From Candidatus Omnitrophota bacterium (GTDB taxonomy: Bacteria; Omnitrophota; Gorgyraeia; Zapsychrales; Zapsychraceae): 62,933 nt of DNA. The notes below the pieces were generated by a model. The model worked only from the letters and a program-made list of their open reading frames with translations, made no database searches and was not told the origin of the DNA. Below, piece by piece: positions 1-62,933 of this stretch. A program made the translations under genes and the position numbers. How positions within the stretch are numbered: position 1 is the stretch's first letter; the number at the start of each line of letters is the position of its first letter. The stretch covers positions 1-62,933 of the forward strand of contig JAIORP010000115.1 in assembly GCA_021108075.1 (NCBI GenBank), written 5' to 3'.

Positions 1-53
1 CTTAATTCTGAAAAGCAGAATTGGTTTTGGTCATTATTTAATGGAATTGGTAT
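1..53 (-). repeat. Truncated copy (short form) of the palindromic intergenic repeat family, cut by the window edge
   Basis: The reverse complement reads ataccaattccattaaataatgaccaaaaccaattctgcttttcagaattaag. This nearly matches the first 53 nt of the copies starting at 3561 and 62874. Confidence 0.85.
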
Positions 54-193
54 TAAAAGAAGTTTTTCGTCGTGTGCCGGAACAGTGAATGACTCCGGGA
101 GCAACTAAATTATTTTATCATTATGGGTTTTTAAAATAACAGCTTTGAATAATTCTAAAAAGCTGTATTTTTATTTGATAGAAAGGAAAACAT

Positions 194-850
194 ATGCCAT
201 TAGCAGAGTCAACAATAGATGTTAATCTTAGAAATAATGACAGCAACGTGATTCATGACATGTTGCGGGAACGGGCCCTGGAGTTTTCGAAAACATTTAA
301 AACGTCGTGGGTTGAATTAGGACAAACATTATTTGCCATTTATCAGGACAAGCATTTTAAGGCCTGGGGCTATGAGAAGTTCGAACATTATACGGAAAAA
401 GAAGTGGGATTAACAAAACAACTGTGCCTGAAATTGTTAAAGACCTATTCTTTCTTAGAACAAGATGAACCCTCGTATCTGAAAGACCACTTTGCTCTCG
501 ACCGGGATGCCTACAAAGTTCCAGGGTATGAAGAAATCAATTTGTTGCGTTTAGCGAAGAGAAAGAAAGAAGTCCTTAAAGACGATTATCGTAAAATGAA
601 GAGTGATATTTTTGAACGCGGTAAAAACGCCAGCATGGTCCGAAAGGACTTAACCACGTTAATGAAGGAAAGAAAGTTTGTTGATCCTGACGAAGAACGG
701 GAGCAACGGAATCGCACGGCGATTAAAAAATGTTTGCAAGCTCTTAGTTTATTCAAGAAAGACATGGATGTTTTAAAGTTGATTCCGAATGAATTAATGC
801 TGGAAGTGAAATTGTTGCGTGATCGGCTGGAAAAACAAATGGATGACTGA
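194..850 (+). CDS. Hypothetical protein, possibly DNA-binding (HTH-like segment)
   Basis: Intact 218-aa ORF with aaagga 7-8 nt upstream of the ATG. The segment ELGQTLFAIYQDKHFKAWGYEKFEHYTEKEVGL resembles ParB/DUF3102-type HTH regions, but only by eye. Confidence 0.5.
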   Translation: MPLAESTIDVNLRNNDSNVIHDMLRERALEFSKTFKTSWVELGQTLFAIYQDKHFKAWGYEKFEHYTEKEVGLTKQLCLKLLKTYSFLEQDEPSYLKDHFALDRDAYKVPGYEEINLLRLAKRKKEVLKDDYRKMKSDIFERGKNASMVRKDLTTLMKERKFVDPDEEREQRNRTAIKKCLQALSLFKKDMDVLKLIPNELMLEVKLLRDRLEKQMDD

Positions 851-897
851 ACGATTAGGCCCTTGACACGCGAGACCTCAAAAGATATGTTTAATGG

Positions 898-1019
898 AGT
901 GAATTCCTCTTAGCTCTGCTCCGAGGTTACCGCCTGAGGAAGAGTTTGAGAAACCTTTGGTTTCTCAAATACAGCGTTCCTCTAAGATGGCTCGTAGCTC
1001 TGCTGCGAGGAGATTCACT
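898..1019 (+). repeat. Nested hairpin element (AGTGAAT...ATTCACT family), long version
   Basis: Outer arms agtgaattcctc / gaggagattcact. Inner hairpin tttgagaaacc-ttt-ggtttctcaaa. The unit tagctctgct[c/g]cgagg occurs twice here and once at 3528-3545. Confidence 0.7.
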
Positions 1020-1020
1020 A

Positions 1021-2715
1021 ATGATGGATATGAATCGTAGAAGATACAGCCCTGTTATTAACATTGTCCTGCTTGTTTTAATTTTTTTTGGAGTCTTTTT
1101 CCGGTTCCTGAATATAACAAGGAATCAATTCGTCTATTATGATGAGGGTTTATATTTAACGCATAATTTGACCTTTTTAAGAGCGGTCGAACAAAACCCT
1201 CCCGTCAATTTTTCTCAATTGTTGACGTTTTTTAATGTCTCCTTTCATCTTGCTCTCCGGGAACCAAAGACATTATGGTTTTTTTTATGTTATCTTCGAA
1301 CGATTCTTGTCGGCGTGAACGCTTGGTATTATACGCGTCTCTTGTCGGCAATTTTTGGGTCCTTAACACTTTTCGTTCTTTTCTTCTTTACAAAGAGAAT
1401 GTACAGGTCAAATTTCATTGCGTTGTTGAGTGTTGCCCTGCTGGCTTTTTTACCCAGTCATTTGTACTATTCCCGTCTGGGTATGCAAGAGGCCTTAAGC
1501 ACGTTCCTTTTCTTGACGGGCATGTATTTTTATTTTTTTCCCGACCGCTTGAGATTAAAATCCATGCTGTCCGGTCTCTTTTTTGCGGGAGTTTATTTTA
1601 CCAATTATCGTATGATTATTCTTCCCGTCATTCTCCTTTATGTCGAGACTCTCTTATATGTTAGCCGGGCAAAACGGTGGGATTATAAACGGTATTTAGC
1701 TTTTTTAATCCCTTTTGGGTTATTAATCGCGGCAATTGGCTTGATGGACAATAAAGCTAATTTTCGTATATCCTTTGCCTGGATGTCCAGACAGGCCCAG
1801 CTCACCGGTGGCAAGTTTCAGTTCATAAACCTTTTCTCCTACCCTTATTATTTGTTTCGACTGGAAAGTATGATATTCGCGTTGTTTTTCTTTATGAATT
1901 TTTGGATATTGTACCGCATTCTTAAAGAGAGTTGGACAGGTCAAACCGTTCATCTGCAATGGAAAAAAATTTTGACTCATCCTAATTGGAAAAGTATACT
2001 GCCCTTCATGGTCGTTATATTGTTTATGGGAATATTTTCTTTGCCCCAGGAGAAGGGGGTCAGATATCTATGTGTCGTTATGCCCTTTATGGCCATGGCG
2101 GTTGCATTGGTCATTGAAAGAGTCCTCAACGCAAAAGTGAAATACCCATTATGGATTCTTTTTTTCATCGTGATGATGTTTGTGCAGATGTTCATTAAGG
2201 GGTTTCATCTGGTCTATGCCAGGACGGATTACGCCCGGGTGATCCAGTTCCTGAAGAAAAAAGATCCAGCAATGAAAATTTTAGGATCGCAATATAAGAT
2301 TTATCGGCTGTATGTTAAAGACGCCAAGGATATCCAGGAAACACCCCGGCTTTTATCTTCACTGGTGCGATATTACCAGCAGGGATATGGTTATCTCATT
2401 GTTGATCCCCAAACGTATATTTCTTATACAAAAACAAAAGAAAGATTTACCCCTGAATTGACCGATTATTTAGGATATTTAGAGCAGCATGTCCCGTCTT
2501 TTCATGTTTATCCTCATTTTTCTTCAGCCTTGTTTGAACGGTTTGTTTTAGAGCATAACGAAAATTTGGTTCAATCATTACGGTTTATCCGTGCAAATAT
2601 TAACAACCGTTATGGCATGATCAAGGTGTATGACATTAAATTCAGTATTTATTTGATCCAGCGGCGTTTAAAGGAGGCGCAAGCCTTATCGCAAAATAAA
2701 GCCACCGGTCCTTGA
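1021..2715 (+). CDS. Polytopic membrane GT-C-fold glycosyltransferase (ArnT/PMT/GT39-83-like)
   Basis: More than 10 hydrophobic helices and a YYDEGLY motif in the first loop, with a soluble C-terminal domain. The start was moved from the TTG at 946 (inside the hairpin repeat) to the ATG at 1021, which has gaggag 8 nt upstream. Confidence 0.55.
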   Translation: MMDMNRRRYSPVINIVLLVLIFFGVFFRFLNITRNQFVYYDEGLYLTHNLTFLRAVEQNPPVNFSQLLTFFNVSFHLALREPKTLWFFLCYLRTILVGVNAWYYTRLLSAIFGSLTLFVLFFFTKRMYRSNFIALLSVALLAFLPSHLYYSRLGMQEALSTFLFLTGMYFYFFPDRLRLKSMLSGLFFAGVYFTNYRMIILPVILLYVETLLYVSRAKRWDYKRYLAFLIPFGLLIAAIGLMDNKANFRISFAWMSRQAQLTGGKFQFINLFSYPYYLFRLESMIFALFFFMNFWILYRILKESWTGQTVHLQWKKILTHPNWKSILPFMVVILFMGIFSLPQEKGVRYLCVVMPFMAMAVALVIERVLNAKVKYPLWILFFIVMMFVQMFIKGFHLVYARTDYARVIQFLKKKDPAMKILGSQYKIYRLYVKDAKDIQETPRLLSSLVRYYQQGYGYLIVDPQTYISYTKTKERFTPELTDYLGYLEQHVPSFHVYPHFSSALFERFVLEHNENLVQSLRFIRANINNRYGMIKVYDIKFSIYLIQRRLKEAQALSQNKATGP

Positions 2716-2736
2716 TGCGGGGGAGTGACGTTTTTG

Positions 2737-2765
2737 TTGACAACCACACAAATGTGTAGTATAAA
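2737..2765 (+). promoter_or_regulatory. Sigma-70-type promoter of lexA (TTGACA-17-TATAAA)
   Basis: ttgaca at 2737-2742, a hand-counted 17-nt spacer, and tataaa at 2760-2765. Only 6 nt separate the -10 box from the ATG at 2772. Confidence 0.65.
2746..2757. promoter_or_regulatory. Candidate LexA operator, palindrome ACACA-N2-TGTGT inside the promoter spacer
   Basis: acacaaatgtgt is a perfect 5+5 inverted repeat placed between the -35 and -10 boxes of the lexA promoter. Confidence 0.4.
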
Positions 2766-2771
2766 GGGTCT

Positions 2772-3371
2772 ATGCCAATCAATAAATTAACCTCAAAACA
2801 GAAGGCTGTCCTTAAATACATTTATGATTCAATCAGATATCATAAATTGCCTCCCACGGTTAGGGAAATAGCGCAACACTTTAAGTTCAAATCAACCGGC
2901 ACTGTCAGGGATTATTTGAAAATCCTTGTGCGCGAGGGAGTTATACGAATAACAGCCAATAAATCCCGCGCCATTGAACTCGTGTACGAAAACCTTTTTG
3001 CGATCCCCATTCTCGGGCGTGTTCAGGCAGGCCTGCCCACATTGGCGGTAGAAGAAATTGAAGATTATTTAAATATGGATAGTCTGATTTTTTCAGAAAC
3101 AGATACATTTGCCTTACGCATCAAAGGAGAGAGCATGATTAATGCTGGTATTTTCTCGGGAGACCTTGTCCTGGTTCAAAAACAGAATATTGCCCAAACA
3201 GATGAGATTGTGGTCGCGGTCATTGGAGAGGAAGCGACGGTCAAACGCTTAAAGAAGAAGGGGGCGCGTTATTTCCTGGAGCCGGCTAATCCGCATTACC
3301 AAGACATTATCGTTGATGAACAGGTTAATATCATCGGTAAGGTCATTAGTGTCATTCGACGCTTTCATTGA
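2772..3371 (+). CDS. lexA: LexA repressor (S24 peptidase)
   Basis: N-terminal winged HTH (TVREIAQHFKFKSTGTVRDYL), an Ala-Gly cleavage site (VQAGLP), the catalytic Ser in GESM and the catalytic Lys in VKRLKK. Confidence 0.93.
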   Translation: MPINKLTSKQKAVLKYIYDSIRYHKLPPTVREIAQHFKFKSTGTVRDYLKILVREGVIRITANKSRAIELVYENLFAIPILGRVQAGLPTLAVEEIEDYLNMDSLIFSETDTFALRIKGESMINAGIFSGDLVLVQKQNIAQTDEIVVAVIGEEATVKRLKKKGARYFLEPANPHYQDIIVDEQVNIIGKVISVIRRFH

Positions 3372-3448
3372 TACCCTGTATTTTTGCGTCTTTTTTCGAT
3401 TCTCGCCATTTTTTCCTAATTAAATTCATATTTATACTAATACTAAAA

Positions 3449-3477
3449 TTGACAATCACTCATTAATATTTTATTAT
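3449..3477 (+). promoter_or_regulatory. Sigma-70-type promoter (TTGACA-17-TATTAT) reading into the hairpin and repeat elements
   Basis: ttgaca at 3449-3454, a 17-nt spacer, and tattat at 3472-3477. Confidence 0.5.
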
Positions 3478-3514
3478 TGAATATTGTATAGTGACACCAT
3501 CCAGAATTTAATGG

Positions 3515-3552
3515 AGTGAATCCCTCTGAGCTCTGCTGCGAGGAGATTCACT
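3515..3552 (+). repeat. Hairpin element (AGTGAAT...ATTCACT family), short version
   Basis: agtgaatccctc-tgagctctgctgc-gaggagattcact. It shares taatggagtgaat and gctctgctgcgaggagattcact with 891-1019. Confidence 0.7.
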
Positions 3553-3560
3553 GGCTGATA

Positions 3561-3642
3561 ATACCAATTCCATTAAATAATGACCAAAACCAATTCTGTT
3601 TTTCAGAATTAAGATAGAACAATTTATTAATGGATTTGGTGT
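3561..3642 (+). repeat. Palindromic intergenic repeat, 82-nt short form
   Basis: ataccaattccattaaataatgaccaaaaccaattctgtttttcagaattaagatagaacaatttattaatggatttggtgt. It lacks the apical hairpin present in the long copies. Confidence 0.85.
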
Positions 3643-3679
3643 AACCGTCCATTTTCACAAGAACAGGAAATCGGGTCTT

Positions 3680-5035
3680 ATGGGTATGTTTTTAAAAAGA
3701 ATTGTTGAATTTCTGAGTAACTCCTTTGAGGTGATTCTATCTATTAATTTTTTTGTTGTATTTTTTTATGTTTTCGCAATTTTTACTTTTCGATTGTTTT
3801 TTTCCTCTAAAAAAGATATTCGAAAAGTGATCAATAATTTGCTGTATGAATTGGTCTGTGTTGGCCAGGTTATTATGATCTTGACCTATGGCTATGTTTA
3901 TTGGATCAATTATCAGATACCATTAGATCCTTTTATTTTTCCAGACGATGTTCAGGTCAATACGACATGGGTCAGACAACATTTGACGCTGTATTTTGTC
4001 ATTGATGATACTTTTTGCTCGATCGATGTCGATGGCGCCAATCGGAAAGATTTTTTTAAAGCGGAGAGCGCTATCCGTGAGTATCATATGTCGCGGGATG
4101 GGAAGCATATCTTAGTGTCCACTAAAACACATCTTTATTTACTGAACCGCCAGACGTTGAAGGTTGATTTGATTGATCAAGCGATTGTTTCTTTGCCAAA
4201 ATCGGAAGACAAGGATAAGCCAGCGTCCAGTGAAGCGCTTTCTTCACGGGAGCGGGCGACAATGTCTCCAGGAAATGAAGAAGAATCGACCCGGCTGAAG
4301 GCGGTAATCAGTGGCATCCGTTGGTCTCCGACAAGCCGTCATTTTTCTTATGAAGTTAGCCGTTGGTCAAAGTATTCTGGCCAGAGCACTTTTTATATTT
4401 ATCAGATGGAACAACGTCAAAAGAAGCCTGTTAAGACGGGCTCTCACCGATTGACGTCCTTAAGATGGGATGATCAAGGGCAGAATTTATATTATCTGGA
4501 CCATGAAGTAAAGAATATGGCCCGTTATGCGTATCCGTATGAGCTGAAAGTGTATCAATTGCCGTTAGACACATTAAAGCCGAACATCATCACGCGTATT
4601 CCATCAGAGAAAAACGAATTGCCCATTGAGAGTCTGGGCTTGCGGGATATTGATTTGTATCTGGAGGGAGATAAATTGGTTTTTAAAAGACAGGATGTCC
4701 GAAATTATTTTAAGGACGACACCGGTCCGGCATTAGGCATTGATGATAAGGATTATTTGTACTTAAAATCGCATAGATGGTTTCGAAAAAGATTAATGAG
4801 AATTCCCCGTCGACCGGATCCCCTGGAATTGAAACGGCACCAATTTAAGGGCGGCCGTCTGATGGTCACCAATATCAGGTGGCTGCCGGAAGGGAAATAT
4901 ATCATTGCTCAGCACCAATATCTTGGAACCCTGATTATTAACCCATGGTTCATGTCTGTTGGTCAATTATCAGCTGAAGGAGGCGCCATCTTCGGTTGGT
5001 ATTATCCTGTCACGCTCTCCTCATCAGTGAATTGA
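3680..5035 (+). CDS. Hypothetical membrane-anchored protein with a large extracytoplasmic domain (beta-propeller-like by eye)
   Basis: Two N-terminal hydrophobic helices followed by about 370 aa of soluble sequence with repeated W/Y-rich strands (IRWSPTSRHFSYEVSRW, LRWDDQGQNLYYLD). Confidence 0.5.
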   Translation: MGMFLKRIVEFLSNSFEVILSINFFVVFFYVFAIFTFRLFFSSKKDIRKVINNLLYELVCVGQVIMILTYGYVYWINYQIPLDPFIFPDDVQVNTTWVRQHLTLYFVIDDTFCSIDVDGANRKDFFKAESAIREYHMSRDGKHILVSTKTHLYLLNRQTLKVDLIDQAIVSLPKSEDKDKPASSEALSSRERATMSPGNEEESTRLKAVISGIRWSPTSRHFSYEVSRWSKYSGQSTFYIYQMEQRQKKPVKTGSHRLTSLRWDDQGQNLYYLDHEVKNMARYAYPYELKVYQLPLDTLKPNIITRIPSEKNELPIESLGLRDIDLYLEGDKLVFKRQDVRNYFKDDTGPALGIDDKDYLYLKSHRWFRKRLMRIPRRPDPLELKRHQFKGGRLMVTNIRWLPEGKYIIAQHQYLGTLIINPWFMSVGQLSAEGGAIFGWYYPVTLSSSVN

Positions 5036-5182
5036 AGGCCTATCCGGTTTAGCCTGAATGGATATATTTTCTGTGTTTCATATACGGTCTGTTTTTATTT
5101 TTTTTTAATTGCGCAAACTCTGCCGCCGACTATAATAAAAGAAATATAAATAAACAATATCGAGTCTGAGGTCTATTGTAAA

Positions 5183-5941
5183 ATGAGTAAAATATCAAAA
5201 GCCCTAGAGAAACTTGAGCAAGACCGGCGGACACAAAAAGAAGATATTTCCTCGATTCGTGCCCGAAGCTATGGTAATGCGTTAAGGTATACACGCAAAG
5301 GCAGTCTGAAAAATTCTTGGCTTATTTCATTCTTTATTGTCGGTGTGATTGCTATCGTTTACATGGCTTTTCGGCATCAAGCTGATAATAAAATCCCCTT
5401 CAGTGAAATTTTTCCGGAGGAAGATAAATATCCCGTTGATATTGAATATGAATTTGTCGATGCCCCTGTGGTAACCCTGCCAACGGAAGCAACGGGGTCG
5501 AGCTTAGAGTCCGTTGCTGTGGATCAACAGCATAAGCAAGTAACGCCAACCGGGACAATGGTGGAGCAAGTAGTGCCACCGGCCACGATCGCGAAAACCG
5601 TAGAACCACCGCAAGACGTTCAGCAAGTCGCGTCAGCTAAAGCCGAACAAGAAATAAAACAGGAGCAAGTCTCATTACCGGATATCCTGAATCAGTCACC
5701 GCAGGTTTACGCCATCCAGATCGCTTCTTTTAAGAAAATAGAAAGAGCTAAAGAATTATTGAGAGAATTGATTCAGAAAGATTATGACGCCTATGTCGTG
5801 CAAAAAGACCTGGGGTCTAAAGGTGTTTGGTACAGAATTTATGTCGGAAAGTTTCAGACTAAAGACTCGGCTGATCAAGCGTTGACGGATGTGAAAAAAA
5901 ATTATAAGAGCAGTTTTGTAATCGCTCCAAAAAAGAAATGA
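5183..5941 (+). CDS. SPOR domain-containing protein (single TM)
   Basis: The C-terminal VYAIQIASFKKIERAKELLRELIQKDYDAYVVQKDLGSKGVWYRIYVGKFQTKDSADQAL is a typical SPOR fold signature. There is a TM helix at about aa 45-65. Confidence 0.8.
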   Translation: MSKISKALEKLEQDRRTQKEDISSIRARSYGNALRYTRKGSLKNSWLISFFIVGVIAIVYMAFRHQADNKIPFSEIFPEEDKYPVDIEYEFVDAPVVTLPTEATGSSLESVAVDQQHKQVTPTGTMVEQVVPPATIAKTVEPPQDVQQVASAKAEQEIKQEQVSLPDILNQSPQVYAIQIASFKKIERAKELLRELIQKDYDAYVVQKDLGSKGVWYRIYVGKFQTKDSADQALTDVKKNYKSSFVIAPKKK

Positions 5942-6091
5942 TACCATTTTATTTTTTTTAAAGGCCTTTTAATTCATTCTTAAGCGTTAATTTTTTTTGA
6001 GTCGGCAGAATTTTTTATCAAAAGACATCTTTTTTGCGGTCATAATCGGGTCTTAAGGTCAAGGATCCGCCTTTCGTCTATTCATGGAACA

Positions 6092-6195
6092 ATACCCATT
6101 CCATTAAATAATTGCCAAAACCGATTCTGCTTTTCTCGACGCTAAGGCGAGAAAAGCAGAATTGAAATAGAACAATTCATCAATGGATTTGGTAT
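6092..6195 (+). repeat. Palindromic intergenic repeat, 104-nt long form
   Basis: Outer arms atacccattccattaa / tcaatggatttggtat. Perfect apical stem attctgcttttctcg (6124-6138) / cgagaaaagcagaat (6148-6162). Confidence 0.9.
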
Positions 6196-6339
6196 AATCC
6201 TGCTCAATATTAGAATACGTTATTTATTCTTATTGAATGAATGGTTTCGTCGTTATTATGTGATGTTTATTGTTTTAGGAAGGAGCCACTTGCCGTGGCG
6301 CAAGTTTAATTAACAATTCGATATATGAAGGGGATGAAG

Positions 6340-6948
6340 ATGAAAAAAATATTGAGGACAATGATTTATTTGTGTTTGATTTCTACCTTTTTAACAGGTT
6401 GCGCGACCACAAAAGTCGAACGTGTCGATGTTAGTGAGAGAGTCGACATTAGCGGGAAATGGAATGATTATGATTCTTTTCTAACCTCGAAAGAAATGAT
6501 TGATGATTGCGTCGGCAGTCCCTGGTGGAAGCTGTTTTATAAAAAGAATTTGAGGAATCCGATCATCATTGTTGGTCATGTTCTCAACAAGACGCATGAA
6601 CATATTAAGTCTGATGTTTTTGTGAAATATTTAGAAAGATCGTTATTGAACACGGGAGAAGTGGATATTGTTGCTTCTGCTGAAGAACGGATGCAAGTTC
6701 GAAGAGAACGTTCCGAACAGCAAGAAGGGTTTACCGATCCGGAAACAATAAAGCAAATGGGCAAAGAACAGGGCGCGGATTTCATGTTGATCGGGAGCGT
6801 CCATACGATTAAAGATGAAGCTAAGGGTAAATATGTCATTTTGTATCAGGTTAATTTAGAATTAGTCGATCTGGAAACAAATAAGAAAGTTTGGATCGGA
6901 ACAAAACAGATAAAAAAGATTGTTAAGAATGCCCGGTATTCGTTATAA
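6340..6948 (+). CDS. LpoB/YcfM-like lipoprotein (penicillin-binding protein activator family)
   Basis: Lipobox LTGC after MKKILRTMIYLCLISTF. Family-like core ISGKWND...IIIVGHVLNKT...GADFMLIGSVHTI...YQVNLELVDLETNKKVW. ATGs at 6325 and 6334 are alternative starts. Confidence 0.7.
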   Translation: MKKILRTMIYLCLISTFLTGCATTKVERVDVSERVDISGKWNDYDSFLTSKEMIDDCVGSPWWKLFYKKNLRNPIIIVGHVLNKTHEHIKSDVFVKYLERSLLNTGEVDIVASAEERMQVRRERSEQQEGFTDPETIKQMGKEQGADFMLIGSVHTIKDEAKGKYVILYQVNLELVDLETNKKVWIGTKQIKKIVKNARYSL

Positions 6949-8317
6949 GTCGCCGTTAAGGTCCATTGTTCTTTTTTATCCATCTTGTGGTCGTGGACTA
7001 ATTTTTCTGTCTGTCTTATTGTTCCCCCTGTGCGCGGGGTGCACGACTTCGCGGATGATCCAGTCTGAGATCAATGCTTTGGCCGTGTCTCAAAGGTATG
7101 ATGTCGCCCTCGACATGTTGCAGTCGGAACCTTCTTCCTATGGAACAAACAATAAATTGCTGTATTATCTTGATTATGGTTTAGTGGCCCAATATGATGA
7201 GCAATATCGTAAAAGCATTAAAGCCTTTGAAACAGCTAAAAGGGTTTATGATCAATTGTATACACGTTCATTGTCGAAACAAGCGTCAACCTGGGTCTTG
7301 AATGATACGTTTGATTCATATCGCGCGGAAGATTACGAGCGCGTGATGATGAATATTTTTCAAGCTTTAAATTTTCTTGTGCTGGGAGATTTCGAAGAGG
7401 CCCTGGTTGAAGCCCGCGACGTTGACAGCAAGTTATCCGTAATTAACCGGCAATATCGATCAAAACATAAGAATGTCTACAGTGAAGACGCTTTCGCCCG
7501 ATTATTGGTTGGTATTTTGTACGAGTCATCGTATCAGATGAATGATCTGAATGACGCCTACATTGCTTATAAGAAGGCGTTCCGTGTTTATAACGAACAG
7601 TATCAGCACCAATATCGTGTGAGCAGCCCGCGTATTCTTCAAGAGAATTTGCTTTCCTTGTCCGCTTTGTTTGAGCCCAAAGAGCATCGTCAATTAGTCA
7701 AAGAGTTTCGACAGGCTGACGATATCCCATTGTCGCGTAAACAACAAAATGGTGAAATATATGTCTTTCATTATCATGGCTTGTCACCCCTGAAGCATCC
7801 CATCGAAATCCCGATTCCTTTACCTGATGGATTATGGACGAAGTTATCTTTTCCTCGATATATTCAGCGGAGTCCAAGAGGACGGTCGAATGAAATTCGA
7901 CTTGTCAAATCAGATCGCCATCGGTTTATTTCAAGAACGGAACTCGTTCAGGATATGACTCAAATCGCCATTCAACAACTTGAGAATCGGCGCGTCAGGG
8001 ATGTTGCCAAAGCTGTTTTACGCATCGGCAGCAAATATTATGTCGAAAAGATGCAGCTGAAAAAGATGGAAGACAAGTATGGCGGGAATGCCGCGTTGGC
8101 TTTTCAGAATATGAGTTCATTGTTTAACTTTCTCAGCGAGCAAGCGGACTTGCGTTCCTGGATGACATTGCCGGCAGAGATTTGGTTAGGGCGGATGATT
8201 GTTCCCGAAGGAGAGTATCAGCTTTACTTTAATGGGGAATTTATCAGGCGGGTCTCCGTTCAAAAGGGGCGGAAGTATTTTTATATACACCGCACAATAT
8301 ATGATGGCAGGGATTGA
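6920..8317 (+). CDS. Hypothetical lipoprotein, helical/TPR-like, partner of the LpoB-like gene
   Basis: 465-aa ORF overlapping the upstream stop codon. Candidate lipobox LCAGC. The start is uncertain. Confidence 0.5.
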   Translation: MLRMPGIRYKSPLRSIVLFYPSCGRGLIFLSVLLFPLCAGCTTSRMIQSEINALAVSQRYDVALDMLQSEPSSYGTNNKLLYYLDYGLVAQYDEQYRKSIKAFETAKRVYDQLYTRSLSKQASTWVLNDTFDSYRAEDYERVMMNIFQALNFLVLGDFEEALVEARDVDSKLSVINRQYRSKHKNVYSEDAFARLLVGILYESSYQMNDLNDAYIAYKKAFRVYNEQYQHQYRVSSPRILQENLLSLSALFEPKEHRQLVKEFRQADDIPLSRKQQNGEIYVFHYHGLSPLKHPIEIPIPLPDGLWTKLSFPRYIQRSPRGRSNEIRLVKSDRHRFISRTELVQDMTQIAIQQLENRRVRDVAKAVLRIGSKYYVEKMQLKKMEDKYGGNAALAFQNMSSLFNFLSEQADLRSWMTLPAEIWLGRMIVPEGEYQLYFNGEFIRRVSVQKGRKYFYIHRTIYDGRD

Positions 8318-8603
8318 TGCGGATCTTCGGCTATGCCTTTTAAAAAATGTTTTGAGATCATCGCGCGGGATATTAAAAGTTATGTTAACGGGGTATGGTT
8401 ATAATTGAATTAATTTATGGATAAACAATTGAGTTCCGAGGGATTTTTGATAAAATATTCGTGAACTGAAGATCAGGGCCTATGAAAGATAACAATGATC
8501 AGGAAGGTGTGTTTGTGAATCCCAAGACACTGTCTATTGTCCAAAAGATGGGGCAGAATTGAAATACAAGCAAAAAGAATAATTTGACTTATTTGAGTGA
8601 TAT

Positions 8604-8981
8604 ATGAAGATACTAATTGTTGATGATTCAAGATTAGACCGGACTTTGGTCAGGAATGTGATTAAGAAAGCGGGTTTTACCAATGAAATCATGGAAGCTT
8701 CGGATGGCGAGGAAGGTTTCAGTTTATTAAGTGACCATTTCAATGATATATGTTTAATCCTTTTGGATTGGGAGATGCCAAAAATGAATGGTATCCAGTT
8801 TCTTCAGGCTGTTGGCCGGGTTCCGGCTGTTTCCCATATCCCTGTCATTATGATTTCAGCTTCGGGTTCAGAAAAAAAGAAACAAGAAGCGCATGACGCG
8901 AACCCTCTTCTTGCTGGTTACATTGTGAAGCCATATTCGTCAGAAACATTAATAAATAAAATCGGATTTTTTGTAAAATAA
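8604..8981 (+). CDS. Single-domain response regulator (CheY-like receiver)
   Basis: MKILIVDDS, phospho-acceptor context LLDWEMPKMNG, and the conserved S and KP residues (MISASG, IVKPY). Confidence 0.9.
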   Translation: MKILIVDDSRLDRTLVRNVIKKAGFTNEIMEASDGEEGFSLLSDHFNDICLILLDWEMPKMNGIQFLQAVGRVPAVSHIPVIMISASGSEKKKQEAHDANPLLAGYIVKPYSSETLINKIGFFVK

Positions 8982-8990
8982 ATATGTCAT

Positions 8991-9575
8991 ATGACACTTG
9001 ATATCACAGAGTTTGATCAACTTTATTTGCACTCATTGTTGCTATCCAAAGTTGTGGAGCGCATCCTTCAGCGGAAAGCCAAAATTTATTTATCTGATAA
9101 ACCGGATTTCTCCATTGTCAATATCGTCGACTTCATGCAGAAAATGCGTGTATCTAGTTTAGAGAAATTTGACGTATCAACGTATATTTCCACGGTTAAT
9201 TTTTATCTGACAGAAGAGCAGATGAAAAAGAATAAATCCGTTGGTGCCATTGTCGTTTATATCAGCGAAGATTATGTCGTCAAGTTGTTGAAGAAATTGG
9301 GATATCCGAATTTTGATGAAGATGATGCCGATGTCTTGCGTGATGCCTGTGGAACTTTTTGCAACATTATCGGCGCAAAATTTAAGGAAGGGCTAACACA
9401 GTTGGGCTACCCGGAGTTATTTATGTCTCATTTTTCAAGTTACCGGAATGAGATCGTTAATGGTGTCGACTATGACTCCAACCAAAAACAGAAATATGAA
9501 CTGTCTTTTGAAATCGATGGTCATAAGAGAATTATTATCGATTTGACGCTTGGTTATATTCCTAAGGAATTTTAA
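8991..9575 (+). CDS. CheX-like protein (possible response-regulator phosphatase)
   Basis: DACGTFCNIIGAKFKEGLTQLGYP resembles the CheX E/D-x-x-N-x-I-x-G helix. It lies immediately downstream of a CheY-like gene. Confidence 0.4.
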   Translation: MTLDITEFDQLYLHSLLLSKVVERILQRKAKIYLSDKPDFSIVNIVDFMQKMRVSSLEKFDVSTYISTVNFYLTEEQMKKNKSVGAIVVYISEDYVVKLLKKLGYPNFDEDDADVLRDACGTFCNIIGAKFKEGLTQLGYPELFMSHFSSYRNEIVNGVDYDSNQKQKYELSFEIDGHKRIIIDLTLGYIPKEF

Positions 9576-9823
9576 TCGACCGTTTTTTTACAGCGTTTTA
9601 TCTTTTGAGGTGAGCAGATTTTTTCTTTTACTAAAAAGATATTCCCGGCTACAATATTTGAGTGATCGATTGTGCGCGGATAAGCAATTAATGAAGGTCG
9701 TCTAGAACTGTGAAGCACGTTAATCGCCCTTTATGCCAATATTCCATTTCTGCTAGCGAAGACACTAAAAAATGGAGAGGGGCAATACCCTGAATCCAAC
9801 CAGAACACAAGGAATATGGTAAG

Positions 9824-11335
9824 ATGAGATACTTTAAATATATCTTTTTTATTATTATAATATTTTACTTAGGTACTATGTCTCCACAATGTTTTGGTGA
9901 ACAATCCATTAAGCGTCCGAATGTCAGTGGGCAGTTCTATCCTGCTAGCGCTCTTCAACTTTCATCGCAGATCAAAAAGTTAGTAGATTCAGCGGATATC
10001 GTTCCTTATGACAAGCATGTTGATATTATTATTTCACCCCATGCGGGGTATGTCTATTCTGGCGGTGTTGCCGCCTATGGTTTTAAGGCCGCCAGTCAAA
10101 ATCGCTATAAGACCGTTATTGTTGTGGCCCCCAGTCACCATTTGTCATTTAATGGTATTTCTGTCGGTTTGTATGATGGCATGCAGACTCCATTAGGTGT
10201 TGTTCCTGTCAATAAAGAAATGGCCCAGCAACTGATTGATATGCATGAACTGTTTAATTTTGAGGCCAGGGCCTTTGCCCGGGAACATTCCTTAGAAGTT
10301 GAGATTCCGTTCCTGCAGGAAATATTTCACGACTTTGATATTGTTCCTATTATTACGGGGCAGTTGCGTTTTGAGACAATAGAAATTTTTGCAAAAGCCC
10401 TGGAACGCCTTATTGGTGACCGGAAAGATGTTTTGCTGGTCATCAGTACGGATTTATCGCATTTTCATACTGATCAAGTCGCCCGCAAGAAAGATTTGAA
10501 TGCAATTGATAGTATCAAGAACATGAAGATTGAAGATTTGTGGAATGGGCATGTTAATCAAAAGCAGGAAATGTGCGGTGTCATCCCTGTGCTGACGTCA
10601 TTGGTCTACGCGAAGAATAAGGGATTAGGGACTATTGATGTTTTGAAATATGCTAACTCTGGAGATGTGACAGGGGATAAAGATCGCGTCGTCGGATATA
10701 CGTCTATTGTTATCCATAACAATGAGCCGATAGACCTGAAAGATTCGTTGACAATATCAGAGGGAAATGAAGTGGCTCCGTTAACGATGGAACAGAAGCG
10801 GCGATTAATGGCAATAGCAAAATCAACCATGCATGAATATATTTTGAATGGTCAGACATTAGATTTTAAGGAAACAGATCCCCGTTTTCTCCAGAAAGAA
10901 GGGGCCTTTGTTACGATCCATAAAAAAGGTCGTTTACGCGGCTGTATCGGTCACATTGTTGGACAACAACCGTTATATAAGACTGTTCGAGATATGGCGA
11001 TTTCAGCTGCGACCCAAGACCCCCGTTTCCCGAAAGTAACACCAAAGGAGTTGGACGTGATTGACTTAGAGATATCTGTCCTGTCAATTCCCTGGAGGAT
11101 AAAAGATGTGTCTGAGATTGAGATGGGGAAACATGGTGTTATTGTGAGCAAAGGTTTCTTTAAGCGTGGAGTTTTTTTGCCACAGGTAGCAACAGAAACG
11201 GGATGGTCAAGGGAGGAGTTCCTTTCTCATTTGTGTTCCCAAAAAGCTGGCTTATCTCCGGATGCCTGGAAATATCCAAGTACCATTATTGAGATCTTCA
11301 CCGCGGACGTTTTTTCTGAAAATGATTTGAAATGA
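9824..11335 (+). CDS. Fusion protein: Memo-like (AmmeMemoRadiSam system protein B) plus AMMECR1 (protein A)
   Basis: The N-terminal half has GQFYPAS...ISPHAGYVYSG...VVAPSHH. The C-terminal half has GAFVTIHKKGRLRGCIGH...DPRFP...GVFLPQV. An alternative start at 9878 would remove the hydrophobic N-terminus. Confidence 0.85.
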   Translation: MRYFKYIFFIIIIFYLGTMSPQCFGEQSIKRPNVSGQFYPASALQLSSQIKKLVDSADIVPYDKHVDIIISPHAGYVYSGGVAAYGFKAASQNRYKTVIVVAPSHHLSFNGISVGLYDGMQTPLGVVPVNKEMAQQLIDMHELFNFEARAFAREHSLEVEIPFLQEIFHDFDIVPIITGQLRFETIEIFAKALERLIGDRKDVLLVISTDLSHFHTDQVARKKDLNAIDSIKNMKIEDLWNGHVNQKQEMCGVIPVLTSLVYAKNKGLGTIDVLKYANSGDVTGDKDRVVGYTSIVIHNNEPIDLKDSLTISEGNEVAPLTMEQKRRLMAIAKSTMHEYILNGQTLDFKETDPRFLQKEGAFVTIHKKGRLRGCIGHIVGQQPLYKTVRDMAISAATQDPRFPKVTPKELDVIDLEISVLSIPWRIKDVSEIEMGKHGVIVSKGFFKRGVFLPQVATETGWSREEFLSHLCSQKAGLSPDAWKYPSTIIEIFTADVFSENDLK

Positions 11336-11593
11336 TTTTAATTTTTGACAGGCTGACCAGGATGTTTCAAGATGTTATCTTTTTTTTCTGCAAACAAGCT
11401 AATTTTTTATGATGCCGCAGTCATAAAGTAAACTAACCCACGAATTATGAAATCTTCGTCGATAAAAGGTTCTTCCTTAAGTAAAAAAATAACAAAAAAA
11501 TATTAAAGAATTATTGAAGAGGGTTCTTTGTCTGCTAATATATAAATTGAATCCATCTACCAGTTTATATTATATAATTTTTTAATTTATATT

Positions 11594-14500
11594 ATGATAT
11601 CTAGAAATATATATATAAAAAATAAATTTCTGTTCTTCGCAGTTCTGTTTGTTTTTTCATTTTCTTTAATCTTAGTTGAAAATATTTCTTATGCCGATGA
11701 TATTCAAGCCGTACTGGATTCTGACGATGGATCGAGTGCGTTTTCTATCCAGGATTCTTCTTCAACGGAAGTCATGTCCATTGATTCGAATGGTGCGGTC
11801 ACAACTTCAGACAATATAACTGTTCAGGGCGGGGATGCCACCATTGGGGCCGGCACAACAGCCTATCCCGGACGTTTCATTCTTCATGACGGTGATGGCG
11901 GAGATAGCTTCACGACAACAATACAATCTAATGATGACGTAAATGCCAGTTATATTTTAACATTGCCGACAGACGACGGAAATCAGAACCAGTCATTGTT
12001 GACAGATGGTTCAGGGAATCTATCCTGGGGAGCGCCAACGGGTGGAAGCGGGGCTTATGATCTGAATGGTGAAACGTTAACGATCGACCTGGATGGCGAT
12101 ACATTCTTAGACGCGGCGACAGATGATCAATTGGACATCGCTGTTGGCGGGAGCGATGTTGTCCACTTGACAGGTTCTTCGCTGTATCCTGATATAGATG
12201 GTAGCTTGGATTTGGGTAGCATGACCAATGAATACAAGGATATTTATATCGATGGTACAGCGCATGTTGATTCTTTAAGCGCGGAGCTTGTTAATATTGT
12301 TAGCGGAACGATTGATAATGTGACAATTGGTGGCACGACAGCCGCAGCAGGTACATTTACGAGTTTGTCAACGACTGGCGATGCGACAGTGTCCGGTGGT
12401 GATGTCACGATGGGTGCGGGCACGATCGCGTATCCCGGCCGTTTGATGATGCATGATAATCAAGCCGGTGATTCTTTCACGGTGACGGTCCAAGCGAATG
12501 ACACTATCGCCGCAAGTTTTATTTTAACGCTTCCTGGTGACGATGGATCACAAAACCAGTCATTAATTACGGATGGTCAGGGAAATTTAAGTTGGGGTGC
12601 GCCTTCAGGAGGAACGGGTGCGTATGACCTTAATGGTGCGATTTTAACCATCGATGCTGACGCGGACACATCATTAGACGCCACAACAGATGATCAAATT
12701 GATATCACTATCGGTGGAAGCGATATTGTTCATCTGGTCCCAACGTCCATTTATCCTGAAACAGATGATAGTGTTGATTTAGGTCGTTCATCAAATGAAT
12801 TTCGAGATTTATATATTGATGGTACGGCTCACATTGATTCTTTGTCCTCTGATACCGTGACGATCGACGGCGGTTCAATGAATAATGTGACAATCGGAGG
12901 GACAACCGCAGCAGCTGGATCGTTTACGACTTTAACAGCCAGCACATCATTTGTCACGACCGGGGACGCGACCGTGTCCGGCGGGGATGTGACGGTTGGT
13001 GACGGGACAACGGCGTATCCTGCCCGTTTTGTCATGCACGACAATCAGGCGGGTGATTCGTTTACGATGACGGTACAGGCGAACGATACCATAGCCGCGA
13101 GTTTTATTTTAACGTTCCCTTCGGATGACGGTATATCCGCGCAATCTCTCATTACCGACGGTTCAGGGAATTTGAGCTGGGGCGCGCCTGCCGGAGGGAC
13201 CGGGGCGTATGACTTGAACGGGTCATTATTGACCGTGGATGCTGATGGGGATACGACAATACAGGCGGACACGGATGATCAAATCGATATTCAGGTCGCG
13301 GGCACGGATCAGTTCAGCATCACGGACGGGGCGATCACACCGACCACAGATAATGATATTGACCTGGGAAGTTTGAGCAGTGAGTATAAGGATTTGTATG
13401 TTGATGGTGTTGGATACATTGATTCCGTCTCCGCGGATACCTTGACAGCCACAAATGTGGATTTAGACGTCGGAACGATCGACAATGTAACGATTGGTGG
13501 GACAACAGCCGCGGCCGGAACGTTTACTTCAATTATAGCGAGCACGTCATTTGCCACGACCGGTGACGCGACCGTATCCGGCGGGGATGTGACGGTTGGC
13601 GACGGGACAACAGCTTATGCGGGCCGCATGGTGATGCATGACACCGACGGTGGTGACAGCTTCACGATGACGGTGCAGGCGAACGCGGACATCGGCGCTG
13701 ATTTCATTTTAACCTTACCGGCTAACGATGGAACCTCCGGACAACAATTAACGACTGATGGGGACGGGAATTTAACATGGGATGCGAATGGATCAGGAAG
13801 TTTAGATGATACGTACAATAATGGAAATACGGTTGACGTAGACGGAAGTGCGGTAATGTTGACTGTTAGTGATACAGATAACAATCAGGCTTTGAGTGTC
13901 GTTCAGAATGACGTGACCAATAATCCCGTTGCGATGAGTGTGACGAACGCAGGGACAGGTGATGCCTTGCAACTTATCAATTCTAATGCCGGCACTGTCG
14001 GGCCGACGCTTGTTATGCATCATGATTCCGCGTCACCATCTGATGGCGATGAGGTATCGAGAATTGAATTATCAGGTGATGATAGCGCGGGTGTTCGGAC
14101 TGAGTACGCCAGGATATATTCGTTGGCCAATGATGTGACAGATGGAACAGAAGATGGTGAGCTGATTTTTATGGTCGCTGATGAAGGAACCATCACAGAA
14201 GCTATGCGGATTGATGAGAGTGGTAATTTAGGACTGGGAGAAACCGTCCCTGCGGCAAAGCTTGAAATTGATACTGATGATGGTGATAATGTCGTTGGTT
14301 TAGTTATCGATCAGGATGACGTGACAAACGATATGGTCGCATTACAAATTGAGAATGCTGGTACAGGTGATGATATTTTAATTGTCAATACCGAAGCAGG
14401 TGCAACAGGTGCTGTTCTCACCCTTCAACATGATTCGGTTTCACCGGCTGATGACGACGATATTGGTATCATTGACTTTACTGCTGATGATGATGGTGGT

Positions 14501-15049
14501 ACGGCTTTTGACTTTGGCCGCATTTATGTTGAGTCGAACGATGTCTCGGATGGCACGGAAGACGCAAACATGATTTTTTCCGTAGCGAATGATGGGACTT
14601 TAGAAGAAGTCATTCGCATTGATGAAAGCGCGCAAATTGGTGTGGGGACGTCAACTCCATCCGCAAAATTAGATGTTAACGGCAGTGTAAGTTTATCGGG
14701 CACAGGCAGCGGATTTGATGCCAACAATAATACGATCTATTTCCAAAAACAAGAAGACACGGGGGCAACAGGAGCGGAGACAATTGATTGGCGCAATGGG
14801 AATAAGGTTGAACACACGTTAACCGGTAATGTGACGTATACATTCACGGATCCTTTAGATGTTTGCAATCTGTTGCTAATGTTGAAGCAAGACGGTACAG
14901 GCAGTCAAACCGTGACTTGGCCGGCTGGAGTCCAATGGCCGGGAGGAACCGCCCCGACATTATCAACCTCTGCCAATGCCATTGACATTGTCAGCTTCTA
15001 TTTTGATGGGATCAACTACTACGGTTCTGCCTCCCTTGATTTTCAATAA
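11594..15049 (+). CDS. Secreted tail-fibre-like repeat protein (1151 aa)
   Basis: Signal-peptide-like N-terminus. About 3.6 tandem units of roughly 190-200 aa (GGD[AV]T[IV]G.GT.AYPGR...SWGAP.GG.GAYDLNG...IDNVTIGGTTAAAG). Two units of about 115 aa that end in GxGxxxPxAKL[ED][IV]. Confidence 0.75.
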   Translation: MISRNIYIKNKFLFFAVLFVFSFSLILVENISYADDIQAVLDSDDGSSAFSIQDSSSTEVMSIDSNGAVTTSDNITVQGGDATIGAGTTAYPGRFILHDGDGGDSFTTTIQSNDDVNASYILTLPTDDGNQNQSLLTDGSGNLSWGAPTGGSGAYDLNGETLTIDLDGDTFLDAATDDQLDIAVGGSDVVHLTGSSLYPDIDGSLDLGSMTNEYKDIYIDGTAHVDSLSAELVNIVSGTIDNVTIGGTTAAAGTFTSLSTTGDATVSGGDVTMGAGTIAYPGRLMMHDNQAGDSFTVTVQANDTIAASFILTLPGDDGSQNQSLITDGQGNLSWGAPSGGTGAYDLNGAILTIDADADTSLDATTDDQIDITIGGSDIVHLVPTSIYPETDDSVDLGRSSNEFRDLYIDGTAHIDSLSSDTVTIDGGSMNNVTIGGTTAAAGSFTTLTASTSFVTTGDATVSGGDVTVGDGTTAYPARFVMHDNQAGDSFTMTVQANDTIAASFILTFPSDDGISAQSLITDGSGNLSWGAPAGGTGAYDLNGSLLTVDADGDTTIQADTDDQIDIQVAGTDQFSITDGAITPTTDNDIDLGSLSSEYKDLYVDGVGYIDSVSADTLTATNVDLDVGTIDNVTIGGTTAAAGTFTSIIASTSFATTGDATVSGGDVTVGDGTTAYAGRMVMHDTDGGDSFTMTVQANADIGADFILTLPANDGTSGQQLTTDGDGNLTWDANGSGSLDDTYNNGNTVDVDGSAVMLTVSDTDNNQALSVVQNDVTNNPVAMSVTNAGTGDALQLINSNAGTVGPTLVMHHDSASPSDGDEVSRIELSGDDSAGVRTEYARIYSLANDVTDGTEDGELIFMVADEGTITEAMRIDESGNLGLGETVPAAKLEIDTDDGDNVVGLVIDQDDVTNDMVALQIENAGTGDDILIVNTEAGATGAVLTLQHDSVSPADDDDIGIIDFTADDDGGTAFDFGRIYVESNDVSDGTEDANMIFSVANDGTLEEVIRIDESAQIGVGTSTPSAKLDVNGSVSLSGTGSGFDANNNTIYFQKQEDTGATGAETIDWRNGNKVEHTLTGNVTYTFTDPLDVCNLLLMLKQDGTGSQTVTWPAGVQWPGGTAPTLSTSANAIDIVSFYFDGINYYGSASLDFQ
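11828..13800 (+). repeat. In-frame tandem DNA repeats (units start about 11828, 12395, 12980 and 13580; period 567-600 nt)
   Basis: ggcggggatgtgacggttgg[t/c]gacgggacaac recurs at 12980 and 13580, with diverged copies at 11828 and 12395. Confidence 0.8.
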
Positions 15050-15106
15050 AAAATTAAATTAGAATTAGTACCGTCTTCTAATTGGTAAAAAAGTAGGTGG
15101 TACCTA

Positions 15107-15135
15107 TTGACAATTTAGAGGCCGCTTATTATAAT
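15107..15135 (+). promoter_or_regulatory. Consensus sigma-70 promoter (TTGACA-17-TATAAT) of the Y1 transposase gene
   Basis: ttgaca at 15107-15112, a 17-nt spacer, and tataat at 15130-15135. The ATG at 15142 lies 6 nt after the -10 box. Confidence 0.7.
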
Positions 15136-15141
15136 TGAAAC

Positions 15142-15780
15142 ATGCCAAGGCCCTTGCGATTACAAGACGCCGGTTATATCCATCACGTTATCTGTCGGGG
15201 GAATGACCGAAAAACCATTTTTAAGTCACAGAATGATTTTAAGACCTATCTTGGTCTGATAAATGAAGCCCGCCGTCTCTACCCGATATATCTTTATAAT
15301 TATGTGTTAATGGACAAGCATACTCACCTCCTCCTGGAGCCCAAACAGGATGGGAGTCTGTCTAAATTTATGGAATATATCTCGAAAGGATACGCGAAAT
15401 ATTTTAATAAGAAGTATGATCATGTTGGGCATGTCTTTCAGGGACGGTTTAAAAGTTTTATTGTCCAGAAAGAAAAATATTTTTTCGCCTGCACGCGCTA
15501 TATCGATATGAATCCTGTTAGGGCGAGGCTGGTCAATGATCCAAGCGAATATAACTGGTCTTGTTACAATGTCTTAAGTAAAGGTAAGCGTGCCGAAATT
15601 CAAATTGACCGGCATGATATTTACAAGGAACTCGGCCGCAATAACACCGAACGGCAAATTGCATACAGGGCCTTGATCATCAGTTCTCAAGGCGATGAGT
15701 TGGATTTATTGAATAAAAGAGCTGGGATTCTAGGTGATGCGGACTTTAAGTCGAGGATCAAAAGAAAGACAAAACGATAA
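15142..15780 (+). CDS. IS200/IS605-family Y1 (HUH) transposase of the REP-associated tyrosine transposase (RAYT) type
   Basis: MPRPLRL..GYIHHVICRGNDRKTIF, HUH motif HTHLLLEP, and catalytic-Tyr helix TRYIDMNPVRARLV. Confidence 0.85.
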   Translation: MPRPLRLQDAGYIHHVICRGNDRKTIFKSQNDFKTYLGLINEARRLYPIYLYNYVLMDKHTHLLLEPKQDGSLSKFMEYISKGYAKYFNKKYDHVGHVFQGRFKSFIVQKEKYFFACTRYIDMNPVRARLVNDPSEYNWSCYNVLSKGKRAEIQIDRHDIYKELGRNNTERQIAYRALIISSQGDELDLLNKRAGILGDADFKSRIKRKTKR

Positions 15781-15798
15781 TTTCAAGGTGGCACCTCC

Positions 15799-18700
15799 AT
15801 GCTTTATAAGCACACGGTACTTAATATAATAAAAGAACATGGTTCTAAAGTCATAGAAAAACATCAGGTGCATTTCTGGAAAGGATTGTCGTTTTTTTTC
15901 TTAAGCTTGGTCCTGATCTGGACTGTTGTTGTCCCTGTTCAAGCCCAGGGGATTTATATCCCGAGTGGTTCGGAAATGAATGTCGCGACAGGTCAACTCA
16001 GTGTTTCCGGTTATGTTGATATTGGGGGCACATTGAGTGTCGATACCGGAAGCGTTTCAACTTCAGGGAATTGGAGCAATTCAGGTGTTTTCACCCCTGG
16101 AACAGGTACTGTGTATTTTAATGGGACATCAGCGGCAACCCAGGTTTTGAACTCGGGTGGCATGGGCACCAATTATAATTTTTACAATATCGCCCATGAC
16201 GGAGCCAGTACTGTCCAGTTAAGCACTCATGCGTTGGATATTAATAATAATTTGTTGAATTCGTGCGGGAGCATCAACGCAAACGGCCAAAACATTACTG
16301 TTGCGGGATCCTGGACGAACGCAGCGACGTTTACGCATGGGAGTGCAACGGTCACATTTGATGGCACAGATCAAAATATCACTGGCGACACAATATTTTA
16401 TAACTTAATGAAAACGACTGCCGCATCTAATACAATGACGTTTACGAATGCCGATGAGCAAATCATCGAAGGGACGTTAACGCTATCAGGCGCGTCAGGG
16501 CAGCTATTGAATCTACGCAGTGACTCAACCAATGATCAATGGTATATCAATTTACGGCCAGGTGGTGCGCAAGCTCTCCAATACTTAGATGTTCAGGACT
16601 CGAACGCCTTTGGTATTACGGGTGGAGGAGATGGCGTGACTCTCGTTGCCGGTGGGACGTCAAACAATCAGGGAAACAATAACAATTGGGTCTTTGGCGG
16701 CGCCACATTGACGTGGCAGGGTGATGTGTCTGCGAACTGGAATATCCCTGGCAATTGGGATTTAGGTTTTGTCCCGGGGGCGGCAGATACGGCGTTTATT
16801 CCGACAGCACCTTTAGGCGGGATTCTTCCGACATTATCAGCCAGTGTTGATGTGACGGATTTAACATTGCAAACAGACGCAGCCGTTTTTTTAGCCGGCT
16901 ATGATCTGCAGGTGACAAACGCGGTCCAGACCGAGGGTACAGTTTATCTGTTTGGAAACGAAACGTTGACCATCGCGTCCATGAATAATGATTCGGGAAT
17001 ATTTAATTTTACCGGAGACAGCGATGGTATAAGTGAAATATTCGTGCTCTCCAGTTTAACGTACTACGATGTTGTCATCAATGATCCAGATGCGACAAAC
17101 GATACGTTCCTGTCTGCAACAGATATCAGCATCGCAGGGAACCTGACGATTACGGCGAGTGAATTTGATATATCAACCAATACGAATACTTTGACGGTCG
17201 CTGGAACTATTTCCGTTGATGACGCGATCCTGCGGGCCGATAATGGTCATGTTGACGCCAACGGCGATGTTGAACTGATCCATGCGAACAGTGAATTGCG
17301 TGCGCCAGGTAACGGACAAAGTTTCACGGTCTCCGGGGATTTTTCACATACAAATGGTACATTCACGCACAACAATGGCGTCGTGACGTTTAACGGGTCC
17401 AACCAATCAATTAATGGCAGTACGACTTTTTATGACTTCAATAAAACAGTCGCGTCGGCTGATACGCTGACCTTTGACCGTGCAGCAACTCAAACCATTA
17501 CGAATAGTCTCGTCCTGCAAGGAGCTTTGGGAAATATTCTTGATATTGAAAGCGATTTAGCAACCCAACAGTTTGCGATAACATTGCAGGCGGGGGCAAC
17601 GCAGACGTTGAGCTATCTGGAAGTCCGTGATTCAGCTGGAAGCGGGGGGATCGGCCTTGTTGCAAGGAATGCAAGTGAACCTAACGGTAATAATGATAAC
17701 TGGTTCTTCTCGGGCGCGAGTATAACCTGGGAAGGTGACGATGTCACGACACCAACAGATTGGGAAACAGCTGCTAATTGGGATTTAGGGATTGTTCCAA
17801 CGACGGATGATACAGCTGTTATTGCTGATGTTTCCGAGGAGCCTCTTTTGACCGCCGCAGCATCCGTCGACAATTTGACCTTGCTATCCGCGGCGACAGT
17901 CACCTTGAGCGGCTATGACATGACAGTCGCCAATATGTTGTCGAATGAGGGGACGATTTATGCCCGAGGGGACGAGACCGTCAATATCAATACAATGGAT
18001 ACAGACTCGGGTGACTATGTTTATACGGGGGATGGCGATGGCGCGGCGGACACGTTCATCATTGCCAATACCGGGACTTCTCCGTCAATGTATTACAATC
18101 TGCAGGTACACGACACGAATGCGACATCAGACACCTTTAGGACGGTACTGGATCTAACCGTTAATCATAATCTTAATGTTACCGACGGTGAGTTAGATAT
18201 CAGCGGGAATGGCAGCACGTTAACTCAGAGCGGTACGTTAACAATCAACGGAGGTGTTTTCCGTACGACAAATGGAACTGTCGATATAAACGGTAGTGTT
18301 GTCCTCAGTAGCGGAATATTTTTCGCGCCGGCCACCGGGCAGACATTCACCATTTCAGCTGACTTTATAAATAGCGGGGGAACGTTTACGCATAATTCTG
18401 GTTTGGTCGTGTTTGATACGACGAACACGTCAACGGTTACCGGGAACACTACTTTTTATGATTTTCAGGCTGCCGTAGGCGGAAAGTCGATGATTTTTGG
18501 GGGGATATCGAATCAAACCGTTGAGAACACACTGACAATGTCTGGGGCGAGCGGTAATCTTATGACAATCCAGTCAACGAACACCGGTGTTGATCAGTGG
18601 GAACTCACAGCTACAAATAGTACTCAATCGACCCAGTTTTTAGATTTAGCCGATGGTGCGGCTTCTGGTAATGATGTGTATTGTTTCAGCTGCACCAATT

Positions 18701-21700
18701 CAGGGAACAATGACGATCTTGCGGCTTCACCGCATTGGATCTTCATGACATTGTCGATCACGAACCCTGAGAGCGGAAAGACGGTTGACACAACCCCGAC
18801 GATTATCGGTGTCGGTCCGACCTCACAAACAATAACGTTCAGGGATATTGCCAACAATTTGATAGCGACGACTGATACGGATGTGAACGGCAACTACCGT
18901 GTTGAAGTGGATCCGTCAGACGCCCTGACAACAGGGGCTAATTCAATTACTCCTTATATCGGGGCCTTATCCGGAGGTGCTGTTCCCCTGGCCATTGCGG
19001 ATCCAACCACACCTGCACAAGTCCCTATCATCACGTCACATATTGATCAGCAACGTGTGAGCGGGGCAACGGTCACGGTCGCCGGGCAGGGTGCGAGTGG
19101 TGATACCGTTACGGTTATGGCCAATGATGCTGACGGGAATATGCTGCTGCAGACAGTTGGTTCCGGTTCGACCGACGGGGCAGGGGATTTTTCCTTTGCC
19201 TTGACGACGGATTTATTAAAAGGGGAAAATTATCTTTCTGTTACCGTTGATGGAGTTGCCAGTGGTATCGTTCCTGTCTTGTTGACCGATCCATTCGGTG
19301 TTGTGTTTGATTCTTCTTCGGACGGCCCTGTGAACAGTTCTATTGTCAGTTTGTACCGCGCATCAGATAATCAATTGGCCAATGCCGCAGATGGTGATAT
19401 CCATGCGACGGATACCAATCCGTATACAACAGCTGCTGATGGTTTTTATAGTTTCTTAACCGCTAATGGTGATTATTATCTTGAGGTTAATGTCGCAGGA
19501 TATGATTATCCTTCAACGGAGGTATCCTTCCCTGCGGGCAGAACAATCGTCACGGGCTCAAAGGGTGAGACATTTACCGTAAGCAGTGTCGTTATTGAAA
19601 TGGATCATCCCGCCGATCCAAACGCGCAAATTTTGCGTATTGCCAAGGATGCAAACAAAGGGGAGGTGACAGTCGGAGAAGTTGTGACCTATACCATGAC
19701 AATCGAGAACATTTCAAGCAATAACATCAGTAATGTTTATCTAAAAGATATTATTCCACCGGGTTTTAAATATCTTGAAGATCGCGTAATGTTGGACGGG
19801 GTGCCTATCTCTAATCCGTCGGGAAATCGACCGTTATTATTTTTTGTTGATTCGTGTCCGTCAGGGGTAACCAGGGTCTTAAAGTATCAGCTGATCGTTG
19901 GTGCGGGTGTTATCCCCGGAAATTATGATAATTCCGCTATTGCCCAGTTTAGTAATGGTAAGCTTTTATCGAATCGAACAACAGAAACGGTCAGAGTGGT
20001 CTTGGATCCGTTGTTTGATCTGGGTATGGTTATCGGTAAGGTATTTTTTGATAAGAATGATAATGGCATACAAGATGCTCCGCAGCATTATTGGGAAGGA
20101 AATGATGAGAAGATTGTCCTTGAAGAACCCATTCCTAACGTTCAGATTGTGATGGAGGATGGAACGGTTATTAAGACGGATGCAGAGGGCCGGTTTAGCG
20201 TTCAAAGCATTATTCCCGGACGGCATTTGTTTAGGATTGACGAACGCTCCTTACCGGAAGGCAGTTATTTAACGACAGAAAAAGTTGTTGTGATAGACGT
20301 TAAAGAGGGCATGATGCATAAAGTCAATTTCGGTGTTAATTTATACGGAGATCAGGTTTTCAGTGAAGACCGGAGTTTTTTTACGCAAAATGTTAAGGTT
20401 GCACTGGAAAGAAATAAACCGCATCCGCGTTTGAATGTTCGTATGTTTGAGGAAGAAGTTGGCGTCCTTAATAATGTCTTTATTCATCAAGTCGAGTTCA
20501 GGGTCTTTTGTAATTATATTTCTTTCATTAATACCTGGACATTAGAGATCCTCGATTGGGATACGCATCGTTTGATCAAAAGTTTTAGTGGGAATCATTT
20601 TACGTTGCATGATCCCATCTTCTGGGATGGCTTAGATCTAACAGGCGAACACATTCGTATTGATCGTCGATATGGCTATAGGGTAATAGTTAGTGATAAA
20701 CGGGGCAAAAAAGATGTGACAAAGATCATACCGTTGAATATTAAGAAATTAAAAACAGATGCTGAAAGGCAAGCTCATTTGCTGGCTCAGGAAAAGGCAC
20801 GGGAAGACTATATGAAATGGTTGGAAAAAGAAAATAAACAAAATCAACTTAAAGAACAGCATATTTTGATAGAAGGTGAGACGCTTACGATAGAACGATT
20901 GGTCAAGGGATTGCAGAATATTTCCATTTACAAAGGCGGCAGCCTGGTTGCTGAGTTGCCGATATTGGAGAAACGTGGTATCAGCGCCAGTGATTTATTA
21001 GACGGTGAAATTGTTAAGGATGCAGGAAAAACCATACCGCTTGAAGTTATCCTGCCTTATGGGGACTATGATATTATCGCTCAATCGACGGAAGCCAGCC
21101 CTTCCAGCCCGCCGCAACGATTTGAGCCAATAACGGGAAGTGTTTCCGGGGGTGTTTTTGTCGATGATCGAATAAAACCATCAGACAAGGTGATGAGGTC
21201 TTACCGTAAAGCGATCAAAGTCGGTGAAGATTATATGTTTTTTGTTGCTTTAGGTGATGCCTTGGCCGGGTACTCTTTCATGAAGGGAAAACTGGATGTG
21301 GTTGAACATGATGATAAATATAATGATGGTTTTTGGGTCGACGGTAAGATGGCGTATTTTTTGCAGGGTAAGATTAAAGGGAAATATTTGATCACATCGA
21401 GTTTTGATACCGACCGTGACCGCAAAGCCCTTTTCAAGAAGATCGAAAAAGATAAATATTATCCCGTCTATGGTGATTCTTCTACGGTCGACTATCAAGC
21501 GACAAATACACAAGGCCCGTTATATCTTTTAGTTGAGTGGGATAAATCATCTGTTTTATGGGGCAATTATAGTATCGGCTTTGATGAAACGGAGTTCGCT
21601 CAATTTTCTCGTACTTTGTATGGTGGGAAAGTGGACTTTGAATCCTTGAGCTCCACCGAATATGGAGAATCCCGAACGAAAGCGGTTGTCTTCAGAGCTC

Positions 21701-24700
21701 AAGCGCAGCAGAAATCAGCCCATAATGAATTATTATCGACGGGTGGGTCGCTGTACTATCTCAAGCATAAAGACATTATTCAGGGTTCAGATAAAGTGCT
21801 GATTGAAGTACGGGATAAGATTACAGGCCTTGTTCGGTTAACGAAAGAAATGGAAGAGGGTGTTGATTATGAAATGGATTATGATGAAGGACGTATGATT
21901 TTTTGGAAACCGGTAGAAGTTATGATGAATTCGGATTCCATTATTTCAAACCAATTGTTAGCCGGTGATATGATCCATGTGGTTGTCGATTATGAATATG
22001 ACATCAAAGATAGCTATGATCAGGCCAATATCGGTGCGCGTGTGCGACAAGCATTGACCGATGAGGTCATCGTTGGGGGCACATATGTCAAAGAAAATCA
22101 GGAGTCATCCGACTATGAGCTGAGCGGATTTGATATGAAGATTCATTTAGGCAAAGATGCAACGGTCATGGCTGAATATGCCCAATCCCAGTCAGAAGCG
22201 GAAGGCTCATTTGTTTCAACCGATGGGGGTATTACGTTTATCGAGTTGTCCACGGATGATTCCGCCCGGGGAAAAGCATTTGGCATTAAGGGAGACGCGC
22301 GTTTGTTTAATAAGATTGGTCTCTCCGCGGCATATAAATATATTGATAATAATTTTTCAACATCAGCAACTTCAGCCCAGCAGGGCAAAGAAATTTTTGG
22401 ATTTAATGCTGTTTATGATGTGAACGAGTCAACACGGCTAACCTTGAGCCAGGATATTCAACGTCTGATAGAAGAGGGCAATTTGCAAACACAGTTACAA
22501 GTGGGCGCAACACAGACAGCAACAACACTGGTTCAGTTGGTCCACGAAGCGCGTCGTTTGCGTTTAACGGCAGAATACCGTCACCAGGATGTAACAGAAA
22601 GATTAGATCAATTTGATTCTCAAACGAATTCTGAAGATGACACCTTAGCCGTCCAGGTGGATTATAAATTGAATGACAAGATTGCCTTAAAGGTGAAGCA
22701 GCAGGTTGGTATGTCAGAAGATTCCACGACGCAAACAACCATCGGTATCGTTGCGAAACCAACAGATAAGCTCGTCCTGTCCGCCGAGAAGACATTAGGA
22801 GAGGGGGGTGTTGCAACAAGCGTTGATGCCAAAGTGGATATGAACGGCCTGTTTACTTTGACCGGGGACTATTCAATTAAGGGCGAGGAGTCCGGTAAAT
22901 ACTTATCAGACACGACAACATCTGCATCGGTTGGAGCCTCAAAAAAAATTAGTGACCTCGTTGAGTTGGAAAGTAAATTTGGTGTTATTGATATCCTCGG
23001 AGAGGCTGAAACCGCTACGGTGTCTTTAGGAGGAAAATCCCAGGTCGACGAACAAACGTCAATAGAAAGCTCCATCGCATTAGCGACATCGGATGATTCT
23101 CAAGCGACAACGTTTAGTTTTGGCGGAAGTTCGCAAGTCGATGACAAAACAAAGGTGGAAAGCAAGATCTCTTTAACTGGCGCGGATGATGGTGGTACGA
23201 CGACTTTGACGTTTGGTGGGACTTCTCAAGTGGATGAAAAGACACGGAGTCAGAGTTCCATGTCTGTCACAGATTCGACATCTGGTGAAGCCGTCCGGGC
23301 GTTCAATTTTGGGACAACAACTAAATTAACAGACGACATTCAACTCGCTTCGAATCAAATTTTTAATACGGGCCAAGAAAACAGGAAGACGGAAGACAAG
23401 TACAGTTTGGTCAGGGTTAAAGACGGCCGTAAGTTGGAAGGTTCATTGTCACGTGTTTATTCTCAGAATACCGATGAGATTTCGAGCTCGAACATTTTTG
23501 GTTTAACAGGAGATGTTGATGATAAGTGGGCATTGACGGGATCATTTGAAAGAGGTGCTATCCAGAAGCATGATGGTGCACATTCAGACCGGCAAGCCAT
23601 TTCCATCGCGTTAGGCTATGTCGATAAAGACCAGGAGACGGGCGAGACATTGCAGAGTTCGACCAAAGTCGAAGTTGTGTTGGATGATGGAGATCAAGAT
23701 AAGAGACAGTATCTGGTCTATCATACGACAGAAGGAAAACTAACCTCTGAGTGGGATATCTTTAGCCGGTTGGAGTACTCCAAAACGCGAAATTTAACGG
23801 CTGGAGTGACGGAAGCCCGTCATCGCAAATTTATTCTCGGTGGAGCTTTTCGTCCCATTCTGCATGACCGGTTCAATTTTTTAGGCCGTTACACTTATTT
23901 AGAAAATAAATCTCCTGCGGACCAAACGGATAATGCGGACGTTGAAGAGGAAGCCGCGCACGTGATCTCTACAGGGATCATTTATGATATTAATGATCAA
24001 TGGCGGTTTTCTGAAAGATTTGCTTACCGGATTGGGAAGGAAAAGGTTGTTGGGTTTGACTTTAATAAAACACATACGTGGTTGATGATTCATCGTCTCG
24101 ATTATAAGATTTCACCGAATTGGATGGTTGGAGGAGAATACCGGGCGTTAACGCAAAGAGAAGCGAAAGACAGCCGCCGGGGATTATTAATCGAGGTCGT
24201 GCGCAATATCAATGAATATGCTCAGATAGGCGCGGGATATAACTTCACGGACTTTACGGATGATCTGACAGATTTAGACTATCAACGCCAGGGAGCTTTT
24301 GTCCGTTTGACCGGGAAGTTTTATGATCAAACTCCGGAAGAAATCGAACGGGCCAAACAAAAATGGATTGAAGAGAAAATCAAACGATGGGCTTGGGTGA
24401 TGGTCAGTGATGAGCTGCAGCGCGATAATAGCCCGATATTAGATGAACTCAATCACTGTTTCATTCTAGCAGAATCAGCTGGTCAGGCCGGGGACTATCA
24501 GGAAGCGCATAAAATTTATTTGGATATTATTTCAGCCGGTCAGATGATGTATGAAGAAGCGGCCGACTATATTCGGTCACAGATCGTGCAAGAGCGCCGT
24601 TGGAAAGATATGAGCAAGCAAGCGGATCAATTGATCCATAAAGGCCAATATGAAAAAGCTAAGAAAATATTAGAGAAAATTCTGGAAGAAGTTTATCAAG

Positions 24701-24714
24701 GTGTGCTAGAATGA
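15799..24714 (+). CDS. Giant surface/outer-membrane protein (2971 aa)
   Basis: Long signal region ending VQA|QG. Three modules of about 345 aa (markers TFYNLMKT, TFYDFNKT, TFYDFQAA). Ig-like segments, a DUF11-like segment (VTVGEVVTYTMTIENISSNNISNVYLKDIIPPGFKY) and a Cna-B/SdrD-like segment (GKVFFDKNDNGIQD...EGRFSV). About 1000 aa of alternating beta-strand-like sequence, then a helical tail. Confidence 0.8.
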   Translation: MLYKHTVLNIIKEHGSKVIEKHQVHFWKGLSFFFLSLVLIWTVVVPVQAQGIYIPSGSEMNVATGQLSVSGYVDIGGTLSVDTGSVSTSGNWSNSGVFTPGTGTVYFNGTSAATQVLNSGGMGTNYNFYNIAHDGASTVQLSTHALDINNNLLNSCGSINANGQNITVAGSWTNAATFTHGSATVTFDGTDQNITGDTIFYNLMKTTAASNTMTFTNADEQIIEGTLTLSGASGQLLNLRSDSTNDQWYINLRPGGAQALQYLDVQDSNAFGITGGGDGVTLVAGGTSNNQGNNNNWVFGGATLTWQGDVSANWNIPGNWDLGFVPGAADTAFIPTAPLGGILPTLSASVDVTDLTLQTDAAVFLAGYDLQVTNAVQTEGTVYLFGNETLTIASMNNDSGIFNFTGDSDGISEIFVLSSLTYYDVVINDPDATNDTFLSATDISIAGNLTITASEFDISTNTNTLTVAGTISVDDAILRADNGHVDANGDVELIHANSELRAPGNGQSFTVSGDFSHTNGTFTHNNGVVTFNGSNQSINGSTTFYDFNKTVASADTLTFDRAATQTITNSLVLQGALGNILDIESDLATQQFAITLQAGATQTLSYLEVRDSAGSGGIGLVARNASEPNGNNDNWFFSGASITWEGDDVTTPTDWETAANWDLGIVPTTDDTAVIADVSEEPLLTAAASVDNLTLLSAATVTLSGYDMTVANMLSNEGTIYARGDETVNINTMDTDSGDYVYTGDGDGAADTFIIANTGTSPSMYYNLQVHDTNATSDTFRTVLDLTVNHNLNVTDGELDISGNGSTLTQSGTLTINGGVFRTTNGTVDINGSVVLSSGIFFAPATGQTFTISADFINSGGTFTHNSGLVVFDTTNTSTVTGNTTFYDFQAAVGGKSMIFGGISNQTVENTLTMSGASGNLMTIQSTNTGVDQWELTATNSTQSTQFLDLADGAASGNDVYCFSCTNSGNNDDLAASPHWIFMTLSITNPESGKTVDTTPTIIGVGPTSQTITFRDIANNLIATTDTDVNGNYRVEVDPSDALTTGANSITPYIGALSGGAVPLAIADPTTPAQVPIITSHIDQQRVSGATVTVAGQGASGDTVTVMANDADGNMLLQTVGSGSTDGAGDFSFALTTDLLKGENYLSVTVDGVASGIVPVLLTDPFGVVFDSSSDGPVNSSIVSLYRASDNQLANAADGDIHATDTNPYTTAADGFYSFLTANGDYYLEVNVAGYDYPSTEVSFPAGRTIVTGSKGETFTVSSVVIEMDHPADPNAQILRIAKDANKGEVTVGEVVTYTMTIENISSNNISNVYLKDIIPPGFKYLEDRVMLDGVPISNPSGNRPLLFFVDSCPSGVTRVLKYQLIVGAGVIPGNYDNSAIAQFSNGKLLSNRTTETVRVVLDPLFDLGMVIGKVFFDKNDNGIQDAPQHYWEGNDEKIVLEEPIPNVQIVMEDGTVIKTDAEGRFSVQSIIPGRHLFRIDERSLPEGSYLTTEKVVVIDVKEGMMHKVNFGVNLYGDQVFSEDRSFFTQNVKVALERNKPHPRLNVRMFEEEVGVLNNVFIHQVEFRVFCNYISFINTWTLEILDWDTHRLIKSFSGNHFTLHDPIFWDGLDLTGEHIRIDRRYGYRVIVSDKRGKKDVTKIIPLNIKKLKTDAERQAHLLAQEKAREDYMKWLEKENKQNQLKEQHILIEGETLTIERLVKGLQNISIYKGGSLVAELPILEKRGISASDLLDGEIVKDAGKTIPLEVILPYGDYDIIAQSTEASPSSPPQRFEPITGSVSGGVFVDDRIKPSDKVMRSYRKAIKVGEDYMFFVALGDALAGYSFMKGKLDVVEHDDKYNDGFWVDGKMAYFLQGKIKGKYLITSSFDTDRDRKALFKKIEKDKYYPVYGDSSTVDYQATNTQGPLYLLVEWDKSSVLWGNYSIGFDETEFAQFSRTLYGGKVDFESLSSTEYGESRTKAVVFRAQAQQKSAHNELLSTGGSLYYLKHKDIIQGSDKVLIEVRDKITGLVRLTKEMEEGVDYEMDYDEGRMIFWKPVEVMMNSDSIISNQLLAGDMIHVVVDYEYDIKDSYDQANIGARVRQALTDEVIVGGTYVKENQESSDYELSGFDMKIHLGKDATVMAEYAQSQSEAEGSFVSTDGGITFIELSTDDSARGKAFGIKGDARLFNKIGLSAAYKYIDNNFSTSATSAQQGKEIFGFNAVYDVNESTRLTLSQDIQRLIEEGNLQTQLQVGATQTATTLVQLVHEARRLRLTAEYRHQDVTERLDQFDSQTNSEDDTLAVQVDYKLNDKIALKVKQQVGMSEDSTTQTTIGIVAKPTDKLVLSAEKTLGEGGVATSVDAKVDMNGLFTLTGDYSIKGEESGKYLSDTTTSASVGASKKISDLVELESKFGVIDILGEAETATVSLGGKSQVDEQTSIESSIALATSDDSQATTFSFGGSSQVDDKTKVESKISLTGADDGGTTTLTFGGTSQVDEKTRSQSSMSVTDSTSGEAVRAFNFGTTTKLTDDIQLASNQIFNTGQENRKTEDKYSLVRVKDGRKLEGSLSRVYSQNTDEISSSNIFGLTGDVDDKWALTGSFERGAIQKHDGAHSDRQAISIALGYVDKDQETGETLQSSTKVEVVLDDGDQDKRQYLVYHTTEGKLTSEWDIFSRLEYSKTRNLTAGVTEARHRKFILGGAFRPILHDRFNFLGRYTYLENKSPADQTDNADVEEEAAHVISTGIIYDINDQWRFSERFAYRIGKEKVVGFDFNKTHTWLMIHRLDYKISPNWMVGGEYRALTQREAKDSRRGLLIEVVRNINEYAQIGAGYNFTDFTDDLTDLDYQRQGAFVRLTGKFYDQTPEEIERAKQKWIEEKIKRWAWVMVSDELQRDNSPILDELNHCFILAESAGQAGDYQEAHKIYLDIISAGQMMYEEAADYIRSQIVQERRWKDMSKQADQLIHKGQYEKAKKILEKILEEVYQGVLE

Positions 24715-24823
24715 CCCTTACTTAAGATAATAATAGTATTAATTATATTTAGTTAATTAATTTATCGAGGGATTGTTTCTCATTGAGAAATTGACCTTTC
24801 TACAATAGGCTGTCTCCTTTTCT

Positions 24824-27800
24824 ATGATATTGAAAAAAAAATATTATATTTTATTATTTCTCATCACGCTGTTTATCACGCCCATCGTTTCTGCCCAGGA
24901 GCTTGGTAAGGCTCAAGTCCCACAACCGTTTAAAGAGCAAAAATTGGAAGAGGGGTTTATTCTTGATTTAAAATCGTTGATAGAAAAGTCCAAAAAGAAA
25001 ATTGAAAAAGTTGATGAAAAAATCAAGGAACAGGCTGTTTATCGGCGGAATTTGCAAAGGGAAGAAAAAGCGCGGGGGCTCTACCAACAAGCGCTGCGTC
25101 TTTTTGAGGAAGAGAAATATGACAAAGCCGGAGAAATTTGGGAAAAAGCCATCGTGATTACGGGACATCCTGAGATGAAGGATTATATGCGTACAAGCGT
25201 TAAACGCACGAAGAAAAAAATAAAAGCGATGAAGAAGGCGGAAGAAGTTCGGATTCAACAACTGGAAGAGGACAGAGGCTATACGTTCAAACAAGTTGAG
25301 AAAGAATATCAAACCGCAATAAGTCTGTATAAAAAAGGTCAGTACTTAGAATCCCGGAAACGTTTTGAGCAAGTTGAAAAAATGTTCTTGGACCACAAAG
25401 GAACGCGCAGCTATTTAAAGTTGATTGATATGCACATTCAAGAAGAGCAAAAAAGACTTATCGCTCAGAAATTAAAAGAAAAGGCGACAGAGCGAAAAAA
25501 GAAAAAAGCCGAATGGCGGACAACAATTGCGAATCAGGAAAAAGAAAAGTCGATAGAGAAAAAAGAAAAAGCAGCGAATTTATACACTGAAGCGATCAAA
25601 CTGTATAAGATTCAGCAATATGGTTCCGCTAAAGAAAAATTCAAGGAAATTGAATGGCTTTTGCCGAATTACCGCTCCACCCGTAAGTACCTGATTAAAG
25701 TTAAGAAGGCGATTAGGAAAGAAGAAGAAAGAAAGAAAAATCATAAAGAACGGATCATCGATGAACGATTAGAAGAAGTTGTGAATTTGCGTTTTGAAGA
25801 ACAGCAAAAAATAAGGTCTTCTGCCCGGAAAAAGTTGGATAAAGAGAAAAGATTGAAAGAAGAAGCGGATTTCATATATAAAGCCGCCCTGAATTTGTAT
25901 AACCAGAAAGATTACATCGGCGCGCATAATAAATTCAAGGAAGTTCATGAGATTTATCCCTTTTATAAAAAGACAAATAAGTATATTAAAAAACTAGCAA
26001 AAAAAATTGTCGCTATTCAAAGGAAGAAGGTTGATCAAGAGAAGGCTGATCAGGAAGAACCGAAGAAAATGGAATCCATGGACGTTCGGGGTGAGAACAC
26101 AGAGTTAACACCCATGCAAATGCAGGCCTTGTCTTTAGCGTATGATTCAGCTGTTTCCTTATACGAGAGCAAACACTATGAGATGGCATCTGCGCGATTT
26201 GAGGATATTCGGGGGATTAATCCCTCCTATAAAAAGACAGCTTTATATCTAGAGAAGATCGATAAAATTTTGAATAAAAAAAAGGTAATAAAGCCCAGAT
26301 CTAAGAAAGACCTCGTTCGACAGAAGAAGAAGGAACTGAATCCGGTCTACCAGGAGGGGATTAAATTATTTGAACAGAGGCAATATTTGGCCTCGAAATC
26401 GCTCTTTGAACAGGTTCAAAAAACGATACCGAACTATAAGCAAACGAAGAAGTATTTGCATGATATCAAACAGGCTCAATATGATGATGTTGAGGGATTC
26501 CTGAATCAGACGGGTTTATCGACATTGCCTTATAACGATAAGATTGTTTATGAGATACGGGAACGGCGAAAACAATTGGTCGAGCAATCGGAAGTAAAAT
26601 ACAAAACGGCTTTAGCTCTATATCACACCAACAAATATCAGCAGTCCAAACAGAAATTTATTGAATTAGAAGCTTTTTATCCCGGGTATAAAGATGTTTT
26701 AATGCATCTTGCCAAGATCGATGATGAAATAGCAAGGGCTGTTGTGCCGCCGGATAGAAAATTAGAAAAGATCCGGATTGATAATACCCAATGGGAGCCG
26801 GAAGTCTTTCAGCGTAAAATTCAGGTGGAACAGATTGTGAACGATGGATCCAATAGGGTCGAAAATATTTATTCAGAGGCGAGGGCTCTTTATAAACGAA
26901 AGCAATATGAAGAAGCTTTCAGCAAATTTTTAGAGGTGAACCAATTGCAACAGGGGTATAAATCGGTTAAGCCGTACATGAAAAAAACTGAGCGGATGAT
27001 AGAAAGGTTACAGCTTAAAAAAGATCGCCAACAGGCCAAAGAACAAGCGCGTTTAGTAAAACTTAAAAAATTTGAAGCAAAGAAGCCTGGGAGTCATGCT
27101 GCGGCTGAAAAAAAGAGACTGGCGGATATTAAGGCCCAGGAAGAAGAGGCTTTGAAATTAGCGCAAGAAGAAGAACAATTAGCGCGTGATAAAATTAAAG
27201 AAGCTTTGCGTTTAGAAAAAATAAAGAAGAAAAAGTTAGCTCAAAAGGAACGGCAAAATACAATCGCGCAGAAAAAACAAGAAAAAGAACAGCGTCGGAT
27301 GGAAGCTTTGAAGAAAAAAGAGTTGAAAAAGAATAAGAAGTCTCAGAATTTAGCAAAGCGTCTGGCAGAGAAAGAAAGTCGGCGTTTAGAGAAATTAAGG
27401 GAGAAAGAGGAAAAAGAAAAAAAAGCTGCGCAACTAGCATTGCAGAAAGAATTGTCGGAGAAGAATAGATTGCAGGATGAATTGAAACGGCAAGCTGAAA
27501 AGGAACAGGCACAAAGTCAAAAAGAAAGAGATCAACTTCGTTTAAAGCGTTTAAAGGAAAAACAAGATAATCTCAAAGCCAAACAGGAAGCGAAAGCTCG
27601 AAGAAAATTGGAGAAAGAGCAAAAGCGTGAAGAAAAAAGGGCCCAAAAACAATTTAAAGCAGATCAAAAGGAAAAGAACAGATATGGAACCGTCTATAAC
27701 TCGCAAGAGGACGAACAACAGCTGAGCAAACGCGCGCGTAAAGTGCAGACGGGTATCAAAAAGGACCAAGGTCAAGTCGATCGTCATAAGCAAAAAGTTG

Positions 27801-29221
27801 TTTCAAAACAGCAAAAGCAAATCTATAAACTGCTTGAATTAGAGAGAAAGACAGAAAAGATTGATTGGAAAAAACAAACACATGCGCTGTATAAAGAAGC
27901 GCTGAAGTTGTATAAAGAAGGCAATTATGTCGCGGCAAAGATGAAGTTTTTGTCAGTGGAAGGTATGCATCCCGGTTATAAAAGGGCGCAGTCCTACTTG
28001 GATAAAGTTGATGAAAAGATTGCATTGCAACGAACGCATTATTACTCGGGATATGACAAGAATAAAAAGGATTATGAATTTAACCAAAAGATGCTTGTCA
28101 AACGGATGGAGGGCGATGCTGCGGTCAATTCCAAAGAGGAAAAAGACCGATATGAATCCTGGTTGAATAAAGAAAAGCACTTGAACCAGTTAGAAATAGA
28201 TGAAGAAACACGGTTTGAAGAACGGCGGAAGGAAGAACAATTAGCAGAAAAGAAGGTGTCACGAGAAGAAAAAAGGTTAAAGAAAATCAAGGACCGCAGT
28301 GAGAGATACCGTAAGGCCAAAGAAGCCGGAAGGATCAAAGAAAAAATTAATCTTATCTACACCGAGGCCTTTGCCCTTTACAATGACGAAAAGTATGACT
28401 TAGCGGAAGACCAGTTCTTTCAGATGGACCGCTTGCTGACCAGGGATGTCTTTGGTCAGGCTTATGTGAAAAAGATGCAAAAGAAAATTCAGCATAAGAA
28501 AGAAGAATCAAAAAAACGAATTGAAAGACGCAAACAGAAAAGGATGGAAGCCTTACGGAGGAAAGAGGAGAAAGAGTTGTTGGCCTTTAGGGAAATAGAG
28601 CAGGAACGTTTAGATAAACTGAAAGAGTTGGAACAAAAAATTAAGGAAGATGAGGTCCGTTTAAAGAAGGAAAGAGAATCGTTTAAACTGGAATTGTCCA
28701 GGAAAAAGATTGAGACACAACAAGACCTCCTTGCAGAGTTTATTGATAATCAATATTCCGCCGAAGAGCGTGTTTTGAAACAAAAAATTGAGCATAAGAA
28801 GAAAGCCCTGGACCAGCGCTATCAGGAAATCAATACACGGATGAAAGTCGTTGATTCTGGAGGGGAAGTGGTTAGAAAGAATCGCCGTCAGAGCCAAGCT
28901 CAAGCTAAACGGAGTAACCGGGAATTTGAATCAAAGGTTAGATCATTTTATCAGAAAGCGGTCAAGGAATACAAGATCGGGTCATACCTGAAGGCCCGGA
29001 AGATGTTTCTGGACATACAAAAATTGTATCCTGGCTATAAAGGAACAGGTAAATATTTACATAAAATTGAACGATTAATAGATAATAAAAATAAAAAGAC
29101 GGTCAGTCAGCGAAAGAAATATTTTCAAATATATAATCAGGGTGATACCTCTCGGCAACCAAAGACCTCACGAGAACATTCAATATCAGCAGCATTAGAT
29201 GTTATCGAGCACAAGATGTAA
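24824..29221 (+). CDS. Secreted K/E-rich coiled-coil protein with 11 TPR-like modules (1465 aa)
   Basis: Signal peptide MILKKKYYILLFLITLFITPIVSAQE. An 11-fold recurring motif Y..A..LY....Y..A...F..V....P.Y....YL..I is separated by K/E/R-rich stretches. Confidence 0.75.
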   Translation: MILKKKYYILLFLITLFITPIVSAQELGKAQVPQPFKEQKLEEGFILDLKSLIEKSKKKIEKVDEKIKEQAVYRRNLQREEKARGLYQQALRLFEEEKYDKAGEIWEKAIVITGHPEMKDYMRTSVKRTKKKIKAMKKAEEVRIQQLEEDRGYTFKQVEKEYQTAISLYKKGQYLESRKRFEQVEKMFLDHKGTRSYLKLIDMHIQEEQKRLIAQKLKEKATERKKKKAEWRTTIANQEKEKSIEKKEKAANLYTEAIKLYKIQQYGSAKEKFKEIEWLLPNYRSTRKYLIKVKKAIRKEEERKKNHKERIIDERLEEVVNLRFEEQQKIRSSARKKLDKEKRLKEEADFIYKAALNLYNQKDYIGAHNKFKEVHEIYPFYKKTNKYIKKLAKKIVAIQRKKVDQEKADQEEPKKMESMDVRGENTELTPMQMQALSLAYDSAVSLYESKHYEMASARFEDIRGINPSYKKTALYLEKIDKILNKKKVIKPRSKKDLVRQKKKELNPVYQEGIKLFEQRQYLASKSLFEQVQKTIPNYKQTKKYLHDIKQAQYDDVEGFLNQTGLSTLPYNDKIVYEIRERRKQLVEQSEVKYKTALALYHTNKYQQSKQKFIELEAFYPGYKDVLMHLAKIDDEIARAVVPPDRKLEKIRIDNTQWEPEVFQRKIQVEQIVNDGSNRVENIYSEARALYKRKQYEEAFSKFLEVNQLQQGYKSVKPYMKKTERMIERLQLKKDRQQAKEQARLVKLKKFEAKKPGSHAAAEKKRLADIKAQEEEALKLAQEEEQLARDKIKEALRLEKIKKKKLAQKERQNTIAQKKQEKEQRRMEALKKKELKKNKKSQNLAKRLAEKESRRLEKLREKEEKEKKAAQLALQKELSEKNRLQDELKRQAEKEQAQSQKERDQLRLKRLKEKQDNLKAKQEAKARRKLEKEQKREEKRAQKQFKADQKEKNRYGTVYNSQEDEQQLSKRARKVQTGIKKDQGQVDRHKQKVVSKQQKQIYKLLELERKTEKIDWKKQTHALYKEALKLYKEGNYVAAKMKFLSVEGMHPGYKRAQSYLDKVDEKIALQRTHYYSGYDKNKKDYEFNQKMLVKRMEGDAAVNSKEEKDRYESWLNKEKHLNQLEIDEETRFEERRKEEQLAEKKVSREEKRLKKIKDRSERYRKAKEAGRIKEKINLIYTEAFALYNDEKYDLAEDQFFQMDRLLTRDVFGQAYVKKMQKKIQHKKEESKKRIERRKQKRMEALRRKEEKELLAFREIEQERLDKLKELEQKIKEDEVRLKKERESFKLELSRKKIETQQDLLAEFIDNQYSAEERVLKQKIEHKKKALDQRYQEINTRMKVVDSGGEVVRKNRRQSQAQAKRSNREFESKVRSFYQKAVKEYKIGSYLKARKMFLDIQKLYPGYKGTGKYLHKIERLIDNKNKKTVSQRKKYFQIYNQGDTSRQPKTSREHSISAALDVIEHKM

Positions 29222-29278
29222 CCCTATCGGTTCTAATTTCCTCAACACATAATTAACTTTATACAAAAAAGAGAACTT

Positions 29279-31201
29279 ATGAAGTTTTTGAAAAAATTAT
29301 TTATTGTGCTCTTTGTCCTGCTTGTTGTCATCGTCTCGGCTTTTTTTATTGCTGTGAGAGCGATCGATATCAATAAGGTTGCTAAGAAAATAGCCAATGA
29401 TTTAAGTTTGTCATTGGACTTAAATATCTCTGTTAAAGATGTGAGCGCGGAGTTTTCACCGACGAAGGGAGTCATTTTAAGATTAAAGGAAATAACGGTA
29501 GAAGACAATGTCCATGAAGGGATGTCCGTAAGTCCGTTTTTAAAAGTCAAAGCTTTGTTAGTGGATGTCAATATCAAAGAACTGATCAAAGAAAAAAAGT
29601 TGATTGTTGAACAGGTTGTTTTACAGTCAGCAGAATTTATCATGATCACGGATAAAGACGGTCACACGAACATTCCTTTTGAGAAATTTTCACGAATGTC
29701 CCAGGCCGATGACTCTGAAGATCAAGAGCGACAAACCGTGATATTGAAAGGCGGTGAGAATCAGACATCGCAGCCGGAGGGGGCATCACCACCAGAAGAA
29801 GATGAACGGATGAATATCATGCCCTTTAAAATTAAATCTGTAGTCTTAAAAGAAGCCTCAATACTCATCCATGATGAATCGTCGGAAGTTTTTAAGACAG
29901 GCTGGTATTTACCTGTCCAACAGCTAGACTTTGACCTCAACCAGTTTTCTCTCGATGATCAATTTTCATTTTCTATTAATGCGAGTATCTGGAGTGAGGA
30001 CACGAATGTCAGGGTTAAAGGCCGCGCATTGCTTGATCAAAATAAAAAGCAGATGCGCATTGATGATATGGTGTTAGAGTCTGATCTGAAATTACTATAC
30101 TTTGAGAAATTGTATTCCAGCTTCCCCATCGAAGATAAGGTTCTCATTGAGCGGGACTTGCAGGGTGAATTGAATATCACCATCCATCAAATGTTGCTCA
30201 GCGATGAAGGCATCCTTGTTTTTTTATCTGAAGCCGGGCTAAAAAAGGTTAAAACAATATTGAAAAAATTAAACATTCCGGCCAGTATTGATCTTAATGT
30301 CGAAATAACAGAGTCTGATATCAATGTGGCCAATTATAAATTCGACCTGGCTTCCGGTTCCATTTACGGGCGTGGGCGCATCAATGAGTATTTAGAAGAT
30401 CGCCAAGCGTTTGTTAATTTAACGGTGGAGAATATTTCTATCCTTGAATTATTGGAGAATATGTCCATGCCACTTACGATTGAAGGCCGTATTTTTGGTG
30501 CTTTAGACGCACAGGCTCTGCTCAATGACCTGTCATCAGATCAGGCCTCTCTTAAAGGGAATGGACAGTTCACGGTGAAAGACGGCCGGATTGTGGATGT
30601 CAATTTGTTTAAGGATATGATTGATCTGGTTTCTCAAATACCTGGCATATCGATCAAGGAGCAGCTTGATCGGCATATGCCCAGTGAATACAAAAAGAAA
30701 TTGCAGCAGAAGGATACGATCGTTAAGAATATTCAGGTGGAGATCCGATTAGAGAAGAGCAAAGTTATTTTTACGGATTTTATATTTGATGCCGAAGGTT
30801 TTATTATACGGGCTAAAGGCTCCATGGATTGGTCCCGGCATTTGGAGTTTCAAGGTGATTTCTATTTTCCTAAAGATTTATCGGATCTGATGGTTCGTAG
30901 CGCGTCTGAATTCAATCATTTCCTGGATGATAAGGGTTATGTGAGATTTCCATTGCAACCATATTCTGGCCCGGCGGCCTCGTTCAAACCAACACTTGAT
31001 CTGAAGAAGATCGCTGACATTGTGGTCAAGATCGGTAAGACATACATAAAAAAAATTATCACGGACGCGTTGGACTTTGAGGAAAATGAAATCAAATCAT
31101 CTGATGATCCAGCCGCTAACCTGGATCAAGGGCCGGAATCCTTATCTCCCGAGAAGGAATTTTTAAAGACTTTGATAGATACGGTCATTGATAAATTGTA
31201 G
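29279..31201 (+). CDS. AsmA-family protein
   Basis: N-terminal anchor MKFLKKLFIVLFVLLVVIVSAFF followed by the DLxxxL...V pattern of AsmA N-termini. C-terminal GNGQFTVKDGRIVDVNLFKDMIDLV resembles the AsmA_2 region. Confidence 0.6.
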   Translation: MKFLKKLFIVLFVLLVVIVSAFFIAVRAIDINKVAKKIANDLSLSLDLNISVKDVSAEFSPTKGVILRLKEITVEDNVHEGMSVSPFLKVKALLVDVNIKELIKEKKLIVEQVVLQSAEFIMITDKDGHTNIPFEKFSRMSQADDSEDQERQTVILKGGENQTSQPEGASPPEEDERMNIMPFKIKSVVLKEASILIHDESSEVFKTGWYLPVQQLDFDLNQFSLDDQFSFSINASIWSEDTNVRVKGRALLDQNKKQMRIDDMVLESDLKLLYFEKLYSSFPIEDKVLIERDLQGELNITIHQMLLSDEGILVFLSEAGLKKVKTILKKLNIPASIDLNVEITESDINVANYKFDLASGSIYGRGRINEYLEDRQAFVNLTVENISILELLENMSMPLTIEGRIFGALDAQALLNDLSSDQASLKGNGQFTVKDGRIVDVNLFKDMIDLVSQIPGISIKEQLDRHMPSEYKKKLQQKDTIVKNIQVEIRLEKSKVIFTDFIFDAEGFIIRAKGSMDWSRHLEFQGDFYFPKDLSDLMVRSASEFNHFLDDKGYVRFPLQPYSGPAASFKPTLDLKKIADIVVKIGKTYIKKIITDALDFEENEIKSSDDPAANLDQGPESLSPEKEFLKTLIDTVIDKL

Positions 31202-31433
31202 GACGATGTTAGGTGCCCGGGTAAGTTCTTAAAGAAAGCATATTGAGGGCATGACAGGTGTTCCTTGAAACATGCTGATAAAAGAAGTTGTAAAAGCATT
31301 AAAATCAACAGGTTAAGTATGTCCTGCCAATCAAAAAATATTATGAAAAATCTTGAGTTTGGGTTTTATTCAGGATATACTAAAATCATCACGTCGGCAT
31401 AATCGTTCTGCTTATGCCTAAATAGGAGATTGC

Positions 31434-32630
31434 ATGGCAATATTTTTTAATGATACACGCAGAAGCATTAGAATTAAAGAGAATAAAAAAATAGACTGGC
31501 AACTTAAAGACAGCGCGTCGAAAGGGTCTGGACGTATCCGCAATATCAGCAAGACCGGAATGCTCCTCGAAACAAAATCTCTGAAAGAACCGGATGGAGA
31601 CTTTGTTATTTTTAATCCTTCCCATAAAACCGATTACATTCCTGAAAAAGGCCGTTTAATGTGGCGGAAGAAAAAAAATTATTCCCGGAATCGCTGGTTA
31701 TATGGCGTACAGTTTGACAATCCGTCGACAACGAAAGTCGCCGGTCTTCAAGAAAGAATTCAAAAAGGACTTATTTCCCAGGAAACTATTTTTAAGACAG
31801 AGAAAATTGTTAATGCTTTAGTGATTCCGGCCGTAGCGGCTTTATTAGGGTATGTTTTATTCATGAGCATTGAAGTCTATCGAAACATTCGGACGTCAAA
31901 TCAACGCATGCTGGATTCTTTTGCGGAGCATTCTTATCTGACGAGGAATTACTCATTGATGTATAAAGACCTTCAAACCAGGTATTATGATCTTTCGTCT
32001 GAAATGTCCGGGGTTAAAGACGAGCTGGTTACAACGAAAGATTTGTATCAGGAAAGTGAAATCATCTTAATGAACGTCAATAAAGATTTAACCTCAACAA
32101 AAAGCATTTTAACAAAGACGGAATTGATGCTCTTACAAGCAAAGACCAATAACGCCAAATTGTCTGGAGATTTAAATGGCCTTAAAAAAATTAATGATGA
32201 ACGGCTCACGGAAATGACACGGATCAAGAACGAGTTAGGGACTTCGATTGTTGCTCTACAAGAAAAAAATGTCCGCTTGAATAATGAAATGGAACGTATT
32301 CAAGACAGATTGTCTTACTACGACGGTAACGTTAAAAATATGGAAGAGAGCGAAGCTTTGTTGACCATGTATCACGGCAAGATGAAGTTGGTGAAGTTAA
32401 AAATTAAGCAATTTAAACAAGAAGCCCGGCTGGTTCATATCGCTGCACGAAAAGAAAGTGACCGGATGCGCCTGCTCATCGGCAACAATGGATATCTTGT
32501 TCGAGACGGAAAAACTGTTGTTGTTGATTCCGAGAAATATAACAATTTGATCTTCGGACAACCGCAACAAACGGCCGCAACATCGACAGATGATAAAAGT
32601 GTGAAGATAAACGTTAATTTCGTTGAATAA
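31434..32630 (+). CDS. PilZ domain protein with TM helix and coiled-coil C-terminus
   Basis: RRSIRI (RxxxR) and NISKTG (D/NxSxxG) motifs, a TM helix near ALVIPAVAALLGYVLFMSI, and heptad-like sequence after it. Confidence 0.6.
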   Translation: MAIFFNDTRRSIRIKENKKIDWQLKDSASKGSGRIRNISKTGMLLETKSLKEPDGDFVIFNPSHKTDYIPEKGRLMWRKKKNYSRNRWLYGVQFDNPSTTKVAGLQERIQKGLISQETIFKTEKIVNALVIPAVAALLGYVLFMSIEVYRNIRTSNQRMLDSFAEHSYLTRNYSLMYKDLQTRYYDLSSEMSGVKDELVTTKDLYQESEIILMNVNKDLTSTKSILTKTELMLLQAKTNNAKLSGDLNGLKKINDERLTEMTRIKNELGTSIVALQEKNVRLNNEMERIQDRLSYYDGNVKNMEESEALLTMYHGKMKLVKLKIKQFKQEARLVHIAARKESDRMRLLIGNNGYLVRDGKTVVVDSEKYNNLIFGQPQQTAATSTDDKSVKINVNFVE

Positions 32631-32714
32631 TCTGTTGTTAACATGAGAATTAACCCTTCCCTGAATAATCCCTTCGAGTTTTTTAACCATTATCTTAAAA
32701 TTTGATAAGGAATT

Positions 32715-33500
32715 ATGCGCAAGAAATATTTTGGACGGGTGAGATATATTAAAGAATCGCAGCATACGATCGCAATTCCAAATGGCCGCATTGATTTTAC
32801 ACTGAAAAAATCATCCCGCCGTCGCACGATCAGTATTTCTGTCGATAAGAAAGCGCGCATAGCGGTTGCGGCGCCGTCATATTCCGCTGATAAAGAAATT
32901 TTTCAGTTTATCAATGAGAAGGCCAAATGGATATCAGATAAAGTCATTGAGGCCCAGAAATATCAGGATGATGTTAATCAAAAAAAATTTGAGCACGGAT
33001 ATTATTTTTTGTTTATGGGGAAAGAATACCCGATCAAGATAGAACAACGTGACCGTAAAAGAACATTGATCACATTCAATGGGAGTTGCTGGCAAGTTTT
33101 ATTGGCCGACCACATCGGCCCGCAACAACGCCAAAAACATATTAAGGAAAAAATGTTGAAATGGTACCGGGAACAAGCAAAGGAAGTTCTTGGTGGCCGA
33201 ATATTTCATTTTGCGCGCATCATCGGCTTGGGTCCTCAACGCATTGCCATCAGATCACAGAAAAGAGTATGGGGGAATTGTGACACGAGGACGCAAACCA
33301 TCAATTTGAATTGGCAAATAATTCTCACGCCCTTAAGCGTCATCGATTATATTATTGTGCATGAACTTTGTCACCTGAAAGTTCCCAACCATTCGCAACG
33401 ATTTTGGCTCGAAGTTAAGAAAATTTTGCCGCAATATAAAGAATCTGTCAAATGGTTGAAGATCCATGCCATTGATTTAGCCATACCTGAAGATGATTAA
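32715..33500 (+). CDS. YgjP-like (DUF45/M48-related) metal-dependent hydrolase
   Basis: WGNCDTRTQTINLNWQIILTPLSVIDYIIVHELCHLKVPNHSQRFW, which contains HExxH. Confidence 0.85.
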   Translation: MRKKYFGRVRYIKESQHTIAIPNGRIDFTLKKSSRRRTISISVDKKARIAVAAPSYSADKEIFQFINEKAKWISDKVIEAQKYQDDVNQKKFEHGYYFLFMGKEYPIKIEQRDRKRTLITFNGSCWQVLLADHIGPQQRQKHIKEKMLKWYREQAKEVLGGRIFHFARIIGLGPQRIAIRSQKRVWGNCDTRTQTINLNWQIILTPLSVIDYIIVHELCHLKVPNHSQRFWLEVKKILPQYKESVKWLKIHAIDLAIPEDD

Positions 33501-33568
33501 GATTCATAGAGATAAATATTTTCATGTTTTTATTGTTGATAGGTCATTTAAAGAACATGGGGAAACGC

Positions 33569-33820
33569 ATGACGTTTTATAATGATCAAAAGCCATTTCA
33601 AACGATTAATATCAAGGTTATTCCTGGAGCCAGGAAGAATCGAGTAAGAGAGGAATCCGGACTTTTAAAGGTTTACATCCAGGCCCCGGCTGTCGATGGC
33701 AAGGCTAATAAAGCCCTGATTGATTATTTAGCCGATTATTATAATGTTCGTAAATCCCAGGTTACGATAATAAAAGGATTGAAATCCCGTCTTAAAACAA
33801 TTAGTATAAATGGCGTTTGA
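33569..33820 (+). CDS. DUF167 (YggU) family protein
   Basis: IKVIPGARKNRV...LKVYIQAPAVDGKANKALIDYLADYYNVRKSQVTIIKGLKSRLK. The start was chosen at the ATG with gggga upstream. The ORF is open from 33524. Confidence 0.8.
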   Translation: MTFYNDQKPFQTINIKVIPGARKNRVREESGLLKVYIQAPAVDGKANKALIDYLADYYNVRKSQVTIIKGLKSRLKTISINGV

Positions 33821-33910
33821 GTAGCCGTCACGCTAAAGAGCGTTTGAGAAATAGAATATTGGAAAAAAAGGCTTATCGGTGGATGGACCTTTTGGCCGCA
33901 GGAGGTGAAT

Positions 33911-34357
33911 ATGTTGAATGAACAGGTGAATAAGGATTATGTCGCAGCAATGAAAGCGAGAGACACTATCCGTTCGTCTACGTTAAGCTTTTTAAGGGCG
34001 CAACTGAAAAATGTCATGATTGATAACAAGCTGGATCAATTGGATGATGCGCAAGTCCTCGCGGTCATAAGGAAACAAGTCAAGCAACGCAAGGACTCGA
34101 TAGAACAGTTTATAAATGCTGGACGTCAGGATTTAGTAGACAAGGAACAAGCGGAATGGGATGTCTTAAAAGCTTACTTGCCTGCGGAAATGGATGATGC
34201 GGCGCTGGACGCGATTGTCCGTGAGGTTATTCAAGCCCTAGGTGCTCAATCCATGAAGGACATGGGCCGTGTGATGAAAGACGTTGTGGAAAGAACTGCC
34301 GGCCAGGCCGATAATAAACGTATTAGTGATTGTGTTAAAAATATGTTAACAGGATAG
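33911..34357 (+). CDS. GatB/YqeY domain-containing protein
   Basis: YVAAMKARD...LSFLRAQLKN...IRKQVKQRKDSIEQF..GRQDLV.KE..E..VL..YLP. ggagg lies 5 nt upstream of the ATG at 33911. Confidence 0.85.
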   Translation: MLNEQVNKDYVAAMKARDTIRSSTLSFLRAQLKNVMIDNKLDQLDDAQVLAVIRKQVKQRKDSIEQFINAGRQDLVDKEQAEWDVLKAYLPAEMDDAALDAIVREVIQALGAQSMKDMGRVMKDVVERTAGQADNKRISDCVKNMLTG

Positions 34358-34363
34358 GACTGA

Positions 34364-35152
34364 ATGGCAAAAAAGCATATAAAATTATTTTTTATTTTTT
34401 TTTTGCTCATCTTTATTGCCGGGGCATCAGCGGCATATTTTTGGATTTCTCCGCAGTATGTTGTTCCGATTATGATGTATCATCAGGTTGAGGCCATTGA
34501 TCATCATGAGGCAAATTGGGTCCAACCTGTTCATTTTGAACAGCAGATGGAATACTTATCCAGGTATAAATACAATGTTATTTCCCTGAGTGAATTGATT
34601 GATACGATCGGACAGAATAAGGTCTTACCGAGGAATACGGTCGTGATAACATTTGACGATGGGTATAAAAACAATTATACTAATGCATTCCCAATTTTGA
34701 AAAAGTATCAATTCCCGGCAACGGTCTTCATGCCTTCGGATAAAGTCGGTTTGGAAGGCCGCTTAAGTTATAAAGAAATTCAGGAGATGTTGGCGCATCA
34801 TGTTGATTTTGGCAGTCACACGCGTACGGAGTCTTATTTACCCGACCTTGACAAAGAGCAATGGGTTAAAGAAATTGAACAAAGCAAGAACATTTTAGAC
34901 CAATTATTAGGGAAGAATATTGACCTTTTTGCTTATCCCATTGGCGGTTTCAGCAACGAGATCAAGCAACTTGTCAAGGATTCCGGTTATAAAGGCGCTT
35001 GTACGACGAATAGAGGGTATGATCGCTATAACCGGGATGTCTATGAATTGAACCGCATTCGTTTCAGCAGCAAGGATGATAGTTCTTTTGTGCTTTGGGC
35101 GAAGTTGTCCGGTTATTATAATCTGTTTCGAAAACTAAAGAATCCTCAATAA
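34364..35152 (+). CDS. Polysaccharide deacetylase (NodB homology domain), membrane-anchored
   Basis: N-terminal TM helix, TFDDGY motif and FGSHTRTE histidine motif. Confidence 0.85.
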   Translation: MAKKHIKLFFIFFLLIFIAGASAAYFWISPQYVVPIMMYHQVEAIDHHEANWVQPVHFEQQMEYLSRYKYNVISLSELIDTIGQNKVLPRNTVVITFDDGYKNNYTNAFPILKKYQFPATVFMPSDKVGLEGRLSYKEIQEMLAHHVDFGSHTRTESYLPDLDKEQWVKEIEQSKNILDQLLGKNIDLFAYPIGGFSNEIKQLVKDSGYKGACTTNRGYDRYNRDVYELNRIRFSSKDDSSFVLWAKLSGYYNLFRKLKNPQ

Positions 35153-35209
35153 AAATGATGAGGTTAATCTCAGGCTTAAGCTGAAAACAATAGAAAGAGA
35201 AGGAACATA

Positions 35210-38200
35210 ATGGTTAACCAGGTTCGGACGTCAACGGATGTGCGGTATTTTTTAAATGAAAATGGCTGCTTTGTCATTGAAAATTACAATCATAGCAAAC
35301 TTTTCAGCAATTTTTTTCCCGGGATAGCCGGCTTGTGGGGCATTCCAATGTGGGTTTTTTATGTGAACCGCGGGCAATGTTTGACAAGTTTCGGCATTGA
35401 ATCTAAAGACAAAGCGATCATGGAGTTTCAACCGGCCAACAAGGCATACCGCCTGACATCCTTGCAGGGGTTTCGAACGTTTATCAAATGTCAACAAGGG
35501 GACTGTGTTAAATACTGGGAGCCGTTCCAGGATTATATCCTAGGGTCTGAATATCAAAAAGAAACGTCTTTGTATATAACCGCGCATGACTTGACACTAC
35601 AGGAAATTAATCATGACTTGGGCCTGATCGCCACTGTCAACTATTTTACCTTGCCGGAAGAACCTTTTTCTGCCTTGGTCAGAAAAGTAACCATCAAGAA
35701 TATGGACGGGGAGGCTAAGTCTCTGCAGGTTATTGACGGGCTGCCCAAGATTGTTCCGTACGGACTGAACGATTGGTTGATTAAACATATTTCGCGGACG
35801 GTGGAAGCCTGGGTCAAAGTGCGCAATTGTGAGAACAAAGCTCCGTTCTACCACTTGACTGTTGAAGTTTCAGACACGCCGGAAGTGACCCATATCGATG
35901 AAGGGAATTTTTTCTTCAGCTTTGATCCTTCCCATCAAGATAAGCCCTTGCTGGACCCTATTGTTGAAGCCGATTGTGTTTTTGGCGCTTCCAGTGATTT
36001 TATTGCTCCAGCCGCATTCTTAGAGGAATCGTTTGCTGTTCCGAATGTTCAGAGGACGAGCAACCGCACGCCCTCTGCGATGAGTTATATGGCATCCAAT
36101 CTTCCGCCACATGCTGAGAAAAGTATCGTTTCCTTATTTGGTTTTGCCTATGATCAGGATCAATTGAACGGCATTGTCGAACAAGTCAAGGTTGAAGGTT
36201 TTATTGATCAGAAAGCTCAACGGAATATTGAAATTATTAATGAGATCAAGCATTTTTCTTTTACAAAGAGCAGTGACGAAACGTTCAACCTTTACGCCGG
36301 ATGCACATTCTTAGATAATATTATGCGGGGTGGCCTGCCGGTTTCATTGAAAACCAGTGAAGGGAAAACGGTCATCAACGTTTACAGCCGTAAGCATGGT
36401 GATCTCGAACGTGATTATAATCACTTCATCGTTGCTCCGACGTTTTATTCGCAGGGCAATGGAAATTACCGGGATGTGAACCAAAACCGTCGAAATGATG
36501 TTTGGTTTAACACGGACGTTAAAGACAGTCATTTGATTGATTTTATGAATTTGATTCAAGCGGATGGTTATAATCCACTGGTTATTCGGGGGACGACGTT
36601 CACCATCAAGGATAAAACTCAGATCGATGGATTGCTGAAGAAGTATATCACCGGTGATCTTCCTGAAACATTGAAGCCCTTTTTGGAAGGCAATTTTCTC
36701 TTAGGTTCGCTGTTGGAATTTATTCATTTGAATAAAATTCAATTGAAAGGGGTGACCAAGGATTTTTTGGGCGAAATTATTGAGATGTCGCGTAAGCAGG
36801 AAACCGCTGATCATGGTGAAGGATTTTGGAGCGATCACTGGACATATAATCTGGATTTGATGGAGAGCTATTTGGCATTGTATCCCGAGGAACTTGAATC
36901 ATTATTAATAGAGAAGAACGTGTTCTTTTTCTATTTTAATAAGAACTATGTCTTGCCGCGTGATCAGAAATATGTGTTAACGCCGCACGGTGTGCGTCAG
37001 TATAAATCGGTTTACCATGCCCCTGCCACAGATTCCGACACCCAGGAAGAACCTGTACTGAAAACAAAGAATGGAGACGGGGCTGTCTACATGACGACCC
37101 TCATGAGCAAGATCCTGTGTTTGATTGCGAACAAATCAGCCACTCTGGACCCGAGCGGGGTCGGTGTGGAAATGGAAGCGGATAAACCGAATTGGTATGA
37201 TGCCCTGAACGGTTTGCCCGGTTTAGTCGGATCTTCGATCTCAGAAACCTTTGAATTAAAGCGTATAACTGTGTTCTTGTTAGAATCGATTAAAAAATTG
37301 GCATTAAAGGATGATTTGAAAATTATGGTCTTTGAGGAATTAAGCACGTTCATTTCGGGTTTAACAAATATTTTATCTTTTGCCTCGGATGACTTAGCCT
37401 ACTGGATAAAATCCAATGATATCAAGGAACATTACCGCCAACGCATTCGCCAGGGGATAGAGGGAACAGAGAAAGAGCTGAGTATTTCTGAGATCCGGAG
37501 TTTTTTAACGGCCGTGATCAAGAAGACGGATCAAGCGATTGAAAAGGCTTACGATGATCAGGGTTTTTTGAGAACATATTTTTATCATGACGTTGTTGAA
37601 TATCAAATGCTTGACAAATCCGGCCATTCCAGTGATACGCCGTATGTGCACCCGACTAAGTTTCAATTGAAGCGCCTGCCTTTATTTTTGGAAGGGTATG
37701 TGCATGCTTTACGGGTCAGCCAGAATGATCCGGACACCGCAGCCAAACTCTATCAGCAGGTTCGTGAGAGTGATTTGTATGACAACAAGCTGGGCATGTA
37801 CAAAGTCAATACGGACTTATCCGGTGAGACAGAAGAAATCGGCCGAACGCGAATTTTTCCGTCGGGGTGGCTGGAGAACGAATCGATCTGGCTGCACATG
37901 GAATATAAATTTCTGCTGGAACTCCTGCGCTCCGGCCAATATGAGGCTTTCTATGACAATATCAAAACGGTCCTGGTACCATTTCTGCGCCCGGAAACCT
38001 ACGGACGCAGCACGCTTGAGAATTCCTCCTTTATCGTCAGCAGCGCCCATGAAGATGACGCATTGCATGGACAAGGTTTCGTCGCGCGGCTATCCGGCAG
38101 CACCGCGGAATTCTTACACATTTGGTTATGCATGAATGTCGGGGTCAATCCGTTTTATATGGACGCCCAATCAGGTCTGAATCTAATATTTAAGCCTGCA

Positions 38201-38509
38201 TTGGCCGGATGGCTGTTTACGGATCAGGACACATTAATTGGTTTCTTGAATCATGAGCATCAATGGGAAGAAGTCTCATTGCCCGCAAATATTTATGCCT
38301 TCAATTTTTTAGGTTCGATGCTCGTGGTCTACCATAATCCCAAACGGAAAGACACTTTTGGACCGGATCAAGCCCGGGTGAGCGGGATTCATCTGACATA
38401 CACGGGAAAGAAAAAACCCGTTGTCGTGAACTCCGCGCGTATCAGTGCGCCACACGCTCAAGATGTACGTGACAAAAGAGTCAGCCGCATTGATGTGTAT
38501 TTCGTTTAA
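35210..38509 (+). CDS. Large uncharacterised protein, possibly a glycoside hydrolase/phosphorylase-like (alpha/alpha)6 enzyme
   Basis: Intact 1099-aa ORF with a good SD (gaagga). The N-terminal FPGIAGLWGIPMWVFYVNRGQ..SFG...KDKAIMEFQPA looks like a conserved family I cannot name with certainty. Confidence 0.35.
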   Translation: MVNQVRTSTDVRYFLNENGCFVIENYNHSKLFSNFFPGIAGLWGIPMWVFYVNRGQCLTSFGIESKDKAIMEFQPANKAYRLTSLQGFRTFIKCQQGDCVKYWEPFQDYILGSEYQKETSLYITAHDLTLQEINHDLGLIATVNYFTLPEEPFSALVRKVTIKNMDGEAKSLQVIDGLPKIVPYGLNDWLIKHISRTVEAWVKVRNCENKAPFYHLTVEVSDTPEVTHIDEGNFFFSFDPSHQDKPLLDPIVEADCVFGASSDFIAPAAFLEESFAVPNVQRTSNRTPSAMSYMASNLPPHAEKSIVSLFGFAYDQDQLNGIVEQVKVEGFIDQKAQRNIEIINEIKHFSFTKSSDETFNLYAGCTFLDNIMRGGLPVSLKTSEGKTVINVYSRKHGDLERDYNHFIVAPTFYSQGNGNYRDVNQNRRNDVWFNTDVKDSHLIDFMNLIQADGYNPLVIRGTTFTIKDKTQIDGLLKKYITGDLPETLKPFLEGNFLLGSLLEFIHLNKIQLKGVTKDFLGEIIEMSRKQETADHGEGFWSDHWTYNLDLMESYLALYPEELESLLIEKNVFFFYFNKNYVLPRDQKYVLTPHGVRQYKSVYHAPATDSDTQEEPVLKTKNGDGAVYMTTLMSKILCLIANKSATLDPSGVGVEMEADKPNWYDALNGLPGLVGSSISETFELKRITVFLLESIKKLALKDDLKIMVFEELSTFISGLTNILSFASDDLAYWIKSNDIKEHYRQRIRQGIEGTEKELSISEIRSFLTAVIKKTDQAIEKAYDDQGFLRTYFYHDVVEYQMLDKSGHSSDTPYVHPTKFQLKRLPLFLEGYVHALRVSQNDPDTAAKLYQQVRESDLYDNKLGMYKVNTDLSGETEEIGRTRIFPSGWLENESIWLHMEYKFLLELLRSGQYEAFYDNIKTVLVPFLRPETYGRSTLENSSFIVSSAHEDDALHGQGFVARLSGSTAEFLHIWLCMNVGVNPFYMDAQSGLNLIFKPALAGWLFTDQDTLIGFLNHEHQWEEVSLPANIYAFNFLGSMLVVYHNPKRKDTFGPDQARVSGIHLTYTGKKKPVVVNSARISAPHAQDVRDKRVSRIDVYFV

Positions 38510-38751
38510 AAGGAAGTTTTTTTCCCAGGTATTTTTTCGTTAAGGCGTGTTTGTTATGGCGAAGAGATCGTTTCCTACTGTCATACGAAATCTGATAAGA
38601 ATATGATATTTATTTTTTCTTCGCCTAATTTTTCTGCTCATCCCGAACAGGCGCCTCCGTCTTGAAGCAATCCATATGATGTTGATTCCGGGCATGATGG
38701 GGTTCTTTGATGAATCCCTTCCACCTCGATCAGTGTGACAGAAAGACAATC

Positions 38752-38855
38752 ATACCAAATTTATTAGTGAATTGTTCTATTTCAATTCTGATATTCTCGC
38801 TAAAGTGTCGAAAAAAGCAGAATCGATTTTTGTCATTATTCACTGGAGTTGGTAT
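38752..38855 (-). repeat. Palindromic intergenic repeat, 104-nt long form, diverged
   Basis: The reverse complement reads ataccaactccagtgaataatgacaaaaatcgattctgcttttttcgacactttagcgagaatatcagaattgaaatagaacaattcactaataaatttggtat. Confidence 0.85.
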
Positions 38856-39084
38856 AATCGAATATTTAGAAAACGGGAGGGATTGTCTTCTCGCTCAAAG
38901 TATCTGTTTATGATGTGAAAACGTGAAGGATAACTTCAGCTGTCAGGAGTTGAGAGGGTCTGAATTCTTTTGTAAGATCAGTATGGATGAAGACATGGAA
39001 TTGTCGGTGTTCTCTTGGGTGAAACCCATAGAAATACTTGCTAAAGGAGGTATCCTTTAATGACAGATAGTCTGGGTGAAACGG

Positions 39085-39378
39085 TTATTGTGCGCATAAA
39101 CGGAAGTAAGCGCAATAACCGCAACTGCCGCCGCTCTGACTCGAAAACCAGGTTCCCATGCTTCGTGGATTAGATCCCGGACAAGGCGGATAGGGTGTTG
39201 TGCAACAGGGCGAGGTGTAACCATCGCCGTTTTGTACAACCACAAGATATCCATTCGGGACAAGTTGTGTGCATTGCGCCTGGACATCCTTTTCCCAGGA
39301 GTAAAGGATAATGTTTGTCGTTGTCACAGCGATTATAAAACAGAGTAAACAAAATAAAACTTTTTTGCGTTTGAACAT
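39085..39378 (-). CDS. Small secreted cysteine-rich protein (97 aa)
   Basis: gggggt SD 8 nt upstream. Signal peptide MFKRKKVLFCLLCFIIAVTT. The remainder has 7 Cys, including PCCTTPYPPCPG and SCGYCAYFRLC. Confidence 0.55.
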   Translation of the reverse strand: MFKRKKVLFCLLCFIIAVTTTNIILYSWEKDVQAQCTQLVPNGYLVVVQNGDGYTSPCCTTPYPPCPGSNPRSMGTWFSSQSGGSCGYCAYFRLCAQ

Positions 39379-39539
39379 TTTTTGACCCCCGGTTGATATT
39401 ATGTTTGATTGTTTTATTATTATATATTGATATTAGACCATTATAAAGATAAATATAGGGAAACTCTGAATCTGTGGTCAATGATGATATTTTTTTATTT
39501 TATAATAGTGCTTTGGATGAAAAAACGTATACTATTAAT

Positions 39540-40082
39540 ATGAAAAATAGACTCCTATGTTTATATTTTTGCTTAATGGTCATTTGTATATGGGGGAGGA
39601 GCCCTGCTGATGTTTCGTCCGAAAACTTATCAAAGTGCAATGATTATTTGAGTTCGATCCGTGTATATAGCAAGAACGTGGATGCTGTTCTGCAAGGGGG
39701 GCCGCAGACATTGATGGTAACTATCCAGAGAATGATCATGGCCCAGAAGAACGCTCAAGAGGAAAAATTGCTGATATTATCTGCCCGTTTTAATGAAAGA
39801 ATAGAAGCCTTAAACGCGATCGCCCCGCCATCTCGGATGACCACATATCATAGTAAGTTGATCGATTTTCACCGCGCAGCTAAACAAACGGTCGACGCGA
39901 GGCTTGAACATGAAACATTGAGTCCGGCCACGGGTATGCGTCAATGTTATGAAGCTTTATTGGATTTTTATCTTGAGATGAAGACAGTGATGGTCAAGCA
40001 TGAATGTCAGCAGGTGGATATTGACGCGATTGACAGGATGATGATTCGCAAAGTGCGACAATTGTTGCAAGATGAATATTAA
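39540..40082 (+). CDS. Hypothetical secreted protein
   Basis: MKNRLLCLYFCLMVICIWG is signal-like. The ORF is open from the GTG at 39474, so the start is uncertain. Confidence 0.45.
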   Translation: MKNRLLCLYFCLMVICIWGRSPADVSSENLSKCNDYLSSIRVYSKNVDAVLQGGPQTLMVTIQRMIMAQKNAQEEKLLILSARFNERIEALNAIAPPSRMTTYHSKLIDFHRAAKQTVDARLEHETLSPATGMRQCYEALLDFYLEMKTVMVKHECQQVDIDAIDRMMIRKVRQLLQDEY

Positions 40083-40235
40083 GTTTGTCTGAGGACGGGG
40101 TAAATGTTTGAACGGATCCTGTTGGCATTGGTCAGGGATTTCATGGAAGCGGGCGCAGAGCATATAAAAATTTTCCATATTAGCGAATAGCATGTATAAT
40201 AAAAAAAATTTGGTTCTTTGTGAAGGAGGTTAAGC

Positions 40236-40850
40236 ATGCGATATAATCAATCAAAGAAGAATACCCTCGACTTTTTTTATTATGAACGGGCTGTCTTGGG
40301 AGTCATCGTGTTTATGTCATTGTTTTTTTCTGCTGGGTGGCTATGTGCCCGGGAAGATATAGATAAAAAGACAGAAGAGGAAGAGAAGCCCGAAGTAACA
40401 TTAGCGACCCTGCAAACTTTTTGTTTTGATGCTTATGTTATCGATGGGGAATGCCCACCGGAAATTTGTCAGCTGAAAATTGTAGAAGATGAAAAGACCC
40501 GTGTGATGAGTATGTTTTGCGTCCCCAAAACTTGTGTTGAACTGCCGGCGGATCAGTGTCCGGTCGACATGTGTCAAATCATGCAGGGATGTGATGACCA
40601 GCCTGTCTGCTATGATCAAATGGACCTTGAACCGCCAGTCTGTGGCGGTTTAGCTTACTCAGGGCAAGATGTGGATTGCTGTAAAGGACTTAAGAAGCGC
40701 TGTGGTGTGGAATTTTTTGATGGGAGTTGTGATATGCTCGGAAAGAATTCGATTTACAGCATTCCTGTTTGTCTGCCCTGCGGTAATGGCATTTGCAATC
40801 AATTTGAAAATAGCTGCAACTGTCCGGAAGATTGTCGTAAACGGAAATAA
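40236..40850 (+). CDS. Cysteine-rich secreted or membrane-anchored protein (204 aa)
   Basis: Strong SD gaaggagg and a TM/signal helix VLGVIVFMSLFFSAGWLCA. The 150-aa ectodomain has more than 20 Cys and ends CGNGICNQFENSCNCPEDC. Confidence 0.7.
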   Translation: MRYNQSKKNTLDFFYYERAVLGVIVFMSLFFSAGWLCAREDIDKKTEEEEKPEVTLATLQTFCFDAYVIDGECPPEICQLKIVEDEKTRVMSMFCVPKTCVELPADQCPVDMCQIMQGCDDQPVCYDQMDLEPPVCGGLAYSGQDVDCCKGLKKRCGVEFFDGSCDMLGKNSIYSIPVCLPCGNGICNQFENSCNCPEDCRKRK

Positions 40851-40883
40851 TATGTTGTCAGCAACGGTATAGGAGAAAACCGT

Positions 40884-41276
40884 ATGGATTGTCCTGTTTG
40901 TTCTAATGAACCTATGATTGTTTTGGAGTATAACAATATTGAAATTGATTTTTGTCAATCCTGCCAGGGGATATGGCTGGATCAAGGTGAATTGGAACTT
41001 TTGTTAGGTTCGGCAGGTGATAGCGATAAGATAACAAAGATGCTCAAAGAAAAGGTGACCGTCCACGAGAAACCCCGTCGATGTCCTATCTGTCTGAAGA
41101 AAATGAGAAAAATTGAGTTGGGGGACCAGCGTCCGGTTATGATTGATCAATGCCGCCAAAAACATGGTTTGTGGTTTGACCGGGGGGAACTGAAAGACAT
41201 CCTTGAACAGCTTCAGTCGCAAAATGATGATGCTGTCTTGAAGTTTTTGCGGGATATATTTACAAATTCAACGTAG
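40884..41276 (+). CDS. Double TFIIB-type zinc-ribbon protein (zf-TFIIB family)
   Basis: Two copies of CPxC...CxxCxGxWxDxGEL (CPVCSNE..CQSCQGIWLDQGELE and CPICLKK..CRQKHGLWFDRGELK). Confidence 0.8.
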   Translation: MDCPVCSNEPMIVLEYNNIEIDFCQSCQGIWLDQGELELLLGSAGDSDKITKMLKEKVTVHEKPRRCPICLKKMRKIELGDQRPVMIDQCRQKHGLWFDRGELKDILEQLQSQNDDAVLKFLRDIFTNST

Positions 41277-41290
41277 TAAAGGAGGCAAGT

Positions 41291-41845
41291 ATGATTGGTT
41301 TGATTGTTGTTCTAGCCCTTTTAATTTTGGCAGTTATTTCTGTTGTTGGAATTTATAATGCTCTTGTTCAGCTGCGTAATCAGGTCAAGAACGCCTGGTC
41401 ACAAATTGATGTTCAATTGAAACGCCGTCATGATTTGATCCCGAACCTGGTTGAGACAGCCAAGGGGTATATGAAACATGAAAGAGAGACGTTTGAGACA
41501 ATAACACAGGCGCGCAGCCAGGCCATGGGGGCTCAATCGGTCGGAGATAAAGCCAAATCAGAGTCTGCATTGAGTGGCGCTTTGAATAAATTTTTACTGA
41601 CGGTAGAGAACTATCCTGATTTAAAAGCGAATCAGAATTTTTTATCTGTTCAGGAGGAATTAAAATCGACGGAGAATAAGATCGCCTTTGCCCGGCAAGC
41701 ATATAACGACCAAGTATTATTCTTGAATAATAAAATACAAATGTTTCCATCAAACCTTATTGCAAATTCGTTTAATTTTAAACAGGAAGAGTTTTTTGAA
41801 CTGGAAGATGAAGCTCAAAGAGAAGTTCCTGAAGTCAAATTTTAA
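41291..41845 (+). CDS. lemA: LemA family protein
   Basis: N-terminal TM helix, then YNALVQLRNQVKNAWSQIDVQLKRRHDLIPNLVETAKGY..HE..T...ITQAR and ENYPDLKAN. Confidence 0.9.
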   Translation: MIGLIVVLALLILAVISVVGIYNALVQLRNQVKNAWSQIDVQLKRRHDLIPNLVETAKGYMKHERETFETITQARSQAMGAQSVGDKAKSESALSGALNKFLLTVENYPDLKANQNFLSVQEELKSTENKIAFARQAYNDQVLFLNNKIQMFPSNLIANSFNFKQEEFFELEDEAQREVPEVKF

Positions 41846-41920
41846 TGGTCGAGTGATTACGTTTGTATTTAGGGGATTATAAATAAATGGCGATGAGACA
41901 GAACCTTAACGTCAGGTGAG

Positions 41921-43141
41921 ATGATGTGGGAAGTCATAAAAGCAAACCAGAGAAAATCCTGGGTTTTGTTTTCTCTGATGGGCACAGTGCTCATTCTATT
42001 AGGCTTTGTGATCGGAGCGAGTGTTTCGCCCGAAGGCGGATTAATCGGTCTGATTATTGCCCTTGCTATTTGGATCATCATGTCCTTTGTCAGCTATTTC
42101 AGTGGGGATAGCATTATGTTGCGGATGAGCGGGGCTCAGTTGGTCAATCATAATGTCCATCCACAATTGTTTAACATTGTCGAAGAGATGAAGATCGCTT
42201 CGGGGATGAAGCATATGCCCAAGGTTTATATTATTCCGCAAGAAGCTCCCAATGCTTTTGCGACAGGGATCCATCAAGATCAATGCGCTGTTGCCGTTAC
42301 AGCCGGTCTTTTGTCACGGCTGAATCGGGATGAATTGCAAGGTGTGATTGCCCATGAGATGTCACATATTATGAATCGAGATGTGCTATTCATGTCTTTT
42401 GCGGGAACATTGCTCGGAAGCATCGCGATTATCTCCCAGGTTTTTTTAAGAGGAACGTATTATTCTTCTTTTTCGTCAAGACGTTATCGATCATCGAGCC
42501 GGAACAATCAGGGTGACGGTGTGATGCTGATCATTGCTTTAGCGGTGGCGATCTTAGCGCCAGTTTTAACACAATTGCTGTATTTTGCCATATCCCGGAA
42601 GCGAGAGTATCTTGCTGATGCCTCAGCTGTTCGATTAACCCGTTATCCACAGGGTTTAGCTTCCGCGTTAGAAAAAATTTCTAGCTCAAAGCTAGACTTA
42701 ACGACAGCGACCAAAATTACAGCGCCGTTATATATTGCTAATCCGTTAAAGCAAAAGGGTAAGAAATTATCTGATTTAACCTCCACGCATCCGCCTATCA
42801 GTGAACGCGTCAAAATTTTACGGGGCATGCAGCAGGGGGTTAACTTGAATGATTATCAGGTCTCCTTCAATAAGGTTAAGGGGCAGCCCGAACTTCTCAT
42901 CCCGGCAACAGCCTTAAAGGATAAAGATCCATTGTCGCTCCGGCAGGGTTCTTCAAAAAAGAAGGGGCCGATAAGTCCGACCCAACAGGCCCGTGAAATA
43001 GGCGATTTGATTCGTCGTGTGAATGATTTCTTGTTTATTTCCTGTGCTTGTGGCCTGACGATCAAGTTGCCTGCCAATTATAATCGGTCGCAAGTCCAAT
43101 GTCCGCGTTGTCAAAAAAAATATCATGTGCAGAAAGAATAA
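41921..43141 (+). CDS. M48 family (HtpX-like) membrane metalloprotease with C-terminal zinc ribbon
   Basis: HEMSHIMNRD (HExxH), four hydrophobic helices, and C-terminal CACG...CPRCQKKY. Confidence 0.85.
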   Translation: MMWEVIKANQRKSWVLFSLMGTVLILLGFVIGASVSPEGGLIGLIIALAIWIIMSFVSYFSGDSIMLRMSGAQLVNHNVHPQLFNIVEEMKIASGMKHMPKVYIIPQEAPNAFATGIHQDQCAVAVTAGLLSRLNRDELQGVIAHEMSHIMNRDVLFMSFAGTLLGSIAIISQVFLRGTYYSSFSSRRYRSSSRNNQGDGVMLIIALAVAILAPVLTQLLYFAISRKREYLADASAVRLTRYPQGLASALEKISSSKLDLTTATKITAPLYIANPLKQKGKKLSDLTSTHPPISERVKILRGMQQGVNLNDYQVSFNKVKGQPELLIPATALKDKDPLSLRQGSSKKKGPISPTQQAREIGDLIRRVNDFLFISCACGLTIKLPANYNRSQVQCPRCQKKYHVQKE

Positions 43142-43147
43142 ACAATT

Positions 43148-43273
43148 TTAACCCGGAAAAAGCAACTGGAATCGTAACGAGAAGGCATAAATTATTGCAA
43201 GTGCAAGGCATAACGTAGCAATTGCGACGAGTTTTGCCTTCGTAGTAGATCCCAATTGCATTTTCCGGGTTAA
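43148..43273. terminator. 126-nt imperfect palindrome filling the convergent gap, probably a bidirectional terminator
   Basis: ttaacccggaaaa (43148-43160) pairs perfectly with ttttccgggttaa (43261-43273). The arms continue as gcaactggaatc/gatcccaattgc and gaaggca/tgccttc. Confidence 0.5.
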
Positions 43274-44409
43274 CCGATTGTGTTGACCACTTCTTGAGCC
43301 GCCTGCTGGGACGCCTCTTTTTTTCCAAGCAAAGAACAGATCCAATCTAATGATTTTTTCATGGTTTCTGTCGCTTCATCATCAGAAAATATTTGTTCAC
43401 ATTGTTTTGCGATGATGCGGGGTTTTGCTTGATATTGGACAAATTCGGGGACGATCTTTTTTTTTGCCACGACATTGACAAGTGCGATGTAAGGGATTTT
43501 GATAAACAGTTTAGCCAATAACCATGTTAAAAAAGATGTTTTGTAAATGACGACCATGGGAACATTCAGCAAGGCGGTCTCCAATGTCGCTGTGCCCGAG
43601 GCCACCAGGCAGAGATGGCAGGTACTACGCAATTCATAAGAGTCATCTTGAAAAGAGTGGATGTTTAATATTGTTCCTAACAAGTATCTGGATAAGATGT
43701 CCTCTGTCATGTTAGGCGCTTTGATCAGAAGAAATTGCAGCATGGGGAATTTTTTCTGTAAAATTTCGGCTGTTTTTAACATGATCGGAAGATGCCGATC
43801 AATCTCTTTGTGACGGGAACCTGGCAGAAGCCCGATTGTTGTTTGATCAGGGTTTAAGTTGTGTTGTTGAAGAATGTGATCGCGGTGGCGAGAGATTCGG
43901 ATGCTTTCGGTAAGAGGGTGTCCAACAAAACGGGCATAGATACCATATCGCGCGTAGAAATCTTTTTCAAACGGAAAGATGACCATCATTTTATCAATAT
44001 ATTTTTTTATCAAAAAAACTCTGTTTTTTTTCCAGGCCCAAACCTGGGGGCTAATATAATAAATCACTTTAATTTTTTTGTTGATGGCTTTAGCCAAGCG
44101 TAGATTAAATCCAGGATAGTCAACCAGGATGATGGCTTCGGCTTGGGTTTCTGTTATTTTATTTAAGATCAAATCAAATGCTTGTTTAAATTCATGATAA
44201 TGTTTGATAACCTCTGTAAAGCCCACCACGGCTAATTTGGTAAGGTCTTTGTATATTTCGACACCAGCAGCTTCCAGACGCGGGCCACCAAGGCCGGAAA
44301 AAGAAAAGGTCGGGTTTATTTTTTTGAGTTCTGTTACAAGGTGGGCGGCATGAATATCTCCGGATGTCTCACCAGCAACAATTAAGATGTGTCGTTGATT
44401 GATCGGCAT
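43270..44409 (-). CDS. lpxB: Lipid-A-disaccharide synthase
   Basis: ILIVAGETSGDIHAAHLV...YYISPQVWAWKKNR...ASGTATLE. The length is typical for the family. Confidence 0.9.
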   Translation of the reverse strand: MPINQRHILIVAGETSGDIHAAHLVTELKKINPTFSFSGLGGPRLEAAGVEIYKDLTKLAVVGFTEVIKHYHEFKQAFDLILNKITETQAEAIILVDYPGFNLRLAKAINKKIKVIYYISPQVWAWKKNRVFLIKKYIDKMMVIFPFEKDFYARYGIYARFVGHPLTESIRISRHRDHILQQHNLNPDQTTIGLLPGSRHKEIDRHLPIMLKTAEILQKKFPMLQFLLIKAPNMTEDILSRYLLGTILNIHSFQDDSYELRSTCHLCLVASGTATLETALLNVPMVVIYKTSFLTWLLAKLFIKIPYIALVNVVAKKKIVPEFVQYQAKPRIIAKQCEQIFSDDEATETMKKSLDWICSLLGKKEASQQAAQEVVNTIG

Positions 44410-44480
44410 GTTATTTTTGTTATAAAATTCAAAGTAATACTTATGGCGTAAATTGCCGTTCGTGTCTGGTAATACTAATT

Positions 44481-44584
44481 ATACCAATTCCATTAAATAA
44501 TGACCAAAACCAATTCTGTTTTTCTTGACGTTAAGGCAAGAAAAGCAGAATTGAAATAGAACAATTCATTAATGGATTTGGTAT
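44481..44584 (+). repeat. Palindromic intergenic repeat, 104-nt long form
   Basis: ataccaattccattaaataatgaccaaaaccaattctgtttttcttgacgttaaggcaagaaaagcagaattgaaatagaacaattcattaatggatttggtat. Confidence 0.9.
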
Positions 44585-44719
44585 AAATCGTGTATCGTCG
44601 AGATATCTTCATTTCACCGGATATGAACGACGATTTGCGACTTCAGGTCCCGCATGCATATTTTTGACGGTCGGATGTTGAGACCTTGGACATGAATGAT
44701 ATTATCTCATCATAAAATA

Positions 44720-45670
44720 TTACAAGGGATAATGAAATTTTTTGCGTTGTTCCCAGATAATACGGCTGATATCTAATGCGACTTTCAGTGCATGGCGGCC
44801 TTCAATACCAGAGACAATCGGTGTTTGGTTGTTTGTCAGACAATCAATAAAATGTTCGAGTTCTTTCTTTAACGGTTCTTTTTTTTCGATGGGTAGGCTG
44901 TGTTTTAGGATGCGATTTTGGTGTTTTTTAAAAATATAGGCTTCCTGCGTAACATAATCCAGGGAAATGTATGTTTGCGGCTGGAAAATACGAATTTTCC
45001 GCATAACATCATCAGAAACCCGGCTGGCAGTCAGGTTGCAGACACAGCCATTTTCAAAGGTCATGCGCACGCTCGCGATATCTTCAAGAGGAGTAAGGAC
45101 ATTCACACCAATGGCTTGGATATCAAGGATGGGAACAGAAATTAATCCAAGGACAATATCGATATCATGAATCATCAAGTCCATGACAACGCCGATATCT
45201 AAGGACCGATTGGGAAAACGGTTCATGCGATGACATTCGATAAAGAGAGGGCGATGCGTGAAATGTTTAATGGACTGGAAGGCTGAATTAAACCGCTCCA
45301 CATGGCCGACTTGAACGATTAAGTTTCTTTTTTTTGCCAGATCAACGAGGGCCGTGGCCTGATCGACTGTTGTTGTTATCGGTTTTTCGATAAACGTATG
45401 TATGTTGTTCTGAAGGAAATAAGTCGCAATTTCGGAATGTAAGTTTGTCGGAACACAAATATTCACGGCATCTATTTTGCCGGTTAACTCTGTGTAGTTT
45501 TTGAAGAAAGGGACATTGTAATGCTCGGCCAGCTTTATCGTCCGTTCTTCTTTGGTGTCGCAGATACCAATAATGTCAACGCGGTCTCTAAGTTGATCGA
45601 GGACTTTGAGGTGAATAGCGCCCAAGTGCCCAATGCCGACAATTCCGATTTTAATTTTGTTTTGGCTCAT
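44720..45670 (-). CDS. Gfo/Idh/MocA family oxidoreductase (GnnA-like by context)
   Basis: Rossmann fold IGIVGIGHLGAIH, an EKP motif (FIEKPITT), and a position upstream of lpxB on the same strand. Confidence 0.75.
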   Translation of the reverse strand: MSQNKIKIGIVGIGHLGAIHLKVLDQLRDRVDIIGICDTKEERTIKLAEHYNVPFFKNYTELTGKIDAVNICVPTNLHSEIATYFLQNNIHTFIEKPITTTVDQATALVDLAKKRNLIVQVGHVERFNSAFQSIKHFTHRPLFIECHRMNRFPNRSLDIGVVMDLMIHDIDIVLGLISVPILDIQAIGVNVLTPLEDIASVRMTFENGCVCNLTASRVSDDVMRKIRIFQPQTYISLDYVTQEAYIFKKHQNRILKHSLPIEKKEPLKKELEHFIDCLTNNQTPIVSGIEGRHALKVALDISRIIWEQRKKFHYPL

Positions 45671-45835
45671 CGTTTCTTCTCATTAAAAGTAAACATATAT
45701 AAATAGTCTTAATTTGATTAATAAGAATAACAAATACCTCGACAAAAGTCAAACGATATGCTAAGATTCGCTTCAGTAAAATTCACACTTCCTGTATTCG
45801 TCGAATTCCTATAAATTGTTATATAAGATAGTATT

Positions 45836-47632
45836 ATGAAAAATTATTTAAAAATGTTGAGTTGCCTTAAGAGCTACAAGGCTTTCTTTGTCTTGGCGGT
45901 CATCATCATGTTTTTCGGCAGTTTTTTGGAGGTGTTTCAAATCGGCCTTTTTGTTCCGCTCGTGGACGTTATGTTTACGCAAAACAAGATTCAGATTCCA
46001 AATCAGAATTTGCCGGCCGTTGTCTATAATCTTGTTGATTATCTGAATAGTTTAGATCCAAAGACGTCTTTTATTCCTTTCCTTGCTTTTGTCATGCTGA
46101 TGATTTTATTTAAGAATTTTCTTGTTTGGAGTTATTCTTTAGTGATGAGTGAGATTTCTCAGAGGGTCATGCGCGATATTCGTTACCGCCTTTATCAAAA
46201 AATCCAGAACCTTTCTTTGGATTATTTTAGTGAAAAAAGAACGGGCGAACTCGTTTCCCGGATCACTTATGATGCCAATCTGATTGAGAATGCTGTTTCT
46301 TATGGCTTAATTGATTTGATTCGTCAACCATTTGTTATTCTCATATGCATTGTCACCGCCTTTTCCATTTATCCTTTTGGCGCAATGATCATTTTTTTCC
46401 TGTTTCCTTTTCTTGGCATTCCGATCACGAGCATCGGCAAGAAACTCAAGAAGATTTCGCAAGGCACGCAGGAAAAGATGGCGGACATCAACGCTCATTT
46501 GCTGGAAACAATTTCCGGGATTAAGTTGGTCAAAGCCTTTTGTATGGAAGAAAGCGAGGTCCAACGATTTCACAGCCAAAATTTTCAACTATATAAACTC
46601 AAGATGAAGTCCGTTAAAAGACTGATTCTTATTTCACCGATTACAGAGTTGTTTGCTTGTGTTTGTGCGATTGCCATTATATGGCTTTTAGGGCAGAGAG
46701 TGATGGCCAGAGAATTATCTTTTGGTGTTTTCTCATTGTTTTTGGGATCCATTATGACGATAATCAGCCCCATTAAGAAGCTGGGCAATGCCAATGCCCT
46801 TATCCAACAAGCCCTTTCGGCGCATGAAAGGATTTATGAGGTTCTTGATCAGAAAGCGACGGTATGTGAACCCGATCAGCCAAAGGAATTAGAGGAATTA
46901 CAGACATCCATCGTTTTAAAGGACATTCATTTTGAATATAGTCAAGAGTCGGGAATTGTTTTGGATAATGTTAACCTTGAAGTCAAGAAAGGTGAATTGG
47001 TTGCGATTGTTGGCCCGACAGGAACAGGGAAATCCACATTGGTTAACTTGATTCCGCGTTTTTATGACCCGAGTCAGGGAGAGGTAATTTTTGATGGGGT
47101 CAATGTGAATCAAGTCAGTTTTAAGTCATTGCGGGATCAAATGGGGATCGTCACGCAGGAAACGATTTTGTTTAATGACACCGTCAAGGCGAATATTTGT
47201 TATGGCTGCCCTGACGCGTCACAAGAAGAAATGGAATCTGCGGCCAAAAGGGCTTATGCGCATGATTTTATTATGAAGATGCCCGAACAGTATAAGACGA
47301 TCATCGGAGATCGTGGTTTCCGTTTGTCCGGCGGGGAGAAACAGCGTATAGCTATTGCCCGGGCGATATTGAAGAATCCCCCGATATTAATTCTCGATGA
47401 AGCGACATCGCAGCTCGATTCTGCTTCTGAACAGATTGTTCAGGAAGCGTTAGATAAATTGATGAAAGGCCGGACCGTTGTGGCCATCGCCCATCGCTTG
47501 TCGACTGTCATTAAAGCCGACAAGATCGTCGTCATTGACCTTGGAAAGATTGTCGGGATAGATAAACATTCCCAATTGTTAAAGAATTGTCCGTTATACA
47601 AGAAATTGCATTCTGTGCAATTTCAAATGTGA
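45836..47632 (+). CDS. msbA: ABC transporter permease/ATPase, MsbA-like lipid A exporter
   Basis: Six-helix TMD, Walker A GPTGTGKST, signature LSGGEKQR and Walker B ILILDEAT. It lies divergent from the lipid A genes. Confidence 0.75.
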   Translation: MKNYLKMLSCLKSYKAFFVLAVIIMFFGSFLEVFQIGLFVPLVDVMFTQNKIQIPNQNLPAVVYNLVDYLNSLDPKTSFIPFLAFVMLMILFKNFLVWSYSLVMSEISQRVMRDIRYRLYQKIQNLSLDYFSEKRTGELVSRITYDANLIENAVSYGLIDLIRQPFVILICIVTAFSIYPFGAMIIFFLFPFLGIPITSIGKKLKKISQGTQEKMADINAHLLETISGIKLVKAFCMEESEVQRFHSQNFQLYKLKMKSVKRLILISPITELFACVCAIAIIWLLGQRVMARELSFGVFSLFLGSIMTIISPIKKLGNANALIQQALSAHERIYEVLDQKATVCEPDQPKELEELQTSIVLKDIHFEYSQESGIVLDNVNLEVKKGELVAIVGPTGTGKSTLVNLIPRFYDPSQGEVIFDGVNVNQVSFKSLRDQMGIVTQETILFNDTVKANICYGCPDASQEEMESAAKRAYAHDFIMKMPEQYKTIIGDRGFRLSGGEKQRIAIARAILKNPPILILDEATSQLDSASEQIVQEALDKLMKGRTVVAIAHRLSTVIKADKIVVIDLGKIVGIDKHSQLLKNCPLYKKLHSVQFQM

Positions 47633-47756
47633 TCGCAAGATAAGACCGGGGAGATTATTTAAGGGTTCCATATGTTTGAAGCTGTGGCAGTTAGCGACCA
47701 GTTGACTTATTAATAAATGTTACCCAATAGGGCGAGAAGATGCGACAAATTAATTG

Positions 47757-47785
47757 TTGCTAAATACTTTATTATTAGGTATACT
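47757..47785 (+). promoter_or_regulatory. Candidate promoter TTGCTA-17-TATACT upstream of rpsB
   Basis: ttgcta at 47757-47762, a 17-nt spacer, and tatact at 47780-47785. Confidence 0.4.
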
Positions 47786-47935
47786 ATCTGAATTATAATG
47801 GCCTGAAAGCAGTCCATTCTTCCCGGGAAAGTTATGGGATTAATATTTTTGTCTGTTTGGTCGCACTGTTAAGGCGTGAATATAATCCGGAATAAGAAAA
47901 ATTTTATTAAAGAATCAATTTATTACAGTGTTCCT

Positions 47936-47964
47936 CCTTTGGCTAATTAACCAAAGGCATTTTT
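47936..47964 (+). terminator. Intrinsic-terminator-like hairpin in the rpsB leader
   Basis: cctttgg-ctaattaa-ccaaagg followed by cattttt. The 5' flank ttcctcc is anti-SD-like. Confidence 0.45.
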
Positions 47965-48024
47965 GATAAGATGCTGATTAAGATGAACCGAGTATTAAAT
48001 TGAAACAAGTTGAAAGGAATGAAA

Positions 48025-48999
48025 ATGGTCGATGAATTGGTAAAGCAATTATTGGAAGCTGGTGTGCACTTCGGTCACCAAACAAGAAGATGGAACCCGA
48101 AGATGAAGAGGTTTATTTTTGGTGAACGCAGCGGGATCTATATTATTGATCTTCAAAAAACGTCCGAATACTTGAGAGCTGCTCAAGAATTTATCAAAGA
48201 CATCGCGGCTCAGGGCGGCAAGATCCTTTTTGTTGGGACTAAAAAGCAGGCGCAGCTTATTATAGAAGATGAAGCCAAGAAAGCTGAGATGTATTTTGTT
48301 AAGAATCGTTGGCTGGGTGGATTATTAACGAATTTTCAAACAGTCCGTAAATCGATTGATAAATTGAATAAGATCGAACAGATGAAGGCGGACGGCGTTT
48401 GGGATAATTTGAAGAAGAAAGAGGTTTCTACCCTTTCGAAGGAAAGAGATAAATTGCTTTTTAATCTTGGTGGAATTCGAGATATGAATGATTTACCCAG
48501 TATTGTTTTTATTGTTGACCCTAGAAAAGAAGAAATTGCTATTCGAGAAGCACGCAAATTGCATATTCCTATTGTCGCTATTCTTGATACTAATTGTGAT
48601 CCGGACATGGTCGATTATCCTATCCCTGGGAATGATGATGCCTTAAAGTCTATTCGTTTGATCACCTCTTTGATTACGAAAAGCATATTAGAGGGAAAGA
48701 ACGAATTTTTAACAGGTAAGAAGTCATCCGTTCAAGGTGAAGGTGATGAGGACTCTGGCGCTGTTGAGGGTTCTGGCACTGTTGAGGGCTCTGGCGCTGT
48801 TGAGGGTTCTGGTACTGTTGAGGACTCTGGCGCTGTTGAGGGTTCTGGCACTGTTGAGGACTCTGGCGCTGTCGAAAGCTCTGACGCTGTTGAAGAACCT
48901 GCCGCTTCAGTCGATCAGCCTAAAGAGAATTCCGTTGAGGTTGAAACAAAAGATGAGCCGAAGCCGGATGATAATGCTTCTCAACCTGACGCTCAATAA
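48025..48999 (+). CDS. rpsB: 30S ribosomal protein S2 with an acidic repeat tail
   Basis: [19 protein letters not shown]...[12 protein letters not shown]. aaagga lies 6 nt upstream of the ATG at 48025. The C-terminal tail has no counterpart in the conserved S2 core. Confidence 0.93.
48748..48894 (+). repeat. 18-nt in-frame tandem repeat (about 8 units, G[AT]VE[GD]S)
   Basis: gaggactctggcgctgtt / gagggttctggcactgtt alternate in tandem. Confidence 0.85.
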
Positions 49000-49059
49000 T
49001 CATGGTTATAATAAGAATTTTTATAAAACAAACAAATACTCTTGAAAGGATAATGAAAG

Positions 49060-49587
49060 ATGGGTATTACCGCAAACGATATTAAACAATTACGTGAAAT
49101 GACATCCTGTGGCGTTATGGATTGTAAGAATGCATTGGAGAAAGCTGGCGGAGACAAGGAAAAAGCAAAGGAATTTCTTAAGAAGAGAGGTTTAGAATTA
49201 GCCGCCAAAAAAGGGAGCCGTCCCTGTGCCGAGGGTCGAATTGAAGCTTATATTCATGCTGGGGCAAAGTTAGGTGTGCTTGTCGAAATCAACTGCGAAA
49301 CAGATTTTGTCGCTCGCAGCGAAGAGTTTATCCAGTTTACAAAAGATGTGGCCATGCAAATTGCTGCAGCGAATCCAAAGTATGTTAAAAAAGAGGATAT
49401 TCCAGAAGGTGTCTTAGCCGAACAAAAGGATCCAGAAACGTTTATAAAAGAAAGTTGTTTGATGGAACAAGCTTTTATCAAAGATACAAAGATGACGATC
49501 CAGGATTGTTTGAATTCGATTATCGCCAAAGTCGGCGAAAATATGCTTATTAACCGATTTCTCAGATACAAAGTCAATGAAGTCTGA
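49060..49587 (+). CDS. tsf: Elongation factor Ts (short form, 175 aa)
   Basis: [32 protein letters not shown] and [17 protein letters not shown]. It overlaps the pyrH start by 11 nt. Confidence 0.9.
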
Positions 49588-50305
49588 TAAAAAACCGATA
49601 TACAAACGTATTCTTTTGAAAATGAGCGGCGAGGCTTTGCTCGGTGTCCAGGAGCATGGCATTGATGCGGAAATTTGCGCCACATTTGCTCAACAAGTCA
49701 AAGAGGTTCGTTCTTTGGGCGTTAAGACGGCTATGGTTGTCGGCGGAGGAAATATTTTTCGTGGTCAGGTCGAATCAAAGCGTTTTGGTCTTGACCGTTC
49801 TGTCGCTGACTATATGGGTATGTTAGCAACCGTCTTGAATGGACTTGCTTTGCAAAATGCCCTTGAACAAATTGGAGTTCCCACACGTGTTATGACGGCT
49901 ATTGAAATGTCTGCTATCGCAGAACCGTATATTCGCCGCAGAGCCTTAAGGCATTTAGAGAAGGATCGTGTTGTTATTTTTGTGGCGGGCACGGGAAACC
50001 CTTACTTTACCACCGACACAGCGGCTGCTTTACGGGCGACTGAATTAGGAACGGATGTTATTCTAAAGGCCACAAAAGTCGACGGGGTGTATTCTGCCGA
50101 TCCCATCAAAGAGCCATCTGCAAAAAAATATCAATCTTTAAAATTCATTGATGTCCTGAATCAAAACTTGAAGGTTATGGATTCAACTGCGATCAGCATG
50201 TGCATGGACAACAATCTTCCTATTGTCGTATTTAATTTACTCAGGAAGGGAAATATCCGTAGAGTTGTTCTTGGCGAAAAAATAGGTACAATGGTTAAAT
50301 CCTAA
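49577..50305 (+). CDS. pyrH: UMP kinase
   Basis: [13 protein letters not shown]...[10 protein letters not shown]...[17 protein letters not shown]. Confidence 0.93.
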
Positions 50306-50346
50306 AGTTTGTCATTCATAAATTTTTCCCAACAAGGGGGTGTCGG

Positions 50347-50910
50347 ATGCCGATAAAAGAGATAATAAAAGATACTGAAAATAAGATGAAGAAAACGATT
50401 GAATCGGCTAAGCGTGAGTTTTCAGAAGTCCGAACAGGGAGAGCTCATCCTGGCCTGATTGAAGGATTGCATGCTGATTATTTTGGTGCGCCAACGATGA
50501 TCAAGCAATTGGCTTCAATTTCAATCCCTGATCCGAGAACAGTTTTTATTCAACCCTGGGACCCTAACGCCATTCAACCCATTGAGAAAGCCATTTCGAG
50601 TTCTAACCTCGGGATAATGCCGTCTAATGACGGTAAAATTATTCGTTTAAATATTCCGTCATTGTCGGAAGAGCGCCGTAAAGAATTGATTAAAGTTGTT
50701 AAAGACATGGCCGAACGGTCACGTGTTTCTTTGCGTACTGTTCGACGGGACTCAAATGATCAAGTTAAGAAGATGCTGCATGATAAGGCAGTGCCTGAGG
50801 ATGAAGGATATAAAGCTCAAGAAAATATCCAGAAGTTGACAGATAAATATATGAAAGAGATTGATCATTTGTTTGAAGAGAAGTCAAAAGTTTTGACAGA
50901 AATGAATTGA
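50347..50910 (+). CDS. frr: Ribosome recycling factor
   Basis: RTGRAHPGL...IQPWD...IRLNIPSLSEERRKELIK..K...E..RV.LR..RRD. Confidence 0.93.
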   Translation: MPIKEIIKDTENKMKKTIESAKREFSEVRTGRAHPGLIEGLHADYFGAPTMIKQLASISIPDPRTVFIQPWDPNAIQPIEKAISSSNLGIMPSNDGKIIRLNIPSLSEERRKELIKVVKDMAERSRVSLRTVRRDSNDQVKKMLHDKAVPEDEGYKAQENIQKLTDKYMKEIDHLFEEKSKVLTEMN

Positions 50911-51061
50911 AATTGACCATTCGAGAAGTGTTTTTTTGTCATAAATATTTGATAAAAATCAATTTAAATTATTTGTGTTTCTTTGAATTTTGTGTATACT
51001 TATAAATCTACATTTAGAGATATTTAAGTTTTTGTTCTTTGTGAATAGTGAGTTAAAGTTT

Positions 51062-51137
51062 GACCCACTAGCTCATCCGGTAGAGCACAGCCCTTTTAAG
51101 GCTGGTGTGCCCCGTTCGAGTCGGGGGTGGGTCACCA
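51062..51137 (+). tRNA. tRNA-Lys (anticodon TTT), CCA encoded
   Basis: Acceptor stem gacccac/gtgggtc, anticodon stem cagcc/ggctg with loop cTTTTaa, T-arm ccccg-ttcgagt-cgggg, then acca. Confidence 0.9.
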
Positions 51138-51143
51138 TATAAT

Positions 51144-51317
51144 GTGTCAAGTTTTAAGTGTTAAGTGTTGCTCCCCCATGCTTATTCGGACGCATCTTCT
51201 TGCTGATACCACAGCCAAAAGATTCGACCCGCAGTTATTTTAACGGAACAGGTCGATGTAGCATTTCTGCACGTTTGAGCATATAAAAGTGCAAGCTTAA
51301 CGCTTAAAACTTAACAC
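51144..51317 (+). ncRNA. Candidate structured RNA or palindrome-bounded element between two tRNAs
   Basis: The closing helix pairs gtgt-c-aagttttaagtgttaag-tg-ttgc (51144-51171) with gcaa-g-cttaacgcttaaaactt-a-acac (51291-51317). It includes one T/G position that is a wobble pair only on the + strand. Confidence 0.35.
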
Positions 51318-51332
51318 CTTAAAGGCCTTCTA

Positions 51333-51414
51333 GGGCGGATGGCGAAATTGGTAGACGCGCTAGTCTTAGGAACTAGTGGGGTAACCCATGGAGGTTCAAG
51401 TCCTCTTCCGCCCA
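51333..51414 (+). tRNA. tRNA-Leu (anticodon TAG), no encoded CCA
   Basis: Acceptor stem gggcgga/tccgccc, anticodon stem ctagt/actag with loop ctTAGga, a long variable arm tggggtaacccatg, and T-loop ttcaagt. Confidence 0.88.
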
Positions 51415-51514
51415 TTCTTCTTTGCTGCAAAATTTTCATTTGGCGGCTACGCAGGAATGGGGGATAAGGAATCCTTTCGAAGCTCAAATGTGAAAAGTGT
51501 TGAGAGAAGAAGAA

Positions 51515-51528
51515 TCCTCTTCCGCCCA
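51515..51528 (+). repeat. Direct duplicate of the tRNA-Leu 3' end (tcctcttccgccca)
   Basis: The identical 14-mer occurs at 51401-51414 (in the tRNA) and at 51515-51528. Confidence 0.8.
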
Positions 51529-51643
51529 CTAGTTTTGTTTTTATATTCAATATTGTATCTTTTGTTTTTTTCATATAAAATACTGCATAGCGGTTTGATC
51601 CCTAAAGGACAAAACAACACTTATAAAAAAAATAAAAATTGAT

Positions 51644-51717
51644 GCGGCGGTAATTCAGTTGGCTAGAATGCCACCTTGCCAAGGTGGATGTCGTGGGTTC
51701 GAATCCCATCCGCCGCT
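51644..51717 (+). tRNA. tRNA-Gly (anticodon GCC)
   Basis: Acceptor stem gcggcgg/ccgccgc, anticodon stem ccacc/ggtgg with loop ttGCCaa, and T-loop ttcgaat. Confidence 0.9.
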
Positions 51718-51887
51718 TTTAATATTTTTAAGGATATCTTTCGGATGATATTCCTGATAAACAAAACATCACACTTCCCCAATGAAGAAACGGGTCTTCA
51801 TAATTACTTTAAAGAAAAATTTTTATATCACAGAAATTATAAGGTATTCCATGTTATGGGCATACCTATAAAAGGAGGCTTTTTTAA

Positions 51888-52364
51888 ATGAAGAGTAGCG
51901 ATTTTTTGTGCGAAGATGCTGTCAGCGCTGGTTTAAGTGCAACAACCAAACCACATGTGATTGAAGAATTAGTAACGTTGTTGGTTGATGCTGGTGCGTT
52001 GAATAAAAAAGATAAGAAGAAAATACTGGAAGTGCTGATGGCGCGTGAGGAATTAGGATCGACAGCCATTGGTCAGGGGATTGCTATTCCGCACGGCAAG
52101 TCTGATTGTGTTAATAAACTCGTCGGTGCGTTAGGGATCAGCAAAAAAGGGATTAACTTCGATTCTTTGGATGGCGAACCTTCGCATATCTTTTTTTTAC
52201 TTGTTGCACCGGTTGACTCAGCTGGGCCACACCTGAAAGCATTAGCTCGTATTTCTCGTCTCTTAAAAGATAAATTTATCAGAGACAGCTTAAAATCTGT
52301 TGAAAACGAAGAAGCGATACTGAAAATAATCCATCAAGAAGATGGCCGTTTATCAAAATTATAA
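51888..52364 (+). CDS. ptsN: PTS EIIA-type (PtsN/EIIA-Ntr-like) regulatory protein
   Basis: GSTAIGQGIAIPHGK (active-site His), FFLLVAP, and a strong SD aaaggagg. Confidence 0.85.
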   Translation: MKSSDFLCEDAVSAGLSATTKPHVIEELVTLLVDAGALNKKDKKKILEVLMAREELGSTAIGQGIAIPHGKSDCVNKLVGALGISKKGINFDSLDGEPSHIFFLLVAPVDSAGPHLKALARISRLLKDKFIRDSLKSVENEEAILKIIHQEDGRLSKL

Positions 52365-52366
52365 TC

Positions 52367-53608
52367 ATGCCCCACAATCCTTTTAAATGGTTATATCCTG
52401 GCATGAAGGTGAAGCGGTGGTTATTAGTCGCCATTATTGGTGTCTTAATTGTCATCGCAGGCGCAGTCATGACGACAAATGCGCATAAGTTTGTCCTTGT
52501 GTCAGGTTTTCTTTGGATTACTTGCGGTATTATCATCACCGTTCTTGGCGTAGGCAAAATGATTGTCTCTTTGTTAACTTTGTTTCTTCCTGAAGGCGAA
52601 AGAGATTTAGTCAATATACTTTATAAGAGAAGATATCTGGATCGTGGCCCAAAACTTGTAACCATCGGTGGTGGACATGGTCTTTCTCATTTAATTTTTG
52701 GTCTGAAAGAGTATACGTCGAATATCACAGCTATTGTCACAGTCGCTGACAGTGGCGGATCATCTGGCCGTTTACGTGAAGAGTTCAATATCGTCGCTCC
52801 GGGTGATATTCGTAATTGTCTTGTTGCCTTAGCGGATGCTCCGGCGTTGATGGGGGAATTATTTCAATTCCGTTTCTCAAAAGACTCTGAATTGAAAGGC
52901 CATAATTTTGGAAATTTATTTCTTACGGCCATGTATCAACTGACGGGTGGGGACTTCGAACGCGCTGTTAAGGAAACGAGCCAGGTCTTGGCTATTCGTG
53001 GTAAAGTTGTCCCGGCAACTGTGAGCAATGTTCATTTGGTTGCAGAATATGTTGATGGTACAATCACTCAAGGTGAAGCGGAGATACCGAATCCCAATAA
53101 TCGGATTAAACGGATTTATTTAACTGACTTGGAAGCTCATCCGACGAGAGACGCTTTACAGTCTATAGAGGAAGCAGATATTATTGTTCTCGGGCCGGGA
53201 AGTTTGTACACAAGTGTGATTCCGAACTTGATCGTTAAAGGGATGAGCGAAGCGATTGCAAAATCAACAGCGTTTAAGATTTATGTTTGTAATGTGATGA
53301 CTCAGCATGGCGAGACCGATGGTTTATCCGCGTCTGATCACATTCAGGCGTTAATAGATCATAGCAACAAACACATTATTGACGGTTGTTTGATTAATAA
53401 TGCCGAAGTTCCTGCCGAGGCGTTGAATCGATATGAACAGGAAAAGTCGTATCCGGTTAAGCCGGATGTTGAAAAAATTGAAAGCATGGGGTACAAAGTC
53501 GCTGCAACAGATTTGCTGGGTGTAACGGATTATGTTCGTCACGATTCGTCGAAGTTGAATAAAGAATTGATCAATTTAATTGAGACTCATCGTGTTATTA
53601 AGCGATAA
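52367..53608 (+). CDS. YvcK/CofD-like gluconeogenesis factor family protein with an N-terminal membrane extension
   Basis: LVTIGGGHGLSHLI...IVTVADSGGSSGRLREEF...PGDIRNC. It is preceded by about 85 aa with two hydrophobic helices. Confidence 0.85.
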   Translation: MPHNPFKWLYPGMKVKRWLLVAIIGVLIVIAGAVMTTNAHKFVLVSGFLWITCGIIITVLGVGKMIVSLLTLFLPEGERDLVNILYKRRYLDRGPKLVTIGGGHGLSHLIFGLKEYTSNITAIVTVADSGGSSGRLREEFNIVAPGDIRNCLVALADAPALMGELFQFRFSKDSELKGHNFGNLFLTAMYQLTGGDFERAVKETSQVLAIRGKVVPATVSNVHLVAEYVDGTITQGEAEIPNPNNRIKRIYLTDLEAHPTRDALQSIEEADIIVLGPGSLYTSVIPNLIVKGMSEAIAKSTAFKIYVCNVMTQHGETDGLSASDHIQALIDHSNKHIIDGCLINNAEVPAEALNRYEQEKSYPVKPDVEKIESMGYKVAATDLLGVTDYVRHDSSKLNKELINLIETHRVIKR

Positions 53609-53630
53609 AGGACAGGGAGGTCTGCCGATC

Positions 53631-53900
53631 GTGCCTGTGTTAGAAAAAGAAATTGTCGTTAAGAATTCTCAAGGGTTACACGCACGTCCAGCGGCTATGT
53701 TTGTCCAGATTGTTTCAAGATATGACTCAAACGTGACAATTATTAAGGATGGGGAAGAAGTAAACGGCAAATCAATAATGGGGATTCTGACATTAGGTGT
53801 TCAGCAGGGCACTGTTATTAAGTTAATCGTTAATGGTGAGGACGCCCAAGAAGTTTTGGATGAACTGGAGCAATTGTTAAGCAAAGAAGAGTTGATATGA
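53631..53900 (+). CDS. ptsH: Phosphocarrier protein HPr
   Basis: GLHARPA (His-15 context) and NGKSIMGI (Ser-46 context). The GTG at 53631 lies 10 nt after gggagg. The ORF is open from 53580 but that part overlaps the yvcK-like gene. Confidence 0.88.
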
Positions 53901-55663
53901 ATGAAATCATTTTACAGGGAATTCCTGCTGCACCAGGTATTGCGTTTGGATCGGCTTTCATCTTAGATAAACAAGAGTTTATCATCGCTCCTCGTGATAT
54001 TTTTGAAAACGAAGTTCCTATTGAGATTGCTCGCTTCGAAGAAGCTCTCATCAAGACAAGAGACGAAATTATTTCGATTCAAAAAAAGATTTCTTTAGAA
54101 ATGGGCGGGCAACACGCACAGCTCTTTGATGCGCATCTATTAGTTTTGGAAGACCGCACATTGGTTGAAGAAGTTGTTAAGAGAGTTAAGTCTGAGCAAT
54201 TATCGGCGGAATACATTTTCTCGAACGTTTTAAAAAAATACGTTAAGATTTTTTCAACATTAGAAGATGAATATTTACGGGAACGTGTTGGTGATATTAA
54301 TGATGTCGGGCGGCGTGTGTTAAAAAATTTGGTTGAAGAAACAAAATTGCATGAACTGGATAATATTGTAGAGGAATTGATTATCATCAGTCATGATCTG
54401 TCCCCTTCAGATACCGCGAGCATGTACAATAAGAATATTATCGCGTTCGCAACAGATATCGGCGGACGGACATCCCATTCAGCCATTATGGCCAAGACAT
54501 TAGGCATCCCTGCCGTTGTTGGTTTAAAAGATGCTACCTTAAAAATTAATAATCAAGACTACCTGATCGTCGACGGACGTAAAGGGTTAGTCATTATTTG
54601 TCCAACGGAAGAGACCCAGAAGAAGTACCATACAGCACAAGACCGCATCAATCGTTTCCGTGATCAATATCATGAAATTAAGGATTTGCCGGCCCAAACA
54701 GTCGATGGACATGAAGTCCGCATATTAGCCAATTTGGAGCTTCCAGAGGAAATACCCAGTATCCTCGAACAAGGGGCGAACGGGATAGGATTGTACCGGA
54801 CCGAATATTTCTATATGAATCGTGTGGATCTTCCGTCTGAAGAAGAGCAATTTGAAGCTTATAAAAATGTTGCGCAGGCCATGGCGCCTCGCATAGTGAC
54901 AATTCGTTCCTTGGATTTAGGTGGTGATAAATTTATTTCAAGCTTACAGATACCCAGGGATATGTATCCCCACCTGGGATGGCGGGCTATTCGGTTTTGT
55001 TTAGCCCGTCCAGACATTTTCAAAACACAATTGCGTGCTGTTTTGCGCGCATCTGCGTTTGGAAATCTCAGGCTTATGTATCCGATGATTACAGGGTTAA
55101 AAGATTATCGTGAAGCGAATGTTATCCTGGATGAGGTCAAAGTGGAATTGAGAGAAAAGAATATCTCTTTTGATGAAAAGATGCCGATCGGCATGATGAT
55201 CGAAGTTCCTTCGGCAGCGTTAACAGCGGATCTGTTGGCAAAAGAAACGGATTTCTTCAGTATTGGGACAAATGATTTGATTCAATATTGTCTGGCCGTG
55301 GAAAGAGGGAACGAACAGACGGCCAATTTATATGAACCCGGGCATCCGAGTGTGTTGCGTTTAATCAAGGGAACAATTGATGCGGCTCATAACGAAAATA
55401 TCACGGTTGGCCTTTGCGGGGAAATGGCGAATGAACCGATTTTAACCCTCATATTGTTAGGGTTTGGATTAGATGATTTCAGTATGTCGCCGTTCAGTAT
55501 TTTACAGATCAAAAAATTGATTCGTAGCATTAATTATGCCGACGCAGAGAAACTTGCCAATGAGGCCTTGAAATTAGGCACAGGCCAAGAAGTCGAAGAT
55601 TTATGCCGGGAAAAACTTTTGGAATTAGCGCCACAAATTCTAAGTCAAGATAAGGAAGATTAA
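53897..55663 (+). CDS. ptsI: Phosphoenolpyruvate-protein phosphotransferase (Enzyme I)
   Basis: [11 protein letters not shown] (phospho-His), [15 protein letters not shown] and CGEMA. Confidence 0.93.
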
Positions 55664-55692
55664 CTCGATTATTTGAGGAAATACGTGTATTT

Positions 55693-56430
55693 ATGAAACT
55701 ATTGATTTTAGCTGCTGGTTACGGAACTCGACTCTATGCAATCACGAAAGACAAACCTAAAGCTTTATTGGAGATTAAAGGGATACCTATCCTTGAATAT
55801 ATTGTCAAAAGTGTCGAAAACATTGGTGATTTATCGGAAATTATTATTGTGACCAATGATAAATTCGAAGGGACGTTCCGGGATTGGGCCGAGCAGGTCC
55901 GGTACTCTGTCCCGATAACTGTCATCAGTGACGGGACCAACAGTCCTGATAAGCGTCTGGGTTCGATCGGAGATATAGCCTATGTTTTAAAGCAGTATGC
56001 CTTTAAAGAAGATTTGTTGGTCGCAGGCGGGGATAATCTTTTCAACTTTAACCTGGATGAATACATTAACTGGGCGCATCAAATGGGGCCGCATGTTTCG
56101 ATCGGGTTATATGATATTGAGAACCTGGAAGAAGCAAAAAAGTTTGGGGTCGTTGGTTTAGATCCGGACAATAAAATTATCAGTTTCGAAGAAAAACCGC
56201 AAAATCCGAAATCGACACTTGTTGCGATGTGTTTTTACTATATCCCGTATCAATCTTTTGGTCTGATCCATCAATATTTAACCGAGACCGAAAAGTCTGA
56301 TACTGCAGGGGATTACATCCGTTGGTTGCATGAAAAGAATGAAGTTTTTGGTTTTAAGTTTAGTGGGAAATGGTACGATATTGGAAGTGTGGAATCGTAT
56401 TATGAAGCTCAAGAGAAATTTTCGTTCTAA
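55693..56430 (+). CDS. Sugar-phosphate nucleotidyltransferase
   Basis: LILAAGYGTRL...KPKALL and a later EKP motif. Confidence 0.8.
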   Translation: MKLLILAAGYGTRLYAITKDKPKALLEIKGIPILEYIVKSVENIGDLSEIIIVTNDKFEGTFRDWAEQVRYSVPITVISDGTNSPDKRLGSIGDIAYVLKQYAFKEDLLVAGGDNLFNFNLDEYINWAHQMGPHVSIGLYDIENLEEAKKFGVVGLDPDNKIISFEEKPQNPKSTLVAMCFYYIPYQSFGLIHQYLTETEKSDTAGDYIRWLHEKNEVFGFKFSGKWYDIGSVESYYEAQEKFSF

Positions 56431-56479
56431 ATGCATGTTAATTTACAGTTGGTATTCTATATAAAAAGGGAGGCATGAG

Positions 56480-57631
56480 GTGAAAGGAACATATTTTATT
56501 ACTTCTGAATCTGTTGGAAATGGACATCCGGATAAAGTTTGTGACCAGATTTCAGATGCTGTCTTAGACGCGGTATTAAAGCAAGATCCAAAGGGTCGCG
56601 TTGCTTGTGAAACATTTATTTCTATGGGTTTAGTGATTGTCGGTGGCGAGATCACAACATTAACATATTTTGATGTGCATAAACTGGTCAGAAGAGTTTT
56701 ACGTGAAATCGGATATAATCATCCTAAATATGGTTTTGATGCAAATACGTGTTCGATTTTGAACGCAATTAATAGCCAATCTCCGGACATCGCACAGGGT
56801 GTTGACACGGGTGGAGCGGGTGATCAAGGGATCATGTGGGGGTATGCTGTTGATGAAACTCCTGAATTAATGCCATTACCCATTATGTTAGCCCATCGGC
56901 TGGTTAAGCGCATTGAAGATTTACGCAAAGATGGAACGCTGCCTTACTTGGGTCCGGATTGTAAGAGTCAGGTCACGGTTGAATATAAGGATGATGACCC
57001 GGTCAGAGTGGATGCTGTTGTTTTAGCTTGCCAGCATACGGAAGATATCCTTGATAAGACTGGCATGAAAATCACGAAGAAAGCCCGTCAAGACATCATC
57101 GATCAGGTCGCGAGGCCGATTGTTGGTCAATTGATAGATAAGAAGACAAAATTTTATATTAATGAAACGGGTAAATTCGTCGTTGGCGGACCGCAGTCAG
57201 ACACGGGTGTCACCGGACGAAAAATCATTGTTGATACTTATGGCGGTGTCGTTGCTCATGGAGGTGGCGCATTCTCCGGTAAAGATCCAACCAAAGTTGA
57301 CCGGTCTGCTACTTATATGTCGCGTTATGTTGCAAAAAATATCGTGGCCGCTAAGTTAGCGAAAAAATGTCTGGTCCAGTTCAGTTATGCTATTGGATAC
57401 CCTGCTCCAGTTAGTGTCTTCGTGGACACGTTCGGAACAGGCACTGTTTCAGATGAAAGATTGACAGAATTAGTCCGTAAACATTTTGATCTGACACCAA
57501 GAGGAATCATCAAAGCGTTAGATCTTACAAAACCGCGATATCAACGCACAGCAGTTTATGGACATTTCGGTCGCAAAGGTTTTACCTGGGAAAAGACAGA
57601 CAAAGCGTTGGCCTTAAAAAAAGATGCTTAA
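56480..57631 (+). CDS. metK: S-adenosylmethionine synthase
   Basis: [25 protein letters not shown], and [19 protein letters not shown] start with aagggagg upstream. Confidence 0.95.
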
Positions 57632-57683
57632 ATCGTTTGTATAGGCCGATAAAGCCGTTTTTAAAAATACATTGCTTGTTAAA

Positions 57684-57754
57684 AAGAGGTTGCGGTCAGT
57701 TGCTTTTAATATTATTATGTTAAATCGTAATAAAAGTGACTTAAGCAACCTCTT
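57684..57754 (+). repeat. 71-nt hairpin next to a palindromic repeat copy
   Basis: aagaggttgc (57684-57693) pairs with gcaacctctt (57745-57754). Inner pairs are gtca/tgac and tttta/taaaa. Confidence 0.5.
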
Positions 57755-57785
57755 ATGGTGTTGAGGAAGTTACATGTATTAAATT

Positions 57786-57888
57786 ATATCAAACCCATTA
57801 AATAATTGTCCTATTTGAATGTTAATATTCTCGTTTAACCGTCGAGAATATTATAATGATTTTGGTAATTATTTAATGAATTTGGTAT
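57786..57888 (-). repeat. Palindromic intergenic repeat, long form, most diverged copy
   Basis: The reverse complement reads ataccaaattcattaaataattaccaaaatcattataatattctcgacggttaaacgagaatattaacattcaaataggacaattatttaatgggtttgatat. Confidence 0.8.
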
Positions 57889-57918
57889 TAGTTATTAATA
57901 TTAATAAGTGAGGAAAGT

Positions 57919-59334
57919 ATGACACAAGCGAAATTAGAAAATGATTATAAAGTTAAAGATATTTCTTTAGCTGATTTTGGCCATAAAGAAATTGAATTAG
58001 CTGAAGCGGAAATGCCGGGATTGATGGCTTTAAAGAAGAAGTATACCGGACAAAAACCTTTAGAGGGCGCGCGCGTCATGGGCTCTCTGCATATGACAAT
58101 CCAAACAGCTGTTTTGATTAAAATATTGGTCGCATTAGGAGCAGACGTGCGCTGGGCGAGTTGCAATATCTTTTCGACTCAAGACCATGCCGCGGCAGCT
58201 ATCGCTCAATTGGGCGTTCCGGTTTTTGCCTGGAAAGGCGAGACTTTAGAAGAATATTGGTGGTGCACAAAGTCGGCTTTGATTTTTCCGGATGGAAAAG
58301 GACCGCATCTTATTGTTGATGACGGGGGCGATGCGACCATGTTGGTGCACAGGGGTGTTGCTGCTGAAAAAGATGCGGGTATACTGGATTCCACTGTTGA
58401 GGCGGAAGATGAAAGGTGCCTGTATGCTTATTTAAAGGAATCTTTAAATGAAGATCCTCGGCGTTGGACGAAGATAGCGTCAGAAATTAAAGGTGTTTCC
58501 GAAGAAACGACAACCGGTGTTCACCGTTTGTATCAAATGATGAAAGAGGGTGAACTGCTGTTTCCTGCGATTAACGTTAATGATTCTGTGACAAAATCTA
58601 AATTTGATAATCTTTACGGATGCCGGGAATCTTTAGCAGATGGCATTAAGCGCGCGACAGATATCATGGTCGCAGGCAAGGTGGCTGTTGTTTGCGGTTA
58701 TGGTGATGTTGGAAAGGGCTGCGCGCAGTCATTGCGCAGTTACGGCGCCCGTGTTATTGTAACGGAGATCGATCCTATTTGTGCCTTACAGGCGGCCATG
58801 GAAGGGCTTGAAGTCAGACAATTGGAAGACGTGCTCGATGTGGGTAATATCTATGTTACCGCAACAGGTAATTGTGATGTTATTCGTGTTGAGCATATGC
58901 AAAAAATGAGAGACTTGTCGATTATCTGCAATATCGGACATTTTGATAATGAAATTCAGGTCGGAGGATTAGATAAGATTCCGGGAATAAAAAGAGTGAA
59001 CGTTAAACCTCAGGTTGACCAATTTTATTTTGAGGACGGACGTTCTATTATTTTACTCGCGGAAGGTCGGCTTGTTAATTTGGGCTGCGCGACCGGGCAT
59101 CCATCGTTTGTGATGAGCAATTCCTTTACAAACCAAACGCTTGCTCAGATTGATTTGTGGCAAAAGGATTATAAGCTCGGAGTTTACTGCTTGTTGAAAA
59201 AATTAGATGAAGAGGTCGCTCGTTTGCACTTAGAGCATGTTCAAGTACAATTATCACAATTAACCCGGAAGCAAGCAGACTATCTAGGTGTTCCTGTCGA
59301 GGGACCGTATAAACCGGATCATTACCGATATTAA
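57919..59334 (+). CDS. ahcY: Adenosylhomocysteinase
   Basis: EMPGLMA...DDGGDAT...SEETTTGV...GYGDVGKG...GHFDNEI, with a conserved C-terminal YRY. Confidence 0.95.
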
Positions 59335-59382
59335 ACTATAAAATAATTTAGGAGTTGAAGGAGTTATTTAAGGAGGAAAACA

Positions 59383-60375
59383 ATGGCAAAAATTTATTAT
59401 GAAAAAGATGCGGATTTAAATATGTTGAAAGATAAAACCATTGCGATCATCGGTTATGGCATCCAAGGTCGCGGGCAAGCGTTGAATTTACGTGATAGTG
59501 GATTGAATGTTATCGTTTCTGAATTAGCAAGTACACCTAATTTTGAGACGGCCAGGCAAGACGGATTTGAGCCGGTTGACGCGAAAGTCGCCGCCCAGAA
59601 AGCTGATATTATTCAGATCTTAACGCAAGATCACGTTCAAGCTGATTTGTATTCCAATTGCATTGAAGAATATATGCAAACCGGTAAATCGTTGGTTTTT
59701 TCTCATGGATTTAATATCCATTTTAAACAAATCGTGCCACCTGCCGAAGTTGATGTGTGGATGATCGCTCCTAAGGGGCCCGGGGCGTTGGTTCGTTCTC
59801 AATATGAAGAAGGCAAAGGCGTGCCCTGTTTGGTTGCTATTTATCAAGATGCCTCCGGGAATGCATTAAAAGACGCATTAGCTTATGCCAAAGGCATTGG
59901 CGGTGCCAGAGCAGGTGTTATTGAAACAACATTTAAAGAAGAGACAGAAACCGATTTGTTCGGCGAACAAGTTGTTCTCTGCGGGGGTGTTTCAGAATTA
60001 GTTAAAAAAGGTTTTGAGACATTAGTCGAAGCTGGTTATCAGCCGGAAATTGCTTATTTTGAATGTCTCCATGAATTAAAGCTCATCACAGACCTTATTT
60101 ATACCGACGGTATCGTTGGCATGCGCAAACGCGTTTCAGATACGGCAGAATATGGTGATTATTCCCGAGGACCAAGGGTGATTGATGCTCGAATCCATGA
60201 AGAGATGAAGAAAATTCTTGCCGAAGTTCAATCCGGTGAGTTTGCTCGCGAGTGGATGGCTGAAAACAAGAACAACCGTCCGAACTTCACAAAATATCGT
60301 GAAGACGCTGAAAAGCATCCTATTGAAGCGGTTGGAAAACAACTCCGGGAAATGATGCCCTGGATGAAGAAGTAA
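59383..60375 (+). CDS. ilvC: Ketol-acid reductoisomerase (class I)
   Basis: [21 protein letters not shown]...FSHGFNI...LFGEQ..LCGG. Confidence 0.95.
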
Positions 60376-60443
60376 GAATCGATTAAATTCAGGTTATCAC
60401 GGATACCACAGACGAGTGTGTCTGTCCGAAGGGATGGGGTATC

Positions 60444-61997
60444 ATGAAGAAAAAAGATAAAGTTATTATTTTTGATACAACCTTGCGTGATGGGGAACAA
60501 GCTCCAGGCGCAAGTATGAATGAGCAGCAAAAATTAGACGTTGCTTTTGCAATGGAACGGCTGGGAGTGGATATTATTGAAGCCGGCTTTCCTGTTATTT
60601 CCGACGGTGACTTTAATTCCGTAAAATTAGTGGCCAGGAACATCAAGAAGTCAACGGTCTGTGGATTGGCCCGGTCCATGAAGAAGGACATTGACGCTGC
60701 CGCTGAATCTTTGGAACCGGCCAGGCAAAAACGTATCCATGTTTTTTTGGCAACGTCTAAGATTCACATGGAACATAAGTTGCGTAAGAATATGGATGAA
60801 ATTTTAAAGATGGCTGTTGATGCTGTTAAATATGCGCGCAAGAAATTTGATAATATCGAATTCTCGCCGGAAGACGCCTCACGCACGGACAGGGAGTTTT
60901 TGTTCCGCATACTCGAAGCTGTCATTAACGCAGGGGCAACGACCGTCAATATTCCTGATACTGTCGGTTACAGTATCCCGTCAGAATACGGCCAATTAAT
61001 TATGGATATCAGAAATAATGTGCCGAATATAAATAAAGCGGTCATCTCGGTCCATTGCCACGATGACTTGGGTCTGAGTGTTGCCAACTCTCTGGCGGCC
61101 GTGAAGAATGGGGCCCGGCAAGTTGAATGCACAATCAACGGCATAGGTGAACGCGCCGGAAATGCTTCGATGGAAGAAATTGTCATGAGCCTTAAAACGC
61201 GTTCTGATTATTACCAATGCGCAACGGGAATCAAGACAAAAGAGATTTGCCGTGTATCCCGTATTGTCAGTAAATATACGGGATTTGTTGTTGCGCCAAA
61301 TAAAGCGATCGTCGGGCATAATGCCTTTCGGCATGAAGCCGGCATCCATCAGGATGGCGTCTTAAAAGAGCGTTCGACTTATGAGATCATGAAGCCGGAA
61401 GACGTTGGCTTCTTTGGAACGGGCTTGGTGTTAGGCAAGCATTCCGGCCGGCATGCGTTTAAAGACCGCTTAAAAAAGCTTGGTTTCGCGTTAAAAGAGG
61501 CTGATGTCGACCAAGCATTTGATCGTTTTAAGAGTGTTGCGGATAAGAAGAAACAAGTCTTTGATGAGGATCTCATCGCGATTGTTGAAGATGAAGTCCA
61601 AATTACGGAGAATACTTGGACTTTAGATAAGTTAAGAGCGTTAAGTGGAACGGATATAAAATCAGATGTTGAAGTTGTTTTATCGTCAGATGGTAAAAGC
61701 TACACCATGAAACATTCCGGGGATGGCCCGATTGATGCTTGCTACAAAGCGATTGAATCCATTGTTAAGTTGAAAGGACAGTTGATTGATTACTCAATCC
61801 ATTCAGTGACAAAAGGTAAGGATGCTTTAGGTGAGGTTACTGTGAAAGTTAAATTTAAGGACCGTATTGTTATCTCCCAGGGGGCAAGTACCGATATCGT
61901 CGAAGCTTCCGCGAAAGCTTATATTCACGCGATAAATAAGGTTATCAGTCTAGACTCATTCTCCCGGGCGAAAAAGAAATCCGTTAAGAAAGAGTAA
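60444..61997 (+). CDS. leuA: 2-isopropylmalate synthase
   Basis: [20 protein letters not shown], and the C-terminal LeuA dimerisation/regulatory domain. Confidence 0.93.
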
Positions 61998-62001
61998 CAT
62001 T

Positions 62002-62871
62002 ATGATTGAACATGAAAAAATGCTTTATGGGTTAATCGGTTATCCAGTCAACCATAGTTTATCTCCGCTGATGCACAACACGGCCTTTAATTTTTTAGAG
62101 GTCAAGGCCGAGTATCAATTGTTTTCATTAAAAGAAGAAGAGCTTGAAGGGTTCTTTAAAGCCTTGAAAGAGGAAGATAGTCCGGTTTTTGGGCTGAATG
62201 TCACTGTCCCCTACAAAGAAAAGGTGTTGGACTATATCGACACTATGACGCCTTTTGCCCAAAAGGTACAGGCGGTCAATACGATTGTCATCAACAATAA
62301 AAGAGAATTTATAGCGTACAATACAGACGGTCCTGGTTTTCTGACGCATTTAACTGAGTTAGGCTTCAATGTGTTGAACAAAAATATTGCCATCATCGGA
62401 GCCGGTGGCGCTTCCAGGGCAATTTTAACTGTTTTATCTTTGATTAAGGATAGACCGAAGACCATTCGCTTGTTTGATATTGACAAAGGCAAAGTGGATT
62501 ATCTCATTTCAGATTTAGGTTCCAGGTTTGATGTCAGCATCATCCAGTCGGTTAACAGTATTGATGATCTTGCGATTGCGGACAGTGATTTGCTTATTAA
62601 CGCTACGCCGATAGGAATGAAGGCCGGTGATCCCGTTTTGTTTGAAAAAGAATTGCTTCACCCAGATTTATTTGTTTATGATCTGATCTATCATCCCGCC
62701 CGGACAGCCTTGCTGCAGATGGCGGAAGAGGTTGGCGCTCCGACGGCCAATGGACTTGGGATGCTTTTTTATCAAGGTGTTCTCGCGTTTCAGCATTGGG
62801 CCGATATTCAATTAGATCAAGAGGTCAAACAATTAATGTGGCAGGCTCTAGAAAGTGGTCTAAAGAATTGA
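62002..62871 (+). CDS. aroE: Shikimate dehydrogenase
   Basis: GLIGYPVNHSLSPLMHN, NVTVPYK, NTDG, GAGGASRA. Confidence 0.92.
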   Translation: MIEHEKMLYGLIGYPVNHSLSPLMHNTAFNFLEVKAEYQLFSLKEEELEGFFKALKEEDSPVFGLNVTVPYKEKVLDYIDTMTPFAQKVQAVNTIVINNKREFIAYNTDGPGFLTHLTELGFNVLNKNIAIIGAGGASRAILTVLSLIKDRPKTIRLFDIDKGKVDYLISDLGSRFDVSIIQSVNSIDDLAIADSDLLINATPIGMKAGDPVLFEKELLHPDLFVYDLIYHPARTALLQMAEEVGAPTANGLGMLFYQGVLAFQHWADIQLDQEVKQLMWQALESGLKN

Positions 62872-62873
62872 TT

Positions 62874-62933
62874 ATACCCATTCCATTAAATAATGACCAA
62901 AACCAATTCTGCTTTTCAGAATTAAGATAGAAC
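62874..62933 (+). repeat. Truncated copy (short form) of the palindromic intergenic repeat, cut by the window edge
   Basis: atacccattccattaaataatgaccaaaaccaattctgcttttcagaattaagatagaac starts 3 nt after the aroE stop codon. Confidence 0.85.

Follow-up and report, generated by a model that had tools for sequence, protein, structure and literature searches.

The DNA analysed here, hereafter the window, is a stretch of 62,933 nt from a Candidatus Omnitrophota bacterium (GenBank assembly GCA_021108075.1, contig JAIORP010000115.1), in which seven copies of an imperfectly palindromic repeat lie scattered between open reading frames (ORFs). The long ORFs are nearly all on the + strand and GC skew is positive in every 2-kb bin, a pattern consistent with a position of the window on the leading strand of one replichore. 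Three very large ORFs stand in a row, at 11594-15049 (1151 aa, with four internal repeats of about 570-600 nt), 15799-24714 (2971 aa, with a DUF11 match only) and 24824-29221 (1465 aa, with no Pfam match and located in a strongly A-over-T skewed stretch where AT skew rises up to 0.33). A tandem repeat at 48726-48923, made of about 8-11 units of the 18-nt sequence TGTTGAGGGYTCTGGCRC, lies within the ORF at 48010-48999, where it gives a short repeated peptide motif. A G+C-rich motif, CTCNNAGCTCTGCTSCGAGG, with hairpin potential (CTCG...CGAG), occurs in three intergenic copies (890-935, 991-1019 and 3507-3552), the last of them immediately upstream of the repeat copy at 3561.

The seven copies had been reported in an earlier note on this DNA, and all were found again at the same coordinates and on the same strands, each of them between ORFs as the note had claimed. 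A 25-nt probe taken from the left arm and allowed up to three mismatches matched the window six times, against 0.00 matches expected from 100 shuffles, and the seventh copy (38752-38855, - strand) was recovered by nhmmer and a covariance model. When the window was scanned with the covariance model at full sensitivity, the five internal copies were the only ones returned. Three copies belong to an 82-nt short form (3561-3642, together with 1-53 and 62874-62933, which are cut), and four belong to a long form that measures 103-104 nt by the earlier coordinates. Read side by side with the long form, the short form misses 22 nt, which agrees with the earlier description of a form devoid of the apical segment. 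Both ends of the window fall within copies, and longer contigs of the same population read through these points and contain complete 82-nt copies (Table 1). A decayed half copy had also been suspected at 8553-8603; no covariance-model match was obtained there with filters off and E<=5, and the site was rejected as a member of the family. All that it has in common with the right arm of long-form copies is an exact 14-mer at 8553-8566, GCAGAATTGAAATA, which is either a remnant or a coincidence and which lies just upstream of a response-regulator gene.

Table 1. Copies of the repeat in the window, followed by elements with the same or similar ends in other phyla (contig handles begin with L).
Feature	Position	Strand	Ends, duplication and length	Surroundings and complete versions
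Short-form copy cut by window start	1-55	-	GGTA end at 49-52 (+ strand); TAA duplication at 53-55	Complete 82-nt version on contig L296, 9779-9860
Short-form copy	3559-3644	+	TAA duplication at 3559-3561 and 3642-3644; element 3562-3641 (80 nt); right terminus mutated to GGTG	lexA-like gene (2772-3371) and ORF 3680-5035
Long-form copy	6090-6197	+	CAA on the left (6090-6092), TAA at 6195-6197; element 6093-6194 (102 nt); apical hairpin TGCTTTTCTCG/CGAGAAAAGCA at 6128-6158	SPOR-domain gene and LpoB-like gene
Long-form copy	38750-38857	-	Flanks mismatched, TTA/TGA (element orientation); diverged, 81% to the 6092 copy	
Long-form copy	44479-44586	+	Flanks TTA/TAA; apical stem tip CTTG/CAAG	lpxB (43270-44409, -) and GFO/IDH/MocA oxidoreductase gene (44720-45670, -); antisense to both
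Long-form copy	57784-57890	-	101-nt element; perfect TAA/TAA duplication; apical stem TAATATTCTCG/CGAGAATATTA	AdoHcyase start codon (57919) 30 nt downstream of the end of the copy
Short-form copy cut by window end	62872-62933	+	TTA duplication at 62872-62874	Duplication immediately 3' of the aroE stop codon (62869-62871); complete version with TTA/TTA duplication on contig L294, 10873-10954
Bdellovibrionales nzgw163 element	L233 3121-3299; also L236, L251, L259, L269		179 nt	
Bdellovibrionota MAG_1466 elements	L229, L255, L276		100-130 nt	
Colwellia MAG element	L272 4072-4332		261 nt	
Pseudoalteromonas sp. HL-AS1 element	L293 2324-2532		About 209 nt; similar ends, TTA flanks	

The element proper runs from TACC to GGTA and measures 102 nt (long form) or 80 nt (short form). 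The first A and last T of the earlier limits belong to a TNA duplication of the target. Across the family, elements are 68-105 nt long, with rare variants of 130-180 nt, and no ORF fits inside. The termini are inverted repeats of about 20 bp, TACCAATTCCATTAAATAAT ... ATTATTTAATGGAATTGGTA, which form a perfect 20-bp inverted repeat, TACCAATTCCATTAAATAAT / ATTATTTAATGGAATTGGTA, in the outer arms of MAG SRP128015_co1_466 and whose 20 pairs are 91.9% paired over 50 copies. Inward of these, two boxes are conserved and unpaired (GACCAAAAYC to the left, AAAATAGARCAATT to the right), and an inner stem of 16 bp is capped by CTCG-N9-CGAG. Different inner stems define subfamilies A, B and C, beside which mosaics are also present. 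Internally deleted short forms measure 68-80 nt overall, and those of 70-71 nt have arisen independently in two other genomes. Truncated copies occur as well, as do head-to-tail tandems with one flanking trinucleotide in common (for example L013 2059-2357). Two longer variants, of 130 nt (L294 14083-14211, in the window genome) and 157 nt (L234 6894-7050, in OFTM38), have in their left arm a common extra module, TTGTACA...AGTGAGACCAAATCCAA.

Many further copies were found in the genome and its relatives. In the window and the collected loci nhmmer gave 122 non-overlapping matches, from which 57 unique full-length copies with flanks were taken, and pattern scans over a species-representative genome collection and metagenome contigs turned up dozens of copies. 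Most of them come from a MAG labelled 'uncultured Planctomycetales SRP128015_co1_466' and from VAPK01 metagenome contigs with the same sequences; Candidatus Omnitrophota OFTM38 and one marine-sediment contig are further hosts. Besides the genome of the window, no fewer than two Omnitrophota MAGs carry the family. The window's own population also carries copies on ERZ26872899 and related contigs, and three extra copies within 10 kb beyond the window ends bring the count to ten over some 83 kb of that genome. The LeuA protein of the window is 72-77% identical to that of many Omnitrophota MAGs, which places the host in this phylum. No copy was found at the LeuA loci of 80 other genomes (1.06 Mb), so that the family is lineage-restricted at that sampling. 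The earlier statement that the repeat resembles no named family was borne out for Rfam, where no family matched: only three tRNAs pass the threshold in the window, and permissive matches on the copy itself reach at most 18 bits, against gathering thresholds of 44-100. A literature search combining Omnitrophota and MITE returned nothing relevant.

The flanks carry the trace of insertion. Two positions before the first A of the earlier limits a T is found in 52 of the 57 copies, two positions after the last T an A is found in 53, and the middle base is the same on the left and on the right in 42/57, against 22.5 ± 3.2 by shuffle (0/100,000 shuffles reach 42). Since G/G and C/C are among the identical middle bases, the flanks repeat each other directly and do not prolong the inverted repeat. 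The element makes a fixed 3-bp TNA target-site duplication, shown by the statistics on 57 copies and confirmed by two nested insertions in which the empty site can be read directly. In the first of these, located in L019, a B-type copy splits a repeat of another, unrelated family, whose intact version in L036, L127 and L134 reads CAAAAATAAYTT and which in L019 reads CAAAA-TAA-[element]-TAA-TTT. In the other, the copy in L030 interrupts a variant family member, intact in L137 as CTTAAT-TAA-ATAATT and split in L030 as CTTAAT-GAA-[element]-TAA-ATAATT. The repeat split in L019 belongs to a second palindromic family of the MAG/VAPK population, unrelated to the present one, of the form TAAGGAATCGTTCAAAAATAACTTGAAGGCTTATGATTGAACCCTCC...GGTTAATTTAAAC...AAGTTATTTTTGAACGATTCCTTA (L127 around 150-290, L036 around 2890-3020, L134 around 4700-4850 and L019 5040-5130). 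We consider that the repeats form a MITE family, that is, a non-coding DNA transposon of Omnitrophota, and give this reading a probability of about 0.85.

Wherever synteny allows orthologous sites of the window genome and the MAG to be compared, copies found in one genome are missing from the other. In the window genome a copy lies between aroE and pilD, two genes that overlap in the MAG. The lpxB spacer of the window likewise contains an element, but in the MAG its two flanking genes adjoin with no element between them, the two spacers being too diverged for a base-level reconstruction of the empty site. Reciprocally, the copy beside the L002 gene block is missing from the orthologous spacer of the window genome. 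At the level of strains no filled/empty polymorphism was seen, same-population contigs being 99.7-100% identical across the sites. The four short copies of the window genome are 95-98.8% identical to each other and all four have perfect duplications (TAA, TAA, TTA and TGA), whereas its long copies are 72-91% identical and one of four has a perfect duplication. The short form, which has lost the apical hairpin, is the subfamily of most recent amplification, the youngest and the most uniform, and the apical hairpin is thus dispensable for spread. Insertion occurs in either orientation. Surviving copies are confined to intergenic DNA and the far 3' ends of genes, often lying precisely on a TAA or TGA stop codon; the L294 copy at 12062, for instance, sits on a duplicated TGA. 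Of the 57 copies, eight distinct ones begin right at the upstream ORF's stop codon, whereas several ORFs extend 19 nt into the terminal repeat. TAA and TGA being themselves TNA sites, an insertion on a stop codon regenerates the stop.

Terminal inverted repeats combined with a 3-bp TNA duplication are the signature of DDE cut- or copy-and-paste transposition and not of hairpin-recognising HUH enzymes. The MITE would be mobilised in trans by a DDE transposase whose cut is staggered by 3 bp, and this putative enzyme would be IS5-family- or PIF-Harbinger-like, to judge only from the length of the duplication and its TNA motif. By binding two identical ends, it would make the outer 'stem' palindromic and covarying; the inner hairpin is carried along and is not needed for spread. 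Neither an autonomous element nor a transposase with these ends was found in the window, in the 10 kb past each of its ends or in about 2 Mb of collected loci. Truncated or orphan ends adjoin ordinary genes and no autonomous element, and a scan for the terminal repeat alone yielded related MITE-like families and no transposase. Two other routes led to rejected candidates: a scan for repeated ORFs returned only chance matches to conserved housekeeping genes, and inverted ends separated by 0.3-3.5 kb have host genes, menB among them, in between. IS5-family ends in ISfinder are typically GG/GA, unlike TACC. Several accepted bacterial MITEs, including Correia, likewise have no known autonomous partner.

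From the pairing of the two arms the earlier note had drawn selection on a hairpin, acting either as an ssDNA substrate or as a structured RNA. What it described stands: the stem variants of the copies at 6128-6158 and 57786, three double changes apart, are exact, the CTTG/CAAG variant of the copy at 44481 reads as claimed, and pairing is conserved through double changes in both stems. RNAalifold applied to a MAFFT alignment gave the outermost 9 pairs only, because the subfamilies differ by bulges, and the pairing analysis was therefore based on a named structure and on a covariance-model alignment. When the alignment is left unfitted, 86.3% of cells pair, compared with 32-48% for slid partners, and the covariation score is 0.109 against 0.087 ± 0.004, a score that 0/500 shuffles reach. 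When 67 unique long copies are aligned by fitting to the model, two pairs of the inner stem change from one subfamily to another (GC 47 / AU 10 in one, UA 44 / GC 11 / AU 7 in the other), and on the reference strand G-U cells outnumber A-C cells, 135 to 66. All of this speaks for a structured non-coding or cis-regulatory RNA (a terminator, a stabiliser or an sRNA) whose hairpin would be under selection and whose dispersal would be secondary. Yet the double changes mostly separate a few subfamilies and so amount to few independent events. Like two-sided changes are seen in the terminal repeats (AT 45 / CG 6, for example), where binding of both ends by one transposase would produce them, so that covariation is not diagnostic of RNA here. 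With respect to co-directional flanking genes, 21 copies are sense and 20 antisense, there is no difference in folding energy between the strands (26 vs 31, Wilcoxon p=0.44), a terminator scan in and around the copy at 44481 gave no terminator-like site, and Rfam has no match. The duplications, nested insertions and orthologous presence/absence, moreover, record insertion events, and the youngest subfamily lacks the very hairpin supposed to be selected. That the copies are primarily instances of an RNA is thus very unlikely, and the step from covariation to hairpin selection is not supported, on these same points. Covariation does show that palindromy is maintained, without showing at which level. 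Transposase binding to the termini does not by itself account for the strongly conserved unpaired boxes or for the pairing-preserving changes of the inner stem; hairpin-templated correction, inheritance from variant masters or selection on a DNA or RNA hairpin may keep the pairing, with mRNA-end stability, RNase III processing and outward promoters as candidate secondary benefits.

The other half of the earlier inference, a hairpin serving as ssDNA substrate for an HUH/Y1 transposase in the manner of REP/BIME with RAYT or of palindromes derived from IS200/IS605, would fit the ability of each copy to fold as one long imperfect hairpin (mean MFE about -30 kcal/mol) and the tandem copies seen in places. 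Families moved by HUH enzymes are not known to produce target-site duplications or to have transposon-type terminal inverted repeats, and they insert beside a fixed tetra- or pentanucleotide. The terminal inverted repeats of the present family and its 3-bp TNA duplication, established by statistics and by two nested insertions, argue strongly against this, no REP-type GTAG head is present, and no RAYT or TnpA(Y1) gene appears among the Pfam labels of the window and its flanks, which makes such a mechanism extremely unlikely. A transposon with a different duplication is a further reading, as every copy can be read ...TA-CC...GG-TA...: the element would then be CC...GG, with ends CCAATTCC...GGAATTGG, and belong to an IS630/Tc1-mariner-type MITE duplicating TA, like RUP or Correia. 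That division of the sequence does not account for the T at -2 and the A at +2, both conserved, or for the 42/57 identity of the middle base. It also predicts CAAAATAATATAATTT as the empty site of L019, whereas the uninterrupted copies read CAAAAATAAYTT, as a TAA duplication predicts; we hold it to be highly improbable.

As a TNA-duplicating MITE, the Omnitrophota family has several known counterparts. The Correia elements of Neisseria (CREE/NEMIS), rightly proposed as analogues in the earlier note, are likewise non-coding and intergenic, about 100-150 bp long with terminal inverted repeats of about 20-26 bp, and exist as many copies in full-length and internally deleted classes that fold as a long hairpin and have no known autonomous partner. 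Correia elements duplicate TA, in contrast to the TNA of the present family, with which they have no sequence similarity; their terminal sequence differs from the Omnitrophota ends, and the hosts belong to different phyla. In both families, element end and duplicated target can jointly create a sigma-70-like -10 box: here, the element end TTGGTA followed by TAA and T reads TGGTATAAT, an outward extended -10 consensus, as a matter of sequence resemblance only. Promoters, an IHF site and RNase III cleavage have been reported for Correia elements (PMC10969869). Tourist-like MITEs and PIF-Harbinger elements, as well as the IS1031, ISL2 and IS427 groups of the IS5 family, resemble the Omnitrophota elements in their short terminal inverted repeats and 3-bp T-N/W-A duplication. 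The target motif of the IS1031 group is TNA. The link is through the duplication signature only, the TACC termini being unlike the GG/GA ends of IS5-family groups. Canonical Harbinger elements, relatives of the IS5 family, duplicate 3 bp (PMC12730594).

RUP of Streptococcus pneumoniae and other IS630-derived MITEs are comparable in being palindromic, intergenic, about 107 bp long, presumably mobilised in trans and inserted in a short AT-rich target, sometimes beside or into other repeats. RUP duplicates TA, a model that fails for the Omnitrophota MITE. ERIC, REP/BIME and BOX are alike in being intergenic, imperfectly palindromic and multi-copy, and have no sequence or Rfam match with the MITE. 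REPs are about 35 nt long, have a GTAG head, depend on RAYT and make no duplication, and BOX elements are modular and devoid of terminal repeats of the MITE type. The Omnitrophota elements differ from REP/BIME in their length of about 100 nt, their TACC ends, their duplication and the absence of RAYT from the Pfam labels of neighbouring genes.

A scan for terminal repeats revealed the same 20-nt repeat, TACCAATTCCAYTAAWTAAT, flanked by T.A and placed around unrelated interiors, in other phyla (Table 1). A Synechococcales MAG has single terminal-repeat ends. In Pseudoalteromonas, where the version of the repeat is TACCAAT..., the element is multi-copy, with 4-16 places per chromid. Plasmid and phage collections searched by BLAST with the consensus gave only weak matches at the ends, and these led to this Pseudoalteromonas family. 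Among the Bdellovibrionales relatives, the middle base of the flanks is identical in 8 of 15 copies, too small a sample to demonstrate a duplication there.

These repeats are thus a new MITE family, one more representative of a well-known type of element and no novel structured RNA, and the current understanding of transposons is unchanged by them. Catalogues of MITEs are poor except for a few cultured pathogens, and their recognition here has practical consequences. For annotation, it explains ORFs that seem about six codons longer at their 3' end. For assembly, the window stops within a copy at either end, as do several short-read contigs from its population, so that the repeat is what breaks these assemblies; contigs ending in this way are L040, L041, L043, L044 and L298.

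For the organisms themselves, the regeneration of a stop codon upon landing is a tidy route to persistence in genomes with almost no intergenic space. It is conceivable, though we would give it only an outside chance, both that the copies act as portable regulatory modules in these compact Omnitrophota genomes, their boxes and inner hairpin being kept for outward extended -10 promoters, RNase III sites or 3'-end stabilising hairpins, and that they belong to a cross-phylum superfamily with one terminal repeat, spanning Omnitrophota, Bdellovibrionota, Cyanobacteria and Gammaproteobacteria and served by one putative TNA-duplicating transposase whose landings stop codons survive. In any case, a terminal repeat common to Bdellovibrionales, Colwellia and Pseudoalteromonas hints at a widespread transposase lineage.

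Follow-up and report, generated by a model that had tools for sequence, protein, structure and literature searches.

The window analysed here, the whole 62,933-nt (63-kb) stretch of DNA from a Candidatus Omnitrophota bacterium, contains a locus of six ORFs whose features are collected in Table 1. Five are large and encode, in order, the fibre protein g1, a giant adhesin/barrel protein, a K/E-rich TPR protein, an AsmA-like protein and a PilZ/TM/coiled-coil protein. The ORF list of the window agrees with the coordinates, sizes and domains that an earlier note had given for these five; the five-gene layout it described is real but incomplete, having passed over a 212-aa + strand ORF that fills the gap between the first two genes and encodes a homologue of RAYT/IS200-like Y1 (HUH) transposases. 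The shared direction of the genes, also presented there as a feature of the locus, carries no weight because nearly every ORF across the window lies on the + strand.

Table 1. Features of the locus, with the basis of each assignment; plain numbers are window positions.
Feature	Position	Strand	Basis
g1, secreted mosaic fibre protein, 1151 aa	11594..15049	+	ORF
g1, N-terminal hydrophobic signal-like segment	aa 8-34	+	hydrophobicity
g1, four repeats of ~190-200 aa each (567-600 nt in DNA)	11804-13765	+	DNA repeat scan
g1, two MAT-like beta-prism units	aa 854-1036, nt 14153-14701	+	PDB 8oml/8on4 match
g1, phage tail-fibre-type tip	aa 1070-1146, nt 14801-15031	+	PHROG 9017
Perfect sigma-70 consensus match (TTGACA, 17 nt, TATAAT), 7 nt upstream of RAYT-like ORF	15107..15135	+	
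RAYT/IS200-like Y1 (HUH) transposase homologue, 212 aa	15142..15780	+	Pfam Y1_Tnp
Giant adhesin/barrel protein, 2971 aa	15799..24714	+	ORF
Giant, long signal-like N-terminus, hydrophobic segment	aa 26-54	+	hydrophobicity
Giant, repeat-rich passenger modules	aa ~50-985	+	repeat scan
Giant, DUF11/CLIPPER	aa 1279-1382, nt 19633-19944	+	Pfam + NCBIfam
Giant, predicted C-terminal outer-membrane beta-barrel, ~1,000 aa	aa ~1812-2842, nt 21232..24324	+	AF2 + Foldseek
Giant, TPR-like helical tail, ~130 aa, after last barrel strand	24325..24711	+	model + TPR_2
K/E-rich TPR protein, 1465 aa, N-terminal signal-like segment	24824..29221	+	ORF, modules
AsmA-like protein, 640 aa, N-terminal membrane anchor (hydrophobic aa 1-35)	29279..31201	+	Pfam AsmA
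PilZ/TM/coiled-coil protein, 398 aa	31434..32630	+	Pfam PilZ
PilZ domain, RRSIR + NISKTG motifs	aa 8-106, nt 31455-31751	+	Pfam, sequence
TM helix of PilZ protein	aa ~124-149, nt 31803-31880	+	hydrophobicity

A pattern scan of the locus for promoters and terminators gave nothing in favour of one operon, and the PilZ gene is preceded by a gap of 232 nt. The sole 12/12 sigma-70 match in 20 kb, a consensus match only, precedes the RAYT-like ORF, which itself stops 18 nt 5' of the giant gene. The RAYT-like protein matches Pfam Y1_Tnp (5.1e-13) and has HxHLL and RYIxxNP motifs, with a score against NCBIfam REP_Tyr_transpos (71.8 bits) below the 80-bit cut-off; orthologues occupy the equivalent position in six relatives, at 55-62% identity in L006, L012, L014, L016 and L026 and 40% in L007.

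One hydrophobic segment, at the N-terminus, is present in each of g1, the giant, the K/E-rich protein and the AsmA-like protein; "secreted" here denotes hydrophobicity together with inspection of cleavage motifs. The earlier descriptions of the individual products hold up. Besides its four repeats, g1 has a C-terminal domain of ~80 aa that matches PHROG tail fibre 9017 (3.6e-13), in keeping with a tail-fibre-like repeat protein, and the adhesin-like N-terminal region of the giant comprises surface repeats, DUF11/CLIPPER and an SdrD_B-like region. The K/E-rich protein, probably periplasmic, is 18% K and 12% E and contains 11 single-TPR-like modules of the form Y..A..LY...Y..A...F......Y (seven recovered by regular expression and four more read from the translation) with highly charged helical spacers between them; its N-terminal half scores above the Pfam cut-off for TPR_2 (34.3 bits against 27). 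The fourth product belongs to the AsmA family (Pfam, 1.1e-19, 71 bits, cut-off 29.8), and the fifth combines a PilZ domain (Pfam, 7.7e-7, 29.8 bits, cut-off 22.5) with intact RxxxR and D/NxSxxG motifs, the hydrophobic membrane helix and ~250 aa of coiled coil, presumably in the periplasm.

The giant protein and its barrel family

The giant is ordered as passenger repeats, Ig-like domains, DUF11/CLIPPER (Pfam DUF11, 3.8e-9), an SdrD_B-like region with a linker, a barrel and a tail, the Ig-like domains being taken from homologues and the SdrD_B-like region assigned by homology; its homologues carry CarboxypepD_reg, Big_6, CLIPPER and SdrD_B. A direct repeat scan places a second copy of one passenger segment 1023 nt (341 aa) further downstream. 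The C-terminal region is beta-strand-rich, as the earlier note had said, but what went unrecognised there is that it is predicted to form an outer-membrane barrel belonging to a very large cross-phylum family. Closure and strand number are those of the AF2 model, which has ~50 strands (pLDDT 71.8, pTM 0.63, with residues 557-805 below pLDDT 50); the model of a homologue, P0101, reaches pLDDT 80.8 and pTM 0.77. The final strand, GAFVRLTGKF, resembles a beta-signal. Sequence relatives of the barrel were found in none of Pfam, NCBIfam and PDB, and its Foldseek matches are confined to large outer-membrane barrels (MtrB, SlpA, LptD, FimD, SprA and TonB-dependent receptors).

The barrel family comprises 2,865 clusters at 50% identity and occurs across phyla in at least 483 species genomes, many of them from Omnitrophota, and the barrel is C-terminal in every family match listed. 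Proteins of class B end 1-14 aa past the last barrel strand, which carries a G.F.R.TG motif. Two architectures are found: in one the barrel and giant adhesin repeats form a single protein, with CLIPPER, SdrD_B, CarboxypepD_reg and Big domains in the N-terminal parts, and in the other the barrel is encoded just downstream of an adhesin gene, as in Kangiella, Leucothrix, Lysobacter, Sulfurospirillum and Stenotrophomonas. In the first four of these the split-form adhesin exceeds 2,900 aa, has Calx-beta/cadherin/Big domains and ends in an OmpA peptidoglycan-binding domain, its gene abutting or overlapping the barrel gene; such an OmpA-ended giant adhesin lies upstream in at least 16 loci. The family is widespread; it has no curated model, and we found no study of it in the literature.

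The OmpA domains on these split-form partners, the presence of Deinococcus SlpA/SDBC (30 strands) among the best Foldseek matches and the spread of the family through many Omnitrophota genomes would fit a purpose other than adhesion, with the giant as a structural envelope protein that ties the outer membrane to the cell wall in the manner of SlpA/OmpM or forms the base of an S-layer, and the K/E-rich protein as a periplasmic spacer. We consider this improbable, given that TM-scores to SlpA are only ~0.2, that SLH and OmpA domains occur in 0 of the 6 proteins of the locus (Pfam, NCBIfam), and that the N-terminal adhesin-type repeats are hypervariable (33-48% identity, versus 43-58% for the barrel).

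The helical tail, its TPR partner and their neighbours

The tail is modelled by AF2 as four long helices and matches Pfam TPR_2 below cut-off (4.9e-5, 23.6 bits, cut-off 27). It is restricted to the Omnitrophota subfamily that possesses the K/E gene. Homologues of the K/E-rich protein (n=38) span 806-2277 aa, the named ones are all from Omnitrophota, and some were labelled "TolA-binding protein" or "BamD" by their sources. In 18 of 18 loci with enough downstream sequence the K/E gene lies directly 3' of the tail-bearing giant; counted by locus, both are present in 18, a long extension only in 3, the K/E gene only in 0 and neither in 47 (Fisher p = 1e-13, loci treated as independent of phylogeny). 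L003 has a tail-like extension, yet no K/E gene is adjacent. The earlier note had taken a likeness between the tail and the K/E modules as a hint that the two proteins interact. Co-occurrence supports the link, but the likeness is marginal: both sequences look TPR-like, and an HMM of the 11 modules ranks the tail first against 1,000 shuffles at 11.4 bits, with the best shuffle at 10.6 bits. The case for coupling between the giant and its TPR partner is strong.

Co-occurrence of the genes in relatives, a check set beforehand, was found for four of the five, in a single Omnitrophota clade and in the order tail-bearing giant, K/E and usually AsmA-like and PilZ/TM/coiled-coil; the fibre gene is optional. 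Of the 18 tail-bearing loci, 15 have an AsmA-like orthologue (it is missing from L006 and L009, both fully covered) and 11 a PilZ/coiled-coil orthologue, sometimes as two split genes; neither occurs in tail-less loci. In L006 and L009-L012, synteny extends past PilZ to YgjP, PF1765-like, YqeY, polysaccharide deacetylase and a 1099-aa GH149-like protein. Because it continues into housekeeping genes, order conservation alone is no proof of function, and with a single clade involved vertical inheritance alone could explain it. Coupling may therefore be limited to the giant and the K/E-TPR protein, the fibre, RAYT-like, AsmA and PilZ genes being ordinary neighbours in a clade that rearranges slowly, a reading that also draws on the loci lacking AsmA, the variable fibre gene, the near-uniform + strand of the window and the gap before PilZ. 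AsmA would then serve lipid homeostasis in general, and PilZ would be a c-di-GMP effector of general function. We judge this rather less likely than not: within 10 kb of ~60 tail-less loci there is no AsmA-like or PilZ/coiled-coil gene, the two genes keep their positions at 18-38% identity (18-25% for AsmA, 21-38% for PilZ) while upstream and some post-PilZ neighbours change, and the four-gene string is intact in L018 and L023 though the post-PilZ genes there seem different (no YgjP-like match, ORFs of ~150 and ~170 aa). It is plausible that AsmA and PilZ are accessories.

The fibre gene and a proposed mechanism

Upstream of the barrel gene a fibre-like gene is found in ~8 loci, including L003, L007, L009, L013, L015, L016 and L024. 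It is missing there in many loci, some of which have a gene for a TPR protein or for DNA polymerase III alpha instead, so that the fibre is a recurrent but optional neighbour. The homologues of g1 are mosaic and go by the name "tail fiber domain-containing protein", and Peptidase_S74 is present in many of them; this domain, together with the match of PHROG tail-fibre families to the C-terminal 80 aa of g1, could point to a prophage remnant (g1 and perhaps its neighbours) whose tail-fibre likeness stems from phage origin and not from cell-surface function. Such an origin is extremely improbable: the N-terminus of g1 carries a signal-like segment, the best match among solved structures is a fibre from the surface of a bacterium, the MAT prey-recognition fibre Bd1334 of Bdellovibrio (PDB 8oml/8on4, E = 1.3e-5), orthologous fibres sit at the equivalent chromosomal position in several genomes, and no further phage gene turned up among those window ORFs that were scanned against Pfam.

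The barrel might act mainly as a translocon, a new two-partner-like pore that exports or threads an upstream-encoded protein and does not simply anchor its own passenger. We rate this as unlikely on balance, since many tail-bearing loci have an unrelated gene upstream (DNA polymerase III alpha, TPR or RAYT), the barrel protein always has Ig-like N-terminal domains of its own, and neither an energy source nor a plug is in evidence. It draws on the split architecture with its OmpA-ended adhesins, on large secreted proteins upstream in many other loci (a 1852-aa PQQ propeller in L004, besides the fibres), on a modelled lumen that would equal or exceed in width that of SprA, a translocon of 36 strands, and on the available part of the paper on MAT (mosaic adhesive trimer) fibres, which names neither an anchoring surface element nor a barrel partner for those of Bdellovibrio (PMC10769870). 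The cargo would be the MAT-like fibre in this locus and, in Gammaproteobacteria, the giant adhesins anchored by OmpA domains. A translocon is compatible with the explanation that we favour.

That explanation, to which we assign a probability of roughly 0.55, sees the locus as a surface-adhesin module specific to this clade of Omnitrophota, with a "giant-barrel" autotransporter-like protein at its centre. The module would work as follows. The giant would be exported via Sec and its barrel inserted into the outer membrane, with the N-terminal ~1,750 aa displayed on the surface, probably after passing through the very wide lumen of that same barrel. The tail would remain periplasmic and dock on the TPR modules of the K/E-rich protein, whose charged helices would provide a long scaffold in the periplasm. 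Anchored in the inner membrane, the AsmA-like protein may aid assembly of the oversized barrel or lipid supply, as TamB does, and the PilZ protein may sense cytoplasmic c-di-GMP, its coiled coil relaying the signal to the periplasmic side. The MAT-like fibre would be a frequent, optional companion adhesin, displayed with or through the barrel and plausibly used in contact with prey or host cells; Omnitrophota have been proposed as predators or parasites using large adhesins (PMC10066038). The dedicated surface apparatus envisaged in the earlier note is partly supported, strongly for the giant with its TPR partner, with AsmA and PilZ as plausible accessories and the fibre as an optional companion; that the apparatus spans the envelope and is under c-di-GMP control is what we infer.

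Relation to known systems

With type V secretion (Va/Vb) the giant has in common that a Sec-signal-like N-terminus, a repetitive adhesin passenger and, at the C-terminal end, an outer-membrane barrel are combined in one polypeptide; the split form of its family mirrors the Va/Vb relationship, and an AsmA-like (TamB-type) gene lies near the giant. TamB/AsmA-like proteins act in autotransporter assembly. The differences lie in the barrel, of ~900-1,000 aa and ~40-50 predicted strands against 12 (Va) and 16 (Vb), in the periplasmic OmpA domain that ends the split-form adhesins, and in the TPR-like tail added after the beta-signal in the Omnitrophota clade; a Pfam scan of the window proteins found no match to Autotransporter, ShlB or POTRA. 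Structurally, the giant's barrel is best matched by the very large barrels SprA, SlpA, LptD, MtrB and FimD, which are similar in general architecture, but TM-scores do not exceed 0.32 and the sequences are unrelated. SprA (T9SS) has 36 strands, SlpA 30, LptD and MtrB 26 and FimD 24; SprA and FimD are conduits for substrates that are folded or long, and MtrB forms a sheath around a partner protein. The strand number predicted for the giant seems above that of every barrel solved so far, of which SprA is cited as the largest.

In architecture, a giant adhesin adjoining a predicted inner-membrane c-di-GMP sensor with periplasmic output recalls LapA/LapD/LapG and Alg44. LapD/LapG put a giant adhesin under c-di-GMP control. 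The sensor here combines PilZ with a periplasmic coiled coil and is neither a degenerate GGDEF-EAL/HAMP protein like LapD nor MFP-like as is Alg44, and a LapG-like protease, a T1SS and a glycosyltransferase are all absent from the locus. The arrangement proposed for the tail and the K/E-rich protein, an adhesin membrane domain with a periplasmic partner from the adjacent gene, may be analogous to that of the trimeric autotransporter adhesin AtaA, whose barrel binds TpgA, a periplasmic protein from the neighbouring gene (PMC12523085). TpgA is small, BamE-like and OmpA-like, whereas the putative K/E partner is of about 1,300-2,300 aa and TPR/charged-helix in character and has no detected peptidoglycan-binding domain.

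The tip of g1 is of the phage tail-fibre type and is none of the six solved MAT tips. The protein resembles the Bdellovibrio fibres in its signal-like N-terminus, its repeated beta-prism units aligning with Bd1334, its swappable tip domain and its mosaic homology (PMC10769870), the comparison covering the parts other than the conserved ~130-aa N-terminal MAT domain. Omnitrophota, as Bdellovibrio, are thought to attack other cells.

The C-terminal domain of the giant protein and its family

The 2971-aa giant protein contains one DUF11/CLIPPER domain recognized by Pfam and belongs to a family defined by a C-terminal beta-barrel domain of ~900–1,000 aa, whose conserved motifs (KYLITSS.D, YYPVYGD, TGGSLYYLK, STDGGLSF and a terminal G.F.R.TG) were used and confirmed in a genome scan, with A1 and A2 as alignments of the family. 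A search with residues 1701–2971 returned more than 634 homologues, mostly of 1,000–2,200 aa. Most of the named ones are from Omnitrophota, with Scalindua or Planctomycetes, Thermodesulfovibrionia, Chlamydiae, Deferribacteres, Sedimenticola and Bermanella among the other source labels, and their source names go no further than ‘DUF11 domain-containing’, ‘SdrD B-like’ or ‘outer membrane beta-barrel protein’. An exhaustive HMMER scan limited to the barrel (residues 1800–2840) recovered 2,865 clusters at 50% identity with E ≤ 1e-3 (912 with E ≤ 1e-30), and relatives were present in at least 483 genomes in a scan of one genome per species. Among the matches listed, the barrel was C-terminal in every one, in proteins of 498–7,612 aa, the shortest of which (from 498 aa) are probably fragments. 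This family of ~2,900 clusters is covered by neither a Pfam nor an NCBIfam model, it has no solved relative, and we could find no publication on it: with both libraries, neither the giant nor any of four split-form barrel proteins was assigned to a barrel family; searches of the PDB with the giant alone or with a 45-sequence profile gave no match to the barrel, returning only an SdrD B domain, an OmpA-like domain and a weak TPR match in the tail; and no description was found in the searchable literature on DUF11, giant barrels and Omnitrophota or on Calx-beta with OmpA, Stenotrophomonas and Lysobacter. A 2026 preprint on Omnitrophota giant proteins makes no mention of PilZ, AsmA or DUF11 and reports no genuine barrel.

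The AlphaFold2 model of residues 1790–2971 (pLDDT 71.8, pTM 0.63) has ~50 strands followed by four long helices, and that of P0101, a 1,045-aa barrel homologue (pLDDT 80.8, pTM 0.77), has ~38–46 long strands, both counts being read from DSSP strings only; both models are nearly all long beta-hairpins. The earlier note had described this region as beta-strand-rich. Foldseek matched the two models only to large outer-membrane barrels in the PDB (MtrB, SlpA, LptD, FimD, SprA and TonB-dependent receptors; probability 1.0, TM-scores ≤ 0.32). A specific relationship to SprA, LptD, FimD, MtrB or SlpA was rejected because these matches are to generic outer-membrane barrels only. From the models we conclude that residues ~1800–2840 form a predicted outer-membrane barrel, one belonging to a large family for which no curated model exists. 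On the same models its strand number appears greater than that of SprA (36), which is cited as the largest barrel known, and the family would include some of the largest outer-membrane barrels formed by a single chain. A genuinely new class of display or secretion, defined by this barrel, is a tentative proposal, with the odds at present against it.

The barrel family occurs in three recurrent arrangements. The first (class A, the tail-bearing loci) comprises the window and 20 related loci, 18 of which had enough downstream sequence for a contingency test, from Omnitrophota or from MAGs mislabelled ‘Planctomycetales’; the class A protein is a fused giant of 2,300–4,231 aa with a TPR-like tail of ~130 aa after a beta-signal-like last strand. 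Fused giants that lack the tail are known from other Omnitrophota, Brocadiia and Gammaproteobacteria, some of them longer than 4,200 aa. In the split forms of Gammaproteobacteria and Campylobacterota (Stenotrophomonas, Lysobacter, Kangiella, Leucothrix, Microbulbifer, Sulfurospirillum), a barrel protein of ~1,200–1,300 aa is preceded by an abutting or overlapping Calx-beta/cadherin/Big adhesin gene, whose product exceeds 2,900 aa where locus coverage suffices and has a C-terminal OmpA peptidoglycan-binding domain. Because it is fused to giant adhesins or encoded beside them in recurrent arrangements, the barrel is consistently tied to these proteins, and the constancy of the linkage suggests a general, unstudied route for very large adhesins to the diderm surface. 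We found no description of the split-form barrel and adhesin pair, which is possibly a system of two genes for adhesin display. Since its hosts include the culturable Stenotrophomonas, Lysobacter, Kangiella and Leucothrix, both this route and the central question are directly testable.

The tail, the K/E-rich protein and the downstream genes

The K/E-rich protein is, as the earlier note claimed, built from eleven modules (Y..A..LY...Y..A...F), with 18% Lys and 12% Glu. Pfam TPR_2 recognizes four stretches within residues 1–729 (E = 1.8e-8, 34.3 bits against a gathering score of 27), and the units are isolated single TPR-like modules with charged spacers between them, not a canonical tandem array. 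Only 38 homologues were detectable (806–2,277 aa), all with faint TPR_2 signals and the named ones from Omnitrophota; in every K/E-anchored locus examined the giant gene lies directly upstream. Among the 68 loci that extend at least 1.5 kb downstream of the barrel gene, a barrel extension of at least 90 aa and an adjacent K/E gene occurred together in 18, neither was present in 47, and none had the K/E gene beside a barrel that lacks an extension; the remaining three have an extension and no adjacent K/E gene, the extension being tail-like in L003 and unrelated in L029 and L070. This co-occurrence gives a Fisher p of 1e-13, without phylogenetic correction and with all positives from one clade. 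An HMM of the eleven K/E modules scored 11.4 bits against the tail, the best of 1,000 shuffles reaching 10.6, and so marginal a score was not accepted as evidence of homology between tail and modules. The interaction hinted at by the earlier note, which had pointed to a resemblance between the two, therefore draws its support from their co-occurrence and not from their similarity. Locus L003, the one exception to the tail/K/E rule, comes from a 1.27-Mb Omnitrophota genome (CP070684.1) and encodes an H-type-lectin-tipped fibre-like protein followed by a 2,084-aa giant with a tail-like extension (35% identity) and no K/E, AsmA or PilZ neighbour; the partner of this giant may be encoded elsewhere in that genome.

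The two genes that follow also belong to the families proposed for them. The first product matches Pfam AsmA (PF05170; E = 1.1e-19, 71.2 bits against a gathering score of 29.8) and is a family member, not an AsmA orthologue, since it reaches only 18 bits against the cut-off of 412 for the NCBIfam equivalog of E. coli AsmA. Its sole hydrophobic segment (residues 1–35) fits an N-terminal inner-membrane anchor followed by a long periplasmic domain, and the presence of such a neighbour raises the question of how oversized barrels are assembled. The second matches Pfam PilZ (PF07238; E = 7.7e-7, 29.8 bits against 22.5) over residues 8–106, and in its translation both c-di-GMP-binding motifs are intact (RxxxR as RRSIR at residues 9–13 and (D/N)xSxxG as NISKTG at residues 37–42). 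The predicted topology places the PilZ domain in the cytoplasm, followed by a single TM helix and a coiled coil of ~250 aa, and is consistent with inside-out signalling.

In iterative searches, the AsmA-like gene was present in 15 of the 18 class A contingency loci and the PilZ/coiled-coil gene, whose orthologue is sometimes two genes, in 11; neither was found beside tail-less homologues in any fetched locus. Both hold their position at only 18–38% identity while the upstream neighbours differ (DNA polymerase III alpha, TPR proteins, fibres, a RAYT-like gene). Three observations argue against a strict unit: the AsmA-like gene is missing from L006 and L009, a 232-nt gap precedes the PilZ gene, and in several genomes the synteny runs on into YgjP, PF1765-like, YqeY, deacetylase and 1,099-aa GH149-like genes. 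Such observations would be expected if only the giant and K/E proteins were coupled and the other genes were neighbours with no functional coupling, an account that we consider possible, if doubtful, given the positional conservation at low identity.

In many class A loci the K/E-TPR and AsmA-like genes are separated by a gene for a DsbH-type thioredoxin protein of ~700–770 aa, which is absent from the window and may act on disulfides of the giant or the fibre. The 1,099-aa protein of the window matches GH149 beta-1,3-glucan phosphorylase only in part (130 bits, cut-off 1150); it is highly conserved, syntenic downstream at 58–65% identity in L006 and L009–L011, and its gene adjoins that of the polysaccharide deacetylase.

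The fibre gene, the RAYT-like gene and the rest of the window

An ORF list reproduced exactly the coordinates and sizes of the five genes described earlier, all on the + strand, and added a sixth, a Y1_Tnp/RAYT-like gene between the fibre and giant genes that the earlier list had missed (see table). The shared orientation stands and is uninformative, because nearly the whole 63-kb window is on the + strand; a consensus scan for operon signals, which found no intergenic terminators and no promoter enrichment, is uninformative too. In the hydrophobicity profiles the exported proteins show one hydrophobic segment each, at the N-terminus, and that of the PilZ protein lies at residues 124–149.

Coordinates of the features discussed (L-numbers are loci fetched around homologues of the giant or K/E proteins)
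Feature	Locus	Position	Strand	Remarks
Fibre gene	window	11594-15049	+	ORF, 1151 aa
RAYT/IS200-like Y1 transposase homologue	window	15142-15780	+	ORF, 212 aa, Pfam Y1_Tnp
Giant gene	window	15799-24714	+	ORF, 2971 aa
K/E protein gene	window	24824-29221	+	ORF, 1465 aa
AsmA-like gene	window	29279-31201	+	ORF, 640 aa
PilZ/coiled-coil gene	window	31434-32630	+	ORF, 398 aa
Promoter-like site	window	15107-15135
Response regulator and weak CheX-like protein	window	8604-9575
Memo-AMMECR1 fusion protein	window	9824-11335
Polysaccharide deacetylase	window	34364-35152
1,099-aa GH149-like protein	window	35210-38509
Ribosomal protein S2	window	48010-48999		repeats at 48726-48923
Dispersed repeat	window	1-55	-
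Dispersed repeat	window	3556-3644
Dispersed repeat	window	6087-6198
Dispersed repeat	window	38749-38858	-
Dispersed repeat	window	44476-44586
Dispersed repeat	window	57777-57897
Dispersed repeat	window	62869-62933
RAYT-like gene	L006	5592-6269
RAYT-like gene	L007	3426-4436
RAYT-like gene	L012	505-1137
RAYT-like gene	L014	3341-4027
RAYT-like gene	L016	1168-1797
RAYT-like gene	L026	from 5738
DsbH-type gene	L009	14203-16458		Pfam-confirmed
DsbH-type gene	L011	14102-16339		Pfam-confirmed
ORFs at DsbH position	L012-L016, L019, L026			~700-770 aa
Fibre-like and giant genes	L003	8124-16255		H-type lectin tip
Upstream fibre	L009			PTL_trimer + DUF2793
Upstream fibre	L024			S74 domain
Upstream fibres	L007, L013, L015, L016
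Split form	L053	1-12664		hosts of split-form loci: Kangiella, Leucothrix, Lysobacter, Sulfurospirillum, Stenotrophomonas and others
Split form	L085	2872-9405
Split forms	L041, L055, L066, L073, L074, L080, L084-L091

The only solved relatives of the fibre protein are 8oml and 8on4, which cover the tip region of Bd1334, one of the Bdellovibrio ‘mosaic adhesive trimer’ (MAT) fibres: phmmer matched residues 854–1036 to 8oml (Bd1334 818–1151) with E = 1.3e-5, and in sequence searches its beta-prism/beta-helix fibre repeats are homologous to the solved MAT fibre. Its last 80 aa match PHROG tail-fibre families 9017 (3.6e-13) and 7760. The homologues are mosaic, many ending in Peptidase_S74 and some being named ‘tail fiber domain-containing protein’; the fibre of the window, which has no S74 domain, is of the non-S74 type. 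The label ‘tail-fibre-like’ was thus apt, and the MAT relatives, PHROG tip and mosaic homologues make ‘MAT-like surface fibre’ the more precise name. A prophage origin of the gene was considered, the tail-fibre matches being what a remnant would offer, and rejected as scarcely credible. The window is a chromosomal metagenome contig, NODE_18 of ERZ26872899, in which housekeeping genes surround the locus; its closest relatives are from Omnitrophota.

A fibre-like gene lies upstream of the barrel gene in seven further loci and is absent from many others. Fibres and split-form adhesins encoded upstream would suit a barrel that acts as a translocon for the upstream-encoded protein, a reading compatible with our preferred model and one that we consider unlikely. 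According to the MAT study (PMC10769870), the Bd1334 fibre sits on the surface of the predator and takes part in prey handling, the surface element anchoring MAT fibres is unknown, and CpoB marks a vesicle carrying MAT fibres into prey. The recurrent neighbourhood of fibre and giant-barrel genes offers a lead to a candidate anchor. Some K/E-TPR homologues are labelled ‘TolA-binding protein’ (CpoB/YbgF-like) by their sources, and the K/E protein of the window is matched by no CpoB model; the pairing of a MAT-like fibre with a CpoB-like TPR/coiled-coil protein in one locus, by analogy with Bdellovibrio, is only a lead.

The RAYT-like ORF scores 49.7 bits against the Pfam Y1_Tnp gathering score of 23, with HUH and catalytic Tyr motifs intact (HTHLLL, RYIDMNP); it falls below the NCBIfam cut-off for the REP-associated tyrosine transposase equivalog (71.8 against 80 bits), and no palindromic repeat flanks it. 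A perfect match to TTGACA-17-TATAAT, promoter-like by consensus only, ends 7 nt upstream. In the window and six other loci the gene is immediately upstream of the giant gene (0–20 nt gap or overlap), in L026 being read in frame with the giant by the ORF caller, and its product, at 55–62% identity, is better conserved than the N-terminal region of the giant. Such constancy of position suggests that the enzyme is domesticated and transcribed together with the adhesin gene, with regulation and DNA rearrangement as possible roles. A dispersed intergenic repeat of ~55–110 nt, present at least seven times in 63 kb, contains a palindrome (core ATACCAATTCCATTAAATAATGACCAAAACCAATTCTG.TTTTC). It resembles a REP/REPIN or MITE element, and the RAYT-like protein could use it as a substrate; none of these copies lies beside the RAYT-like gene.

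Elsewhere in the window, the ribosomal protein S2 gene has a C-terminal extension of eight 18-nt tandem repeats encoding a G/S/E/V-rich hexapeptide repeat. A Memo-AMMECR1 fusion is encoded directly upstream of the fibre gene, and just before it lie genes for a stand-alone response regulator and a weak CheX-like protein.

A model of the locus and its place among known systems

In the model that we favour, to which we give a probability of roughly 0.55 as a whole, the giant would be a Sec-exported, barrel-anchored adhesin presenting ~1,750 aa of repeats, with a periplasmic TPR-like tail that docks onto a K/E-TPR scaffold. Much as TamB does, the AsmA-like protein would help the oversized barrel to assemble or to receive lipid, the PilZ protein would link c-di-GMP to the periplasmic side, and the MAT-like fibre would be an optional companion. 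The analysis establishes the domains, the family membership, the synteny and the joint occurrence of tail and K/E gene; topology, contacts, regulation and biological role are inferred. In a more far-reaching and less probable reading, the barrel would be an outer-membrane system, not recognized until now, for the display or secretion of giant adhesins and MAT-type fibres, a ‘giant-barrel autotransporter’ whose single-chain barrel of ~40–50 strands would surpass the 36-strand SprA, in fused and two-gene forms from Omnitrophota to Stenotrophomonas. One Omnitrophota clade would have elaborated it into an envelope-spanning, c-di-GMP-gated attachment machine for prey or host cells by adding the barrel tail, a periplasmic TPR ruler, an AsmA-like bridge and a PilZ/coiled-coil sensor. 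If this is true, the giant barrel would also supply the missing surface anchor for MAT fibres. The Omnitrophota are uncultured nanobacteria that are thought to live as predators or parasites, and the locus is a concrete candidate for an attachment module in them, in which a prey-recognition fibre of the Bdellovibrio type is joined by a possible anchor and by a c-di-GMP input.

A synthase-dependent exopolysaccharide system (BcsC/PgaA/AlgE-like TPR and barrel with PilZ) was considered because of the deacetylase nearby and rejected: no glycosyltransferase is present, TPR and barrel are on separate proteins, and the deacetylase belongs to the housekeeping synteny. An SlpA-like structural tether would share with the giant a large barrel, but SlpA/OmpM tethers combine theirs with a peptidoglycan-binding domain, whereas in Pfam and NCBIfam scans neither an SLH nor an OmpA domain turned up in the giant or in the neighbouring proteins, and the similarity to SlpA is one of generic fold only (Foldseek TM ~0.2); we hold this reading to be improbable.

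The closest parallel to the proposed organization is AtaA-TpgA, an autotransporter adhesin with a dedicated periplasmic partner, beyond which this locus would also have a TamB-like factor and a c-di-GMP input of the Lap type. Type Va autotransporters have a C-terminal 12-strand barrel (Pfam Autotransporter, PF03797), whereas the giant has no match to that Pfam family and its models show ~40–50 strands over ~1,000 aa. Type Vb and Omp85 systems combine POTRA domains with a 16-strand Omp85/ShlB barrel, whereas the giant has no POTRA, ShlB or Bac_surface_Ag match in Pfam or NCBIfam. SprA of the T9SS has no Pfam, NCBIfam or PDB sequence match to the giant and a Foldseek TM of at most 0.19. The fused and split forms of the family nevertheless parallel classical autotransporters and two-partner secretion, respectively, with a barrel that is completely different and much larger.
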